Made by a program: the position numbers and the translations under genes | Shown here: piece by piece, positions 1-64,000 of the stretch | How the letters are laid out: each line of letters opens with the position of its first letter | How positions within the stretch are numbered: the stretch's first letter is position 1 | Notes under the pieces: model-generated | Told to the model about the DNA's origin: nothing | What the model saw: only the letters and a program-made list of their open reading frames with translations | The model's database searches: none | Assembly (NCBI GenBank): GCA_023920165.1 | Contig: CP089274.1 | Location: 3,844,001-3,908,000, forward strand | DNA length: 64,000 bases | DNA from: Curvularia clavata | Taxonomy: Eukaryota | Direction: 5' to 3'

Positions 1-14
1 AATTCCATGCTTAC

Positions 15-737
15 CTCGTTCGTCATCTTCAGATAAATAATCAGTAGACTCCAGACCTGTGCATTTGTCTCCTGTAGCACAAAGGAAAAGCCGTCCTTCG
101 TGATCCTCGGACTGCCATGAATCGTCCGCACTAGATCGCCCGTGTGCAGCAGCTTCTTCGTACCAGGACCAACCTCCGCTCTGGAGATGTTATCTTTGCT
201 AAGACCAGCGGCACCACTAACAAGATAGTATAAGATGCCCTCCCATTGTGACCTCGAGTATTCGTCCAAGAACTCTATGCTGACCCGCTTTCCACTTTCT
301 TCTTTCGTGGCCGGTACACCAAAAGAACGATGGGTACCAGAACCCTCGATAGCGTTTCGCAGGCTGCGTTGGAAGCCTGGATTCAATGTCCACGATAGCG
401 TGCCATCATCCTGTCGCGCCGAGGTAATGATATGTAGACGGTCAAGGGTAAAAGTCGCCCTCTCTTTCTCTTTTCGCGCAGTAGGTTTGAACCAGGTATC
501 GAGGTCGGCAGCGGGGAAGGGTGTAGGCATGTAGAGCATAGCCATGACGATTGACTTGGCTGCGAAACGCTATTAGCTCCGCATACCACCACAAGGATTT
601 CTTTGCTTACCGAGATGCGGCAGCATGCAGCGGAATACCGCCAGAACCGTTGAGGGCTGCTCATACAGCTTCTTATGCGTCGCCAGTGGCAGACCCTCGA
701 GGTATTCCAGCGCCTGAGCAGAAGACGATGTCGACAT
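15..737 (-). CDS. TFB2: TFIIH core subunit Tfb2/p52, 5' part; the gene continues off the left edge
   Basis: Manual splice: exon 737-611 (MSTSSSAQALEYLEGLPLATHKKLYEQPSTVLAVFRCMLPHL), GT-AG intron 610-560, exon 559-15 (AKSIVMAMLYMPTPFPAADLDTWFKP...ITKDGFSFVLQETNAQVWSLL), next donor GTAAGC at 14. Matches the fungal Tfb2 N-terminus as I recall it. Confidence 0.88.
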
Positions 738-1059
738 CGTGAGTGGATGTGGTAGACAAGTTACCGCCGCTTTACCGCCGTATTATCATATTCGACTATT
801 AGAATGTGAGGGAGAAAGAGAATAAGGCGAGCAAAACGCGTACGTCGCGCCGTCTTCAGCCTGGTACAGGTCAGAGGTCAAAAGTTTGGCTGCCTTGGTC
901 CACAAAGGTAAAGGTGACGCGCCGAGTGAGCGGAAAGCTGCTCCCCCACAATTCCGCTCCACCCCTGTCTAGCTTCCGACTATGCCTGGCCAACTGCCGA
1001 GCGGGACCAACTACATCACTCTTTCGCACATACGCACACCGAGTGTTGAGACCATTATT

Positions 1060-1955
1060 ATGTCGGCGCTGAAGTTTGTGAGATCGGTAAGCGGTGCAGG
1101 CGGTCAGAAGTACCGGAACCAGGGCCATTGACAAAGAGGATAGGTCTGGGAGTCCTTCCGAGCCAACTCAGGCTTGGAGCCAAGGTACATCCGATGTTCA
1201 GATAGCAACTCAACAATTCATAACTGACTAATTCGAAGGCTCCTGGATGGCGTGAGTATGCTCTTGTAATCCCTCAGCCGGAAGCAACTGGGCTCATCAT
1301 AAATTGATCGCTTAGCTTCGAGTGACCTCGGCAGTGCCAGGACGCGTCCAGTTTGAACTGGAGATTCAAAAAGAGCATACAGTAAGTCATTTACAAAAAC
1401 GCCATCATCTTTCTTATATGTACAAGATCTATCCTTCGCGTTGTTACTGCGTCTAGGGGAAGATCTGATCATCTTGTCTTATCGCTTGCCAACTCACGCT
1501 ACTAGAACCGACTCAACATTCTCCATGGCGGAACAATTGCCAGCATGGGTACTTCCTAGTCACCCCATTCTTAACGCAACCATTCTTAACAAAAGTCACA
1601 GTTGATCTCGGTGGCTCTCTAGCCGTCGCATCCCGCGGCCTTTTCGCAACTGGTGTTTCCACGGACCTGAACGTGACCTACCTATCCTCCGGCGGCAAGA
1701 TTGGAGACTTGATCAAAGCCGAAGTATCATGCGACAAGTGTATGAAATCTCATCATCTGCAATCTTCCAGCTTCCTCTTACTAAATCTGATACACAGTTG
1801 GTAAGACTCTCGCTTTCACATCCATCAACTTCAGCAACAGCAAAGGCGAAGTTTTTGCCCGCGGAAGCCACACCAAGTACGTCGCCTTAGCTTGGAAAGA
1901 TCCAAACAACATTGTCGAAGAGCTATCACCCAAGCCAAGCGAGAAGAAGGATTAA
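1060..1955 (+). CDS. Hotdog-fold acyl-CoA thioesterase (PaaI/ACOT13 family), multi-exon
   Basis: Small exons spliced by hand: MSALKFVRS / VWESFRANSGLEPR / LLDG / LRVTSAVPGRVQFELEIQKEHT / NRLNILHGGTIASM / VDLGGSLAVASRGLFATGVSTDLNVTYL... / GKTLAFTSINFSNSKGEVFARGSHTKYV...KKD*. HGG motif is typical of the family. Confidence 0.85.
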
Positions 1956-2243
1956 CTATGCTGTATTTGGTATTGATTCCTAGAATTACATCCACCTTGT
2001 CATACGCTATTTATTGATGTGCGCTTTGCTTGCACTCGTTCGGGCTCCAACTCCACTCTCATAAGATTACACTGCGACTTTTCCTGCATCCCCATTTGAG
2101 AAAAAAGATGTTTTATCAACCCCAACCTTGCGTCTAAGCCTCGTTGGGTGATGAATGGGTCACGTAACCATCCAGAGAACCTAGTCGCCCTTCACATCTC
2201 TTTTGCCGCACAGATACATCTACGCGTTCTCAGAAGATGTTTC

Positions 2244-4607
2244 CTAACTTTCCTCCGATCTGTTGTGTTGTTTCGATTCATCCGCTTTATTCCATCCTGT
2301 AACCTTCATAAGATTGGCGAGGCTGCTCTTGCGTGGGGTCAGTTTCTTTATCGCTCGACCCAGGGCCCCAGTCTCAGCTTCTGCTGGAGCTGTTTTGCTT
2401 TCTCTTTCATACCAAGGTCTCGTTGGACGATCAGCTAGATTGCTGAGTAGCTTGTTGTCTTTTCGATACTTGTGCTCGAACACCTACGAGAAACCAGTCA
2501 GTCGTAATCTACGAGCAAGGAATGCGCTGCATACCCAAAGACTGTCCGCTGCTTTATCTGAGATACATAAGTCACGTAACTGCGCGAGTATGTGACAGAC
2601 AACAAGATTCTCCTGGTCCAGCTTGTATATGCTCAGTGGGCATGACGTTTTGAGGCCCGACTGAATGTCCAACTCTGCATTCATGGCATCAGTGCGCCAC
2701 TGATCATATCGAGACTGAAACCGACCAGCCCAATACTGCGGTGGCATATAGTCTCCGACCTGAGAAAAGGCAGTGTTAGCAACATCTGGCATCGCTTGCT
2801 CTCGAAAATCTCCTGGCGATTCGCCTGAAGGGTCCTCAGAAGATGGTATCGCTCCATTGGATGTGGAGGTTGTTACCAGTTTTGGATGATGAAGCGCATT
2901 CGACGTCAAGGGAAATACTGTGGAGCTGACTATTGACGAAGCAGGGCTATCAGAACGTGAAGGAGCGCTTTCAGCCTCGACGAGAACAGTCTTGCTATCA
3001 TGACCCGCAATTTGCCCAGAGTTCTCTTCAATGATTGACCGGCATAAGGTTGCGTCTGATCTCATCCTGCCATGACAAGGCTTGGTAGGTATATCGTGCA
3101 TCATATGGTACTGTCGTGTTATGCCTGATATGGATGACTTCTTGTAATTTCCTGGTAGAGGAGGTACCGGCGGAGTATCTTCCAGCTGAGATCCAAAGTT
3201 ATGGAAGGTCTGGGAGCGCGGAAGCTTGCTCACCTCGGGGTTTACTGCTCCAAACGCACGAGCTGGCCTCGAAACGTCACTCAAACTATTCGGTTTGCTT
3301 GATGTTTTCATCAACAAATCCGTTTGTGTACACGATCGTAGCAAAGATTGCTTCGAGGGCTCGACTCCATGCAATATTGGAGTCCTCGAGGTGTCTAGCA
3401 TAGAAAGCTTTGGGACGGGGCCAGACTTTATCGTTAGACGGTTTGGTGTTTGTGAAACGACCTGATCGCCACGCTGAATCCTCTTCACAGTGACTGGCGT
3501 GTTCTGAGAATTATGTGAGATAATTCGCTTGCTTGCAGTTGGCGGAGTTGCGAAGCTGGTTCCTTTACCCTGCATAACGGGAGTGCTTTCTCCGAAGGAC
3601 CTCCTGTCGTATAAGGTTCCGGCAACTGAGAGAGACTCGCGCTTCAACTCCCTCTCTTGGGTCTGGGACCGCTTACTGGTAACTCGCTTATCCATAGGAA
3701 TGTTTTCTTGTAATACTGGCTTATCGGATGTTTGGGCTGCAACAGATCTCCTAGGTCCTGGCTTTCTTGGAGCCATGAATCTTGCGGTCTGCAGCTTATT
3801 GGACCCCTTCACAGCATTTTGCGTTGCACGTGATTGTAATGGCTGTGAATTCTTTGCAGCGGCGGTGCGGGGGGAACTGTTGTTGGCCCTGGTGAAAGTG
3901 TAACTTGCTGCAACGTGTTTGTCTTGTTTTGATGCACTGCAGACGGCATGGTGGTGAATATATCGACGTGGACTATAGCAACGATGTTCGTATATTTCAG
4001 GACTTGGTGAGGGAATCTTCGTAGGTACGGACTCAAATTCGGGCTGAGACATCGGCGCGGGAAGATCCGCCTTAACAACTCCATCGATGTCTGCAGTGTA
4101 AACGTTAGGCATAGGCTTTACAGGTAGGGGGATGAAGCCCAACGTGCATGAGCGAGGCAGTGGCTTAAGGGTGGCATGAGCGTCGACGCTTTTAGCTGGC
4201 CCGTGGGTATTCGATTTTTCTGCTTTGCCCCTTGCCGTCTTCACCAAGTCTATGAGTGAGACGGATTTGTGCGCTGGTAAAACTGGAGCATCGCATACAA
4301 GCGTCGCCGTGGAGGCGTCGGTCGCAAGGGAATCAGTGACAGCCAGTAGAGGTGCCTCCAGCTGGTCACGTCCTGGGGTAACTTTCCGCTGTGATAGAGG
4401 ATTTGAGATCAGAGAGGAGAAGCTGTGACTGAGTTTCCTCCTAAACTTGCTGGCGCCGTTCCCATTCGATTCTACGCTCGTAGGCTGTTGAGGTGTGGGT
4501 TTGTCCCTCCAGCCTGCCATCTCGGCTTGCCCTTCTTCACTTGGCTGTGCAGTCTCCCACTGAGCTCGTATCTGTTCAAATCTTTGTCTATTCGGATATG
4601 TCAGCAT
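2244..4607 (-). CDS. Hypothetical S/P/T-rich, probably disordered protein with a C-terminal YWAGRFQS-type domain
   Basis: The 707-aa ORF joins the 79-aa ORF (2244-2483) through intron 2534-2484 (GTATGC...CTGAC...TAG). Confidence 0.7.
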
Positions 4608-5237
4608 GTTGGCAATATATTGAAAAGTGTCTGTCGAGAAAAAGCACTTGCCTTCGTCGAGAAACTATTGGTGGTGCTTTGTTCGCAAAGTTAACGTGGA
4701 AGGAATGACACAGGTGCTCTGACAATGCAATCTCGACTCGGCTGGGTACAAGCAAACACCGGTGAAAGGGTAGGAGCGGGTCCATAGGTAAACAAACGCT
4801 CTACACAGTGTATCCAGCGTCTTGGCACGTGCCAACACGCGAGCTCTCATTGTGAGCAGAAAACTACGTCAGCCCTTGCAAGTAATTGTGCGATATTAAA
4901 AACCCATTTATGCCTGCTCTATTTAGTTCTCGACATTGTTGGGTGTGCTTTCAGGATTTGGTGGCTAGAGAGTGGGCTGTTTGGAATTGATGTCTACATT
5001 GGATAGATAAATCCACTTGTACCCTGCACAATCACGGTTATATACTGAGCCGCAATGCCATATTTAACTCAGTTTTCTCTAGCTGGCTGCCTTTACCCCT
5101 GCACTTCTTGGTTATATCTCACGTGATCTGGTGGGGGTGGCTGTAGTATACCAAGGCAGCAGTGATAGAACGACAATGTCAGGCTCACCGTACCACTCAC
5201 CAATCTAATATGTACATAGTTCTAACTTCCGATCGCG

Positions 5238-7895
5238 ATGTCCTCTATTCCATATTTTGACTGTTATCGCGAACCTTTATTGCTAGACAGTATACGCTTA
5301 CTTCGCCTACTTCCTAATGAAGACAAAACAGCGCCTATCCAATGCGAGCTCTTCCACTACCCTCTGCAAGAGTCGGGCAGACGAACACATCCATACGAAG
5401 CTTTGTCTTACGTATGGGGTGGTTCGGACAAGCCTAAATCTGTTTTTATACGCGATCGCAACTCTAAAAGTGGGCATGATGCTAGGAGCGGATGCGACCT
5501 ACTTGTGACCGAAAATCTTCACATGGCATTGATACATCTTCGATACCACTTCTATGAGAGAATTATATGGATTGATGCTGTTTGCATCAATCAAAACGAT
5601 GAGCGAGAGAAAGAACAACAAATCCAGTTTATGGCGAAGATCTACGCTCTAGCGAATCGCGTAGTTGTTTGGCTTGGGGAGACAGCGGATAACAGCGACC
5701 ATGCGCTCCATTGGATACGCGATACTGGAGGCAAGAGCTCGAAAATTTCTACAAGCGATGAAGCTATTCAGCAAGCAGTTATCGCGCTACTTCAACGACC
5801 GTGGTTTCGACGCATCTGGGTATGGAAAAATAGAACCTGTTCAATTTTACCAATGGCTAAGAGATGGATCTAGGTACTCCAAGAAGTCGCTGCGGCTCGC
5901 CGAATCTCAATTATGTGTGGTGATGCAGAGATTGATGGTTACGCCTTCAGCTTAGTTGTGGATTCTCTTGAAGGGTTTAACCAAACTCGTATAGACTTGC
6001 AGAGTTTGGCCCGTTCAGTGACCTACCTAATAAGGGGAGCAATCTTCAGGCCTGACTTCTCTGTGAGCGGATTAGGCAGGACGTCCCTAGATATTTGCCC
6101 ACTTGGTGAGCTGATGGATATGTACCATAGCCATGAGGCTACTAAGCGTCATGATAAGGTGTTCGCCTTGCTTGGTATGAGCTCTGATGATCTTAGCAAC
6201 TTCAAGCTGTTACCCGATTACAGAGTTCCATGGGAGGAACTCTTCCAGCGACTGACTAAATATTTACTGAGCGAAGAGATATCTGTAGAGGTTCGGGGCG
6301 ATGAGAGGGAGATTGCAGTAATCGAAGGCAAGGGCTGTATTCTTGGTAGGGTGTTTTTGGTCCAAAGCGATATTGTTCAAGATGAAAGAGAGGGTGTGAA
6401 TGTCATTTTCAAGAATAAAGAGGGAAGCATTCGTTTGACTCTTCAGGCATCAGCAAAACCCGTCCAAGATGGAGACCTTATTTGCCTTCTCCAAGGAGCT
6501 TCAAGGCCGACAATTATTAGGCAGCGTCAAGGTTGCTTTGACATTATCATGATTGCTTCTAAGCCCCCAGAGAAAATTCCAGTGAGGGACGGATATGTCG
6601 AGTGGCCAAGATTTTTGCAATCAGGACTACTCTTCACCCGCGATTTTGTGCTCATCTGGGACTGGGAAATCTCTGTGGAGAATTTTCAGACCTTAGAAGG
6701 AGATGATCGGTCGCTAGAATATTCGACAGACCTCACAGGCAGTTTGGACAAGGCAACTAGAATGTGGAACATTGCACTCATATTAGAAGATTTGGAAGAG
6801 TATGAAGAGGCGGAAATGAAAACCAGAGAAGCAATCAGAGGGTATGAGATAGCTTTGGGATTGCAGCATCCGTACACACTGAGAAGCGAATACGGTCTGA
6901 CACCGCTATTGTGGGCCGCAGAGAATGGGCACGTTAGTGTGGTGTCACTACTACTTGTGAAATATGATGTCGATCCAGATTGGAAGGACAGTGAAGTCGG
7001 TCGAACGCCACTATCATGGGCGGCTGAGGGAGGTCACGAGGCTGTGGTCAAGTCACTACTCATGACGGGCAAGGTGAAGGTTGATTCAAAGGACGAATAC
7101 AGTCGAACACCGTTGTCATGGGCAGCCGAGGGAGGTCATGAGGCTGTAGTCAAGCTACTACTTGAGACGGGAAAGGTTGAAGTCGACTCAAGAGATAGTT
7201 ATGGTCGGACGCCGCTCTGGTGGGCAGCTAAAGGAGGACATGAGACTGTGGTCAAGCAGTTGCTCGAGACTGACAGTGTCGAGGAGGTCGACTTGAAGGA
7301 CAATTGTGGCCACACACCACTTTGGTGGGCGGCTAAAGGTGGGCATGAGGCCGTTGTCAAGCTACTGCTTAAAACGGGAAAGGTTGAAGTCAACTCAAAG
7401 GACAGTTCCGATCGGACACCGCTGTCATGGGCAGCCGAGGGAGGTTATGAGACCGTCGTTGAGCTACTACTTAGGACAAGCAAGGTGGAAGTAGACTCAA
7501 AGGACAATTCTGGTCGGACGCCGCTCTCGTGGGCAGCCGAGGGAGGTCACGAGGCCGCGGTCAGGCTATTGCTTGAGACGGGCAAGGTCGAGATCAACTC
7601 GAAAGACCGGCGGTATCTTCGGACGCCGCTCTCTTGGGCAACAAAGGAAGGACATGAAGCTATAGTCAACATATTGCTCGAGGCAGACAAAGTCAAAATC
7701 GATTTGCAGGACTGGATGGGTCGGACACCGCTCTTGTGGGCAGCCAAAGGAGGCCACGAAGCTATAGTTAAGCTGCTGCTTGAGAAAGGTAAAGTTGAGA
7801 TCAACTTGCGTGATTATATGGGTCGGACACCGCTCTCATGGGCAGTCGAGGGAGGGCATGAAGCCATCGTCAAGTTGCTGGAACCAAACACTTGA
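5238..7895 (+). CDS. HET-domain (heterokaryon incompatibility) protein with C-terminal ankyrin repeats
   Basis: HET motifs IRLLRL, YEALSYVWG, WIDAVCINQ, QIQFMAKIY, WFRRIW|VLQE joined across intron 5820-5873; about ten GRTPLSWAAEGGHEAVVKLLL repeats follow. Confidence 0.9.
6895..7885 (+). repeat. Tandem ankyrin-coding repeat array (about 10 units of ~102 bp)
   Basis: Recurring nucleotide unit (cggacaccgctctcatgggcagccgagggaggtcatgagg and variants) and near-identical peptide units. Confidence 0.9.
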
Positions 7896-8682
7896 TAGTT
7901 CATTCCACAATTCATCCTCTTGCCTACTGCGCCGCCCAAATTCCTTGTGTACTTGATGAAAGAGTCTACTTGAACATATCTTCACTTGGAAACTGCTGGG
8001 TTGAAATTAGGTCAAATGTTCAGACACAAGTCAAATATTGAGTCTCTATTGGCGTTATAGTTGGTACAACTTTGTCACCGTAGACTGCTGTTAATGTTCT
8101 CAGTGGTGGCGCAGCCTTGAAACACATACAGTACAACAGTATTGACTCTCGTTCGACTCAATTGACTTCAGTGTCATTTTATGACCATTTCTACCAGATC
8201 ACGTGTGATGTGTTTGTGGTGAAGTATGTCGGGAAAGAAGTAGCTAGACATAGTAGGTTTCTATGACTTGGCTTAACATAGATCCGCGAGAATGTAGGCA
8301 TAAGCTAGCAACTGTGCATTCCCATGCTATCTTCCACGGTCTTGCTTGGAGACAAAGCATTGTATTCTACAAAAAGAGAAGCTCAAACCATTGTTGACCT
8401 CAGTTACCCGAATTAAAATATCGTCATCGTGTAAGATACGCAATGGCCCTTGGTAGTGGTAAAGAATGTTGCTTAAACATAAAAAAGGAAGAGCATCGTC
8501 TAAAGCCATGACGAGGAACTGTCGCCATTCACATGTTCATTACATGAACGCACATCACTGTTGGTGCCACGAGACATGACAAAGTTTCGAAAAGAAATTG
8601 ATGGGTATTCAACATATGCAAACTACAGAACCTAGCAACACTCCTTGCCATGCAGCCATTATTCCCTATTTGACGGCCTCGC

Positions 8683-11600
8683 TCACTCAGAATCGCTATC
8701 AATAACAAACCCAGCCCTCATATTGCGCCCAGCTGGCCGTCTCACCACTGGTGCGTCATCTTCATCTTCTTCATCAGAATCCGCATTCGTCATTGTAACA
8801 TCAGTATCTTTCTCGACAACAGTATGTGGTTTCCTCGGTGTATCAGCGTCGCTGGCTATTAAGGCGTTGGCATTCTGAGACGATAATGGGGTATCGGTAG
8901 CTTCTTCTTCGTTCCCGTCGTCATCATCCTCGAGAATATTGCCAGCAGCCTCAGATGTCGCCCTACTACTTGTAGCCTCCTCAGCGTCGTCGTCGCTGTC
9001 ATCAAATAAGGCCTTTCGCTTTGGTGGGCTCTTGCGTCTCTTACTCTTCTTGGTAGGCTCATCTGCTTTCCTCTTTTTCGAAGCAACAGGCTCTATAGTT
9101 CCAAGAACGAGGGACTGCTTGAAGACCTTCATGTTCTCTTCCCGAATAGCTTCCTCTCTCGCAAAGAAGGCAGCATCCTTTTCAGCATCCCAATCTTCGT
9201 CATCAGAGTCGTGGACAAACATTGTACTTAGTGCCTTGGCTTGTTTCTCGATTTCTCGCTTTCGTCGAGCCTCGGCTCTACGGTCCTTTTCTTCGTCGTC
9301 GAGCTCGACAGGCGTACGTTGTCTACGACGTCGCTTCAGCTTTTTTCGAGGTGCATCGCTTTCCCTTGTAGTTGGGCCGCCCTGGGCGTACTCTCCATGG
9401 TCTTCTTCCATATCGTCATCTATGCCGTTATCAGAATCGTCGTCAAAATCTACTCGCCGAGTCGAGCGGCGTGAGGCAGCCGCCTTGCTTCGGAGCAAAT
9501 CTTCTGGTGCTTTGCCGTCCTCATACGTTGGCGGATCGAATTCGAACTTGCGAATAAGATCAATGGATTCCTGTAGTTGCGCTGACGTAAGGGACGACGG
9601 CACAATCCACGTAGCGTCTGGATCGTGATGTTCGCCTAACCGTTCAAAGCCGACTAATTTCATAAGCAGTCGCAGCTTGTTGTCTTTGAACATGGCCACG
9701 CGACGTTCTTCAGTGTCATGTTTGATTACTAGACAAGTTAGTCGACCGATACGAACAGAATCTTTCATCGTCTTGCTTACAAATGGTCGGAGGCTTTGTT
9801 GTCTCGGCCTCTGTGTCTTCGGGGGCTGCTTCACCCTCCGGCCGCTCCACATCTGCAGTCAAGATTTTCTGTGCTTCTGCCGCCTCTTCCCATGCCTTTC
9901 GCTCTTCAGCTGCCGAAGTGAGAACATCTCGAACCCACCGGAGCGCATCGGATTTTGATTGATTGACAAGTACCCCGACAGCAACACCAATTTGCTCCTG
10001 TGGTTCCAAACCAGGTTTGACTTCCAGCTCTGCCGGCGCCCGTGGGGTTTTGACCGTTACCTCGCGCTCGTACCCATGTTCAAGGAAGAAGAGGGTTGCT
10101 GGAATCTTGCTGAACAGCATCTCGACTACGAGCTCTGGCCTCTCCTGTACCTTCTTGACTACCTGTCTGAAGAAGTGCTTGACAAAATCGTCCCATTCTC
10201 TGTAAACAGGTGACTCGGGATCGAGACCTCCGGGACCCTTCATCATTTTGTTGAACAAATGGAGGATGTCGACTCGACATAGGAGAACTCCTAGCTCCAT
10301 CTTAAATGCTACACGATGGAAGAAACGATGCGCGCGCTTCAGTTGCTCAGTGTCTAGGTCGTTGAAATACTTGGTAAATGCCACAAAAGTGTTGACACTG
10401 CTCTGGTTCACGAACTTAGCCGAAAAGCGGTGGAAGTCAAACTTGCGTTCTGAAACGGTCTTCTGAGCCTGTTGTAAGTCTTCGGTCTCCGAAACATGAC
10501 CTTCTTCTTCCCCTTCCTCGCCTTCCTTGTCTGCTTTCTTCTTCTTGATCTTCCGGGCTCTTCGTTTCGATCGAATGTGCATATCCACGTTCTGTTTTGA
10601 GTAACGCTCTAGCATTCGCAAAAATACGTGAGATAATTCAGTGACCGCATCCAGATAGCCAAAGCCTTGGTCCTTGTATGACCGTAGGATCGCAACGATC
10701 CGGTCATGTGTTGCCTCTTCGTAGAAGATACGATTTTGTATGTTTTCGGCGATTTCTTGGTCTTCCTCTAATGCTGATTCGGACATTTCGTGAACCGTGA
10801 GCAGGATTTGAGTGAAACACTTTAGTCCAGCGTTCAAATCTCGCCACGCCTTCTCATCCTGACTCTTCTGCATGAAACGGTTAAGTAAGATAAAGGTCTC
10901 CTGGTTCATGACTTCGGCTACCAAGCCATAGCTTTCATCTTCAGCGGAAAGAACTTCTGGGCTGTTTGGGTCAGCAGCTTTCTCCTTCATTGTCCGCCGC
11001 CGGGCGCATTCCGCTCGTAGAAACCATGAGACAAGGTAGAAGAATTGCCTTGGATGCCGTGTCTCCACGCGTTCATTTTCACGCTCAATGGCTTTGCGCA
11101 GATGTAAGAACAAAGGATTGAAAGACGAGTCGAGGAACTCTTCAACAAAGGTTTTGATGTGTTTTCGGGCTGAAGAGGTCAGTGGCACGGGTAGGTCAAA
11201 CTCTTCCCTCTCCTCGCTGCTATCCTGCTTGCGTCCGGGTCGCCTGGGTTTGTTCCACTTTTTTGTTTCGTCCATCTTTTGCATACTGGCTTGTGCTTTA
11301 CCCAGTACGTCTTGTCCAGAGATGGTAGTGACTTTCTCGTCGTCTCGCTTCATCCAGATCATGGTGCCGAACCGGTTGTGTCGGGTCGGCGCATGGCGTG
11401 CATAGCCTGCGAGCATAGCCTTTTCTTTCTGAATCAGGCTCTTGAGCTCATCTTTGTTCTTGGAGTTGAGCTTTTTCTCTTCCATGAACAGTTTTTCAGC
11501 ATCAATTCCCTTAAGCAGGAAGAAAAGAATTTCCAGTACGATGACGTCCTGGCTCACAAAATCCTCTCCAATGCTTGACGCAATACTCAAGATGGCCTGA

Positions 11601-12367
11601 AATATATCCTGCTCGTGGAAGGTATCGATCGTGGCAGAACGAGACACCTCAGCCTCGTCGATATCCATTGGCGCGCTATTGGGAGGCGCAAGCATGGCGA
11701 TGTTGCGTATGAAGTATAGGGCAATCCGAATGATGCCCTCATCTCGCGGAGTTCGCTCTCGGAGGGATACAGCCATGGACGGGAGAGCGATTTTGACAGC
11801 GGTTTGCAGGGTTCTATCTCGGTCGAATTGCAGGATGGCGCGCTTATAGCCCATCTGTGCAAGCTGAATGTACGGTCCATGACGATGGTGGTTGACGGTT
11901 GCTTCGGTGGGGTCGATCTCGAAGGGCCATGTGAGAGGGACAAGGAGTTCGACTAGGATAGTCAGCAGGAACTCGAGAACTGAGGAACTGGTGCATACGT
12001 GTTGCGACTGCGATCTTGTGTTTCCACGAACTCTCTACCACCGTCGGTGATATCTTTGCGAGTATTTCCAGCAAGTCTCCCTTGACAAGGTTTGCCTCGG
12101 CCATGCATCGAGCGACATCACGCCGGTTGTGATGGCCATCAGCGAACTTGAGCCATTTTCTGAGATCTTTGAGACACAGTAAAGCGTCATGGCCGAGAGA
12201 GTATGTGCCATCGTCACCAATTCCACCGAGCTGAAGACATTACTTAGCGAGAATCACAGATGTTGTTAGAAATGAAAACGTACAGCAGAAATCAAACTGT
12301 AGACATGAGCGCGCACTTCGGGATTGACGGGGTCCGACGCCCACTCGTCCAGCGTTGTCTGTGTCAT
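8683..12367 (-). CDS. TOF1: Replication fork protection factor Tof1/Swi1/Timeless
   Basis: N-terminus DPVNPEVRAHVYSLISA|LGG, then AEANLVKGDLL, PTRHNRFGTMIW, NIQNRIFYEEATHD, KRAHRFFHRVAFK, and an acidic tail ending GFVIDSDSE; several GT-AG introns join the ORF-track pieces. Confidence 0.88.
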
Positions 12368-12423
12368 TGTCGTGGTTGACGTGCGAATCGCCGTCGTCGG
12401 GGCTCGTCGCGATATTCCCCAGG

Positions 12424-12437
12424 ACGCGTCGACGCGT
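12424..12437. promoter_or_regulatory. Two tandem MCB-like boxes (ACGCGT-CG-ACGCGT, a 14-bp palindrome) upstream of TOF1
   Basis: Sequence acgcgtcgacgcgt lies ~60 bp upstream of the TOF1 ATG in the divergent TOF1/dehydrogenase promoter. Confidence 0.5.
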
Positions 12438-12638
12438 AAATTGATCCAAACCGCGCAAACTTGCCAAGCCAAATAGGGCTGAGCGTCCCGCATTCCCGCC
12501 CGCCAACCAACGTCATGCCTCGGCTAGGCTGTGCGCGGTTCTCGTCGGCTGGGCGAGTGCTGGGGTGCCGCATCACATGCAGCGTTCCTAACTTTTGTTG
12601 TTTCCTGCAATCCAATTCAATTGTATCTGCCATACGCA

Positions 12639-13651
12639 ATGTTTTCCACAGCCTCGAGACAAGCCGTCCGATGTGTCGGCAGGCAGCAATGCCGCGCCTT
12701 TAGCTCAACTCCCAATGTTGGAGCCGCTGCGGAGGTGAAGAAGCTGGGTGTTATTGGAGCCGGTCAAATGGTAAGTACTGGGTGTATGGAGCTGCTGTCG
12801 CTCGAACCTAACATATCCAGGGCCTTGGGATTGCTCTTGTAGCAGCGCAAAAGGCCTCGATCCCCGTGCGATTGATTGATAACTCGCAAGCCTCCATCGA
12901 CAAGGGCCTCAAGTTCGCCGACAAGCTGCTTGAGAAAGACGTAGGAAAAGGACGCATCTCCAAAGAAGATGCCGCAGTAGTACGCGAGCGCTTGGTTTCC
13001 AGCACACAGCTGGAAGACCTCTCCGACGTCGACTTTGTCATCGAAGCTGTACCCGAAATCCCAGACTTGAAGCACAAGATCTTCTCGCAACTCGCTCAAA
13101 TCTGCCCCTCTCATGCCGTCCTCGCTACAAACACGTCGTCAATTTCCATCACCAAGATTGCGGCCAGCACCACAAAAGACCCAACCGATCTCTCTGCTTC
13201 CTCGCGCGTTATCAGCACACATTTCATGAACCCAGTACCTGTGCAGAAAGGCGTAGAAATCATCACTGGACTACAAACATCCCAAGACACCATCGACACA
13301 GCTATTGCCTTTTGCGAGAAGATGGGAAAGATCCCATCCAAGTCCGCTGACTCGCCTGGCTTCCTCGCCAACCGCATTCTCATGCCGTACATCAACGAAG
13401 CCGTCATTTGCCTGGAGACAGGTGTAGGCGCCAAAGAGGATATCGACAGCATCATGAAGAACGGCACAAATGTGCCCATGGGACCACTTCAGCTGGCAGA
13501 TTTCATTGGCATTGACACATGTTTGGCTATCATGCAAGTCCTGTACCATGACACTGGCGACTCCAAGTACAGGCCTGCTGTTCTGCTGAAGAAAATGGTA
13601 GACGCTGGCTGGCTAGGAAAGAAGAGCGGCAAGGGCTTCTATGATTATTAG
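12639..13651 (+). CDS. 3-hydroxyacyl(butyryl)-CoA dehydrogenase, probably mitochondrial
   Basis: Arg-rich presequence [11 protein letters not shown]..., Rossmann VIGAGQM|GLGIA across intron 12771-12820, [60 protein letters not shown]. Confidence 0.93.
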
Positions 13652-13711
13652 AATTGTAGTAGAAGTACATCAAACAAAATGAGAAAATATCCGCTTGCTG
13701 TATGATTTCCC

Positions 13712-14203
13712 TCAGCGACTGTGTCCAGACTGTGACCTGGTAGCCCATCTTCCCCGCCCCCACAATCTCGCCTTAAGCCATAATAACCTAACGCTGTCTT
13801 TCTCCCCATTATCCTTCCGGATAAATCTCCACTCCTTGAGTTCTAGTTCCTTCAAGATATCACTAACGTCCCTGCCCTTTCGCTTCCTCTTGCCAACCTG
13901 GCGGCTCTTCCCGAGCAAAGGCGTCGCTCCGACACGTACATGCTTTTCAAATGCCGCGCGCCGGACGGCATTCTGCGCTGGTTTCATGAACAAAGGGTAC
14001 GAGGTGTTGTGCGGTGTCTGTGGCGGTGGCGGGTCAAGCGGTAAGGAGCGGAGGCAGCGCAGCTTGAGGAATAGGCGATGGTTTCTATGGGAGCGCTTGG
14101 TGGAGTTTTTGGTGGAGTCTTTGCATAGATCCGGTGGTGAAGGGGAACGAAGATCAGGATGGCACAGATGCATTCTGGAGGCTGTCTGGCAGGTTTCTTC
14201 CAT
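13712..14203 (-). CDS. Small basic hypothetical protein
   Basis: 163-aa ATG-started ORF convergent with the dehydrogenase; no recognisable domain. Confidence 0.35.
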   Translation of the reverse strand: MEETCQTASRMHLCHPDLRSPSPPDLCKDSTKNSTKRSHRNHRLFLKLRCLRSLPLDPPPPQTPHNTSYPLFMKPAQNAVRRAAFEKHVRVGATPLLGKSRQVGKRKRKGRDVSDILKELELKEWRFIRKDNGEKDSVRLLWLKARLWGRGRWATRSQSGHSR

Positions 14204-14934
14204 CTCTCTGTCTTCTCTGTTTTCCTTCTCGTTGTAGGTCTCTCTTTGATGTTGCTTGAAAGTATATGCTGAGAAGTATATGTTTCGCCTTCTTAGACTT
14301 TTTTTTTTTTCGTTCGTCGGGCGCTGTAGCAGTGCGAGAGACGAATGCGTCTTGCTCAGCTGCTTATATCATATGTGAGTTACGCTATAGGTAGAGAGGT
14401 AGACCCTGTGGGTCTGTGTTCCAGTGGTTGCACAGGCTTGGGAGCGAGTTGGACACTACAACGGTTTCGTCTTCATAGTGGCTATGTTTATAGTCTGTTT
14501 GCGTTTAGTGAATCAGTGACATATAGTAGACAGCGTGTGTATACAAAATAAATAGTAAGATATAGTTATAGAGAGCATTACGGTTTCAAACTTGATCGAC
14601 GTTTTTCATGAGCTATTTAGGATGCGGTGTGTGTGGTGCCGAATTGAACCGTACAAACATTCTAGCATCTACCAATCCTGTGCCATATAATAGGCAACCA
14701 CCTCTACCTCACTTGAATTCTCACGCACTCAATGGCCATCAGATTTTCTTATACTCTCATTTAAAGCCCCCTTGTACACATCGCAATCACACAGACTCCA
14801 CTATCCAGTATTTCTTGCAAATCAGACCGGGTGAGAACTTGGAGATTTAGAACATGCTCCTGGGCGTTAAACTCACAGGACTTCTTCCTCAAAATCTACT
14901 TTGATTGTGTGATAATTAACTTCTAGAGAAATAT

Positions 14935-17900
14935 CTACTGATTCCTAAACATTCTTTTCATCCGCTGCCTGATCGTCAACTTCTGCTGGGAAGCCTCAAG
15001 GGCATGTATCCAAGAGGCAAGCTCTACGCATCTCTTATCCGAAGGGCCAAGCGTGCTTTGGAAGCCGTAGAGTGCAGTAGAGAACATGGCCTGAGCTTCC
15101 ATAGGCTTTCTTTGTCTGTGATAGAGACGACCAAGGTTGTCGAATGCGTCAAGTGCTTGCGGATACTGGAGAGCGATCTCATCACCCAGCGTCTTCTTAT
15201 AGCCTTGTATTGCCCGCTTATACATCTTTTCCGCCTCGTCTAGCTTTCCCTGATTTGTATACAGAATGGCAAGGTTATGGAATGTGCCAAGTGTTCGCGG
15301 GTGATGGAGAGCAGGATCGTTGTCTAGTACCTTCTTATAGCCTTGCAGTGCCCGCTGGTACATCTGCTCTGCCTCGCTGAATCTCCCTTGTTCCAAGTAG
15401 AGGTTGCCCAAATTGTTGACAGTGTCTAGTGTTAGCGGGTGTGTAGGCCCACGTTTATCCTCTGACCCTCGCAGCGCCCGTTCATACATCTGCTCAGCCC
15501 TAACCCACTTGCGTTGCCTGTTGTAGAGGCTGCCTAGGTTCTGGACTATGTCTAGTGTTAACAGATCACTCGCCCCGAGACCCTCTTCTCCCCTTCTCAG
15601 TGCCAGCTCATACATCCGTTCAGTCTTGCCTAGCTTGCCTTGCCTGTGATAAACGACGGCTAGCGTATTGACTGCGATTATTGTCCATCTGTAGCTAGGT
15701 CCAAGTGCCTCCTCATACCCTCGCAACGCCTGCTTACACAACCGCTCAGCCTCGCCAAGCTTGCCTTGTGCATCAAAGAGACTGCTAAGTAGAAGCGTGC
15801 CAGCGAGAACCGCTTCATATTGTTCCGCCTCCATGACATATCCTTCTACCTCATCATCGCTGCTGAGTTTTTCTCTCTGGATATTGGCCTGGAACACCCA
15901 TTGAGATGCGGCTTGGGCATGGGGAAATATTCTTAGTTGCAGGGCCGTACAGTTATGTAACGACTCGCTTGGCGCTGCAAATCCAACAGCAATCACGGCT
16001 AAACGTCCTAGCTTCGTTGCAAGCTGCGTATCCTGAGAGCAACAAGCCCACCGATGCACCACGGGGTGTGTCGTGTAGCCCGCCGACCCTTCTACTACTT
16101 CTACAAGCGAGTAGTTGCGTAGTATCAGCATTGCTCTGCTAAACGCCAGCTCGCTAGTTGCTGCATCTCCGATCCACTCTGATAGCATGCGTTGAACTAC
16201 AAGAGATCCTTCGCAAGCTGTCGCAAACAAGTCGTGCCACAGATCTTTGTTGTCCAAAAATGACCACAGTAGAAGAAGATGCGCCGCTGACTCGTATTTG
16301 GCAAGGACAGCTTGATACGAGATGATCCACGTTATCCATACGCTTCGGTCCGGGTAATCTTGAAGTGGCGCGCCTTCTTTGTCTTGGAGCGCCATCAACT
16401 CGTCCCATTGCTGCTCATAGAAGCGGAGATATTCCTCAATGTTCGTGCCACTTTCTTGTAGGTATGCGCCAGCCTGCGCGATTGCTAGCGGTAGACCATC
16501 CAGTCGCTCCAGAAGCTGTTTGCCGAGCTTTGCGTCTACAAAGCTTGTTAACGCCATACAGTACCAGAATATAACTGTAAACTCACCATACGGCTGCTTG
16601 TTCCAATTCTCGAAGATGATCTTTGCTTGCGTCTCGTCCACTTTACCTAAATGCTGTGACTCACCTAGCTGCTCCAACTTGGCCAAACGTGTGGTAATCA
16701 ACACAGAACCATGATCGGCACCCGAGAAATAGCTCCTCACGTCATATGACTCGGGATCTCCCCCTGTACTGCTGTATTCCCGGTCAACATTGTCGAAGAT
16801 AAGCAGCCATGCCGTGTTATCAGGCTGTGCAAGCCAGCCTAAGACGTCTTTCACCACAGCATCCACGTCAACACTCCTTCCTGTCGCATACGCCCTACTT
16901 GTCTCTGCAATCTGACCCTTCGGTATTCTGTTGGCACAACCAGCAATACTTTGTTGGACGCTGTCTTTGCTCCGTCCATCTAACCAAAATACTGCACTAA
17001 AGCAGTGGTGGTGTCGTCGTGCGAACTCGACTGCAAGCTGTGTTTTGCCAATGCCACCAAGCCCACGCAGGATATATCTCTTCTGTCGGCCACCCTGTCG
17101 ATGCTTGGGGAGTAGTACACGTTCCATGTCTGCCAACTCAGCTGGTCGGTCCACAAATGCCCTCACGCTTGGTACACCCTCGACACTGAAAATCGTTTGG
17201 TACACTCCAGAGTCTACAATACTTTAGCTACTTGCTAAGAATATAATTTGAAAGCCAATACTAACACTCTCGTGCAGCTATGTTGCCTGCGCACGCCTGC
17301 ATCTGCTTGTACACCTCGTGCGACGAGATGTACCTGCGCGTCGCCGCCGCCATTTCCTTTACCTTGGCCGCTTCTTCTAGCCCAATATCCTCTAGCCCTC
17401 GCACTACATTGAATCGATAGTATCGTCCTGTGCTATCGAGCTCCTGCCGATCGCGCTGGAACTGTTCAGCTGTCCGCTCTGTCTCTGTCGCAATAGCAAT
17501 AAGCGTCTTGCCGATGTGCAGCACGTCGTCTTTGAACGGCTTGAGCGACGGCACGCCTGTCCCAATCGACACCAGGCACTTCACTCGCCCTTCCAATAAC
17601 TCTGATCCCCAAACCAGGCGTGCCTGATCCCACAACTGCCGCACTGGATTGTTCGCGCCAATCGCGCCATCTACAAACTCCTCACTAAAGCGTCCGATTG
17701 TAATCGAGTCGAAGAAGGAGGTAGCTGCGGAAGTGGCTCGGCACGCCTCCCAGATGGTCACACTGCCTAACAAGTCGTTATTGCCCTGGGGCGTGCGGTA
17801 ACTGGTCAGGCACACTGTCTCGTTCGTCTCTTTGCTCGTCGCACACACGAATCTACAGCCTTTAGCAAAACGTGCTGGGTAGGCAGTGCAACATACACTT

Positions 17901-18353
17901 TGCATGGAGCATTAGGCTCGTCTCTAAGCAGCGCGTCCTCTTTCAAGCCCTGCTGCTTCACAACCTCCTTGATCGCCCGCGCCAGCTCTTCCGCGTTGAA
18001 ACGACCCTGAACCTGACCCTTGATTGTCACTCGGTGTCGTGTCTTGCGGAAGACACGTTTGGAGAGCAATACATAGGCATCGATGCAGTCACCTACGCTC
18101 ATCTTCAGTCGGCCAAGCATAACAGCGATCAGGCTGAAGTTGAGGTGTCAGCGCTCTTTGTATAGTACCGCAACCACTCAGTAATTACTGACCCACCCGT
18201 ACTCGTCCCACCGATCATATCAAAGTAATCACACGGTTTCGGTGGCGCGTCCGGGTTAACAGCCTCCATGAGCTTCTCGAGGATCATCAGGGCGGACAGG
18301 CCCCGTACGCCGCCGCCATCAAGAGCGAGCAGGCGCAGGTCGTGACCGGGCAT
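14935..18353 (-). CDS. Fungal NLR: patatin-like phospholipase + NB-ARC + TPR repeats
   Basis: Patatin DGGGVRG, GTSTGG (catalytic Ser) and DGA (catalytic Asp); P-loop GLGGIGKT, Walker B WLLIFDNVD, GLPLAI; TPR-like repeats (LGNLY...AEQMYQRAL). Introns at 18192-18134, 17896-17853, 17265-17214, probably also ~16590-16540. Confidence 0.92.
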
Positions 18354-19415
18354 AGTACTGCAGTCGGCAGCGGCGCGCACAGCAGTGCATCAAACGTCTC
18401 AAGTAGAAGAATGAGAGCGATGTCTCTTCTATATAGTTGTCGCCCATGACACAGCTGAGGTAGGCCTTCCGCCCCCAGCGTGTGCGGTTGAGCAGGCTAG
18501 ACAGGCTGAGCATGGTGGAAGGCCATGGCCGGTGGTTGGCTGTAGTGGCCTGTATCGTAGCAGAAAGGCGCACGCCGCTGCAGGGGAAGGCACGGTTTAC
18601 CATACATACGAGGTATGCGGGGTCCAGTTCGCTATACCGAAATAGTCGGAACAAAACCGCACTCCCCAGCTCTGATAACACGCCTTTTTCAGTTCTCGAA
18701 AAAAAAACGAGACAAATACGAACACATGTAGATACCAGAGTACTGTAGAATTCATCGTCTATCCACACGATTGTAGTGATTTTGACTCTAAGTTGTAGGG
18801 CGGAACTGGGCGGGTTTGTCCCACTATTTCTGTATACCGAGAGCTAGGACTAGTCGCCGAAGCTAGACCATCATTGGCAGAACATGTTCTAAGCGAGTGT
18901 GCACGTGACCGTAGTGTAGATGGACGCATGCTCACCTTGGAGCCGGGCCTGTGTATTACTTGTAATGCGCTGCTTCTGATAATGTAAAGGTATGAGGTGC
19001 TCTCACCTAGTGCGGTGAATGTGCGGTAGGCGGTGAGTGGTCGGCAGCAACCAGAGGTGACTGTGAGGTTGACTCGTCTTGTGATTGGCAAGGCCCGTTT
19101 GCTTTGAACTATATAAACCCACCTCCCCCGCTACTCTCACTACTTCTCTTTCTCAACCAGTCAACCCAATGATTCATATCAACCCCATCTCAAAACCCAT
19201 ATACTTCATGGTTCCTTCGCGACCTTACTTAGCCCGGAGAATCAACCTTGTACATTACTGCTTTTGATCCACTTGTTTCTTGGTGGGAACCTGCCAGTGA
19301 CAGCTGCCACCGATCCGCTGCAAGTGCGAATGAGTAGTAAGCTATTCAGTACTCCTCAACTGATGACATCGTCTAACATCAGCAGTATATCTCTAGGAAT
19401 ATATACCTAAGTTAA

Positions 19416-20505
19416 TTGGGGGTGAAGATACCCCCAAATTCTCTCGTCTCGGCAGTTTTACGTACTGCCGAGATGAGAGAGCTTACTATTATCGTCGGCC
19501 CCACCCAGGCGGCAAAGTCCAAGAAGATTTGCATGGAACTAGACTCCAACATACTATTAGCAGCACTGCATGGGTGGACTACATTTGATGTAGTCAAGTT
19601 CATTTGCAAAGCCACATCTCAGAACCCATCTAAAACAGTCTTTGGATACGCAGCTTCCATGCTGTTTGGTTATCAAAGCTACGAGACCTTATAAAGAGAG
19701 TAAAGGAATACATCAGGAACAACCCTCCTAAAAAGATCTTGATTACCGACGATATTATTCTGCTGGCCTGGTGGTGGGGCCTCACGCTGAATCTCATCGG
19801 GTTCAAAACAACAACGTACCATAGCGGAATGACTACCGGTGCGAGAGACCAGCTCATGCAAAGGTTCAATGACCCTGGAGTTGACCTGAGAGCCATGGAA
19901 CTTCCGTACAAGGTAGGAGCGTTGGGCACCAATACCTAGGGTGACTGCTCGTCGGTTGTTATCATGTCAGCTGCAAAGAACCAGGACTTGGAGACGCAGG
20001 CGATCTTTCGCCCTGTCAGAGTGAGTTATGCGAAACAAACGCCGTTCACTGTGAAACTCTCACGCTGACTATGACCAGGTGAATCCTCCTCGTGAAGTGG
20101 ACATCGTCAAGATACTCCATTACACGGACCCGCTAGGCAGGATCAAGGCGTCGCACCCTTTTGCAATGCTCATCCGAAGGCTGTACAAAGCTGGACACAT
20201 TAGACAATGTACTTTCCAATGAGTTGAGATCATATGAGCGATACCGTCCGACGCTGGAGTCCATCGGACCTTTTTGCAAATTTGGATACCTCAAGGCAAG
20301 GGCATACAATGATGCATCCATGATCGCCGCTATTGTTCGAGATGAGAACAAGTACGACGATACAGAACGAGCCATCATAGACATGATGAAAAAGGCCGCT
20401 GAGAACATACCTGATGTGCCTGACCAAGAAGGGGAGGGCGATTCGACCGAGTCCGACGGCAATGAAGAGGCTAACAAGGAACCTGGAGACCAGGAGGAAG
20501 ATTGA
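19416..20505 (+). pseudogene. Decayed SNF2-like helicase C-terminal (HELICc) fragment
   Basis: After a frameshift near 19670: SKLRDLIKRVKEY..KILITDD..YHSGMTTGARDQLMQRFND..VGALGTNT*GDCSSVVIMS..ETQAIFRPVR, resembling SNF2 motifs IV-VI; in-frame TAG at 19937; probable intron ~20021-20078. Confidence 0.55.
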
Positions 20506-21358
20506 TGGATTGATTTGACGTCCTTTGGGGAGCCCCCCTCAGAGACTCTAGCCTCCCTCAGGGCATGAAGATGGGCCAAGCAAAGAGCTCAATTTGGTGC
20601 TTAAGGTCACCTATCCTCAGTACATGTAGATTCGACTTACCCTCTCTCTAGAGGTTAAAAGAAGATGTCTTACTATCACGTGCCTACGCACGTGATAGTA
20701 ACATCATGTCGTCTACCTTCCTCTTCTATCCTCAAGTATTAGCCTTACTCTTTCACTCTGGTTTCTCTCAAGTAATGAACTGATAGAAAACTTTAAGAGA
20801 TTTGAATAAAAAGAGAATACTACCTTTTCCACTGGTTAATAAGAAGAAGGAAAAGAAGAGAAGGAAAATAAGAAGGAAAATAAGAAGGAGGAGGGAGAGG
20901 GCGGAGAGTTTGTGGACGCTGATGGGTAATGTGTATGTGATCTCACAGATCAGATACTTTCGACCTTGAACAGGACTAGTGCCAATATCTTGACCAAGAA
21001 GAGAACTAGTGTATGGGCTTGAAGGAATTGGTCAGCTGAGTCAAATACGAGGGTTTCATTTTAGTAGTTACCAAGTCTTTGTACATTGCCCATTATCTGG
21101 TACATGGCAACATGCTTTGGTCAAGGGGAGAGTTGAGGCGTGGCGTAGAATGTTATGGCCTGCCAAGACTTACCCGTCCGAGTAGGAATAGCGCCCTGGC
21201 TCGCATCCTGTACTTAGTCTCCCATCCAAGCTACCACACTCAGTCAAGCTTTTGTATCACTGCTTGGTCCGTTTTTGCTTTCTTTGGTGTTCCTGGGCCG
21301 GTGCGGCTGCTACATGGCACTTTGAAGGTCGTACAGAACTCTTGATTGCTTTATTGTA

Positions 21359-21521
21359 ACGTAGTGGATAAGCGAGTCGCGCAGGCAAGCAAGTCGCGCA
21401 CCCCACCAAACCTTCGCACCTCTATCAGCATATGACTCTACTACTATACGACTATCTCAATGTATATTGGTATAGTAGATTAACTAGTTACTATAGTATT
21501 GTTCTTGTATATACGCGTATT
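21359..21521 (-). mobile_element. pogo/Fot1-like DNA transposon 3' terminus (TIR plus end of transposase); outermost layer of the nest
   Basis: TA|acgtagtggataagcgagtcgcgcaggcaagcaagtcgcgca resembles the TIR at 46800; the downstream sequence resembles the transposase 3' end at 46921-46965; cut by an LTR at 21522. Confidence 0.75.
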
Positions 21522-21772
21522 TGTTACAAGTAACAAGAAGGATTCTCTCCTTGACGGGATTGACGAGGTTAAGAGCCAACCACGTCCACGTCAGAAGGAA
21601 GTGATCCGGCGCAGGGCGCAGGCGATCACGTGACCGGCCTCCCGCCAAGTGCTAGCCTCCCGCTAAAGAAGGGATGCCAGTAGGGCTAGAGAAGTTAAGG
21701 TCCTCCCAAACCTCCTAACGATTAACGGATACTAGAGATATTAGAGAGAATAGGACCTAAAAATAATAAATA
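21522..21772 (+). mobile_element. Left part of an LTR related to family D, split by pogo element A
   Basis: Starts tgttacaagtaacaagaagg like the D LTR (56133); the pogo inserted at the TA of the TATA region; the LTR resumes at 49030. Confidence 0.8.
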
Positions 21773-21939
21773 ACGTGGTTCACAAGCGAGCGGCTCACCC
21801 AACCGAGCGGCTCACGCCCCACCAGCGCGCCGACGTCGACACGTTATTACGGTCTTTTATCACAGTCAATAAACTATTATGATATACCAATTTAATTATC
21901 AGAATCGCCGCTATTACTTGCACTATCTATCTTAACTAT

Positions 21940-23538
21940 ATAGGTACGAGCGTTGTGTCCAGTCTGCTTACAACACCCGCACCGCCTCTCTCCTCGCACC
22001 CTCTTCAACGCACTCTCACCGTCGCCACGACTACTACCCGCCTATTTAGCTAATACTTCTTGTACTTCGCCTATAATAAGAGTCTTTTCTATCCGTATGT
22101 ATCGCCACTTGCGGCTCTTACGCTTATTTAACTCGTTAAGAGCCGCTTAAAGAGTAGTAATTTTCTCTATTAGAAGCACCATCTTATGTGCCATTTGCTA
22201 AGCCTCTTTACTTAACTGCGCGATCTGCTTAGTAGGTAAATTAGCAGAAGACCCATAGCGATTTCTCACGCTCTATTAAATAAGACTAATTTAAGCCTTA
22301 ACCTCGCGCGCGTTGCGTAGTGTCTGCGCCTCCTAGGCGGCTGCCTATCGCGGTGATTGATGTGGTGTCTACACTACTACATCAAGCTTTAATAGCACAG
22401 CCTATAGATCGTGTAGAACTAGACTAGCGCCTCTAAAGCCAGCTTAGATATTCTCCTTCGTAATAGACTGCTTAAAAGCCGCCTTAAAGGCTAGTAGGAA
22501 GGTCTCTTTACTAATATAGTTGGTGCGGTTGCGTACCAAGCCTGAAACAGCGTCGCCATACTTGCGCTTTAACGGCGAGAAGCAGACGACGTTAAGAGGC
22601 TGCAATAGATAAGACGAGTGCGCAGGCATATAGAGAAGAATGATATTCTTCTCCTTATAAAGATCTTAAAATTCGACGGAGTAGTAGCTCTTATAGCCGT
22701 TGATAATTAGTAGTTGATACCTACCTGTAGTATACCTCTTTATATAGGTATTAAAGTGCTCTAGCTAGATAATACTAAGCTAATTATTTATCTAGCTATT
22801 AGGACTAACTTTAAGAATCTAGTCGGCAGGCAAATTTTCAAACTAGACGTTAATAAGCACCTTGCCCGTAAAGACAATAAAAGGTGGTATCTAGCGACCT
22901 AACGCGCCCACGCCTTAGATTATAGTAACCTACTTACAGTTATCTAGCTATACCTGCTTCTTTTTACTATATTCTTCTAAGCCTATAATAACTAACTATA
23001 ATAAAATCTTACCTATTATAAAGCTAGTCTTATTAAAGTTATAGATATTATTATCTATAATACTCTACTTCTACTTCATCGCCTAGACTAAGTCAAACTA
23101 GCGTTAGATAGCTACTAGATCCTTATAGACGGCTCGCTAGTAATTATAGAAACGGCTCCAGCGCGTACAGATCTCAGGAGTTCGCTTAATAAAGTTATCA
23201 ACCTAGTTCTTACTAGTAAAGTTGCTCTTCTACTTATATAATAGTTTATTAGCTATTACTCGAACGTCAGCCTTTATAGACGCAAATCCTCGCGTAGATT
23301 CTTTAAGAATACGCTTAACTATAGCCTCCTCTTCTAGCTTATTTAGGCGCTTTAAATTCGGTTCGCAGTCGCGTTAAGAGCGTCTTCCAGCGCGTCGGTA
23401 AGACAAAGTTCTTTAAGGCACGTTATAGATAGAGATAGCACGTCTTTAGCTTTAAACACGTTGCAATTGGACATTAAAAAGAGTAAGTTGAAGATCTAAT
23501 TCAGAATAAGTTAATTGATTATCGCGTTGCTGAGACAT
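21940..23538 (-). pseudogene. RIP-inactivated pogo/Fot1 DDE transposase of element A
   Basis: Fragment MPAHSSYLLQPLNVVCFSPLKRKY (normally HLLQPLD), C-terminal CGVCKQTGHNART, many TAA/TAG stops. Confidence 0.85.
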
Positions 23539-23572
23539 AACGCGTTGTAGTGTCGACGTCGGCGCGCTGGTG

Positions 23573-24024
23573 TGTTAAGAGTATGATCTCGAGTGGAAGT
23601 AATATAAGACTTCTGGTGTCAAGATCTTCTTAGATTGGTTTTCGCGGATAAAGCAATAGTGTGTTATAAATAGAGTTCTGCAGTAACTATTATATTATAG
23701 ATACTATACTTATAACTTAAGTTAAACACATTAAGCTATAAAAGTTTAATACCTACTACTATATACTAAGTAAGTATTCTATATTCTACACTATCCTATA
23801 ATATTTCGCGTTATCCTATGCGTAGGATATTATAGAATTATATAGAATTCTATAGGATACACGTAATATATCCTATAGTGGCGTTCCGCCAAGTATATAG
23901 GACGTGTAATTACTTATACATTATTAGCTAGTAATATAGTTCTCTTTTAAAAAGGTCTCGATATAGGCTTTATTCTTTTTTCTTTCTATATCTTACGCTA
24001 TTCCCCTCTATTAGATTTATAATA
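23573..24024 (-). repeat. 3' LTR of C1 (U3 type 1)
   Basis: tgttaagag...ataata (RIP form of cgtaaca); alignable with the LTR at 46669-48977 over its full length. Confidence 0.85.
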
Positions 24025-24062
24025 CTATCCTCCTCTTCTAAACTTTATATCCTTATAAACTA

Positions 24063-24635
24063 ATAATAATTTCTAAAAGTACTACTTATCGTCACACACT
24101 TAAAGATCGAATTAATCAAATAGACAATCTCGCAATAGTTTCTTATTAATACTATACGAAGAAGAATCTAGAGTATTAGATATCATTATTAAAAAAGAAG
24201 TATAGAAATTACTATCGCAATAGTATAAAGATATACATTCTAGTAGAGGTTCTAGTTCCGAACTTTAAAAAGTTAGACCAAGAGCTCGCGCACTTAGAAC
24301 AACAAGAGTCTAAGATAGACACAGCCAAGGCTATAGTATTACAATCGCTAGTAGCTATTTATACGAAAAAAGATCGTCTTCGTAAATAAAAGAAAATACT
24401 TAAGCATTATAAATAATAGTAGATTAATAAATCTAGGAAGTTTATAGAAAAAATTAAGGCTTTAAAGGCCATTAAGAGTATTAACTAGAAGATAGAGTAG
24501 TTAGAAAATAGCTTAATATCTAGTACTTTAGCTTTAGACTAGAGTGCGTTTATATCTTCTCTTTTAGAGGGCAACCCTAGATACAAGGAGGCTTTATATA
24601 GTAATATTAGTCTAACTTCTATAGGCAGTTTATAA
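24063..24635 (+). pseudogene. RIP-destroyed antisense Zn(II)2Cys6 + coiled-coil gene of C1
   Basis: From 24144 the frame reads TAT-x2-TAT-x6-TAT-x8-TAT-x2-TAC-x7-TAC, i.e. six Tyr codons, each one G>A step from Cys, at Zn2Cys6 spacing; then KLDQELAHLEQQESK. Start and end are approximate. Confidence 0.65.
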
Positions 24636-25304
24636 GGTTTATTTCCTACTTCTATATATTTTCGCTGTAGTCATATCCTAACTACTTAACTAGATACTCT
24701 ATTCCTTTATAGGTAGTTCAGTATGCTAGAATTTTCTCGACTTCAAACTCATCTTCTTCCTCTAGTTCGAAATAGAATATTTTTTGTAGTAGCGTTTTAA
24801 GGTCTACAGGTTTTAATAACTTAATGTAAAATCTTAGGTATATCTTTACATCTAGTAGTAGATTAAGTATATAGATAACTAGTCTATTCTAGACTTTAAT
24901 TAAAAATAGCCTAATATAAATATTATCTAATCTCTTACTTAATCGTGTCGTACGAAGGTTCTTCGTAAGCAGATATACTTTATCTCTTTTTTTTTAGCTA
25001 AAGTGCTATTTTTCTTTTCTAATTAATATATAAGATACTTTAGCGTTGAGCCTTCTTAAGTAATTCTTATAGTTCTTTATATATTTTCTTTATTTCTTTA
25101 GCCATAGCAATAGCTACTTCTATTTTTAAACTTAGTAACGTTCTAGTAAAAAGATTCAGGTATCTTCTGTGGTTTACGTAAAATAGTATTTATTTTATTA
25201 ATTCTAATAATTTATTGTTATATACTAATTATACTATAGGTAGTAATTATATCTAATTATTTTACTAATAGTTAGTATATATTTGTAGATATATTTTTAT
25301 TATA

Positions 25305-27295
25305 CAGTGGGGTGACACGAAAAAAGATCACAAGGAAAAATAGCATTTTTCACTAGGCTATATCTTAGCTAATAAAATAGCTAAAAATATAAAAGCTTAA
25401 GATTTGTATAGAGAATTACCAGCTCTTCTAGTCTATAATCTAAAAAGAAGCTTAGTAAGTATATAGCTCTTAGAAAGAAATGCTGAACTAGTGAGAAAAA
25501 AAAACGTCAACTTTACACGTATTTTTCGCGCTGAGATCTTGCAATTTATATAGCTATCTATATATAGATATATACTATTAGTATATATATATAATATATA
25601 TTTTTTATAGCTATAGTTACTTATCTAAATTAGAAGATATATATATAACTTATATTTTAGTAAATATATAAGATAATAATAGTAAATTACTATCTAATAT
25701 TTTGTATACCAGCCCTTAGCTTCCACTACTCTATTATAGCGTTTGGGCATAGATAAAATACAGCTATCTATGTCTTTTTGTGGTATTTTATGCCACTCTT
25801 GGTGAATAGCTGTAATAAACGTATTTATACTAGTCTCACTAGCGCCAGTGCCAAGACTAGAGCTTGGCAGCTTAGTAAGCCGATTTTTAAGCAAGCTCCA
25901 TACGTTTTCTATTGGATTTAGATCTGGGCTATACGCTGGATGGTCGAAAAGTGTAATTTTATGGCGCTTAAACCAGTCTAAAACGTTTCTAGCTTTATGG
26001 ATTGTTGCGTTATCTTGTTGGAATTTCCAGCCTAAATAGATATAGATTAGCTAACTATAACTGTATAGTTAGACTTATATATATATATTTATATATTTAG
26101 ATATATATATATATATAAGTAAAAATATATAGCAGAACTTACCGCGTTTTATATTCGGTTTTATATATGGTATTAGACATTTTCTAATATAGTGGTGATT
26201 TCGATGTTTTACTACGCTATTTGGCGTCTTAATAACCACTAGATTGGATCTGCCACCTATCCAAATAGCTCCCCAAACTTGGATAGTTATATCATGGGCT
26301 AAAAATTGGCTTAGTCAGCTAGATATATAAGATATAATATATATATATAGTTATATATATATATAAGTATATTTTGGCTTATTAGAAATATTTTTAAACG
26401 TACTTGTATTTTTAGTAGAGTATATTTTTGGATTTTGGTGGTATTTTGGCCTATTTCGAGAAAATTCGGCTCGAGATCCATATCCACGCTGGATTCCAGA
26501 CTCGTCAGAATATACAACTTTTTTAAAGTTAATATTACTGAGCTTTTTAAGCTTATTTTTAGCGTAGAGTAGGCGTTTTTTAGCTTTTTTCTCGTTTAAA
26601 ATTGGCTTTTTTTGACTAGTTGTTATAGTCCAGCCCTCTGCTTTTAAAACTCTTTGAAGAGTTCTACTAGATATTTCTAGATTATTTTCGTTTAATAATC
26701 TATTTTTTGGTTTTTTTGGACTGCGTAGTATATCTCTATTTAGAGCTCTTATTGCTCTAGAAGTTGTCTTAGAAATTCCGCCTAAACTAGCTCTTTTTGG
26801 CTCACTAATAGCTTTATATTTTCGTTTTATTCGAGCTATAGCGTTATATATAGACCGTGGATTTTTTTGAAAGTAATTTATTATATTTTTTATAGGTGTA
26901 TTAGCGTCTAAAAACGCTTTGATTTGGCGTTCGAAATTCGACAGTTGTGGCTCCATTGTGTGGGGAATACAGTTTTAAGTTGCTAGAAATGAAAAGCTAT
27001 AGTTATATACTAGTTGATTACTAATAGCTGACTAAGCTAGTGCTTATGTAAGCTAGTGCCAAAATTTCAAATCTCATATAGCTATTTAACTAGATAGACA
27101 ACTATAGCTTAAAACTATATATATTATATATAAATACTAATAGTATATATCTATATATAGATAGCTATATAAAATAACAAATATCAGCGCCAAAAATACG
27201 TGCAAAGTTGACGTTTTTTTTTCTCTCTAGTTCAGCATTTCTTTCTAAGAGCTATATACTTACTAAGCTTCTTTTTAGATTATAGACTAGAAGAG
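25305..27295 (-). mobile_element. Tc1-like DNA transposon copy 1 (long TIRs; right TIR cut by the C2 LTR)
   Basis: TA|cagtggggtgacacg terminus; inserted at a TA in the C1 integrase; right TIR stops at 27295. Confidence 0.88.
25694..26956 (-). CDS. Tc1-family DD34E transposase, 3 exons, 348 aa, intact
   Basis: Exons 26956-26404, 26298-26143, 26031-25694 total 1047 nt. Motifs SDESG, VWGAI, FQQDNATIH, SPDLNPIENVW; 34 residues between the second D and E. Confidence 0.87.
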
Positions 27296-27718
27296 TGTTA
27301 AGAGTATGATCTTGAGTGGAAGTAATATAAGACTTCTAGTGTCAAGATCTTCTTAGGTTGGTTTTCGCGGATAAAGTAATAGTGTGTTATGAACGGGGTT
27401 CTGCAGTAACTATTATATTGTAGGTACTGTACTTGTAACTTAAGTTGAACACATCGAGCTATAAGGGCTTAATACCTATTCCTATATACTAAGGTGTTAT
27501 GCAGAGTGCTCTATTGCTCTGTCGTGCCAAGCACTACAGATTAATAGATTAAATGCACGTTGCTCTATTGCTCTATTCTGCTAAGCGTTATAGATCACAG
27601 AGCACATCACGTGATCTAGTGCGGCATGGCTGTAGGATTGCGGCGCAGTACCTATACGTAGGAATTCTCCAAACTGCTTACTAGCTCGTGCGTATTATAG
27701 TTTTCCAGGGTCGTAACA
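27296..27718 (-). repeat. 3' LTR of C2 (U3 type 2)
   Basis: First ~195 bp shared with the C1 and C3 LTRs, remainder different; ends gtcgtaaca, followed by the PPT complement ctattctccctctct. Confidence 0.85.
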
Positions 27719-27876
27719 CTATTCTCCCTCTCTATTAGTTTATCCTCAAACTTAAGATCTTAGGGTTATTATCTAGAGAGGCGTATTTAGAGTTACTAGT
27801 TAAGTAGCGTTTCGGTAGTACGCTATAACTGACTTAGTCTCTTATTATAGGCGTTATCGCCCTGCTATCGTTTATT

Positions 27877-28458
27877 ATACTAAAATAATAACCTTTGTCC
27901 AGTACTACTCATTGTTCAGCCCTTGCTGATTTCGTAGATTCTTTTAGTACCATTATAGTTTAAAAATGCGAAGCGTGTGTGAAAAATAGGCGGGTGTACA
28001 AAGTGTATATTTGCTTAGGGAAGTGTAGCAAGTGTCTTTATCGTAACTAGTGCTATAATATTCGGGTTATAGAGTCTGAATTTAAACGTTTTACTTTAGA
28101 GAAAGAGAAGTTAGAGGCGCGCATAAAGGAGAGTCAGGAAGCTTAAGATACTACTATACGTTTGTATAAGTAGGCTTTAGAAAAGCTTCGTACGCAACGT
28201 ACTTGGGAGTAATATTTACGTCTTTAGATGGATTTATTAGAGTATCGCACCAAGGAGGCGATAGCGGTTAAGAGTAGGGAGCTAGAAGAGTTAGAGTGGG
28301 GTGAGGTTATAGAGTTTCCTAAGTTGGGCTCTTCTCTTATCCTTTCTCCTAGTACCTAGAGTGCCTTCGAGGGTTTGCCTTTAGATTACTAGGAACCTCT
28401 TAACGTAAGTTTACTTGTTGCCGGTGGTACTAGGTCAAGTATAGGCGGCAATTTATAA
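27877..28458 (+). pseudogene. RIP-mutated antisense Zn(II)2Cys6 + coiled-coil gene of C2
   Basis: CEACVKNRRV[Y]KVYICLGKCSKCLYRN*C[Y] from 27967, then EKEKLEARIKESQEA. The de-RIPed start reads like MPKQQP..ST..R.ALADFVDSFGTIM, similar to the D gene. Confidence 0.75.
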
Positions 28459-29778
28459 AGTTTGTTTTCTATTTCTATATATTCTCGCTGTTGTTATATC
28501 CTAACTATTTAACTAGGTACTTGGTTTCTTTCCTTATAGTGCGGTGTGCTAGAATTTTCTCGACTTCGAACTTATTTTCCTCTTCTAGTTCGAAATAAAA
28601 TGTTTTTTGTAATAGTGTTTTAGGGTCTGCGGGTTTTAGTAGCTTAATGTAAAATCTTAGGTATATCTTTACATCTAGTAGTAGATTAAGTATATAGATA
28701 ACTAGTCTATTCTAGACTTTAATTAAAAATAGCCTAACATAGATATTGTCTAATCTCTTGCTTAGTCGTGTCGTGCGAAGGTTCTTCATAAATAGATATA
28801 CTTTATCCCCCTTCTTTAGCTAAGATGCTATTTTTCTTTTCTAGTTAACATATAAGATGCTTTAGCGTTGAGCCTTTTCAAGTAATTCTCGTAGTTCTTT
28901 ATATATTTTCTTTATTTCTTTAGTTATAGCGATAGCTACTTCTATTTTCAAACTTGGTAACGTTTTAGTAAAGAGATTTAGATATCTTCTATAGTTTACG
29001 TAAAATAGTATTTATTTTGTTAATTCTAATAATTTATTATTATATACTAGTTGTGCCATAGGTAGCAGTTATACCTAATTATTTTATTAGTAGTTACTGT
29101 ACATCCTAAAGTATGTCTTTATCGTGCGATTTGTTCTTTCTATTTGTCCATTAGTCTCCGGGTAGTATGCTGTAGATAGCTTCTGCTTAGTGCCTATTTC
29201 TACTATAAGTGTGGTCCAGAAATTTGATATAAAAAGCTTATCTCTATTGCTAATGATTGTTTTTGGTATTCTATAGTGTCTAATAATTCTATTAAGAATA
29301 ACGTATGCTAATTGCACTGCGGTATAGTCTTTTCTAAATAGTATATATTCTATATATTTCGTAAATCTATTAATAACGACTAATATCGCGTCGTAGGTTA
29401 TTCTAGTAATAGGATCTATTAATAGTGGTAATCCTGTAACGAAGTCCATGGAGATGTCTATCCAAGGGGTGTTTGGCAGTTCTAGTGCTTGCATTTCTCC
29501 ATATAGTGCGTGTGTGCTGTACTTATTCTTCTAACAGTATTCGCATTTAGCGATAAAAACTGCGACCTTTTCCTTTATTTTGCTAAATTCGAAGTTTCTT
29601 CAAATCAGTTCTATTATTCTAGCGATCCCGGGATATCCATATACGGGGTCGTCATAATATTACTAAATAATTACTTCCTACTAGTCTTTAGATATATCAT
29701 TTCTAATTATCATAAGCAGGTTAAGCTCGTATACTAGGCTCAATATTCCGTCTTTATTTATCTATAGTATCAGTCAGT

Positions 29779-30049
29779 TGTAACGGCGCGAGCAAGACTA
29801 GTCGAATCGGTTCCGGTGGGAAGTGTCACTCAAATGCATATGGAAGTGCGTGGGACAGCAGAAACACCTTGGATTCGGTAGACACTCATAGGCCTGGTAC
29901 GAAAGGATATCAAAAATCTACCGAACATCTATGGAAGGTACCTGGTACTTATACCTGGGTGCGGGTCTTCATCGGGTCTGACCCGGCTCTCAATCGGATC
30001 TTGATAAGCTGCCCTGGCTGGGGTATGTTTTGGTCTATGCATGGTTACA
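29779..30049 (-). repeat. 3' LTR of B1
   Basis: tgtaacggcg...atggttaca; same sequence as 36704-36974. Confidence 0.93.
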
Positions 30050-30534
30050 TTACCCCCCCTCCCGGTAGACAGCTGGTCCCACAGCTGTCTGTTCCGGTTG
30101 TCATTCTTCTTCCCTGCACCATGGGGTCCCTCGTTCCTGATTTCCCCCAGATTTTCCCCACACTGCGCCACTTCGGGCAATAGGATGCTCCGGTTCCGGT
30201 GTGGCTCCCGTGGCCGTGCATGTCCTTCACTTGAGCCTCTGTGCCTGAGCCTCAGTGACCATTCCGGTACTCACGTGGCGCTGCTGCCTTGCTGCCTGGC
30301 CGCTAGGCCGTTTGCCTTCACCTGCCAGACAGGCCTGGACGCTTCGATCGGAGCTCCGAGTCGCCGGCGATTCGTTTGTAGTCAGGGTCCAACGGCTATC
30401 CAGGTCACGTGTGCCAAGACTGTTTGCTCCCCCAGTGTGTATATCAACAACAACACAGTGTCGCCGCCGAGTTTTCTCCTCCACGCTTCTCAATCAAAAC
30501 AAGTCAATTACAACTCAACGCACTCGTTTTCGCT

Positions 30535-31202
30535 ATGCCTCTTCGTTGTCCGCCCGGTGCGCTGCCGGATGCGTATCGCTTCATCTGTCTGCGAGCTGTC
30601 CGCGCCTTGGCGCGCCGTCAGTTCGACATTGCTTACGCCTACCCGTCCGATTCCTCCAAGAAGTGTCTTTATTGCACCCAGCAGAAGGAGAAGTGCGATC
30701 CTGTAAGTTTGCTTCTCTTTTCCTTCACTGTTTGCAGCTTGGCTAACCCGGATAGGTTCCCGAGTACGTCTTCGAGGAGTTTCACGATTTGATCGATGCC
30801 ATCGAGTTGTGTGCCATCGCTCGGTATGGCCCTGCAGTTGATGCCGATACGGAGGTATTGCTTGATCGAATCGCTGCCGCCGCTTTGGACATCGCCCGCA
30901 AGGTCCAAGTTGTCAGGTCCCAGGAGAAGGAGCTTTCAGTCAATCAGCTCCTCGTCGCCCAGAACCAGGTCCTGAGGGACATCCGAGACAGCATCTCGGA
31001 GTTGGTCGATACAGTCAATGGCATGGAAAGGCGCCTTTCGCGTCTTGAGGCCAGGTCGGCTCGGGGTGGCGCCCGGGTCGGCCCTCGGGTCGAGGAGTCG
31101 GAGGAATGGTCTGGTTTGTCCTCCTCCTCAGAGGAGGACAAGGGTGCGGTTGACCAGGAGATGGCCGACGCTGAGCAGGAGCGCTCTGATGTTGAACTTT
31201 GA
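30535..31202 (+). CDS. Spliced antisense accessory gene of B1 (204 aa; Cys motif, coiled coil, acidic tail)
   Basis: Exon 1 30535-30702 (MPLRCPPG...ICLRA...KKCLYCTQQKEKCDP), intron 30703-30755 (GTAAGT...GCTAAC...ATAG), exon 2 30756-31202 in frame with the 137-aa ORF. Confidence 0.75.
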
Positions 31203-31300
31203 GTGAGGTGACATTTTGGGGGTTTGTTGGTGGTTGTGGGGTTCGGGTCCGAGTTTCCTTTGTTACTGATACCCAATGAAGTTTCTGTTTTTCCTTTTCT

Positions 31301-34300
31301 TTAAATTTTGTCATCCTGCAGTGAAGTCATATCCTCTGTGCCTTGTTCCCATGCCGTGATCCACTTGCCAAGGGAACGTGGGGGTCCCGGTTTGGTGGGA
31401 TGTTGTTCATGGAAGAGTTTGAGCTTGTGTGGGGCTCCCATGAAGTTTGAGGCTGGGTACCAGGTAGGATCCGGGTCATGTCCGACCCACCGTACTTGGT
31501 ATTTTAGGTTTGAGCGGTACAACTTGCTTGCTAGGATTTCTTCTACCTCCCATTCTTCCACGCCTTGGATGGGAGTTGCTGGGGGCTTTGGAGGTTCTTG
31601 TCCTGGGAGGGGGTCTTGAGGATCTTTGCATAATAGATCCGGGGCGAAGACATCATGGATCCGGGACCTTTTCGGAAGGTCCAAGCGGTATGAATGTCCT
31701 ACCTTCTCAAGTACCCTGAAGGGTCCCTCCCATTTGGAGGATAGCTTCCTACTCGGACGGTCTGACGCGAGGTTCCGGGTACTTAGGAAGACCATGTCTC
31801 CCACATCCCAGTCAACAGAACGACGATGGCGGTTGACTGTGGTTCGCATCCTGTCCTGGGCTTTCTCCATTTGTTCCTTAGCTACCTTCCATGCGTCGTG
31901 CATGCGGGTAGCCATTTCCAATGCATCCTTATGGTTGAGTTTGTCAGTGGGGGTGAGAAGGCTGGTGGAATGTTTCCAGTCCCAACTCTGCCGGGGTTCG
32001 GAACCATATAGGATGTGGTACGGGGACATGCCAATGGAAGAATGTGGTAGGGAAATTTGAGCACGATCGATCAAAGGTAGAAGTCCACTCCAGTTGTCTT
32101 GGTAGTAGGATACGAATGGGCGCAACCTCTGATCGATGTACTTATTCATAATCTCTGTCTGACCATCCGTTTCTTTGTGGTAGGCGGTTGACAGCTTGAC
32201 CTTAACGCCTAGGATTCGGCAGAATTCCGACCAGAAGCTTGAAATGAACTGTGGTCCTCGGTCAGAGACTATGGTTTCAGGTGTGTGGCCAAATCGGTAC
32301 ACCCATTGAACGAATAGGTCGGCCATTCCCCTTGCATCAATAGTCTTGTGGCAGGGGATGGAGATGGCCTGCTTAGATAACCGGTCGATCACGACCATGA
32401 TCATGTCGTAACCGGATCGGTCTCGGGGAAATTCCTTAAAGTCGATGCACAGGTGCTGCATCGGCCGGTCAGGAATTGGCAAAGGATGAATCATCCCTGG
32501 AATTCGGGTCTGTCTAGGATGGGCCTTCCTACAGGCTATGCAATTCCGCACATACCTTTTACAGGTGGATTCCATACCCTTCCAGTGGTACTTCTGGGAC
32601 AGTAGTTGGTAGGTCTTCTTTGCACTGGGGTGCGCTGAGGATACCTGGTCGTGTACTTCCCGAATGAGGCGAGTCACAAGGGTAGAGGTGGAAGGAATGC
32701 ATAGGCGGTTGGAATAGAGCAGGAGTCCGTTTTCGATCCGGTATCTGTCCGGAAGGGACCTTCGCTCTGCCCCAAACGAGGCTCGGTTCTCTTGTAGGAT
32801 AGACTCGATCAGCTCCAGCGAATCGAGGGACATCGGCTCCGATATGGGCTCAACTACAAGTAAGGAGAAAGATTCCGCTTGGAGTTGGGCTACATAGGTC
32901 TTAGCAAGTTCGGAGTTGATTCGGTTGTCAAGTCGGTGCGGTCCCAGGAGGACCCGCGAACGGTTGTCAATTTGGGCTGTCTTCAGATTCCCCACATCTT
33001 GCTCCCGTCGGGAGAGGATGTCAGCACGAGCATTATCCTTTCCGGGGGTGTATCGGATGTGGAAATTGAAGGATGCCAACTCTTCCGCCCATCGCACCTG
33101 GCGGGCATTCAGAACTTTGGTAGTCATGAAGTATTCAAGGGAACGGTGGTCTGAGTACACGTCGACACGAGAGCGTACCGACAGCAGTTCAGGTCGCCAC
33201 TTGCTAAACGCCGTTACGATGGCGAATAGTTCTTTGTCGTGTATTTCCCAGTTCAGCTCAGACCCGGATAGGACCTTGCTGAAGAATGCTACAGGACACC
33301 AATTTCCATTTGGCTGCTTTTGGGAAAGAACGCCTGCCACAACGCCATCGGACGCGTCGGTCTCCACCTTGGTATCATACTCTGGATGGTAGTGGTACAA
33401 GGTGGGAATTGCCAGCAGTGCAGATTTTAACCTTTCAAAGGCTTGGTCGCACTCCGAATCCCATACGAATGGTCTTGAGGGGCTCTGGAGGGCGAGGAGA
33501 GGTTTCGCAATTCGCGAGTATTCAGGAACGAACTGCCTGTAGAACCCAGTGAACCCTAGGAACGACTTCACACCAGTAACGGTGGTAGGTCGGACCCAAT
33601 CTTGAAGGGCTTCCACCTTGTCAGGGTCCACCTCTAGACCTTGGTTGGTCAAAATGTACCCTAGGTATTTGGTCCGAGTGACATGGAATTCGCTTTTCTT
33701 GATGTCAACTTGGAGACCGGCTTGCCTAAGCCTTTCCAAGACCTGTTGTACGTGGCGGGGGTGGTCCGGTTCCGATTCGGAGTAGATCAAAATGTCGTCT
33801 AGGTAGACTATGCAGAAGCTGTCTAGATAATCAATCAACACATCATTCATGTAGCGTTGATATGTTGCAGGGCCGTTGCATAATCCAAAAGGCAACACTT
33901 TGGACTTGTAGGTTCCGTATCTAGTGCGGAACGTGGTGTACTCCTCCGAGTCGGGGTGCATTCGGATCTTGTTGAATGCCGCACGTATGTCGAGCTTGGT
34001 GAAGATTTTCGCCTTGTGGGTGCGGGCTAGAAGCTCGTCAATGCGTGGTATCGGATACGCATCCTTTCTGGTGATTGCGTTGAGTCGGCGGTAATCTACA
34101 CAGATGCGAATGTCTCCGTTTGGCTTCCGAACACAAAGGACTGGGGAGGCGAAGGGGCAGTGGCTTGGGTCAATGTGTCCTTTCCTAAGGTTTTCCATTA
34201 CGAACGTCTTGGTGGCTTCGAGTTCTTCAGTGCTCTGCTTGTACAGAGGACTGAATTGATTCGGAAGAGGTTCGGTCAGCACAATCTTATGATCGTATGG

Positions 34301-35236
34301 GCGATGTTCGGGCAGTAGCTCTGCCGCTGTCTTGCTGAAGACATCGCGGTACGAATGGTAAGCGGATGGAAGTCGGTCCCGAACAAGTTTGGCGTTTTCG
34401 GGATCGTCTGGCTTCATGCGCTCTTCTAAGATGCGATCGATCTCATAGATACTTGTCGTGAAGAACTCGTTTTCCTTACGCTTCATAGAATAATGGAAAG
34501 CATTTGCCGAAATGATGGCGATACGGGGTGAAGATGTTGGTCGGATAGGGTCCGGAGTAGGGTCGGGAACAGGTAGTGGTAGACGAACCTTGGGAAGTTT
34601 GAGGCATCCTCTAATTCTTCGCATGAGAGCTTTGCGAGGACTGTTTTGCCTACGGTAGTTGTCCTTTTCCCATAGTGCGTCTCGCCTCTGTATGTCCCGT
34701 TCCACATCAGCATCGATGGAAGGTTGTTTCAACTGTACAAGGATAGGTGGCGCGGGATCATATGTTGGAGGGTACTTGGCCGGCCATACGATCCGGTTCC
34801 GGCTCGTATCAAGCCTAAGCTGGAAACGTCTTAACCACTTGATTCCAATTATGCAGTCCTGTGTCCCTAGATCCATGATCACGAAGGGACAGTTGTAAAT
34901 CTTTCTTCCATCGATTCGGATATGTAACCGAATATATTTGTCTACCCTAGTTTGGACTTGGTCCTGAAATCCTTTGACTGTGATCTTGAAGGGAAGTCTT
35001 CGGATGGGGACCTGAAGGGAGCCGGAGAGGGTACGAGCAATAGCAGAATTTAAGAATAAAAAGCCTTGGGCTCCAGTGTCAACTAAGGAGTGCAAGCTGA
35101 CACCAAACCCTTTCGAACAAAGAACGGTGGGTACTAGGAAGTGTTTTCCTCCGAACAAGTGGGATAAATCAATTTTAGCTAGATCGTACTTGTTCATGCC
35201 TAGGGCGGAGAGTTTTCCTAGGCCTGGTGGTTTCCC
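31301..35236 (-). CDS. B1 pol (protease, RT, RNase H, integrase, chromodomain), made by -1 frameshift
   Basis: LVDTGA; YLDDILIYS; ETDASD; HDQVSSAH..CIAC; IVSDRGPQF, TDGQTE; WEVEEIL..YQVRWVG; slippery G GGA AAC at 35236-35230. Confidence 0.93.
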   Translation of the reverse strand, partial: GKPPGLGKLSALGMNKYDLAKIDLSHLFGGKHFLVPTVLCSKGFGVSLHSLVDTGAQGFLFLNSAIARTLSGSLQVPIRRLPFKITVKGFQDQVQTRVDKYIRLHIRIDGRKIYNCPFVIMDLGTQDCIIGIKWLRRFQLRLDTSRNRIVWPAKYPPTYDPAPPILVQLKQPSIDADVERDIQRRDALWEKDNYRRQNSPRKALMRRIRGCLKLPKVRLPLPVPDPTPDPIRPTSSPRIAIISANAFHYSMKRKENEFFTTSIYEIDRILEERMKPDDPENAKLVRDRLPSAYHSYRDVFSKTAAELLPEHRPYDHKIVLTEPLPNQFSPLYKQSTEELEATKTFVMENLRKGHIDPSHCPFASPVLCVRKPNGDIRICVDYRRLNAITRKDAYPIPRIDELLARTHKAKIFTKLDIRAAFNKIRMHPDSEEYTTFRTRYGTYKSKVLPFGLCNGPATYQRYMNDVLIDYLDSFCIVYLDDILIYSESEPDHPRHVQQVLERLRQAGLQVDIKKSEFHVTRTKYLGYILTNQGLEVDPDKVEALQDWVRPTTVTGVKSFLGFTGFYRQFVPEYSRIAKPLLALQSPSRPFVWDSECDQAFERLKSALLAIPTLYHYHPEYDTKVETDASDGVVAGVLSQKQPNGNWCPVAFFSKVLSGSELNWEIHDKELFAIVTAFSKWRPELLSVRSRVDVYSDHRSLEYFMTTKVLNARQVRWAEELASFNFHIRYTPGKDNARADILSRREQDVGNLKTAQIDNRSRVLLGPHRLDNRINSELAKTYVAQLQAESFSLLVVEPISEPMSLDSLELIESILQENRASFGAERRSLPDRYRIENGLLLYSNRLCIPSTSTLVTRLIREVHDQVSSAHPSAKKTYQLLSQKYHWKGMESTCKRYVRNCIACRKAHPRQTRIPGMIHPLPIPDRPMQHLCIDFKEFPRDRSGYDMIMVVIDRLSKQAISIPCHKTIDARGMADLFVQWVYRFGHTPETIVSDRGPQFISSFWSEFCRILGVKVKLSTAYHKETDGQTEIMNKYIDQRLRPFVSYYQDNWSGLLPLIDRAQISLPHSSIGMSPYHILYGSEPRQSWDWKHSTSLLTPTDKLNHKDALEMATRMHDAWKVAKEQMEKAQDRMRTTVNRHRRSVDWDVGDMVFLSTRNLASDRPSRKLSSKWEGPFRVLEKVGHSYRLDLPKRSRIHDVFAPDLLCKDPQDPLPGQEPPKPPATPIQGVEEWEVEEILASKLYRSNLKYQVRWVGHDPDPTWYPASNFMGAPHKLKLFHEQHPTKPGPPRSLGKWITAWEQGTEDMTSLQDDKI

Positions 35237-36408
35237 GCCCGGTCCTCCTCCGATAAGTATTCGTGTGCTTCTTCGAATTCTTCCTTCTCTGCTTCGATTT
35301 CTCGAACCCGAGGAATGGGGCACTCATTCGCATAATGTCCAGGTTTTCCGCAGTTATAGCAATTGCTAGTAGTCGGTTTGCTATCCAGTGCGGGGGTCTT
35401 TGAAGGGAACCTGGGGGTATTAGAATGAGCGCGAGATTGGGTCGGAGCTGGTTCGGATCGGACTCCATAAGTGTTTGGGCGGTAGTCCCGGTATTGACTG
35501 ACGCGGGGCTTCGTTGGTGGAGTACGAGAATTATTGGAAGTGGGTTCCGAACCGTGTCCGAAAGGAGTGTTCCTTCTTTCGGTATCGAAGGCAGTAAGGT
35601 GTTGTATCATCTTGTCAAAGGAGTTGTTCCACTGGTGTTTAAATCCCAAGTTTGGAACACGCAAGGCGGGGGTAATTTTTTCCCATAAGTAGAAAAACCA
35701 CTCCGACTTCGATACGGATCCTTTGACGGCAGCACTTATAAATTTTGCCTTAAATTCAGCGAAGGTTTCCTTTTTGTCCATGAGCAAGCGGTGGAAAGCA
35801 GCGCGGCTTTCCGCTTGCTCGTTGCCGGATACGAAGTATGATTTTAGAGTAGCTATCATATCTTCGGCGTTTTGGAACCGGTCCTCCACCGAATCGGCTA
35901 GGTACTGTGGTTCCAGGTATCCCTTGGCGATACCTGTAGTATGTCCCCAGACTAGAGCCATGCGTGCGCGTTCACTCCGATAATGGTCCGCATTGATTGT
36001 TAAGCGGTCCTCTATTGACGCTTGCCATTGGCGGAACGTAGGTTCTGTTCCATCACTAAGGTTATCAATGGAAGGGGTACGTTCTGTGAGTTTGACACGT
36101 AGCAGGTCCGGGGTTGCTGACTGGTACCTTCCGAATTGAGTTTCGGTTGGTTCAGCGATAGTCGGTGGTGATTCGGTGGAGGGGAGAGGTTGATCTGGGG
36201 CTGCGGTGTTTTGGCGGGACAGCCGTGCGATTTGTTCGTTTAGCCTGTCGATCTCTGCCCGAAGGAGGCTAGTCTCATCCTCTTCCGAATCCTCTTCCTC
36301 TTCGACGGCTGGCGGTTTGCCAGGCGTCTTCTCTCTTGACTTCGAATCTTGGAAGCGCGGCGACTTCCTGGAAAGCTCTCCTGAGCCGGATGGGGTTCGG
36401 TCAGCCAT
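35218..36408 (-). CDS. B1 gag with CCHC zinc knuckle
   Basis: 396-aa ORF with CYNCGKPGHYANEC. Confidence 0.92.
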   Translation of the reverse strand: MADRTPSGSGELSRKSPRFQDSKSREKTPGKPPAVEEEEDSEEDETSLLRAEIDRLNEQIARLSRQNTAAPDQPLPSTESPPTIAEPTETQFGRYQSATPDLLRVKLTERTPSIDNLSDGTEPTFRQWQASIEDRLTINADHYRSERARMALVWGHTTGIAKGYLEPQYLADSVEDRFQNAEDMIATLKSYFVSGNEQAESRAAFHRLLMDKKETFAEFKAKFISAAVKGSVSKSEWFFYLWEKITPALRVPNLGFKHQWNNSFDKMIQHLTAFDTERRNTPFGHGSEPTSNNSRTPPTKPRVSQYRDYRPNTYGVRSEPAPTQSRAHSNTPRFPSKTPALDSKPTTSNCYNCGKPGHYANECPIPRVREIEAEKEEFEEAHEYLSEEDRAGNHQA

Positions 36409-36703
36409 CGACGGTTGTCTTCGTGGCTGATGGGTTTTTGGTAGTCTCCGAGTCTCTACCTTGGCGCAATCTACGCGACTTCTCCGAAGTTAACCTGACT
36501 GCAATCAGTACAGGAGGTCCAAACCCAAAGGCTTCGGTCGGCGGGAGATCGAAGGGATCCCGCCTGTGTGTGAATGTGGGACGTAACGGTGTGAAGTATC
36601 CGGAGCGGTTCCGGAGGGACTTGGGCTTGGGCGCGGTCTCAACAAACAAGCTGCGATATTGTTTTGAAGGCCGTCACCGGCTGGGACGAGATTTTTGATA
36701 TAA

Positions 36704-36974
36704 TGTAACGGCGCGAGCAAGACTAGTCGAATCGGTTCCGGTGGGAAGTGTCACTCAAATGCATATGGAAGTGCGTGGGACAGCAGAAACACCTTGGATT
36801 CGGTAGACACTCATAGGCCTGGTACGAAAGGATATCAAAAATCTACCGAACATCTATGGAAGGTACCTGGTACTTATACCTGGGTGCGGGTCTTCATCGG
36901 GTCTGACCCGGCTCTCAATCGGATCTTGATAAGCTGCCCTGGCTGGGGTATGTTTTGGTCTATGCATGGTTACA
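36704..36974 (-). repeat. 5' LTR of B1
   Basis: Same sequence as 29779-30049; followed by TSD TCAGT. Confidence 0.93.
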
Positions 36975-39900
36975 TCAGTCTATAATAATTTTTATCCCTA
37001 TAATATCTAGCCTTCTACTAAGAGCGTCTACTCTACTATTATCTTTTCCTAGTATGTATACGATCTTAAATTTATATTGCCCAAGCAGCTCAGCCCATCA
37101 GATTTATTAGCGGTTAAGGACTTTAGTAGTAGTAAAATAGGTCAAGTTCTTATAATCCGTGTATATAGTAAGTTCTAAGCAGCTATATACGTAGACTCTC
37201 CAGTATTATATACAGGCTACTATAGCTAGTAGTTCTTTGTCATATACGTCGTATCGTTCTTCTAGTCCTAAGAGCTTCCTTGAGTAGTATACTATTAGAT
37301 GCCATTTACTATCAATATAGATACTAGCGCATCCTTCTAGAACTAGATCCAATACGTTAGTTTTAAATTTCAGTAGTACTCCTAGAATAAATATCCTGAA
37401 GTATAGTAATATAGTACATACTTTCTTAATTATTTTAAAGGCGTTATCTACCTTTTCATCCCAATTCTATAGGGTATCTTTTCTCGTAAACTATATCATT
37501 GGTATTACAATTTTCAAGTAATCTTTAATAAATTCTCAGTTAAAGTTCGCAAATTCTAAGAATAACTAAATATCCATAACTAACTTTAGTATCAGCCAAT
37601 TCTTAATAATTTTAATTTTTTCTTCACTTATTTATACTCCATTAGTCCCTACTATATAGCCTAAGAAGTTGACCTTAGTCTTATAAAATTCACACTTCTT
37701 TAGCTTAAGTCGAAGACTGTACTTATCTAGAGCTTTAAGCACCTTTCTAACGTACTTAGTATATTATTCTTCATCCTTAGAGTAGATTAGGATATCATCT
37801 AGATAGACGATAACGAATATATTTAGATAGAGTCTAAGTACATTATTAATAAGTTCTTAAAATATAGCTAGGGCGTTCATTAGCCCAAACAGCATAACTG
37901 TGTATTCGTAGTGTCCATATCGTATTTAGAAAGCCATTTTCTATTCTTCACCTTTCTTAATTCTAATAAGATAGTATCTATCTTATAGATCTAATACTAT
38001 AAAGATCTCTACTTAAGATAGTCAATCCCTAAGTTCTCTAATGTTTAGTAGTAGATATCAATTCTTAACTATAATATTATTAAGTTGTCTATAGTCAACG
38101 TATAGTTAATCTATTCCGTCCTTCTTTAGTACGAATATAATAGAGTATCCCACTAGAAATTTCGACAGTCATATATAGCCTTTCACTAGTAACTTATCTA
38201 TATACTCTCATAGTACTATAAGTTCTCATTCCAATAGTTAATAAATTAGGCCAAAAGTCGGTTACTTTCCTTCCTATAGGACTATTTTATAGTCCTAGAG
38301 TTAGTGCTTTAGTAACGCTTATTCATCTACCACTTCCTAAAATAGATACTCAAATTCTCTATATTATTTAGAGATTTCCGGAGTTGCGTCCTTCTCCTTT
38401 CCTCTAGCTTTATAGTCCGCTAGCCTAGTTTTAGTATCTACTAAGTTTAGCTTCCTACTCTAGGAACTACCTTTCGAGTACGCTCGTTTCTCTACGTTAT
38501 TACACTATTTAGCAATATTACTCTTATCTACCATTAAACTCTACTAATACGTAGGCTGGCTTGCGGTTACGCTTAGTCCGCAGCACTCAAATTTAAACAC
38601 TTTCAACTTCCAGTCAATCCGCGGGTTATATTCTCGTAGCTATAGAAGTCCTAAAATAATATCGTAGATAGCTAGTCTAAGGATTAGGCATTAGTTCGCC
38701 GCTAGCGACATATAGTAGGTATAGCTCTTATTTCCACTATACTTTAAGTCCGGCTTATTATACTGCGTGCGCTGAAACGTAGTTTACCTAGAATTCTAAG
38801 TCTACTAATGCCTATATCTATATTCTATTAAGCTTTACTATAAGCTTAATCAATCCTAGAGAGTTTACTAAGTTAATTTCTCTAAAAAGGCCCTGCCTTC
38901 ATAGCGTCGGCCTAAAAAAGGTTATTCTTTTATAAATCTGTTGTAGATCTTTTCTATTTTATACTTTTAGCATTCTCCTATAAGATAGGTGTGCTATAAA
39001 GGCTAGTTGCATGCTTGCTATTCACTATACTTAGTTTGTATAGTGCGGGTTAACTGCATATCTACTACTTCCTTTAGACTACTTCTCTCTAGAAAGTATA
39101 TCGCTGTGCGTTTATCCTATAGATGTCTTACGCATTCTACATTAGTATATTCTAACCATATCTAGTTACATTTAGAGTATCTAGGAATATTAGTTAGATT
39201 CCAGTCAGATCCTTGTTTAGCTTGCCAATATATTAGGTAGAAGTTATAGACGCAACCTGTCCAGTAGATCCACACATACTTGTAGTTATTTGCGTAGTAC
39301 TAATAGAGACTAAGTTAGTACTAATTATTACGTATCCAGTCTGCTTATGCCTTCTTAGCCTATTAAGGTGTCGTTATAGAGTTCTCTTTCTAGAATATCT
39401 TCTTATCTTCGGGGAACTCCGTGTTTTCTTATAGTCGTTGGATATTAGCCGTAATATACGTGTAGTCTGGTAGTTTCTAATTAGTTATAATAGAAAAAAA
39501 GTTAATATCTAATCTAAAATTCTATATATCTTTATATATATAAAGAAATATATTAGGCTTATTATAATTATATCTGTGAAGGGGTTAATTCAAGAGTTAT
39601 TATAGTACGTTGGTCTGTAGTTCTATATATTTTGGGTCATCCCTTACGTGTGGAATTTCTAGTGAGGCGCTGTTATGGCGTAGAGTAGCTAGTTGGTGTT
39701 TCTTCTTAAACTTAGCCATCTTCTTATATTTAGTCTTGTGCGTAGGAGTTTCTTCTTTTTCGCTAGATATTTTATACTTTTTATCGCTACTTAGTTTAGT
39801 TTTAGTAGTGTTCTTAGATGTGGTAAACGTGACATTCTCTAGTCTACTAATAAGTTCCTCGTCGTCTAGGTAATATTAGATCTTAGCTAGGGTGATAATA

Positions 39901-40356
39901 TTCTATCTTTTATTATTATCTAATTCTAATTTCCTGCGTAATACGTTGAGTTGTTATTTAATCTTATTAGTATCTTTACTTCGATAGTCTCGTACCATAT
40001 AGCCTTCCTTACCACAGACGTAGTAGTTAAACTTCTTCTTACCCTTAGATAGTTTTTTGTTAAACTTAGTAGACCCGTTGCCTTTATTAATATTGTTAAA
40101 GTGTATTAGTTCCGCACTATATCTATAATAGGCTCCTAGGGTTCTAGACGCGTAGTTTTGCTGTCGACCTTCGTTCGGGTAAGCACGTCGATAGCTGTAC
40201 TTCTTAGGTCGTTCGTTCGTGTATCTCTAGCTGCGCGTTCCCTTACTAAATAGTCGTTCTTCTAATGAGAGTTCGTAGAGTTTGTTATCCAGTCGAATAG
40301 ATTCTTTAATAAGTTTTTCTAATATACTAATACTAGCTCTACTTCGTATAAGTTCC

Positions 40357-40782
40357 TGTTAAGAGTATGATCTTGAGTGGAAGTAATATAAGACTTCTGG
40401 TGTCAAGATCTTTTTAGGTTAGTTTTTGCGGATGAAGCAATAGTGTGTTATAAATGGGGTTCTATAGTAACTATTGTATTATAGGTACTATACTCGTAAC
40501 TTAAGTTAAATATATTAAGCTATAAAGGCTTAATACCTATTTCTATATACTTATAGTGCTTGCAACCCTTGGTTAGAGGAGTCTGAGTAACTCTTGGTAG
40601 CTTATATACAAGGAGTATTCCTCTGTAGCTTATGCACGAGGAGTCTGCCAAGACCCTTCTTTAGATATGCGCCACTAAAGAGGTTATATGATGCGTGCCC
40701 CTGCGTTATATATAGCTAGGTTGACTGGTCGTCAATGCTTCTTAACTTAACCGCTATGCTTTTTTCTTCTAGGTTCGTAATA
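40357..40782 (-). repeat. 3' LTR of C3 (U3 type 3)
   Basis: Shared first ~190 bp, then a unique segment; ends ttcgtaata, followed by the PPT complement. Confidence 0.83.
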
Positions 40783-40837
40783 CTATCCTTCTTCTCTCTA
40801 AGCTTGTCCTTAAGCTTTTCTTTATATCTAGCTAATA

Positions 40838-41350
40838 ATGTCTGTCTTTAGGTCTAAAGAATATTTTCGTCTTGCTTTTGAGATTTGTCGTAATGGTCTC
40901 CCTATATCTGTCTCCTGCGATTATTGTTTTGCGAACAACCGTCAGTGCGTTGCGATGCCCGAAGTTGATGGTAAGCGTTTGAAGTACTCTGAGTGCACTC
41001 GTCTGGGTTACCTATGTGTTAATATGTCGTGGGTGTCATTAGATAAGACTTATAAAGAGTATTAAAAGAAAGTAGATAAAGATAAGTAATTATTAGCTTA
41101 AGTGATTTCGCAGTTGATACGAAATAAGAAGATTCTGAAGTAGGCTGAAGAACGTGCTACGAAGAAGACTATATATTTAGCAAATTCCTTACGCGAAGAT
41201 AGTGATAATATAGATACGCAAGAGTCCCTAAACTGCCCCGCGGCCGACGCGTTAGTAGGGTTCTCGCCTATTATGTAGAGTACTTTGGGTTCTCTAGACG
41301 CCCTGGCGTCGTTTTTGAATCCTGGCGATATTTCTGTTTTTTCTTCCTGA
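40838..41350 (+). pseudogene. RIP-mutated antisense Zn(II)2Cys6 + coiled-coil gene of C3
   Basis: MSVFRSKEYFRLAFEICRNG..CDYCFANNRQC-x12-[Y]SECTRLGYLC; the frame continues through RIP-type stops (from CAA/CAG/TGG) to TGA at 41348-41350. Confidence 0.8.
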
Positions 41351-44300
41351 TAGTGAGTTCTTTTTATAGTTTCGTAGTGTCTTTTAATAATTGCTAAGAT
41401 TATCTTTTAGTTTCTATGTATTTTCGCTGTTGTCGTATTCTAACTATTTAACTAGGTACTCAGTTTTGTTGCGCGTGGTTTGGTGTGCTAGGATTTTCTC
41501 GACTTCGAATTCGTCTTCTTTTTCTGGTTTAAAATGGAATGTTTTTTTGTAATGGCGTTTTGGGGTCTGCAGGTTTTAGTAGCTTAATATGAAATCTTAG
41601 GTATATCTTTGTATCTAGTGGTAGATCAAGTGTATAGGTGACTGGTCTGTTCTAGGCTTTGATTAAAAATGGCCCGATATAAATGTTGTCTAATCCCTTG
41701 TTTGGTCGTGTCGTGCGAAGGTTCTTTATAAGTAGATATACTTTATTCTTTTTTTTTAGCTAAGATGCTATTTTTCTTTTCTAATTAATATATAAGATAC
41801 TTTAGCGTTAAGCCTTCTTAAATAATTCTTGTAGTTCTTCGTATATTTTTTTCATTTCTTTAGCCGTGGCGATGGCTACTTCTGTTTTTAAACTTGGTAA
41901 CGTTCTAGTAAAGAGATTCGGGTATCTTCCGTGGTTTGCGTAAAATAGTGTTTGTTTCGTAGATTTTAATAATTTGTTATTATATACTAGTTGTGCTATA
42001 GGTAGTAATTATATCTAATTATTTTGCTAATAGTTGGCGTATATTCGTAGGTATGTTTTTATTATATAGTTTGTTCTTTCCGTTTATCTATTAGTTTTAA
42101 GGTGGTATACTATAGATAGTTTTCACTTAGTACCTATTTCTACTTAGAGTGTAGTCTAGAAGTTAGATATAAAGAGCTTGTCTCTATTGCTAATAATTAA
42201 TTTTGGTATTCTGTATCGTCTGATAATAACGTCTAAGAAGATATGCGCTAGTTTAACTATATTATAGTTTTTTGTAAATTTCCTAAATTCTGCGTATTTC
42301 GTGAATCTATTAATAATAACTAGTATCGTGTTATAGATTGCACTAGTAACAGGGTCTGTTGATAGTGGTAATTCTGTAACGAAGTCTATAGAGATGTCTG
42401 CCTAAGGGGTGTTTAGTAGTTCTAGTGCTTATATTTCTCTGTATGGTGTGTGTGTGCTATGCTTATTTTTCTAATAGTGTTCGCATTTAGCGATAAAGGC
42501 TGCGACTTTTTTTTTTATTTTACTGAATTCGAAGTTTTTTTGAATTAGTTCTATTATTCTGGCGATTCTAGGATGTCTGTGTATGAGGTCGTTGTGATAT
42601 TACTAAATAATTACTTTCTGTTAGTTTTTAGATATATCGTTTCTAATTATTATAAGTAGGTTGAGCTTATATGCTAGACTTAGTGTTCTATTCTTATTTA
42701 TCTATAGTATTAGTTAGTTTATAATAATTTTTATCTTTATAATATCTAGCCTTCTACTAAAAGTGTCTACTCTACTATTATCCTTTTCTAGTATATATAT
42801 GATTTTGAATTTGTATTGCCTAAGCAGCTTAGCCTATTGGGTCTGTTGGCGGTTAAGAATTTTAGTAGTAGTAAAGTAGGTTAAGTTCTTATAATCTATA
42901 TATATAGTAAGTTCTAAGTAGCTATATATATAGACTCTCTAGTATTATATATAGGCTACTATAGCTAGTAGTTCTTTGTCGTGTACGTTATATTGTTCTT
43001 CTAGTCCTAAGAGCTTCCTTAAGTAGTATGCTATTAGATACTATTTGCTATTAATATAGATGCTGGCGCATCTTTCTAGAGCTAGGTCTAATACGTTAGT
43101 TTTAAATTTTAGTAGTACTTCTAAAATAAATATTCTGAAGTATAGTAGTATAGTGTATACTTTTTTAATTATCTTAAAAGCGTTATCTATCTTTTCATCC
43201 CAATTCTATAGGGTATTTTTTCTTATAAGCCGTATTATTAGTGTTATGATCTTTAAATAATTTTTAATAAATTCTTAGTTAAAATTTATAAATTCTAAAA
43301 ATAACTAAATATCTGTAACTAACTTTAGTATTAGCTAATTCTTAATAATCTTAATTTTTTCTTTACTTATTTATACTCTATTAGTCCCTACTATATAGTT
43401 TAAGAAGTTAACCTTAGTCTTATAAAATTCATACTTCTTTAGCTTAAGTTGAAGACTATACTCGTCTAGGGCTTTTAGTATCTTTCTAACATACTTAGTA
43501 TATTATTCTTTGTTCTTAGAATAGATTAGGATATTATTTAGGTAGATAATAATAAATATATCTAGATAGGGTTTAAGTACGTTATTAATAAGTTTTTAAA
43601 ATATAGCTAGGGCGTTTATTAGCCTAAATAGCATAACTATATATTCGTAGTGTCTATATTATATTTAGAAAGCTATTTTCTATTCTTTACCTTTCTTAAT
43701 TCTAATAAGATAGTATCTATCTTATAGATCTAATACTATAAAGATCTCTACTTAAGATAGTTAATCCCTAAGTTCTCTAATATTTAGTAGTAGGTATTGA
43801 TTTTTAACTATAATATTGTTAAATTGTCTATAGTCGATATATAGTTAATCTATTCCGTCCTTCTTTAGTATAAATATAATAGGGTATCCTACTAGAGATT
43901 TTGATAATTGTATATAGCCTTTCGCTAGTAACTTATCTATATACTCTTATAGTACTGTAAGTTCTTATTCTAATAGTTGGTAAATTAGGCTAAAAGTTGG
44001 TTGCTTTCCTTCCTATAGGACTATTTTATAGTCTTAGGGTTAATACTTTAGTAACGCTTATTTATTTACTATCTTCTAAAATAGATACTCGAATTCTCTA
44101 TATTATTTAGAGATTTCTAGAGTTGCGCCTTTTTCCTTTCTTCTAGCTTTGTAGTCTGCTAGCCTAGTTTTAGTACCTACTAAGTTTAGCTTCCTACTCT
44201 AGGAACTACTTTTCGAGTACGCTCATTTTTCTGCGTTATTATACTATTTAGTAATATTATTCTTATTTACTATTGAACTCTGCTAATATGTAGGCTGGCT

Positions 44301-46799
44301 TATGGTTACGTCTAGTCCGCAGCACTTGAATTTAAACACTTTTGACTTTTAGTTAATCTATAGATTATATTCTTATAGCTATAGAAGTCCTAAAATAATA
44401 TTATAGATAACTAGTCTAAGGACGTCTAGGTCTATTTCCTCTTTATACTCTTAGATGCTAAGTATTATTTATCTAATCTCGTCTATAATTCTATTTTCTT
44501 TAGATATTAGTTCGCCGCTAGCGATATATAGTAGGTATAGCTTTTATTTCTACTATACTTTAAGTCTAGCTCGTTGTACTGCGTGCGCTAAAACGTAGTT
44601 TACTTGTAATTCTAAGTCTACTAATACCTATATCTGTATTCTGTTAAGCTTTACTATAAGCTTAATTAATTTTAGAAAGTTTACTAAGTTAATTTTTCTA
44701 GAGGGGCCCTATCTTTATAGCGCTAGTCTAAAAAAGTCTATAATTTCTTTATAAATTTGTTGTGGAGTTTCTCTACTTTGTGTTTCTTGTATTCGTCTGA
44801 GAGACAAGTATGCTATAAGGGTTAGTTGTATGCTTATTATATATTACTCTTGCTTTAAATAATACGAGTAGTTTGCATATCTACTACTTCTTTTAGGCTA
44901 TCTCTTCTAGGGAAGTGTATTGCAGTACGCTTATTCTATAGGTGCCTCGCGCATTCTATATTAGTATACTCTAACTATATCTAGCTATATTTAGGGTATC
45001 TAGGAATATTAGTTAGATTCTAGTTAGATCCTTGCTTAGCTTACTAATATATTAGGTAGAAGTTATAGATATAATCTATTTAGTAGATCTACGCGTGCTT
45101 ATAGTTATTTGCGTGATACTAATAAAGATTTAGTTGGTACTAATTATTGCGTGTCTAGTTAGCTTATGCCTTTTTAGCCTATTAAGATATTATTGTAGAG
45201 TTTTTTTTATCTTTAGGGAACTCTATGTTTCCTTATAGTTGTTGGATGTTAGCTGTAATATGCGTGTAGTCTAGTAGTTTCTAATTGGTTATAATAGAAA
45301 AGAAGTTAATATCTAATCTGAGATTCTATATATTTTTATATATATAAAGAAGTACGTTAGGCTCATTATAATTATATCTATAAAAGGGTTAACTTAAGAG
45401 TTGTTGTAGTATATTAGTCTATAGTTCTATATATTTTAGATTATCCCTTGCGTATAGAATTTCTGGTGAGGCGCTGTCGTAGCGCGGAGTAGCTAGTTAG
45501 TGTTTTTTTTTAAACTTGGCTATTTTTTTATATTTAGTCTTGTGCGTAGGAGTTTCTTCTTTCTTGCTAGGTATTTTATACCTCTTATCGCTACTTAATT
45601 TAGCTTTAGTGGTGTCCTTAGACGTGGTAAGCGTGACATTCTCTAGTCTGCTAATAAGTCCTTTGTTGTCTGGGTGATATTAGATTTTAGCTAGGGTGAT
45701 AACGTTCTATCTCTTATTGTTATCTAATTCTGATTTTCTGCGTAGCATATTGAGCTGTTGCTTGACCTTATTGGTGTCTTTGCTTTTATAGTCTCGTGCT
45801 ATATGGCCTTCTTTACTACAGGCGTAGTAGTTAAATTTCTTCTTGCCCTTAAATAGTTTCTTGTTGAACTTGCTAGGCCTGTTGCTTTTGTTAATATTGT
45901 TGAGGTATATTGGTTTAGTACTATATCCTTAGTAGGCTTCTAGGGTTCTAGGCGTGTAGCTTTGCTGTTTACTCTAGTTTGGGTATAAACGTTGGTGTTG
46001 CTATTGTTAAGGCCGATCGTTCTTCTCTGTATGTCGCGTTCTCTGTCTATAGCGTTGTTCTTCTAAAACTAGTTTGTAAAGTTTGTTGTCTAGTTGTATG
46101 GCTTCTTTCTAAAGCGTTGTAAGGGTTGTGACTTCGGCTCTAGTACGTATAAGCTTAGTGCGTATGGTAGGTTTGAGGCCTTGCTTATATATATGTATGA
46201 GCGCGTGGTCGTTCTATTTGAGTTTGGCGGCATACTGCTAGAATAGTGTAGTATAGTTGGTAGTAGACTGCGTCTGGCGTAAGCCCTAGATCTTCTACTC
46301 TACTAGAGTGGTCTTCTTAAAGGGTGAGAAGTTCTGCTGTAATTCTTTCTTAAAGGTGTTCTAATTCTTAATTAAAGTGGTATTAGTAGTATTTATAATA
46401 GAATCGTCTATATAATGTTAGATAATTAGAGTAGTTTATTTTTTAGCGTTATCTCTAAAATAAGTAGTGGCTAGGATAGTCTTATTGTTATCTTTAATCT
46501 GATTTCTTTTGATGTAGAAGTAACGGTTAATCTGGAGGATCTAAGCTTTAAGCTTGTTACGGTCGCCGTAGTATAGGTTAGGCTTGTTGTCGTGTATTTG
46601 GGTTCCTCTGGTCTAGGAAGCGTTGGGTGTGTCTATAGTAATGTCGCTTATTGTGAGGATGTTTAAAGTGTTAAGAGTATGATTTCGAGTGGAAGTAATA
46701 TAAGACTTCTGGTGTTAAGATCTTCTTGGGTTGGTTTTTGCGGATAAAGTAATAATGTGTTATGAACGGGGTTCTGCAGTAACTATTGTATTATAGGTA

Positions 46800-48654
46800 A
46801 CGTGTTGGATAAGCGAGTGAGCCAGGCAAGCGAGTGAGCCACCTCACCAACTTCGCGCATCTATACAAGCGTGTAGCTCCACTATAGTATAATAATATAG
46901 ATATATATTAATATAGCAGATTAAGCAGTATCTATAGTATTGTTTTTACACGTACGCGAATTATGGCTAGTCTCTCTACACCTGCTACAGCGCGTAAGAG
47001 CCTGGCGGCTGATATCTGATCGCTCTCCTCCCTGATGCTCTTCATGAGCAATTTGCTTATTAGCCTCGCGTTGAGCGATAATATCCTCGCTAGCTCTTTT
47101 TGTAAGCACTCCTTACTTCTATATCCGCTTTCTTTTACGCTCTCTACGCTTTAACGCTGCTTTATTAGCTCTCTTAAGGTTGGCGATCTGCTCGCGCATT
47201 AGCTTAGCTGAGAGTATTATTATCTCTGCCCCCTTCTTAAGCTGGCTAATCGCCGTAATAATCGACGCTGGTGATAAGCTTTTGTGCCGTCGAACACGAT
47301 TACTTATTAGCGTTGATTGAGCTTTAAGCTCGCGTACGTTGTCTAGCGTATAGGCCTGCTAGAGAGCTTCTGCGAGAGCAGCTGGAGGAGTAGGCGTACG
47401 TAGCTGCACGTCAAGCTTTGATAGAACAGTGTCTGGCTAGAGAGGAATAAGGCCTGCACCTCGAAAAGCTAAGTAGATATTGGCTGACGTAAATGATTGA
47501 TTAAAGGCTGCCTTAAATGCTGGCAGAAACTCGAGCTTGGTGATGTGGTTGATGTGGTTGCGTATTAGGCTCTCTATCTCACGGCTATACGCACGCTTCA
47601 ATGGCGAGAAGCAGCTAATGTTAAGAGACTGGAGTAGGTGAGACGAGTAAGGCGGCATATAGAGCGTATAGATATTGTTCTCCTTGTAGAGCTCTTGGAA
47701 CTCAAGTGACTGGTGGCTTTTATGGCTGTTAAGAATAAGCAGCCGGCGTGCTCTAACAACCTTGCCATCTGTATGCTTAATAAAGTGCTTTAGCTACTTA
47801 ACTCCTAGCTCGTTGGTCGTCCAGCCGTTATCGCTGACTGCGATCGCCCAGTCGCGTGGGATCTCTGCCTCCTCGTACTAAGTAGATAGGTGATACTTGC
47901 TAGTAAAGATTAGAAACGGCGGGATAGACTAGCTGGCTGCGTTAATTCTAGCGATAAATGTCACCCACTCGCGACTACCTGGCTGGATAGCCTTTGGCCG
48001 AGCTCTTCTTTCTAACGCTGTAATGACAAGCTGAGTAGTAATCTTGTCTATTAAGAAGCCAGCTTCGTCGAAGTTGTAGACGTCCTTGTCGCAGATACTG
48101 TACTTAGCCTTTGTCTGCTCTACAAGCTTAAACTAGCTCTTAATTAAGACTAGATCTTTATATAGAGCTCTCTGTCTATTATACGCCCGATTAAAGCGCG
48201 TTGTAAGACTGTCTGTACGCTTGACAAAGTTAGCTGGCCACTTCTGCCTAACCTGGCTAGCGCCGCGCGCAGCTAGTAGCTTATCAGCTATATCGTGTAC
48301 AGCAGCGTATATGGGCGTAAATCCACGTGAATCGAGATTGAGTATATGATTAACTATCACCTTCTCTTCTAGCTTAGTTAGCTTCTTTGAGTTGGGCTGA
48401 CAATCGCGTCGGGCAGGGTAACCAGCGCGTCGGCGGTGGAGTGTAGCTCGCGAGATATTGAACGTCTTAGTAGCGCATCTTTTAATTTTAATTTGCTTTA
48501 TATTAAGAGCTGAAATTACAAGATATATATCAGTCTTATAAGAGACCTTAGAAGCTTGTTAGGGGGACGCCATAGTTGATTGAAGTTGAGGCGTTGTGGA
48601 AAGTTGGTGAGGTGGCTCACTCGCTTGCCTGGCTCACTCGCTTATCCAACACGT
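46800..48654 (-). mobile_element. pogo/Fot1-like DNA transposon, full length, moderately RIP-mutated
   Basis: Perfect ~55-bp TIRs (acgtgttggataagcgagtgagccaggcaagcgagtgagccacctcaccaactt); TA duplication at 46798-46799 and 48655-48656. Confidence 0.93.
46921..48573 (-). pseudogene. pogo/Fot1 DDE transposase with RIP stops
   Basis: YNFDEAGF, GWTTNELG, MPPYSSHLLQSLNISCFSPLK, CSRCRETSHNSRTC; ORF fragmented. Confidence 0.88.
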
Positions 48655-49029
48655 TACTGTACTCGTAACTTAAGTTGAATATATTGAGCTATAAGGGTTC
48701 GATGCCTACTGCTATATACTAAGTGAGTGTTCTATGTCCTATACTATCCTATAATGTTTTGCGTTATTCTATACATAGGATATTGTGGGATTGTATAGGA
48801 TTCTGTGGGACACACGTGATATGTCCTATAGTGGCGTTCCGTTAAGCATGTAGGACGTGTGATTACTCATGCGTCATTGGCTGGTAACATGGTTCTCTTT
48901 CAAAGAGGTCCCGACATGGGCTTCATCCTTCTTTCATCCCATATCTTGCGCTGTTCCCCTCTGTCAGGTTCGTAACATGGTGGGGCGTGAGCCACTCGGT
49001 TGGGTAAGCCGCTCGCTTGTGAACCACGT

Positions 49030-49186
49030 TATAAGAATAGATTAGATTTTATTATTATACTTATTATAGTTAACTTATTAAGTATTCTTTTATAAGTTGT
49101 TTTATATACAGATTAATACTTAGTTATTCTATTTTCTAATAGAATTAGTTTTATCTATTTTTTATTATTCCCTACTACTAAATTGC
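49030..49186 (+). mobile_element. Continuation of the D-related LTR that starts at 21522 (RIP-mutated), cut by B2
   Basis: tataagaatagattagatttttattattatac... aligns with D LTR tataagaatgtgttggatttcattattacac... Confidence 0.75.
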
Positions 49187-50313
49187 TGTAACGGCGCGAG
49201 CAAGACTAGTCGAATCGGTTCCGGTGGGAAGTGTCACTCAAATGCATATAGAAGTGCGTGGGACAATAGAAATATCTTGGATTTGGTAGACACTTATAGG
49301 CCTGGTACGAAAGGATATTAAAAATCTACTGAACATCTATAGAAGGTAGCTAGTACTTATATCTAGAGGTAGGTCTTTATTAGATCTAATCTAGCCTTTA
49401 ATTAGATCTTAGTTAGCTATTCTGGCTAGAGTATATTTTAGTCTATACATAGTTACATTACCCCCCCTTCTAGTAGACAGCTAGTCCCACAGCTATTAGT
49501 TCTGGTAGTTATTCTTCTTCCCTACACTATTAGGTCCCTCGTTCCTAATTTCCCTAGATTTTCCCTATACTACACTACTCTAGCTAATAGGATACTCTAG
49601 TTCTAGTGTGGCTCCCGTAGCCGTGCATGTCCTTCACTTAAGCCTCTATGCCTGAGCCTTAGTAGCCACTCCGGTACTCACGTGGCGCTGCTGCCTTGCT
49701 GCCTGGCCGCTTGCCTTCACCTGCCAGACAGGCCTGGACGCTTCGATTAGAGCTCTGAGTCGCCGGCGATTCGTTTATAGTTAGGGTCTAACAGCTATCT
49801 AGATTACGTGTGCTAAGACTATTTACTCTCCTAGTAGGTATATTAATAATAATATAGTATCGCCGCCGAGTTTTCTCCTCTACGCTTTTTAATTAAAATA
49901 AGTTAGTTATAACTTAATACACTCGTCTTCGCTATATCTCTTTGTTATCCACTTAGTACGCTACTAGATGCGTATCGCTTTATCTATCTGCGAGCTATCT
50001 ACGTCTTAGCACGCCGTTAGTTTAACATTGCTTACACTTATCTGCCTAATTCCTCTAAGAAGTATCTTTATTATACTCAGCAGAAGGAGAAATACAATCC
50101 TATAAGTTTACTTCTCTTTTCCTTTACTATTTATAGCTTAGCTAATCTAGATAGATTCCTAAGTATATTTTTAAAGAGTTTTACAATTTAGTTAATACTA
50201 TTAAGCTATATACTATCGCTTGGTATAGCCCTAAAGCTAATGCCAATATAGAGATATTACTCAATCGAATCGCTACCACCGCTTTAGACATTGCCTGTAA
50301 GATCTAAGTTATT
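49187..50313 (-). mobile_element. Family B copy B2: 3' LTR (49187-49457) and part of the antisense gene; heavily RIP-mutated and truncated
   Basis: Collinear with B1 29779-30913, with many C>T/G>A changes. Confidence 0.88.
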
Positions 50314-50314
50314 G

Positions 50315-52441
50315 CAGTGGGGTGACAAAAAGAAAGAGTACAAGAAAAAATAGCTAATTTCAAATAGCTATATCTCAGCTTATATAATGACTGATAATAA
50401 GAAAATTTAATCTTTATATAGAGATTTACTAGATCTTAAAAGCTAGTATTTGAAATACTACTTACTAAGCATACAGAGTATACTAAAGAATACTAAAGTA
50501 GAGAGAAAAAGAAACGCCAACTTTAAGCTATTTTTTCGCGCTTGTTTTTTGGATTTTATATATATATCTATATATAGATAGACACTACTAGTCTATATAT
50601 ATAACATATATAGTCTTAAGCTATAGTTGTCTATCTAAGTTAGTAGATATATATATAAGTTATATTTTAGTATTTAAATTAGATAATAATTGTAAATTAC
50701 TATCTAATACTTAGTATACCAGCCCCTAGCTTCTACTACTCTATTATAGCGTTTTGGCATAGATAAAATACAGGTATCTATGTCTTTTTGTGGTATTTTA
50801 TGCCACTCTTGGTGAATAGCTGTAATAAACGTATTCATACTAGTCTCACTAGCGCCAGTGCCAAGACTAGAGCTTGGCAGCTTAGTAAGCCGATTTTTAA
50901 GCAAGCTCTATACGTTTTCTATTGGATTTAGATCTGGGCTATACGCTGGATGGTCGAAAAGTGTAATTTTATGGCGCTTAAACCAGTCTAAAACGTTTCT
51001 AGCCTTGTGGATCGTTGCGTTATCCTGTTGGAATTTCCAGCCTAGATAGCTATATATTAGTAAAGTATTTTATACTAGTTAGATATATATATATATAAGT
51101 ATATATATATATATAAGTATATATATATATATATAACTATATATAAGTAAAAATATAAAGTAAAACTTACCGCGTTTTATATTCGGTTTTACATACGGGA
51201 TTAGACATTTTCTAATATAGTGGTGATTTCGATGTTTAACTACGCTATTTGGCGTCTTAATAACCACTAGATTGGATCTGCCACCTATCCAAATAGCTCC
51301 CCAAACTTGGATAGTTATATCGTGAGCTAAAATTAGGCTTAGTCAGCTAGATATATAAGATATAAAATATATATATAGTTATATATATATATAACTATAT
51401 TTTGGCTTCTTAGATATATTTTCAAACGTACTTGTATTCTTTGTAGAGTATATTTTTTGATTTTGGTGATACTTTGGCCTATTTCGAGAAAATTCGGCTC
51501 GAGATCCATATCCACGCTGGATTCCAGACTCGTCAGAAAATATAATCTTTTTAAAGTTAATATTACTAAGCTTTTTAAGCGTAGTTTTAGCGTATAATAG
51601 TCGTTTTTTAGCTTTTTTCTCGTTTAAAATTGGCTTTTTTTGACTAGTTGTTATAGTCCAGCCCTCTGCTTTTAAAACTCTTTGAAGAGTTCTACTAGAT
51701 ATTTCTAGATTATTTTCGTTTAATAATCTATTTTTTGGTTTTTTTGGACTGCGTAGTATATCTCTATTTAGAGCTCTTATTGCTCTAGAAGTTGTCTTAG
51801 AAATTCCGCCTAAACTAGCTCTTTTTGGCTCACTAATAGCTTTATATTTTCGTTTTATTCGAGCTATAGCGTTATATATAGACCGTGGATTTTTTTGAAA
51901 GTAATTTATTATATTTTTTATAGGTGTATTAGCGTCTAAAAACGCTTTGATTTGGCGTTCGAAATTCGACAGTTGTGGCTCCATTGTGTGGGGAATACAG
52001 TTTTAAGTTGCTAGAAATGAAAAGCTATAGTTATATACTAGTTGATTACTAATAGCTGACTAAGCTAGTGCTTATGTAAGCTAGTGCCAAAATTTCAAAT
52101 CTCATATAGCTATTTAACTAGATAGACAACTATAGCTTAAAACTATATATATTATATATAAATACTAATAGTATATATCTATATATAGATAGCTATATAA
52201 AATAACAAATATCAGCGCCAAAAATACGTGCAAAGTTGACGTTTTTTTTTCTCTCTAGTTCAGCATTTCTTTCTAAGAGCTATATACTTACTAAGCTTCT
52301 TTTTAGATTATAGACTAGAAGAGCTGGTAATTCTCTATACAAATCTTAAGCTTTTATATTTTTAGCTATTTTATTAGCTAAGATATAGCCTAGTGAAAAA
52401 TGCTATTTTTCCTTGTGATCTTTTTTCGTGTCACCCCACTG
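50315..52441 (-). mobile_element. Tc1-like DNA transposon copy 2 (both termini present, TIRs unequal)
   Basis: cagtggggtgaca...tgtcaccccactg|TA; long imperfect TIRs. Confidence 0.9.
50704..51984 (-). CDS. Tc1-family DD34E transposase, 3 exons, 348 aa, intact
   Basis: Exons 51984-51432, 51326-51171, 51041-50704; same motifs as copy 1. Confidence 0.87.
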
Positions 52442-53582
52442 TATATAAAGATATATAGAATTTTAAATTAGATATCGACTTCTTTTCTATTATAACCAAT
52501 TAGAAACTACTAGACTACACGCATATTACAGCTAACATCCAACAACTATAAGGAAACATAGAGTTCCCTAAAGATAAAAAAAACTCTACAATAATATCTT
52601 AATAGGCTAAAAAGGCACAAGCTAACTAGACACGCGATAATTAGTACTAACTAAGTCCTTATTAGTATCACGCAAACAACTATAAGCACGCGTGGATCTA
52701 CTAGATAGGTTGCACCTATAACCTCTACCCAACACATTGGCAAGCTAAGCGAGAATCCGACTAGAACCCAACTAGTGTTCCTAGATACCCCAAATATAGC
52801 TAGATATAGTTAGAGTATACTAATATAAAATACGCGAGGTATCTATAGAATAAGCGCACCGCGATACACTTTCTTAGAAGAGATAGCCTAAGAGAAGTAG
52901 TAGACATGCAAACTACTTATATTATTCAAAATAAGGGCAACGTATAATAAGCATACAACTAACCCTTATAGTACACTTATCTCTCAGACAAATGCGAGAA
53001 ATATAAAGTAGAGAAACTCTATAATAGATTTATAAAGAAATTACAGACTTTTTTAGACTAGCGCTATAAAGGTAGAGCCCCTCTAAAGAAATTAACTTAG
53101 TAAACTTCCTAAAATTAATTAAACTTATAGTAAAGCTTAACAGAATATAGATACAGACATTAGTAGACTTAAGATTATAGGCAAACTATATTTCAGCGCA
53201 TGTAGTATAACGAGCCAGACTTAAAGTATAGCGGAAATAAAAGCCATACTTACTATATGTCGCTAGCGGCGAACCAATACCTAAAGAAAATAGAATCATA
53301 GATAAGATTAGATAAGTAATACTTAGTATCTAAGAGTATAAGAAAGAAATAGATCTAGACGTCCTTAGACTAACTATCTACAATATTATTTTAAGACTTC
53401 TATAGCTACGAGAATACAACCCGCAGATCGACTAGAAGTTAAAAGTATTTAAATTTAAGTACTGCGGACTAGGCGCAACCGCAAGCCAGCCTACATATCA
53501 GTAGAGTTTAATAGTAGATAAGAGTAATATTGCTAAATAGTATAATAATGTAGAGAAATAAGCGTACTTAAAAGATAGTTTC
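52442..53582 (+). mobile_element. Family C internal fragment in opposite orientation (gag end / protease region), RIP-mutated
   Basis: Reverse complement aligns with ~44205-45345. Confidence 0.82.
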
Positions 53583-56132
53583 TGTAACGGCGCGAGCAAG
53601 ACTAGTCGAATCGGTTCCGGTGGGAAGTGTCACTCAAATGCATATGGAAGTGCGTGGGACAGTAGAAACACCTTGGATTTAGTAGACACTTATAGGCCTG
53701 GTACGAAAGGATATTAAAAATCTACCGAATATCTATGGAAGGTACCTGGTACTTATATTTGGGTGCGGGTCTTTATTAGGTCTAACCCGGCTCTTAATTG
53801 GATCTTGATAAGCTGCTCTGGCTGGGGTATGTTTTAGTCTATGTATGGTTACATTACCCCCTCTCCTGGTAGACAGCTGGTCCTATAGCTGTCTGTTCTG
53901 GTTGTCATTCTTCTTCCCTGTACTATAGGGTCTCTTGTTCCTAATTTCTCCTAGATTTTCTCTATACTGCGCTACTTCGGGCAATAGGATGCTCTGGTTC
54001 CGGTGTGGCTTCTGTAGCCGTGCATGTCCTTCACTTGAGCCTCTGTGCCTAAGTCTTAGTGACTATTCCGGTACTCACGTGGCGCTGCTGCCTTGCTGTC
54101 TGGCCGCTAGGCCGTTTGCCTTCACCTGCTAGACAGGCCTGGACGCTTCGATCGGAGCTCTAAGTCGCCGGCGATTTGTTTGTAGTCAGGGTCTAACGGC
54201 TATCTAGATTACGTGTGCCAAGACTGTTTGCTCCTCTAGTGTGTATATTAATAATAATATAGTGTCGCCGCTGAGTTTTCTCCTCTACGCTTTTTAATTA
54301 AAATAAGTTAGTTATAACTTAACGTACTTGTTTTCGCTATATCTCTTTATTGTCCGTCTGGTGCGCTACTGGATGCGTATTGCTTTATCTGTCTGCGAGC
54401 TGTCCGCGCCTTGGCGCGCCGTTAGTTCGATATTGCTTACGCCTACCCGTCCGATTCCTTTAAGAAGTGTCTTTATTGTATCTAGTAGAAGGAGAAGTGC
54501 GATTCTATAAGTTTGCTTCTTTTTTTTTTCACTATTTATAGCTTGGCTAATCTGGATAGGTTCCTGAGTACGTCTTTAAGGAGTTTTATGATTTGATTGA
54601 TGCTATTGAGTTATGTGCTATCGCTTGGTATAGCCTTATAGTTGATGCCGATATAGAGGTATTGCTTGATTGAATTGTTGCCACTGCTTTGGATATCGTC
54701 TGTAAGGTCTAAGTTGTTAGGTCCTAGAAGAAGGAGCTTTTAGTTAATTAGCTTCTTATCGTCTAAAACTAGGTCCTAAGGGATATCTGAGATAGTATCT
54801 TGGAGTTAGTTGATATAGTTAATAGTATAGAAAGGCGCCTTTCGCGTCTTAAGGCTAGGTTGGCTTGGGGTAGCGCCTGGGTCAGCCCTCGGGTCGAGGA
54901 GTTGGAGGAATGGTCTGGTTTGTCCTCCTCTTTAGAGGAGGATAAGGGTGCGGTTGACTAGGAGATAGCTGACGCTAAGCTGGAGCGCTCTAATATTGAG
55001 CTTTAAGTGAGGTGATATTTAGGGGGTTTGCTAGTGGTTATAGGGTTTAGGTCTAAGTTTCTTTTGTTACTAATACCTAATAAAGTTTCTGTTTTTTCTT
55101 TTCTCTAAATTTTGTTATTCTGTAGTGAAGTTATATCCTCTATGCTTTGTTCCTATGCCGTAATCCACTTACTAAGGGAACGTGGGGGTCTTGGTTTAGT
55201 GGGATGTTGTTTATAGAAGAGTTTGAGCTTGTGTAGGGCTTCTATAAAGTTTAAGGCTAGGTACTAGGTAGGATCTAGATTATGTCCGACCTACCATACT
55301 TAGTATTTTAGGTTTGAGCGGTACAACTTACTTACTAGAATTTTTTCTACCTCCTATTCTTCTACGCCTTAGATAGGAGTTGCTAGGGGCTTTAGAGGTT
55401 CTTATCTTAGGAGGGGGTCTTAAGAATTCTTATATAATAGATCTGGGGCGAAGATATTATAGATCTAGGATCTTTTTGGAAGGTCTAAGTAGTATAAATG
55501 TCCTACCTTCTTAAATACTCTAAAGGGTCTTTTCTATTTGGAGGATAGCTTCCTACTTAGACGGTCTGACGCGAGGTTCCGGGTACTTAGGAAGACTATG
55601 TTTCCCACATCCTAGTCAACAGAACGATGATGGTGGTTGACTGTAGTTCGCATCCTGTCCTGGGCTTTCTCTATTTGTTTCTTAGCTACCTTCTATGCGT
55701 TGTGTATGCAGGTAGCTATTTCTAATGTATCCTTATGGTTGAGTTTGTTAGTGGGGGTAAGAAGGCTAGTGGAATATTTCTAGTCCTAACTCTACTAGGG
55801 TTTGGAACCATATAGGATGTGGTATGGAGATATGCTAATAGAAGAATGTAGTAGGGAAATTTAAGTATAATTAATTAAAGGTAGAAGTCTACTCTAGTTG
55901 TCTTAGTAGTAGGATACGAATGGGCGTAATCTCTAATTAATATACTTATTTATAATTTCTGTCTAACTATCTGTTTCTTTATAGTAGGCGGTTGACAGCT
56001 TAACTTTAACGTCTAGGATTTGGCAGAATTCCGACTAGAAGCTTGAAATGAACTGTGGTTCTTGGTCAGAGACTATGGTTTTAGGTGTGTGGCTAAATTG
56101 GTACACCTATTGCACGAATAGGTCGGCCATTC

Positions 56133-56639
56133 TGTTACAAGTAACAAAGAAGGATCTCTCCTTGACGATGGCCGCAGGTAGGAGACCATTGGGCGACACG
56201 TCAGAAGGTAATGATCCCCGCGGAAGGGCGATCACATGACTGGCCTCAGGCCAAGACCGGGAAACCACGCTAGTATGTGAGGACACGCTCACACGTGACC
56301 AAAGTGACTTCAGGGACTTCAGAGAACACAGGGGTTATTCCGTGAGGACAGTGAGGACAGGACCGGAAGCAATGGGTATAAGAATGTGTTGGATTTCATT
56401 ATTACACTCGTTGTGGTCAACTCAGCAAAGTATCTTTCATAGTTACCTTTCATACTCAGATTGATACTAGTTATTCTATCTTCCAATAGGATTGGTTTTG
56501 TCTATCTTCCGTTAATCCCTACCACCGAATCGCCAGACAACTACCTCACGGTATACTTCATAGAAACTGGCCTCGCCCTAACCCGGAATCTAGGCTAGGT
56601 AAGTATATTCCCAACTAACCAGTAGGACCCCGTGTAACA
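56133..56639 (+). repeat. 5' LTR of D
   Basis: tgttacaag...gtgtaaca; TATA-like tataag at ~56377. Confidence 0.94.
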
Positions 56640-56700
56640 CTTTGACCACCCACGGATTCGGTAAGCGGTTTAACACCAAGCGTCCGATTGAGATATCACC

Positions 56701-58791
56701 ATGTCACGCAACTCCAACGAGTATGTCAACGTCCAGGGACCGGCTCCCGCACAGGACATCAACATGGCCGGAAGCACCCAGGGAGTGGGCAACGAGCATG
56801 CCCCAGGGACTCCTGAGTGGGAACTTGCCAATCTCAGACGCGAGCACCAGGCTCAGGCACAGCAGATGATCGAAATGCAGAATATGGTTAATCAGCTTAT
56901 GAGTCAGCTGATGGCTACGCCAAACGAAAAGGTTGTCAAGAAACCTAAGATGGCAACTCCCGAAAAGTATGACGGAAACCGTAACGACCTACGAACGTTC
57001 CTCACCACCATCGACCTATACTGCGAATTCAACGAGGTACCTAGTGATCAGGAAAAGATCCTCATGGCCAGTACGCATATGAAAGGAAAAGCGGCTAACT
57101 GGGTCCAACCATATGTGGAGGACTACCTATCGTCAATAAAGACCAAAGGGACCAAGGAAGAAACCAAGGCCCTATTCGCAAGTTGGAACAACTTCAAGGA
57201 TGAAATGGGACGTGTCTTCGGAGAGGTCGACGCCAAGAACCAAGCAGAGAAAGCGATCACACGCCTGAAGCAGACCACGTCCGTTTCGGCTTACACAGCT
57301 GAGTTTAAGCAGCTACAAGCGCGAATTGATTGGGACGACGCAGCTCTTCGAACGGTATTCGAAGACGGTCTGAAGGAAATTGTCAAAGACGGTCTAGTAC
57401 ACCATGATAAGCCAGAAACGTTACAAGCTCTGATTGAGCTGGCCACGCGAATCGACAATAGGATCTGGGAACGAAACGAACAAAAGAAACGGCAATTTCG
57501 ACCCAACATGGCTAACACCAAGAAACAACGCAACAACCGAGACAAGGACGGCGATACAATCATGACGGGAAAAGTACAAGAAAAGACCAGAGACAAGAAA
57601 CCCCGAGGAAAGGGCCAGGACGGCCTTTCCAAGGAAGAACGCCAGAAGCGTTATGACAACAAAGCATGTCTCCGATGCGGCGAAGTAGGACACTTCCGCA
57701 GAGACTGCCCGAAGAACGAAGTCAAGCAGGCAGTAGTAAAGATCAGGATGCTGAAGTCACAGCCATCTACACTACCCTCCGACGACGACCTCAGCGATCT
57801 AGACCTCTACGACGAAGCACGTCTAGCTGAGAACACGGATTATGTGATTGTCCCGGAGCTCGTCAGAGCGGACAAACACATGAAATGGGAACCACCACAG
57901 CCATCCGACTGGATCGTGAAGGACACAGATGCCCAGCGTCGGATCGCACAAAACTTATGCTGGATGTGCGGAGACCCAGCACACCACGGCAATGGCTGCC
58001 CACTTCGAGGAAGAAGAATTGCAGTCACAGGGCCGATGGCCAGGGAAGTACTTGCCCAGGCAGCCCAGGAACAACCGTACTTTAAGGACGAGCTACCGGA
58101 ACCAGAAAACGACCGCGAAGACGAACATAGAAAGCTGCACTGGATCGAATGCGACAGTATAGACTACTGCGAGTTCCATGCCGAAGAATCGAGACTGTCC
58201 CAGTACGACGCAGAAGAATGTTGCCACGCACACTTAAGAAGTGAAGCATGCAAGGTATTGGATTGCACCATCCACGCACCATGGAAGCAACACGACGATC
58301 ACGAAATGATCGCCTGGAACGAATGCAAAAGGAGGTTTTGTATGTTCCACTCAGATGCTAAAGAACAATGCAAGTTGGACGAGCATGATCCTAATCACAA
58401 GCATCTATGGGCAAACGACTGCCCCATGCTGGATTGCCACATCCACAAGGAAGAACATCAACGAGCTCACGAGCAGCTCTGCTGGATCAACTGCATAGAG
58501 AAATGCCGATTCCACCGAGAACAGAGAATCGCGGCAAGACATGCAGATCACCATCTGCACGGCACGATCGCGGCTAAGGAATGCCGGACGATCAAGTGCA
58601 GGATGCACGGGACAAAGGAGATCAACCTGCCAGAGACGCTGGAAGAAATGATCCCCCACCCAAACGAACACTGGACCTTCTGCACAGACGACAACTGCAG
58701 AATCCACCTGGACGCAAAACAGAACCATGGCTACTTTCCGCGGAAAAGAAAGGGAAAGAAGCTTGGGTCCAGGGGACCGTCAAAAAACTAG
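56701..58791 (+). CDS. D gag: capsid, two CCHC knuckles and a C-terminal array of H/C-rich repeats
   Basis: PEKYDGNR, LKQTTSVSAY, CLRCGEVGHFRRDC, CWMCGDPAHHGNGC, then seven H-x7-C-x3/5-C-x2-H units. Confidence 0.93.
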   Translation: MSRNSNEYVNVQGPAPAQDINMAGSTQGVGNEHAPGTPEWELANLRREHQAQAQQMIEMQNMVNQLMSQLMATPNEKVVKKPKMATPEKYDGNRNDLRTFLTTIDLYCEFNEVPSDQEKILMASTHMKGKAANWVQPYVEDYLSSIKTKGTKEETKALFASWNNFKDEMGRVFGEVDAKNQAEKAITRLKQTTSVSAYTAEFKQLQARIDWDDAALRTVFEDGLKEIVKDGLVHHDKPETLQALIELATRIDNRIWERNEQKKRQFRPNMANTKKQRNNRDKDGDTIMTGKVQEKTRDKKPRGKGQDGLSKEERQKRYDNKACLRCGEVGHFRRDCPKNEVKQAVVKIRMLKSQPSTLPSDDDLSDLDLYDEARLAENTDYVIVPELVRADKHMKWEPPQPSDWIVKDTDAQRRIAQNLCWMCGDPAHHGNGCPLRGRRIAVTGPMAREVLAQAAQEQPYFKDELPEPENDREDEHRKLHWIECDSIDYCEFHAEESRLSQYDAEECCHAHLRSEACKVLDCTIHAPWKQHDDHEMIAWNECKRRFCMFHSDAKEQCKLDEHDPNHKHLWANDCPMLDCHIHKEEHQRAHEQLCWINCIEKCRFHREQRIAARHADHHLHGTIAAKECRTIKCRMHGTKEINLPETLEEMIPHPNEHWTFCTDDNCRIHLDAKQNHGYFPRKRKGKKLGSRGPSKN

Positions 58792-61700
58792 GATGCCACC
58801 AGGGACAGGGTCACGCTGGTAAAGGCAGTCCTAAAACGACCCTAAGACGAGTACATTACACCGATGATCGCCCAAAGGAATTGGTAACGACCGTGTATGT
58901 ACAGGGACACAAATTACAGGCAATCGTAGACAGCGGTGCCGCACGAACAATGATCTCACCCCGAGTGGTAGAGAAGTACGAAATACCATACCGGAGCAAG
59001 AAGCGTCCGCTACAGGTAATATCGGCCGAAGAAACGCCCGTAGCATACGGCAAAGGCACGATAAGGCTCGAGACAGAACTGGTGACACTGGAGGTGTCCG
59101 ATACCAAGAGTCAAATGAGCATTAGCATTATGGATCTAGGAGAAACGGATCTATTGATCGGTTATGACTGGCTGGATGCCCATAACCCCGCCATCGACTG
59201 GCGAAACAGAACGATACTCAGCCGAGAACCTGCGAAAAGGGTTGCTGGAGTACGACATGAGATACGCCCGACGAATCAGTGCACAACCCGGGATGGGAGA
59301 TTCGGCAAGATCTCACCGCATAAGATCGCGAGAATCTATGCGAAGGACCCTCAGCAAGTAGGAGTCATTTGGTTAAGACGAGTCGTGCCCAAGAAGGACA
59401 GACCCTTACCCCAGGAAAAGCCCAAAGACGTATTGTTGGACATTCCTAAAGAATACAGAACGAATGAGTTCAAGGAACTATTCGAAGAAAACGAGGCAAC
59501 AGACTTAGCAGAACATCAGGATTGGGATCACGAGATCATCCTCGAGGATGGAGCAAAGTTGACGCCAGGAGGCATGTATCCTATATCGCCCGAGCACGAC
59601 GCCGAGCTCAAGGAATACCTCCGGAAGAATCTTAAGAAAGGATTCATCAGACCGGGGTCAGGCCCGATGGCCTCACCCATATTGTTCGTAAAGAAACCTA
59701 ACGGAAAATGGCGACTATGTGTCGATTACCGAAGGTTGAACGCGGTAACCCGAAAGAATCGGTACCCACTACCACTCATAACAGAGCTCATGGATCGACT
59801 CCAGGGAGCCAAGTGGTTCACGAAGTTCGATGTCCGAGAAGGATTTTATCGGATCAGGATCAAGGAAGGAGACGAATGGAAAACAGCGTTCAAGACGAAG
59901 TATGGACTGTTCGAGTATACGGTCATGCCGTTCGGCCTAACGAATGCGCCGGCGACCTTTCAATCAGTCATCAACAACGCTCTCCACGAATACCTTGGTG
60001 TCTTCGCAACAGCTTACTTGGACGATGTACTAGTGTACTCCAAGGGAACGCTCGAAGAACACATCGAACATGTCAAGAAAGTGCTCAGAAAGCTCAAGGA
60101 ATACAAGCTATATCTGCAGCCAGGGAAATGCGAATTCCACACGCAGGAAACGGAATTCCTCGGATTCATCATCTCGACCGAAGGAGTGAAAATGAACCCA
60201 AAAAAGGTACAGGCTGTACGGGATTGGAAAACGCCCAAAACAGTTAAGGATGTTCAGTCCTTCCTAGGGCTAGCGAACTACTACCGGAAGTTCATAAAAG
60301 ATTATTCGAAGATCACAGCACCCCTTACGGAGATCACGAAGAAGGAAGTAGGTTTCAGATGGAAACAGGAACAACAGAAAGCTTTCGACAAGCTCAAGCA
60401 GACGTTCCTAGAGGCACCCGTACTAGAGATGTACGATCCTCAACGACCAACCAGACTCGAGACTGACGCGTCTGATTACGCACTCGGAGCTGTATTGTCA
60501 CAGCAGTGCCCAGATGGGAAATGGAGACCCGTGTTCTACCATTCCAGAAAGTTCGACGAAGCAGAGTTGAACTACGATGTTCACGATAAGGAACTACTTG
60601 GAGTAGTCGATGCCTTTGAACAATGGGAAGTATACCTGTTAGGACTTCCACACACGATCGAGGTTTTTACCGATCATCAGAACCTCACGAGTTTTATGAC
60701 AACGAAGAAACTCAACCGAAGACAAGTCCGATATGCTGAGATGTTAGCTCAGTTTGACTTCAAAATCACGCATCGAGCAGGATCGCTCAACGGAGCCGCG
60801 GATGCTCTGAGCCGAAGATCCGATTTACGCGGAAAAGGCCACAAAGAGCCACACGACGCAGTACTCAAGAGAATGCCCGACGGCAGCTTGAGGTACAACC
60901 AGCCGGATCTGGCTAGATTAGCCAAGATAGCCGAGCAAGTGGAAACGTTGCAACAGCAATGGCAACAAAAAGCGAATGAATGGGTACCATTGGACGGACA
61001 AAAGGAACTCAACGGGCTACAGAACAAAGGTGAGCCGCGGAACGAGAGTCGACCCTACGTACCCACGCACATGAGAAAAGATCTCATCAAAGAACTGCAT
61101 GAGTCACGAGAATACGGACATGCAAGCATCGACGAAATGGTCAGGCGACTGAATAAGGCGTTTTATATGCCGCGCTTGAGGGCGCAGGTGCAGGAAGTTG
61201 TAGGCAACTGTGTGGCATGTCACCAGAACAAGCCCAAAAGACATAAGCCCTATGGCCTGTTACAACCCTTACCGCCACCAACGCGACCATGGAGCAGCGT
61301 AACGATGGACTTCATAGTGAAGCTCCCGAAATCGTTAGAGCCAGGATCGGCTCGACTCTGCGACACCATTTTGGTCATAATGTGTCGACAGACCAAAGGG
61401 GCAAAGTTTGTGCCCACAGAAGAAACAATTACGGCAGAGGAATGCGCGTACGAAGTTTCCAAAGCACTAATATCAGAGCACGGGATGCCCGAAGAATTCA
61501 TAACGGACAGAGATAAGCTGTTCACATCGAAATACTGGTCAACGTTCTTAGCAAAACTGGGAGTTAAGAAGAAGCTATCGACTAGCTTCCACCCAGAAAC
61601 CGACGGACAAACGGAACGAACAAACCAAACGCTAGAACAGTATCTGCGATTTTACGCCAACAAGCTGCAGGACAACTGGGTTGAACTCTTGCCGACAGCA

Positions 61701-63092
61701 CAATTGGCTTACAATAGTTCAAGATCGGCGACAACGAAGTACTCGCCACACTACGCGAACTACGGATATGAGCCGGTTGCTCATCGAGATCCAAAGGATA
61801 TTGAAAGTATCGCAGTCGGAGCAGACGATAAAGCCCGACTAATGCGCGAATTGCATAAAGAATTGAGCAGGAACATCGCTCATAGGAACCTCACGACGTC
61901 CAAAGCTGCGAATAAGCTAAGGATTGAGGGACCAACCTTTAAAAAGGGGGACAGAGTTTTCTTGTCACGACAAAACTTGAAAACTAAACGACCAAGCAAG
62001 AAATTGGACAATCTCCGATTAGGACCATTCGAAATCCTAGAGAAAATGGGACCCGTAAACTATAAACTACGGCTACCACCAGGCATGCGCATACACAACG
62101 TTTTTCACAAGAAACTGCTAGAACCTGCACCCCCAGAAGCCGAGCTAATGGACGATATCGAGCTCGAGGACGACGAATATACGGTCGAAGAAATCAAGGA
62201 CCTACAGAAAATAGGCGGTCAGTGGAAGTACTTGGTCAGGTGGGAAGGATGGCCAGATAGCCACAACACTTGGGAACCTGAAGGAAACTTGACGAACTGC
62301 AGGTCACTGGTACGCGAGTACCATCGGAAACATCCACGGAAGCGAGGGACGGACCCTCGAGGGAAAGGAAATAATCAAGTGAAAAAGGGTCGTAAGAAAC
62401 GTCAGCCTGTAACCAGCCCAAGTCAGTCGACAGTCCGGGTAGCGATGGTTCGGTTGTCGGATGGTCCGTACCAGGGGCGGAGCTCCCCTCGGCCTGCTCT
62501 TGCGCACGATCCTGAAGGCTCAAGATGGCATGATCTCGATCAGCAAATTCTCGCTCTCGCGCCTCAACCTCTAGGAGCTCGCGCCGAAGTCGCGCAGTCT
62601 CCATCGCAGCCTGAAGCTGGCGCTCCTCAGCACGAGCAATCTCGAGACGCTTTTGCCGCTTCTCAGCCTCGACCTTCTCCCACTCTTCCTCAGAAACAAA
62701 AAGGCTACACTCAGCGGAAACCGAAATACAACCAGCGCAGCGACCAGATGCTGTGTCCACGAAACAACGAAGATTCTTCTCTTCACAACGTTTACACCGA
62801 AAAGTCATCTCGCGGCCTTGTTCCCTTATACGGTCAGCGCGGGCCCGACGCTGAAGAGTCGAATTCTGGTTACGGACACGACGAGTTGGTTGAACCTTGG
62901 GCATGGTTAGGAAGGCATGGAGGAAGAAGCGCCTACGACACAACGGGCATACCTCGATACTTATCCAAGCCACCAGCGCCAAGCGACGCACGGGAAAACG
63001 ATAATCCAGGGTATCGGGACGATAACCCTAAGAGGGGGGATAATGTTACAAGTAACAAAGAAGGATCTCTCCTTGACGATGGCCGCAGGTAG
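58782..63092 (+). CDS. D pol (protease, RT, RNase H, integrase, chromodomain, long tail), made by -1 frameshift
   Basis: IVDSGA; YLDDVLVYS; ETDASD; HESREYGH..CVAC; ITDRD, TDGQTE; YTVEEI..YLVRWEGW..NTWEP; slippery A AAA AAC at 58782-58788. Confidence 0.94.
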   Translation, partial: KKLGCHQGQGHAGKGSPKTTLRRVHYTDDRPKELVTTVYVQGHKLQAIVDSGAARTMISPRVVEKYEIPYRSKKRPLQVISAEETPVAYGKGTIRLETELVTLEVSDTKSQMSISIMDLGETDLLIGYDWLDAHNPAIDWRNRTILSREPAKRVAGVRHEIRPTNQCTTRDGRFGKISPHKIARIYAKDPQQVGVIWLRRVVPKKDRPLPQEKPKDVLLDIPKEYRTNEFKELFEENEATDLAEHQDWDHEIILEDGAKLTPGGMYPISPEHDAELKEYLRKNLKKGFIRPGSGPMASPILFVKKPNGKWRLCVDYRRLNAVTRKNRYPLPLITELMDRLQGAKWFTKFDVREGFYRIRIKEGDEWKTAFKTKYGLFEYTVMPFGLTNAPATFQSVINNALHEYLGVFATAYLDDVLVYSKGTLEEHIEHVKKVLRKLKEYKLYLQPGKCEFHTQETEFLGFIISTEGVKMNPKKVQAVRDWKTPKTVKDVQSFLGLANYYRKFIKDYSKITAPLTEITKKEVGFRWKQEQQKAFDKLKQTFLEAPVLEMYDPQRPTRLETDASDYALGAVLSQQCPDGKWRPVFYHSRKFDEAELNYDVHDKELLGVVDAFEQWEVYLLGLPHTIEVFTDHQNLTSFMTTKKLNRRQVRYAEMLAQFDFKITHRAGSLNGAADALSRRSDLRGKGHKEPHDAVLKRMPDGSLRYNQPDLARLAKIAEQVETLQQQWQQKANEWVPLDGQKELNGLQNKGEPRNESRPYVPTHMRKDLIKELHESREYGHASIDEMVRRLNKAFYMPRLRAQVQEVVGNCVACHQNKPKRHKPYGLLQPLPPPTRPWSSVTMDFIVKLPKSLEPGSARLCDTILVIMCRQTKGAKFVPTEETITAEECAYEVSKALISEHGMPEEFITDRDKLFTSKYWSTFLAKLGVKKKLSTSFHPETDGQTERTNQTLEQYLRFYANKLQDNWVELLPTAQLAYNSSRSATTKYSPHYANYGYEPVAHRDPKDIESIAVGADDKARLMRELHKELSRNIAHRNLTTSKAANKLRIEGPTFKKGDRVFLSRQNLKTKRPSKKLDNLRLGPFEILEKMGPVNYKLRLPPGMRIHNVFHKKLLEPAPPEAELMDDIELEDDEYTVEEIKDLQKIGGQWKYLVRWEGWPDSHNTWEPEGNLTNCRSLVREYHRKHPRKRGTDPRGKGNNQVKKGRKKRQPVTSPSQSTVRVAMVRLSDGPYQGRSSPRPALAHDPEGSRWHDLDQQILALAPQPLGARAEVAQSPSQPEAGAPQHEQSRDAFAASQPRPSPTLPQKQKGYTQRKPKYNQRSDQMLCPRNNEDSSLHNVYTEKSSRGLVPLYGQRGPDAEESNSGYGHDELVEPWAWLGRHGGRSAYDTTGIPRYLSKPPAPSDARENDNPGYRDDNPKRGDNVTSNKEGSLLDDGRR
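62236..62904 (-). CDS. Antisense accessory gene of D: Zn(II)2Cys6 cluster, coiled coil, acidic/hydrophobic tail (222 aa)
   Basis: ATG at 62904 in ACCATG context; CKRCEEKNLRC-x8-CAGCISVSAEC fits C-x2-C-x6-C-x8-C-x2-C-x6-C; E/R/Q-rich heptads follow; homologous fossil genes sit at the same position in C1-C3. Confidence 0.8.
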   Translation of the reverse strand: MPKVQPTRRVRNQNSTLQRRARADRIREQGREMTFRCKRCEEKNLRCFVDTASGRCAGCISVSAECSLFVSEEEWEKVEAEKRQKRLEIARAEERQLQAAMETARLRRELLEVEAREREFADRDHAILSLQDRAQEQAEGSSAPGTDHPTTEPSLPGLSTDLGWLQADVSYDPFSLDYFLSLEGPSLASVDVSDGTRVPVTCSSSSFLQVPKCCGYLAILPT

Positions 63093-63550
63093 GAGACCAT
63101 TGGGCGACACGTCAGAAGGTAATGATCCCCGCGGAAGGGCGATCACATGACTGGCCTCAGGCCAAGACCGGGAAACCACGCTAGTATGTGAGGACACGCT
63201 CACACGTGACCAAAGTGACTTCAGGGACTTCAGAGAACACAGGGGTTATTCCGTGAGGACAGTGAGGACAGGACCGGAAGCAATGGGTATAAGAATGTGT
63301 TGGATTTCATTATTACACTCGTTGTGGTCAACTCAGCAAAGTATCTTTCATAGTTACCTTTCATACTCAGATTGATACTAGTTATTCTATCTTCCAATAG
63401 GATTGGTTTTGTCTATCTTCCGTTAATCCCTACCACCGAATCGCCAGACAACTACCTCACGGTATACTTCATAGAAACTGGCCTCGCCCTAACCCGGAAT
63501 CTAGGCTAGGTAAGTATATTCCCAACTAACCAGTAGGACCCCGTGTAACA
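63044..63550 (+). repeat. 3' LTR of D
   Basis: Same sequence as 56133-56639; followed by TSD CATTC. Confidence 0.94.
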
Positions 63551-64000
63551 CATTCCTCTTGTATTAATAGTCTTATGGCAGGGGATAGAGATGGCCTGCT
63601 TAGATAACCGGTCGATTACGACTATAATTATGTCGTAACTAGATTGGTTTTGGGGAAATTCCTTAAAGTCGATGTATAGGTACTGTATTAGCTGGTTAGA
63701 AATTGGTAAAGGATAAATTATCTCTAGAATTTGGGTCTATTTAGAATAGGTCTTCTTATAAGCTATATAATTCTGTATATACTTTTTATAGATAGATTTT
63801 ATATCCTTCTAGTAGTACTTCTAGGATAGTAGTTAGTAGGTCTTCTTTATACTGGGGTGCGCTAAGGATATCTAGTTATATACTTTCTAAATAAGGCGAG
63901 TTATAAAGGTAGAAGTGGAAGGAATGTATAGGCGGTTGGAATAGAGTAGAAGTCCGTTTTCGATCTAGTATCTGTCTGGAAGGGACCTTTACTCTGCCCT

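Follow-up and report, generated by a model that had tools for sequence, protein, structure and literature searches.

Exchange of a U3 block carrying a convergent antisense gene between backbones of a fungal chromovirus, with candidate self-regulation

The U3 of family C, a retroelement present in three copies in the window (the whole stretch of 64,000 nucleotides analysed here), and the antisense gene beside it very probably form one block that has been exchanged repeatedly between otherwise near-identical backbones, the gene being real, under purifying selection and a constant part of the lineage. On balance we incline to an explanation of family C as a whole, function included, as a lineage of Ty3/gypsy chromoviruses from Pleosporales-like ascomycetes with a convergent Zn2Cys6-like gene, an exchanged U3 block and candidate self-regulation.

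The three copies (C1, C2 and C3) are RIP-mutated, lie on the minus strand and have R-U5 and pol in common; self-blastn of the window places TGTTAAG LTR starts at 23573, 27296, 40357 and 46669. The features are as follows.

23568-23572, no strand: left TSD of C1 (TGGTG), identical to the 5-mer at 48978-48982 to the right of the fourth LTR
23573-24024, minus: 3' LTR of C1 (LTR-a), U5-R at 23573-23767 and U3 type 1 at 23768-24024; TATA complement ctatatact at 23759-23767
24025-24059, minus: conserved island of C1, with polypurine tract complement ctatcctcctcttct (24025-24039) and hairpin tttata-tcct-tataaa (24044-24059)
24063-24635, plus: aORF1, antisense ORF of type 1, heavily RIPed, 10 stops, Cys codons now Tyr
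24625-25308, minus: 3' end of C1 pol (integrase C-terminus and chromodomain), truncated at 25305 by another repeat
27296-27718, minus: 3' LTR of C2 (LTR-b), U3 type 2 at 27494-27718
27719-27752, minus: C2 polypurine complement (27719-27733) and hairpin agttta-tcct-caaact (27737-27752)
27877-28458, plus: aORF2, antisense ORF of type 2, 11 stops
28459-40356, minus: C2 internal region, pol to gag, with intact element E inserted at about 29779-36975
40357-40782, minus: 3' LTR of C3 (LTR-c), U3 type 3 at 40552-40782
40783-40817, minus: C3 polypurine complement (40783-40799) and hairpin aagcttg-tcct-taagctt (40800-40817)
40838-41350, plus: aORF3, antisense ORF of type 3, 6 stops, the least decayed of the three
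41396-46668, minus: internal region collinear with that of C2, pol to a gag start near 46650
46669-48977, minus: 5' LTR of C1 (LTR-d), U3 type 1, in two pieces (46669-46799 and 48657-48977)
46800-48656: 1.86-kb TIR element splitting LTR-d, with a TA duplication
48978-48982, no strand: right TSD of C1 (TGGTG)

The preliminary description took the LTR at 46669-48977 for the partner of that at 23573, with the same U3. The two are indeed one pair, as their common 5-bp TGGTG flank indicates, and LTR-d does carry U3 type 1 (self-blastn aligns the LTR-a U3 with 48655-48970 at 80% identity), but it is not continuous, being interrupted by the TIR element. The three-copy array within one TSD is best read as nested insertions in the same orientation followed by homologous deletion between the common backbones. 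The left part of 41396-46668 is C3 and its right end is joined to the C1 5' LTR, probably reflecting a C3/C1 recombinant, and C2 gag lacks roughly its 5' 500 nt at the junction with LTR-c. The C2 hairpin, identified by eye, contains one A.C mismatch of RIP type.

Comparison of the copies defines the edges of the block. In self-blastn the copies share 89-90% identity over the first 195-199 bp of the LTR (U5-R to ctatatact), no alignment among C1, C2 and C3 is found at E 1e-10 from the TATA box to the pol end, and similarity restarts in the pol end at 24624/28447 and 24650/41412, at 84-87% for about 660 bp. Per 50 columns of a three-way alignment, transversions number 0-1 in R-U5, 0-2 in pol (24737-25286) and typically 11-22 within the variable block, so that R-U5 and this part of pol differ almost solely by transitions of the RIP type. 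Outside the cassette C2 and C3 differ by 652 transitions and 44 transversions over about 4.4 kb; among 22 backbone windows of 200 nt, 14 have zero transversions, five have 1-4 and three have 7-15. Sequence comparison thus supports near-identity of the window copies outside the block before RIP.

Three cassettes on a common backbone, as first proposed, are therefore present, and the same arrangement is found outside the window in metagenome elements. The block consists of U3, a short conserved island and a convergent antisense ORF of 170-190 aa, and lies between the TATA box and the pol end as had been described, but the antisense genes sit outside the LTR, from the polypurine tract to the pol stop. 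Most of it is unalignable, as stated earlier, except that about 45 nt (the LTR tip GTAACA, the polypurine complement and the hairpin) are kept. When the window ORFs are translated with X at their 10, 11 and 6 stops (aORF1, aORF2 and aORF3), the common Cys frame, helix and late Trp noted previously are evident, the Trp now reading TAG.

The antisense protein has 917 cluster matches at E<=1e-3 and 258 at E<=1e-10 in a library of 1.84 billion proteins. There are 53 homologues of aORF3, with up to 75% identity and including some named Pleosporales proteins, and 11 of aORF2 with 44-69% identity; aORF1 has no database match and is placed within the type-2-like clade of the ORF tree on a long branch. 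Identity between antisense ORFs of different types is about 20%, and the type-3 clade is set apart by a branch 2.29 long (100% support). The six Cys residues are invariant across the homologues of types 2 and 3 and have Zn2Cys6 spacing, and there is a long helix. Values of dN/dS are 0.07-0.19 in seven of nine pairs; one pair is saturated and one (4.5) involves a degenerate copy. All 20 metagenome loci fetched have the antisense ORF inside a chromovirus, exemplified by L004 with Retrotrans_gag, zf-CCHC, RVT_1, RNase H, Integrase_H2C2, rve, SH3_Tf2-1 and Chromo domains, and the ORF is convergent with the pol C-terminus in 19, the twentieth being truncated by the contig end. In three contigs the two ends overlap exactly, as those of circles or tandems would.

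Exchange between backbones is seen in the metagenome elements L004 and L019, which match in blastn segments of 99.8-99.9% identity and carry cassettes of two different deep types. The left edge falls exactly after CTATATAC, and on the other side there are 31 mismatches in the first 200 nt of pol, followed by 0-2 per 200 nt for about 5 kb. These breakpoints are those of the window, TATA box and pol end, in agreement with the edges proposed earlier for a recombination module (TATA/R and the chromodomain), although they are simply the edges of non-homology and do not by themselves prove the crossover sites. Both elements are from metagenome assemblies, which might contain a chimeric join, but the same pattern occurs in the single genome assembly of the window, and a 6391-nt contig from another source encodes the L019 ORF again, with 2 differences (by reading), as protein P0062.

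On a pol tree of 16 elements the cassette types are intermixed, requiring at least four changes, no better than shuffled labels; the sister pairs L004/L019 and C2/C3 (100% support each) join different cassette types, and monophyly of type 2 is rejected (AU p 0.0002). Pol divergence between many elements is 30-45%, and the suggestion that pol might prove as divergent as the cassette does not hold. The window transversion pattern, the L004/L019 pair and the pol tree all agree with the initial proposal that U3 and antisense gene travel as one block, and the 15 cassettes typed for both show zero mismatches, at the type level, between U3 and ORF. Adjacency by itself would lead to such co-inheritance, since the block offers next to no homology for crossover.

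We consider that the exchange probably occurs mostly during reverse transcription of co-packaged RNAs. Minus-strand strong-stop DNA would jump via R to the 3' end of the other RNA, copy its U3, polypurine tract and antisense gene, and switch back somewhere in pol; an obligatory jump in R and a free switch in pol would give a razor-sharp U3/R edge and a graded pol edge, as is seen. A possible though less favored alternative is exchange at the DNA level, by ectopic homologous recombination or gene conversion, whether among copies in the genome or between resident copies and incoming cDNA or 1-LTR circles. DNA-level recombination is evident in the window, where one TSD encloses three units, each with its own cassette, and gag sequence collinear with C3 runs into the type-1 LTR of C1, and the terminal overlaps noted above would fit circles or tandems. 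Gene conversion would produce the same breakpoint picture, and it has been proposed between LTR subfamilies of crapaud in Podospora (PMC10787394). However, symmetrical conversion tracts do not predict edges that are razor-sharp at R and blurred by the 31 mismatches in pol, and RIP-competent genomes quickly inactivate repeats, leaving little time for DNA-level exchange. Reverse transcription and the DNA-level routes are not exclusive.

Every U3 examined, including 13 of 13 from metagenomes, contains an array in which a 6-7-nt motif, different from cassette to cassette, is repeated 3-9 times in both orientations. U3 type 1 in LTR-a has five copies of ATAGGA (counted in a string extended 2 nt beyond the LTR end), and U3 type 2 in LTR-b has five of AGAGCA, plus GCCAAG and TCACGTGA. 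Four of the five type-2 U3s counted have six to eight copies of ACTGAGCA (L020 by eye) and the other has six of CTGATCA, while type-3 sub-lineages use GCTCAC, GCTCGA, GTCGAG or CGAGCA. Ten of 13 metagenome U3s are enriched in a GAGC/GCTC core (the observed count is reached in at most 1 of 300 shuffles), with weak or no enrichment in L016, L001 and L006; the GAGC core is absent from the type-1 and type-3 U3s of the window, from which RIP may have erased it. Motifs common to cassette types are CACGTG (11 of 17 U3s) and GCCAAG (10 of 17). On the coding strand of the antisense gene the 3'-LTR U3 is directly upstream, and a TATA-like box lies 41-54 nt ahead of the ATG in 5 of the 13 loci in which a start codon was found.

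The best PDB profile matches of the antisense protein are all Zn2Cys6 domains, Leu3 (E 0.013) followed by Lac9, Gal4 and AlcR. The top Foldseek rows are Put3, Leu3, AlcR, Hap1, Gal4, Pho7 and Ppr1, every one at E>=1, with no fold match at E 0.001. Pfam Zn_clus is below its cut-off in all seven intact members (10.5-18.9 bits versus 21 in three, no match in four) and has no match in the window ORFs. A dimer is predicted with ipSAE 0.52, versus 0.23 for the best control, at least 80% contact agreement between runs and partner pLDDT of at least 72; of proteins solved as one-chain pairs 21 of 30 attain that mark, and of those solved as single chains 0 of 23. Judged from its contact pattern, the predicted dimer is antiparallel.

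Tentatively, and with somewhat under an even chance in our estimation, dimers of the antisense protein bind the U3 repeats. Two promoters would then be under control of the protein, the sense promoter of the element through the 5' LTR copy and that of the antisense gene through the 3' LTR copy, and the element may carry its own switchable regulator. The Zn2Cys6-like domain and the cassette-specific repeat arrays are circumstantial support for such a matched regulator-operator pair. It is rather unlikely that the two are linked by position only, the protein having another role (nucleic-acid chaperone, packaging or nuclear factor, host-silencing modulator) and the arrays being host-factor sites. 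U3 and ORF would covary merely as neighbours at the 3' end of the genomic RNA, lacking homology for crossover, the CACGTG and GCCAAG motifs that cross cassette types resemble host sites, and the Pfam and fold scores fall short of significance. Gal4-type domains contact DNA through basic residues between the second and third Cys, which by eye are absent from the type-3 proteins; the coiled coils of Gal4, Ppr1 and Put3 are parallel rather than antiparallel; and the U3 motifs differ from CGG, the usual half-site of the class. Nonetheless the best neighbours in sequence and fold, weak as they are, are exclusively Zn2Cys6 DNA-binding domains, arrays occur in every metagenome U3 examined, and a motif that changes in concert through a whole array from one cassette to another is less easily explained by drift of host sites.

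Two further readings are highly improbable. That the copies are old, separately evolving subfamilies in which the cassette is merely the fastest-evolving part, as the divergence of ORF types and of pol between many elements might suggest, is ruled out by the window backbones, which differ almost only through RIP transitions, by the near-identical L004/L019 backbone and by the intermixed pol tree with its AU test. That the ORFs, with their 6-11 stops, arose by chance in AT-rich sequence altered by RIP and that the L004/L019 pair is a chimera, since metagenome assemblers can join related repeats, is opposed by hundreds of intact homologues under constraint, by the recurrence of the L019 ORF and by the same edges appearing independently in the window.

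Several known systems share parts of this organization. In HTLV-1 the 3' LTR drives an antisense gene for HBZ, a bZIP factor that acts on transcription from the LTR; by analogy, family C has an antisense gene at a retroelement 3' end, with the 3' LTR upstream, for a putative dimeric transcription-factor-like protein, which however is Zn2Cys6-like, from another host kingdom, without homology, and predicted in its transcription and function. In GAL1-GAL10 a UAS between divergent promoters is bound by a Gal4-type Zn2Cys6 regulator, to which the six-Cys domain followed by a dimerising helix, and short repeats between two outward-facing TATA boxes, would correspond in the predicted family C arrangement. 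Unlike Gal4, the family C protein is below the Pfam cut-off, is 170-190 aa long without middle homology or an activation region, and has a predicted antiparallel dimer and candidate motifs other than CGG triplets. The Tnt1 U3 subfamilies of tobacco have diversified the regulatory U3 on a common body, changing transcription-factor sites. The Ty1/Ty2 hybrid LTRs of yeast show exchange of regulatory segments of U3 while the element body is shared, with the same effect (PMC10787394). Family C likewise varies U3 on a common body; unlike these elements, which as described lack an element-encoded factor, its cassette encodes a Zn2Cys6-like protein.

Some extra ORFs of Tat/Retand elements are antisense, and we know of no Zn-cluster domain or cassette swapping among them. 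These plant gypsy elements carry the ORF between pol and the 3' LTR (PMC11963269), as does family C, but they are non-chromovirus lineages whose proteins are without assigned function. In crapaud of the Podospora anserina complex, a chromodomain gypsy under RIP, variation is concentrated in U3 and R/U5 is conserved, and relationships of LTR subfamilies do not extend to the internal region; the proposed cause is either gene conversion or recombination during strand transfer, and a search of the text for 'antisense' and 'zinc' finds each 0 times (PMC10787394). Family C corresponds in being a fungal chromodomain gypsy under RIP with variable U3, conserved R/U5 and LTR types independent of the backbone. 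It differs from crapaud, which is drawn with gag and pol only, in that its block includes a conserved protein gene and its U3s have cassette-specific repeat arrays.

The region between 23 and 57 kb of the window is an AT-rich nest of transposons with RIP-type mutations and a GC content of 0.25-0.38, set in surrounding DNA of approximately 50% GC. Self-comparison with blastn and inspection of the junctions identify four LTRs of family C, a RIP-mutated Ty3/gypsy chromovirus:

23573-24024, minus strand, LTR-a
27296-27718, minus strand, LTR-b
40357-40782, minus strand, LTR-c
46669-46799 and 48657-48977, minus strand, LTR-d, interrupted by a 1.86-kb element

Read on the plus strand, each LTR consists of U5-R, the TATA complement ctatatact, U3 and a terminal GTAACA. 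The termini (TGTTAAG...GTAACA) are of the TG...CA type, the polypurine complement adjoins the LTR, and there is a 5-bp target duplication, TGGTG. Beyond LTR-a, LTR-b and LTR-c lie in turn a run of pyrimidines that represents the element's polypurine tract, a short hairpin, a plus-strand ORF and the minus-strand end of pol. This antisense ORF is located between pol and the 3' LTR in all three window copies, C1, C2 and C3, and in 19 of 20 metagenome loci:

24063-24635, plus strand, antisense ORF of C1 (aORF1)
27877-28458, plus strand, antisense ORF of C2 (aORF2)
40838-41350, plus strand, antisense ORF of C3 (aORF3)

The window copies of pol contain stops, and align to residues 11-1124 of the pol of metagenome locus L019 at 39-56% identity.

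The preliminary description proposed that the three copies have a common backbone with unalignable U3 segments and ORFs, and both self-blastn and a three-way alignment confirm this, with coordinates that are accurate to a few bases. Identity among the copies is 89-90% over the first 195-199 bp of the LTR and 84-87% over ~660 bp at the pol ends, and blastn finds no alignment among C1, C2 and C3 in the region between R-U5 and the pol end. In the three-way alignment the shared parts differ almost exclusively by C/T and G/A changes; transversions per 50 columns number 0-1 in R-U5, 0-2 in pol (24737-25286) and typically 11-22 in the variable block. Across the whole backbone C2 and C3 differ by 652 transitions and 44 transversions, and transversions number zero in 14, 1-4 in five and 7-15 in three of 22 windows of 200 nt. 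Because the backbone differences are almost all transitions and the block is rich in transversions, the pre-RIP backbones were near-identical and the cassettes (U3, a conserved island and the antisense ORF, of types 1, 2 and 3) are unrelated at the DNA level. The variable part exceeds the U3, spanning the antisense gene and the last ~100-200 nt of pol. In the family-C lineage the U3 is variable, R/U5 is conserved, and LTR type is discordant with the phylogeny of the internal region. Two patches of C3 (41979-42379 and 44775-44975, compared with C2 at 29039-29439 and 38956-39156) stand out from a backbone otherwise free of transversions, with 7-15 per 200 nt; they suggest further mosaic exchange inside gag-pol, or the C3/C1 junction of a recombinant unit.

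The junction of LTR-d with C3-collinear gag sequence initially pointed to C3 as its element, a reading withdrawn because the TGGTG beside LTR-d matches the LTR-a flank. The 5-mer is present to the left of LTR-a and to the right of LTR-d (the chance of one such match is ~1/1024, and roughly five flank pairs were compared), and both LTRs have a type-1 U3, with 80% identity over 316 bp. The pairing of these two type-1 LTRs suggested earlier is thus supported, and all three units therefore lie within one original insertion. In the simplest history C1 would have inserted first, same-orientation copies would then have landed in C1, and C2 and C3 would finally have lost their right-hand LTRs through a homologous deletion between common backbones or R-U5 parts. 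The same picture would result if cDNA or one-LTR circles had integrated by homology. C1 seems to have inserted into an older member of the 1.86-kb element's family, since both of its flanks resemble that family (68% at 22379-22713, and a TIR-like stretch to the right of 48978, at 48985-49030).

A single scan of metagenome contigs yielded 20 loci with homologous ORFs, 14 of type 3 and six of type 2. In 19 of these the ORF converges on the C-terminal end of a large pol, the twentieth being truncated by the contig end, and in L019 and L004 there is an overlap of 12-56 nt between its 3' end and the pol stop. Locus L004 encodes the full chromovirus domain set in Pfam and in chromovirus order, with a CCHC gag (Retrotrans_gag, zf-CCHC), then RT, RNase H and integrase, and a chromodomain at the integrase C-terminus. 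The domains in its 1058-residue pol are:

216-376, RVT_1
467-568, RT_RNaseH
628-687, Integrase_H2C2
724-806, rve (30.5 bits, below the cut-off of 32.6)
923-982, SH3_Tf2-1
1003-1052, Chromo

L004 (type 3) and L019 (type 2) are 99.8-99.9% identical by blastn over gag-pol and R-U5, and are interrupted by an unalignable stretch of 816 nt and 867 nt, respectively. Its left edge falls exactly after CTATATAC, as in the window, and its right edge lies at the ORF stop; going into pol, the initial 200 nt contain 31 mismatches and the next 5 kb 0-2 per 200 nt. The L019 ORF is seen again as a protein from another source (P0062), with two differences by eye.

Several of the metagenome contigs, 6.2-6.6 kb long, are circular permutations of the whole element with a single LTR (L005, L015 and L019, and imperfectly L003, L004, L017 and L020), and the ends of three contigs overlap exactly, by 57, 123 and 127 nt. 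These could be one-LTR circles, tandem arrays, or the result of assembler collapse of two LTRs.

The U3/R edge of the exchanged block is sharp and the pol edge is graded, and we infer a route that fits this pattern, in which the minus strand would be transferred via R to a co-packaged RNA of another type and would later return to the first template in pol. Strand transfer via R is a known retroviral route and is also discussed for LTR elements (PMC10787394, PMC6894440). Conversion at the DNA level is a possible alternative to strand transfer, and such conversion is visible in the window's own history.

An explanation of the types as old subfamilies without exchange is refuted by a pol tree in which the types are intermixed. 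The tree contains 16 elements, with the window's gypsy chromovirus element E as outgroup, and omits L013 (two overlapping copies), L016 (578 aa matched) and, as too short, L001, L002, L006, L018 and C1. L004 and L019 are sisters, as are C2 and C3, with 100% support each; the type label requires at least four changes, no better than shuffled labels, and a tree constrained to unite the five type-2 rows is worse by 1045 log-likelihood units (AU p 0.0002). In the ORF tree type 3 forms a clade with a branch length of 2.29 and 100% support, and the ORFs of C1 (on a long branch) and C2 group with type 2. The pol tree, AU test and ORF tree together demonstrate repeated cassette exchange. The proposal that U3 and Zn-cluster gene move as one recombination module is strongly supported, as L004 and L019 carry different cassettes with the same edges as in the window and the types are discordant with the pol tree.

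The antisense ORF is a gene, and its protein is under selection: dN/dS is 0.07-0.19 in seven of nine intact pairs, with one of the others saturated and one including a degenerate copy. The three window ORFs can be translated through with X at 10 (aORF1), 11 (aORF2) and 6 (aORF3) stops, and have in common an N-terminal helix, the Cys frame, a long helix and a Trp that is now TAG; the Cys codons are partly turned to Tyr by G-to-A changes. The aORF3 product has 53 homologous proteins of ~170 aa with up to 75% identity, including proteins of Exserohilum turcica, Periconia macrospinosa and Pyrenophora tritici-repentis, two of which are called Zn(2)-C6 (fungal-type) by UniRef. There are 11 homologues of aORF2 and no database match for aORF1, which is placed only by its long branch in the tree and by one weak local phmmer match to protein P0132 that BLASTP did not reproduce. 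A profile of both types matches 917 clusters at E<=1e-3 and 258 at <=1e-10 among 1.84 billion representatives (clusters at 50% identity), and both types keep the six Cys, a KCSEC motif, the helix and an SP..W motif with little or no variation. Cluster look-up of ten divergent members gives almost no names, with one filed under a plant assembly, and the ESM Atlas has only 'hypothetical protein, Ascomycota' clusters for the family. A search of sequencing runs for the L004 cassette listed no RNA run containing it, and one run with a 0.06 share of its sequence words. A link to DUF3716 was dropped as unsupported, the near-match scoring 17.9 bits against a cut-off of 22.

Zn2Cys6 domains follow the spacing C-x2-C-x6-C-x5-12-C-x2-C-x6-8-C, and the invariant Cys columns of the antisense proteins (C-x2-C-x6-C-x8-12-C-x2-C-x6-C; alignments A3 and A4) conform to it. 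Pfam Zn_clus (PF00172) scores 10.5, 17.2 and 18.9 bits in three of seven intact members, below the gathering cut-off of 21 bits, and has no Pfam match in the other four or in the three window ORFs. A profile compared with PDB sequences gives six top matches that are all Zn2Cys6 (E 0.013-0.55), led by Leu3 (0.013) and followed by Lac9, Gal4 and AlcR. An AlphaFold2 model (pLDDT 70.6) has a helix at residues 65-120, and its top Foldseek rows are nearly all Zn2Cys6 domains, with E of at least 1, TM scores of 0.3-0.48 on the target and none significant. Because Zn_clus is below cut-off and Foldseek not significant, and the nearest matches are nonetheless Zn2Cys6 domains, we refer to the protein as Zn2Cys6-like rather than as a member of the Zn2Cys6 family. 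A complex model predicts a homodimer through residues 63-110 with an antiparallel contact pattern and an ipSAE of 0.52, compared to 0.23 for the best control; the same ipSAE was attained for 21 of 30 proteins whose solved structures are pairs of one chain and for 0 of 23 whose solved structures are single chains. The protein is thus a predicted homodimer.

The U3s of unlike cassettes do not align but have a common design, each containing 3-9 copies of a short motif in both orientations:

Type 2, ACTGAGCA: L015, L017, L018 and L019 by count, L020 by eye
Type 2, CTGATCA: L016
Type 2, CAGAGCA: window C2
Type 3, GCTCAC: L001, L003 and L004
Type 3, GCTCGA: L005
Type 3, GTCGAG: L006
Type 3, CGAGCA: L008 and L011
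Type 1, ATAGGA(T/C): window type 1, RIP-altered

The window strings used for these counts ended at 24026, 27728 and 40790, relative to LTR ends at 24024, 27718 and 40782, with little effect on the counts. A CACGTG box is present in 11 of 17 U3s and GCCAAG in 10 of 17; 10 of 13 metagenome U3s show enrichment of a GAGC/GCTC core, which the window type-1 and type-3 U3s lack. Strict linkage of U3 type and protein type had been put forward as a check, and U3 class and ORF clade do not disagree in any cassette with both typed, namely 12 metagenome U3s (five of type 2 and seven of eight of type 3, L007 being unclear) and three of the four window LTRs (LTR-c being unclear). Such concordance is to be expected whether or not U3 and ORF are functionally linked, since the two parts are only 50-160 nt apart and the types lack homology.

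The LTR tip, polypurine tract and hairpin, by comparison with the U3, are conserved in all cassette types as an island of ~45 nt. The hairpin directly follows the polypurine complement in L001-L019, and in the window is at:

24044-24059, hairpin of C1
27737-27752, hairpin of C2
40800-40817, hairpin of C3

An uninterrupted stem of 5-9 bp with a TCCT-like loop is present in 13 of 15 loci and two of three window copies. The stems have at least ten different, covarying sequences, and G-T pairs make them stabler on the ORF-sense strand in several cases.

Promoters facing outward flank the U3 array on either side, the LTR TATA directed toward R and the ORF start region, where a TATA-like box is found 41-54 nt before the ATG in five of 13 loci with an identified start. 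This arrangement makes a self-encoded dimeric factor the obvious model; it would bind the array and tune both promoters, a function to which we assign a little under an even chance. A regulator-operator reading of the cassette is plausible. More tentatively, the lineage may encode its own sequence-specific transcription factor that co-evolves with its own enhancer arrays, and the block would be an exchangeable 'regulatory type' that decides which copies are co-activated and lets subfamilies with the same machinery compete or escape shared repression, with hundreds of types across ascomycetes.

LTR retrotransposons are usually assumed to rely on transcription factors of the host, and Tnt1 exchanges its U3 without a factor of its own. 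The antisense gene is positioned similarly to HTLV-1 HBZ and to the antisense ORFs of plant Retand elements. The closest system is crapaud of Podospora, in which diversification is confined to the U3, with conserved R/U5 and LTR-body discordance as in family C; however, the crapaud study reports no antisense gene (PMC10787394), whereas the family-C variable part reaches past the U3 into the antisense gene and pol end. The same text describes U3 exchange without an element-encoded factor in Ty1/Ty2 hybrids (PMC10787394). In a 2010 study that surveyed fungal chromoviruses, an "additional ORF with unknown function" is noted in a figure legend only (PMC2864245), and full-text searches, with subscription journals and Repbase outside their scope, gave no account of a fungal LTR retrotransposon that carries a Zn-cluster gene. 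U3-modular LTR elements and antisense accessory genes are both known kinds, and family C is a variant of both. Assignment to a named clade (Pyggy, Pyret, Polly) was dropped for want of reference sequences.

If copies trade their own factor together with matching sites, family C would provide a natural system for the co-evolution of regulators and binding sites, and would bear on the origin of transposon subfamilies and on element behaviour in RIP-competent plant-associated fungi. Genome annotations list the antisense ORFs as host 'Zn(2)-C6' or hypothetical proteins, but they are transposon genes.

Among the other repeats in the window, element E (29779-36975) is an intact, un-RIPed gypsy chromovirus nested in C2, with a GC content of ~0.5, ~271-bp LTRs that are 100% identical, a 5-bp TCAGT duplication, open gag (396 aa) and pol (1340 aa), and no antisense Zn-cluster ORF. 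It looks like a very recent insertion; older copies are at 49187-50310, 53583-56132 and 63551-63999. The 1.86-kb element in LTR-d (46800-48656) has 57-bp perfect inverted ends and a TA duplication, and is also un-RIPed (GC ~0.47). A repeat at 25305-27295, between the C1 pol fragment and LTR-b, is 91% identical to a copy at 50315-52456 and has inverted arms of ~205 bp (25423-25627 and 27295-27091). Direct repeats of 511 bp at 56133-56643 and 63044-63554 are 99.8% identical and 6.9 kb apart, with a strong AT skew (0.22-0.38) between them, and are probably the LTR pair of another young retrotransposon. Finally, the segment at 6978-7880 is internally repetitive, with copies ~70% identical at offsets that are multiples of ~105 nt.

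Follow-up and report, generated by a model that had tools for sequence, protein, structure and literature searches.

A candidate intron-bearing accessory gene antisense to gag-pol in a chromovirus of Curvularia clavata

The question raised by this locus is whether a pair of open reading frames facing pol, close to one long terminal repeat (LTR) of a Ty3/gypsy retrotransposon in Curvularia clavata, constitutes a real gene of the element, and what its product might do. Little is understood about the antisense accessory genes that LTR retrotransposons carry, and for fungi the literature searches returned only brtn, from the Boty elements. The reading preferred here, to which we assign a probability of about 0.72, is that the locus is a real protein-coding accessory gene of a Ty3/gypsy chromovirus, located antisense to gag-pol between the polypurine tract (PPT)/3′ LTR and the pol stop codon. 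All positions below refer to the window, the complete 64-kb (64,000-nucleotide) stretch of DNA that was analyzed.

The host element, B1, occupies positions 29779-36975 on the minus strand. Its 3′ LTR (29779-30050, minus strand; 271-272 bp, with TGTAAC...GTTACA ends) and its 5′ LTR (36704-36975, minus strand) are 100% identical over 272 bp, and a 5-bp target-site duplication, TCAGT, can be read directly on either side (left copy at 29774-29778, right copy at approximately 36975-36979). A minus-strand purine run abutting the 3′ LTR (30050-30065) is assigned as the PPT from its position. The gag gene (35218-36408, minus strand) encodes 396 amino acids with a CCHC zinc knuckle (zf-CCHC, 1.1e-07), and the intact pol gene (31301-35197, minus strand; 1298 amino acids) has the chromovirus order of protease, reverse transcriptase (RVT_1, 2.4e-39), RNase H (RT_RNaseH, 4.7e-30) and integrase (rve, 1.7e-15), followed by a C-terminal chromodomain whose Pfam match (Chromo, 3.4e-05, 24.1 bits) falls just below the 25.1 cut-off. 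By its identical LTRs, target-site duplication, TG..CA ends, PPT and complete gag and pol domains, B1 is an intact element.

The antisense gene lies at 30535-31202 on the plus strand, on which the 3′ LTR is upstream of it, and it converges on pol with a gap of 98 nt to the pol stop at 31301. The start codon is preceded by a spacer of about 470 nt (30066-30534, plus strand), which presumably contains a promoter and 5′ untranslated region and in which a TATA-like GTATATC is present near 30439. Exon 1 (30535-30702, plus strand) begins with the ATG at 30535 and comprises 56 codons, ending in KKCLYCTQQKEKCDP; exon 2 (30756-31202, plus strand) comprises 148 codons and a stop. Between them is a phase 0 intron of spliceosomal type (30703-30755, plus strand; 53 nt), with the signals GTAAGT, GCTAAC and TAG. 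The first in-frame ATG of exon 2 is found only at codon 90, and exon 2 thus needs exon 1 for its translation. GC contents at the three codon positions (0.66/0.43/0.68) follow a coding-like pattern. The original prediction, a plus-strand gene between the B1 3′ LTR and the pol stop in which an intron with these signals joins a 56-codon exon in frame to a second exon, was confirmed in all of its sequence features. The spliced product of 204 amino acids is identical, letter for letter, to P0059, which is annotated under four accessions in C. clavata, and P0003 differs from it by one amino acid; this annotation may be purely ab initio.

The same region had also been predicted in two other copies of the element, both mutated by RIP, and it is indeed present in them. 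In B3 (54339-55003, plus strand), the antisense gene is dead, having lost its start codon, acquired 11 internal stops and suffered a GT to AT change at the 5′ splice site; 99 of its 101 differences are C to T or G to A. In B2 (49949-50349, plus strand), the gene is truncated, and 97 of 112 differences are of these two kinds.

Homologues of the product are found far beyond this window. An exhaustive HMMER search returned 55 homologue clusters or representatives at E≤1e-3 (16 at E≤1e-10), and many of the alignments span the exon junction, covering, for example, query residues 1-194 or 1-150. Thirty of the 55 clusters were looked up. The named ones belong either to Pleosporales (Bipolaris, Clathrospora, Polyplosphaeria, Plenodomus and Didymella) or to Leotiomycetes (Stipitochalara, Cadophora, Diplocarpon and Pseudogymnoascus), and all are annotated as 'hypothetical'. 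Multiple copies of the gene occur in C. clavata, Plenodomus lindquistii, Diplocarpon rosae and P. destructans. A word-indexed profile search added one further protein, from Bipolaris maydis, and a search of the ESM Atlas returned only unnamed Ascomycota clusters. Neither the B1 product nor the scanned homologues matched any Pfam family beyond sub-threshold matches of coiled-coil type, and the literature searches yielded no description of this protein family. The family appears to be undescribed, while the kind of gene is already known from Boty brtn, plant antisense open reading frames (aORFs) and retroviral antisense genes.

Three related loci could be compared with B1 at the DNA level. In L005 and L006, elements whose pol is 78% and 59% identical to that of B1, respectively, the gene occupies the same slot, on the LTR side of a convergent pol. 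Across B2 and B3 (both RIP-mutated), L005, L006 and the multiple C. clavata copies, the antisense gene is found in most copies of the element and in related families. The third locus, L001-L004, is a stand-alone relative located among the host genes Xrn1, amidase and DUF2293; no pol or LTR similarity is present within 10 kb on either side, and nucleotide similarity to the element-borne L005 is limited to the gene itself. Since L001-L004 lies outside any element, the antisense protein would not be strictly element-dependent.

The position and phase (0) of the intron are common to all four loci, at lengths of 46-53 nt: 51 nt in L001-L004 (GTCAGT..CTGAC..TAG), 47 nt in L005 (GTAAGT..CTTAC..CAG) and 48 nt in L006 (GTAAGT..CTGAT..CAG). 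The interiors are unalike, and the GT..AG ends and branch site are kept. The intron thus has the ends, branch site and fungal-typical length of a spliceosomal intron, together with a conserved position and a diverged interior. At each of the four loci a frame shift or an in-frame stop makes splicing necessary, and exon 2 of L005 does not contain any methionine. The same boundary can be seen in 27 unspliced open reading frame calls among the homologues, in which a valine (GTN) directly follows a conserved proline, as VS in 21 of the 27. Of the two conditions under which the original prediction would have fallen, absence of spliced reads and absence of conserved splice sites or frame in related elements, the second is clearly contradicted: L005, L006 and L001-L004 all keep the place of the intron, its GT..AG ends and branch site, and the frames of the two exons.

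If gene prediction had merely assembled frames that are open by chance, none of this would be expected, and we consider the probability of such an artefact negligible. It is true that the length of the open frame alone is not significant (at least 148 open codons were present, in any one of the six frames, in 55% of 2000 simulated sequences of equal composition). The full-consensus intron pattern is rare and occurs only twice in the 64-kb window, both strands included, versus 0.67 expected. There is also a longer open reading frame of 221 amino acids (30041-30706), in another frame, that overlaps exon 1. However, this frame, which has no Pfam match, shows a non-coding-like GC pattern (GC2 > GC1) and is out of phase with exon 2, was rejected as coding, and a chance origin is at odds with the 55 homologue clusters, the conserved intron position and the purifying selection described below. 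As far as the comparative sequence data allow, chance can be regarded as already refuted. A different objection accepts exon 1 but holds that the intron is retained, so that the product would be only an 85-aa read-through peptide (30535-30792), if there is one at all. Contigs of runs X1, X2, X3 and X12 over 29779-36703 do not contain the spliced joint 30702/30756, but contigs reveal neither the strand nor the ends of a transcript, and they drop minor forms. The only contig across the site from a run labelled as RNA (X2, 30522-30790) keeps the intron; being strandless, it may derive from genomic-sense RNA or from DNA. An X1 contig also crosses the site unspliced, in a library whose kind is only guessed and whose even coverage of the whole element may indicate DNA. 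The homologues P0029 and P0009/P0061 have introns (45 or 48 nt) that are in frame and contain no stop, which would likewise be compatible with retention. Against it, exon 2 is conserved as protein (including a VQVTRSQEK motif, with omega below 1) and has no usable start codon of its own, and it is the splice signals, and not the intron interior, that are conserved. Retention is therefore considered very unlikely.

The pattern of substitution bears on two further readings, in which the gene is real but its protein is not what matters to the element. pN is lower than pS in six of six pairs, including the element-borne pairs B1-L005, B1-L006 and L005-L006, omega is 0.26-0.40 in the three pairs with computable dS, and in three of three tblastx comparisons the frame of the gene is the best set. 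Judged from these alignments, the antisense protein is under purifying selection. It could be argued that the antisense RNA is the functional product, in that convergent transcription would generate double-stranded RNA or transcriptional interference and so tune the element, leaving the open reading frame secondary. The gene is convergent with pol, overlap of the two 3′ ends is likely because they are only 98 nt apart, and the idea has also been raised for plant aORFs in the portion of a review drawn on here (PMC7264820). However, the low pN/pS in all six pairs, the retention of cysteines and motifs across two fungal classes in which synonymous sites are saturated, and the conservation of start codon, frames and splice signals make it decidedly unlikely that RNA alone is relevant; RNA and protein roles are, moreover, compatible with each other. 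It may instead be that the gene is a passenger, a host gene transduced into an ancestor of the element that it does not serve, and that the signal of selection comes from host-side relatives. The stand-alone L001-L004, among ordinary host genes and with 10-kb flanks free of pol and LTR similarity, and its gene-limited similarity to L005 are in keeping with such an origin. We nonetheless regard the passenger reading as unlikely: elements whose pol is only 59-78% identical retain an intact gene at one and the same position, which argues for its persistence over many retrotransposition cycles; element-borne copies, compared with one another, also show pN below pS; and transduced passengers are usually present in one or few copies, according to the same review (PMC7264820).

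A protein-coding accessory gene thus being the favored reading, the architecture of its product can be considered. The 204-aa protein consists of an N-terminal domain with four cysteines (C18, C44, C47 and C54), encoded by exon 1, and of a helical hairpin, a long helix and an acidic, serine-rich tail, encoded by exon 2. Many relatives have a basic patch of KKRR type before the tail, which is not clearly present in B1. Among 64 homologues, C18 is kept in 60, C44 in 62, C47 in 61 and C54 in 59. Where B1 has CLRA, 27 of the 64 have a second-position cysteine (CxRC), and 19 have six cysteines in all (CxRC, HxC and CxxCx6C). A zinc-binding domain is likely because distant homologues show CxxC and HxC at the place of CLRA, and the four-cysteine domain of B1 probably forms a single zinc site, as predicted from these alignments. 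It resembles a reduced version of a domain with six cysteines and a histidine that is kept in the Leotiomycete relatives.

The canonical Zn(2)-Cys(6) pattern is C-x2-C-x6-C-x(5-12)-C-x2-C-x(6-8)-C. Like the Gal4-type factors that carry it (PF00172), the B1 product is fungal and has an N-terminal C-x2-C-x6-C followed by helices and an acidic tail. However, B1 conserves only four of the six cysteines, and in its six-cysteine relatives (C-x2-C-x(12-13)-C-x8-C-x2-C-x6-C) the first loop, at 12-13 residues, is approximately twice the canonical length. The original prediction of a degenerate or variant zinc cluster is therefore upheld in part: the comparison at CLRA did reveal the CxxC-type cysteines it had suggested looking for, but Pfam Zn_clus matches no scanned member (0 of 12 at E≤0.1; 0 of 9 and 0 of 6 at E≤10). 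Three P. destructans members are nevertheless labelled 'Zn(2)-C6 fungal-type domain-containing' in UniRef.

Structure prediction from a 24-sequence alignment with AlphaFold2 gave a model of mean pLDDT 82, reaching 87-98 over residues 1-80; a single-sequence model was poor (pLDDT 65), and a homodimer with zinc scored 0.03. No sequence match was obtained in a profile search of the PDB (best E 0.6), and no fold match with Foldseek using the alignment-based model (best E 0.37 for pdb and 0.035 for viral models). A wide VIA-align search gave nothing beyond helical-hairpin rows, whose Z values (≤7.8) lie within the noise expected of helical models.

The original prediction had also proposed that the antisense slot is a general feature of these elements, which is borne out here: next to the 3′ LTR of another, unrelated chromovirus of the window (56133-63554) lies an antisense open reading frame with a Zn2Cys6 pattern, and comparable genes are on record for Boty and plant elements. 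Homology between this second product (P0066) and the B1 family received an hhalign probability of only 7.5%. A more distant parallel is HBZ of HTLV-1, which is spliced and whose transcription starts in the 3′ LTR. HBZ is named among antisense retroviral genes in the sections of PMC11963269 drawn on here. Both genes are antisense at the 3′ end of a retroelement, bear an intron and encode a small helical or coiled-coil protein, and by this analogy a regulatory role might be suggested for B1. HBZ is, however, a bZIP protein, whereas the B1 product has a cysteine-rich N-terminal domain, and neither sequence comparison nor the Foldseek search of viral models produced a link between them.

The closest fungal counterpart is brtn, the antisense gene of Boty-like Ty3/gypsy retrotransposons in Botrytis cinerea and Sclerotinia (Zhao et al. 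2011, Virology 417:248, as cited in extracts of PMC8365987, PMC7264820, PMC4227169 and PMC5987419). It too belongs to a fungal Ty3/gypsy chromovirus, and a figure legend in a review draws it as an extra antisense gene between pol and the 3′ LTR. The two genes are likened here by position and orientation, and neither Botrytis nor Sclerotinia was present among the 30 of 55 homologue clusters looked up. In plants, the aORF-3R genes of Ty3/gypsy elements, namely Grande gene23, RIRE2, Retand TRP28 and PvRetro13, have the same slot and orientation and occur in most family copies; the portions of PMC7264820 and PMC11963269 drawn on describe no clear function for them, with nuclear or DNA-binding regulation suspected. 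These elements differ from B1 in belonging to non-chromovirus lineages, with a region between pol and the 3′ LTR of 2.9-6.6 kb in Retand versus 1.25 kb in B1, and their proteins are of other types (TRP28/PF04195, Smc-like), as far as these excerpts report. The word 'intron' is absent from both papers on plant aORFs (PMC7264820 and PMC11963269).

From its architecture and by analogy with these systems, the B1 product would most likely be a nuclear regulatory factor serving the element, for instance as a regulator of its transcription or as an antagonist of silencing by the host. The antisense gene would have a promoter of its own, either in the spacer of about 470 nt or provided by antisense activity of the 3′ LTR, and its pre-mRNA would lose the 53-nt intron by splicing; the 3′ end of the mRNA would probably overlap the end of pol. 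The intron would survive retrotransposition because genomic RNA carries only its reverse complement, which is not spliced there. One short sequence, GTTCCGG, occurs 14 times in the window versus 3.9 expected, seven times in B1 and always on the plus strand; it is absent from L005 and was rejected as a conserved regulatory site.

A broader model can be entertained, although we think it doubtful. In it, fungal chromoviruses would routinely encode zinc-cluster-derived DNA-binding regulators antisense by the 3′ LTR; in the B1 family, an ancestral six-cysteine Gal4-like domain would have been reduced to one zinc. These regulators might bind LTR or host promoters, timing transposition or escaping silencing, and might be exchanged with the host, giving rise to stand-alone genes such as L001-L004. 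If this were true, fungal transcription factors would not only originate from retrotransposons but also travel with them.

With the B1 gene, brtn would be joined by a second and widely spread fungal family of antisense accessory genes, found in two classes, multi-copy in several plant-pathogen genomes, and currently scattered through genome annotations as 'hypothetical proteins'. The conserved antisense intron would be a clean natural example of how an intron can survive retrotransposition, and the splice junction offers a handle by which expression of the antisense gene could be separated from genomic RNA in RNA-seq data. The window is well suited to the study of what antisense proteins do, because two intact and very young chromoviruses in it carry different cysteine-rich antisense genes. 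Finally, the stand-alone relative L001-L004 raises the question of capture versus domestication.

The AT-poor island at 29.8-37.0 kb is a single minus-strand LTR retrotransposon, B1, inserted into RIP-degraded DNA. The two LTRs, at 29779-30050 and 36704-36975, share 100% identity across 272 bp, starting with TGTAAC and finishing with GTTACA; a 5-bp duplication, TCAGT, is present on both sides, and a purine run on the minus strand adjoins the 3' LTR. Both gag (35218-36408, with a CCHC knuckle) and pol (31301-35197, encoding protease, RT, RNase H, integrase, an SH3-like domain and a chromodomain) are intact. The identical LTRs, the duplication and the intact gag and pol mark B1 as a Ty3/gypsy chromovirus that is very young and apparently autonomous. 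The window contains 14 copies of the heptamer GTTCCGG, where 3.9 would be expected; B1 has seven, all on the plus strand (29810, 30091, 30193, 31772, 34796, 36608 and 36735) and five of them in non-coding parts. It is absent from the related element L005, a locus from the metagenome scan described below.

The polypurine tract and the pol stop of B1 are 1250 bp apart, and the antisense gene lies on the plus strand between them. Exon 1 begins with the ATG at 30535 and comprises 56 codons; the 53-nt intron opens with GTAAGT at 30703, continues with GCTAAC and TAG, and closes at 30755; exon 2 is open from 30756 for 148 codons, with its stop at 31200-31202. Every element of the original prediction's description of this gene is borne out. 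Exon 2 has no in-frame ATG before codon 90 and is thus translatable only after splicing. The spliced 204-aa product is exactly protein P0059, which corresponds to four NCBI accessions from Curvularia clavata strain yc1106; a second protein, P0003, differs from it at one residue.

A word-indexed search with exon 2 matches two C. clavata proteins only. An exhaustive HMMER search with P0003 finds 55 cluster representatives at E<=1e-3, 16 of them at E<=1e-10, and many of the alignments cross the exon junction. One representative, the coiled-coil repeat protein P0036, was excluded as spurious. Annotation and organism were looked up for 30 of the 55, and all named homologues among these are "hypothetical" proteins. 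They occur in Pleosporales (Bipolaris victoriae, Clathrospora elynae, Polyplosphaeria fusca, Plenodomus lindquistii and Didymella keratinophila) and in Leotiomycetes (Stipitochalara longipes, Cadophora sp., Diplocarpon rosae, D. coronariae and Pseudogymnoascus destructans), and a profile search adds one from Bipolaris maydis. Several genomes hold multiple near-identical copies, as expected for an element-borne gene. Pfam searches match no family to the B1 protein or to the members scanned, a PDB sequence search finds no match, the ESM Atlas returns unnamed Ascomycota clusters only, and the open-access literature searched does not describe the family. It is a real, conserved and unnamed protein family, with a function that is inferred only.

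The length of the reading frame alone is not significant: an open stretch of at least 148 codons in one of six frames appears in 55% of 2000 simulated sequences of 1250 nt with the same first-order composition. Other lines weigh more. The full-consensus intron pattern is rare, occurring only twice in the whole window, counting both strands, against 0.67 expected. A 221-aa ORF in a different frame overlaps exon 1; its GC2 exceeds its GC1, compared with gene-like GC1/GC2/GC3 values of 0.66/0.43/0.68 for the antisense coding sequence. What is decisive for a more-than-chance status is the comparative evidence. One metagenome scan yielded six loci, of which L001-L004 are a single locus from one organism (99.8-99.9% identical). 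B1, L001-L004, L005 and L006 share a phase-0 intron position after a conserved proline, and each of their introns (53, 51, 47 and 48 nt, respectively) runs from GT to AG with a CTRAY-like branch site 8-12 nt ahead of its 3' end; the intron interiors are unrelated. The gene's frames are the best set in tblastx comparisons of the B1 spacer region with all three other loci, the mirror frames coming second. By the Nei-Gojobori method, pN is below pS in all six pairs of the four spliced coding sequences (pS 0.60-0.77, pN 0.25-0.51); omega is 0.26, 0.40 and 0.26 in three pairs, dS being saturated in the others. An intron in antisense orientation goes unrecognised in the genomic RNA, and is thus copied faithfully at each retrotransposition. 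The open-access literature searched contains no account of a fungal LTR element with an antisense intron that is conserved.

Three rival readings are the main ones to be weighed. One is that an unspliced product is made. Splicing is required at all four loci: a frame shift arises from two of the introns, and the other two, of 51 and 48 nt, hold in-frame stops. L005 lacks Met altogether in exon 2. Among the 57 homologues readable after the C-x2-C-x6-C-x-P motif, 28 show the spliced form ([VILM]-P). In 27 of the other 29 the next codon is V (GTN), followed by S in 21, as an unspliced GTNAGT would read; this leaves P0004, a deletion variant, and P0052, which is degraded. The joint 30702/30756 is found in none of the assembled contigs of the sequencing runs compared (contigs only, not reads). 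Run X1, whose contigs cover the whole element evenly, may be a DNA library. Only X2 is recorded as RNA; one of its contigs (269 nt, 30522-30790) still contains the intron, and the assembly does not give the strand of that contig. Genomic RNA of B1 would yield exactly such a contig, since an intron lying antisense cannot be removed from it.

The other two rivals are that the antisense RNA alone, not the protein, has the role, and that the gene is a passenger; the protein-level constraint seen in the pN and pS values bears on the former and the genomic setting on the latter. The L005 gene (189 aa) faces a convergent pol 78% identical to that of B1, with 93 nt between its end and the pol stop and with LTR-like sequence upstream, and L006 has the same arrangement beside a pol 59% identical to that of B1. 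Both whole contigs are circularly permuted (gag - LTR - antisense gene - pol), and the ends of the L006 contig are identical over 123 bp; they are probably permuted assemblies of multi-copy elements, the permutation stemming from assembly collapse and not from real circles. The L001-L004 copy (L002:10001-10531) is intact and intron-bearing, encodes 159 aa without the acidic tail, and neighbours genes for Xrn1, an amidase and a DUF2293 protein; the 10 kb on each side of it contain nothing similar to pol, gag or an LTR. At the nucleotide level it resembles L005 only within the gene. The family thus has both element-borne and stand-alone members, the latter being either a domesticated copy or a donor gene. 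As predicted, the same region is present in the mutated copies B2 and B3: 97 of 112 differences from B1 in B2, and 99 of 101 in B3, are C>T or G>A, and B3 has lost the start codon and 5' GT and gained 11 internal stops. Both are RIP-killed and hence uninformative on selection. Apart from expression, the reading as a genuine gene is supported: this chromovirus lineage conserves, under selection, a gene that contains an intron and holds a fixed antisense position.

The AlphaFold2 model of the protein, built on a 24-sequence alignment, has a mean pLDDT of 82 (87-98 across residues 1-80). In it a small N-terminal domain is followed by a helical hairpin at 59-113 and a long helix at 118-159, and the acidic, Ser-rich tail is disordered. 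Fold searches with this model found nothing specific. Among the 64 homologues having the N-terminal domain, C18 is kept in 60, C44 in 62, C47 in 61 and C54 in 59. A subfamily of 29 sequences, mostly from Pleosporales and including B1, has exactly these four cysteines; another of 19, from Leotiomycetes where named, carries CxRC and HxC as well, for a total of six Cys plus one His, and the P. destructans group has the six-Cys pattern shifted by one column. The question of whether homologues carry CxxC in place of the CLRA of B1 is answered positively in 27 of 64. That C21, H and C33 are missing together suggests, from the sequences, that one of two metal sites was lost. The suggestion of a variant Zn cluster holds in part: the spacing in six-Cys members resembles that of a Zn2Cys6 cluster, but the first loop is long, and although UniRef labels three P. 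destructans members Zn(2)-C6, Pfam Zn_clus matches none of the members scanned, so the family is not filed under Zn2Cys6. Many relatives have a KKRR-type basic patch ahead of the acidic tail, weak in B1, which would suit nuclear import. Most probably the antisense gene is driven by a promoter of its own, situated in the spacer or in the LTR, from which transcription would run convergently towards pol, and the product would bind zinc and act in the nucleus as a regulator of the element or of its silencing.

Beyond B1, the window holds two 201-aa minus-strand ORFs with a Tc3-type transposase HTH domain (26351-26956 and 51379-51984), within RIP-degraded, AT-rich repeats; these are remains of a Tc1/mariner-like DNA transposon family. 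Two host genes, one encoding a HET domain followed by ankyrin repeats (5238-7895, plus strand) and one a patatin-like domain with TPR repeats (14935-17905, minus strand), are of types typical of fungal non-self recognition and border the transposon-rich region.

A second intact chromovirus (56133-63554, plus strand; 511-bp LTRs, 99.8% identical) is inserted into B3, and its 222-aa antisense ORF (62236-62904, minus strand) starts 140 nt from the 3' LTR. The 1503-aa "pol" frame of this element continues for about 250 codons beyond the chromodomain, into the 3' LTR, and the antisense ORF sits opposite that tail. In the 222-aa protein a coiled coil comes after a C-x2-C-x6-C-x8-C-x2-C-x6-C motif, and Pfam Zn_clus reaches E 0.12 at best. 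Its homologues in Pleosporales number at least 160; several are Zn(2)-C6 according to UniRef, and in Bipolaris maydis they are multi-copy. Alignment comparison detects no relation to the B1 protein, so in these two element families the antisense slot, proposed to be a general feature, is occupied by different genes. Antisense ORFs between pol and the 3' LTR, the same slot as that of the B1 gene, are known from the plant elements Grande, RIRE2, Retand and PvRetro13 (PMC7264820, PMC11963269) and from the fungal element Boty, where the gene is brtn (PMC7264820, PMC8365987); the word "intron" is absent from the texts of PMC7264820 and PMC11963269. The B1 gene, from a family itself unnamed, joins an already known kind, the antisense accessory genes.
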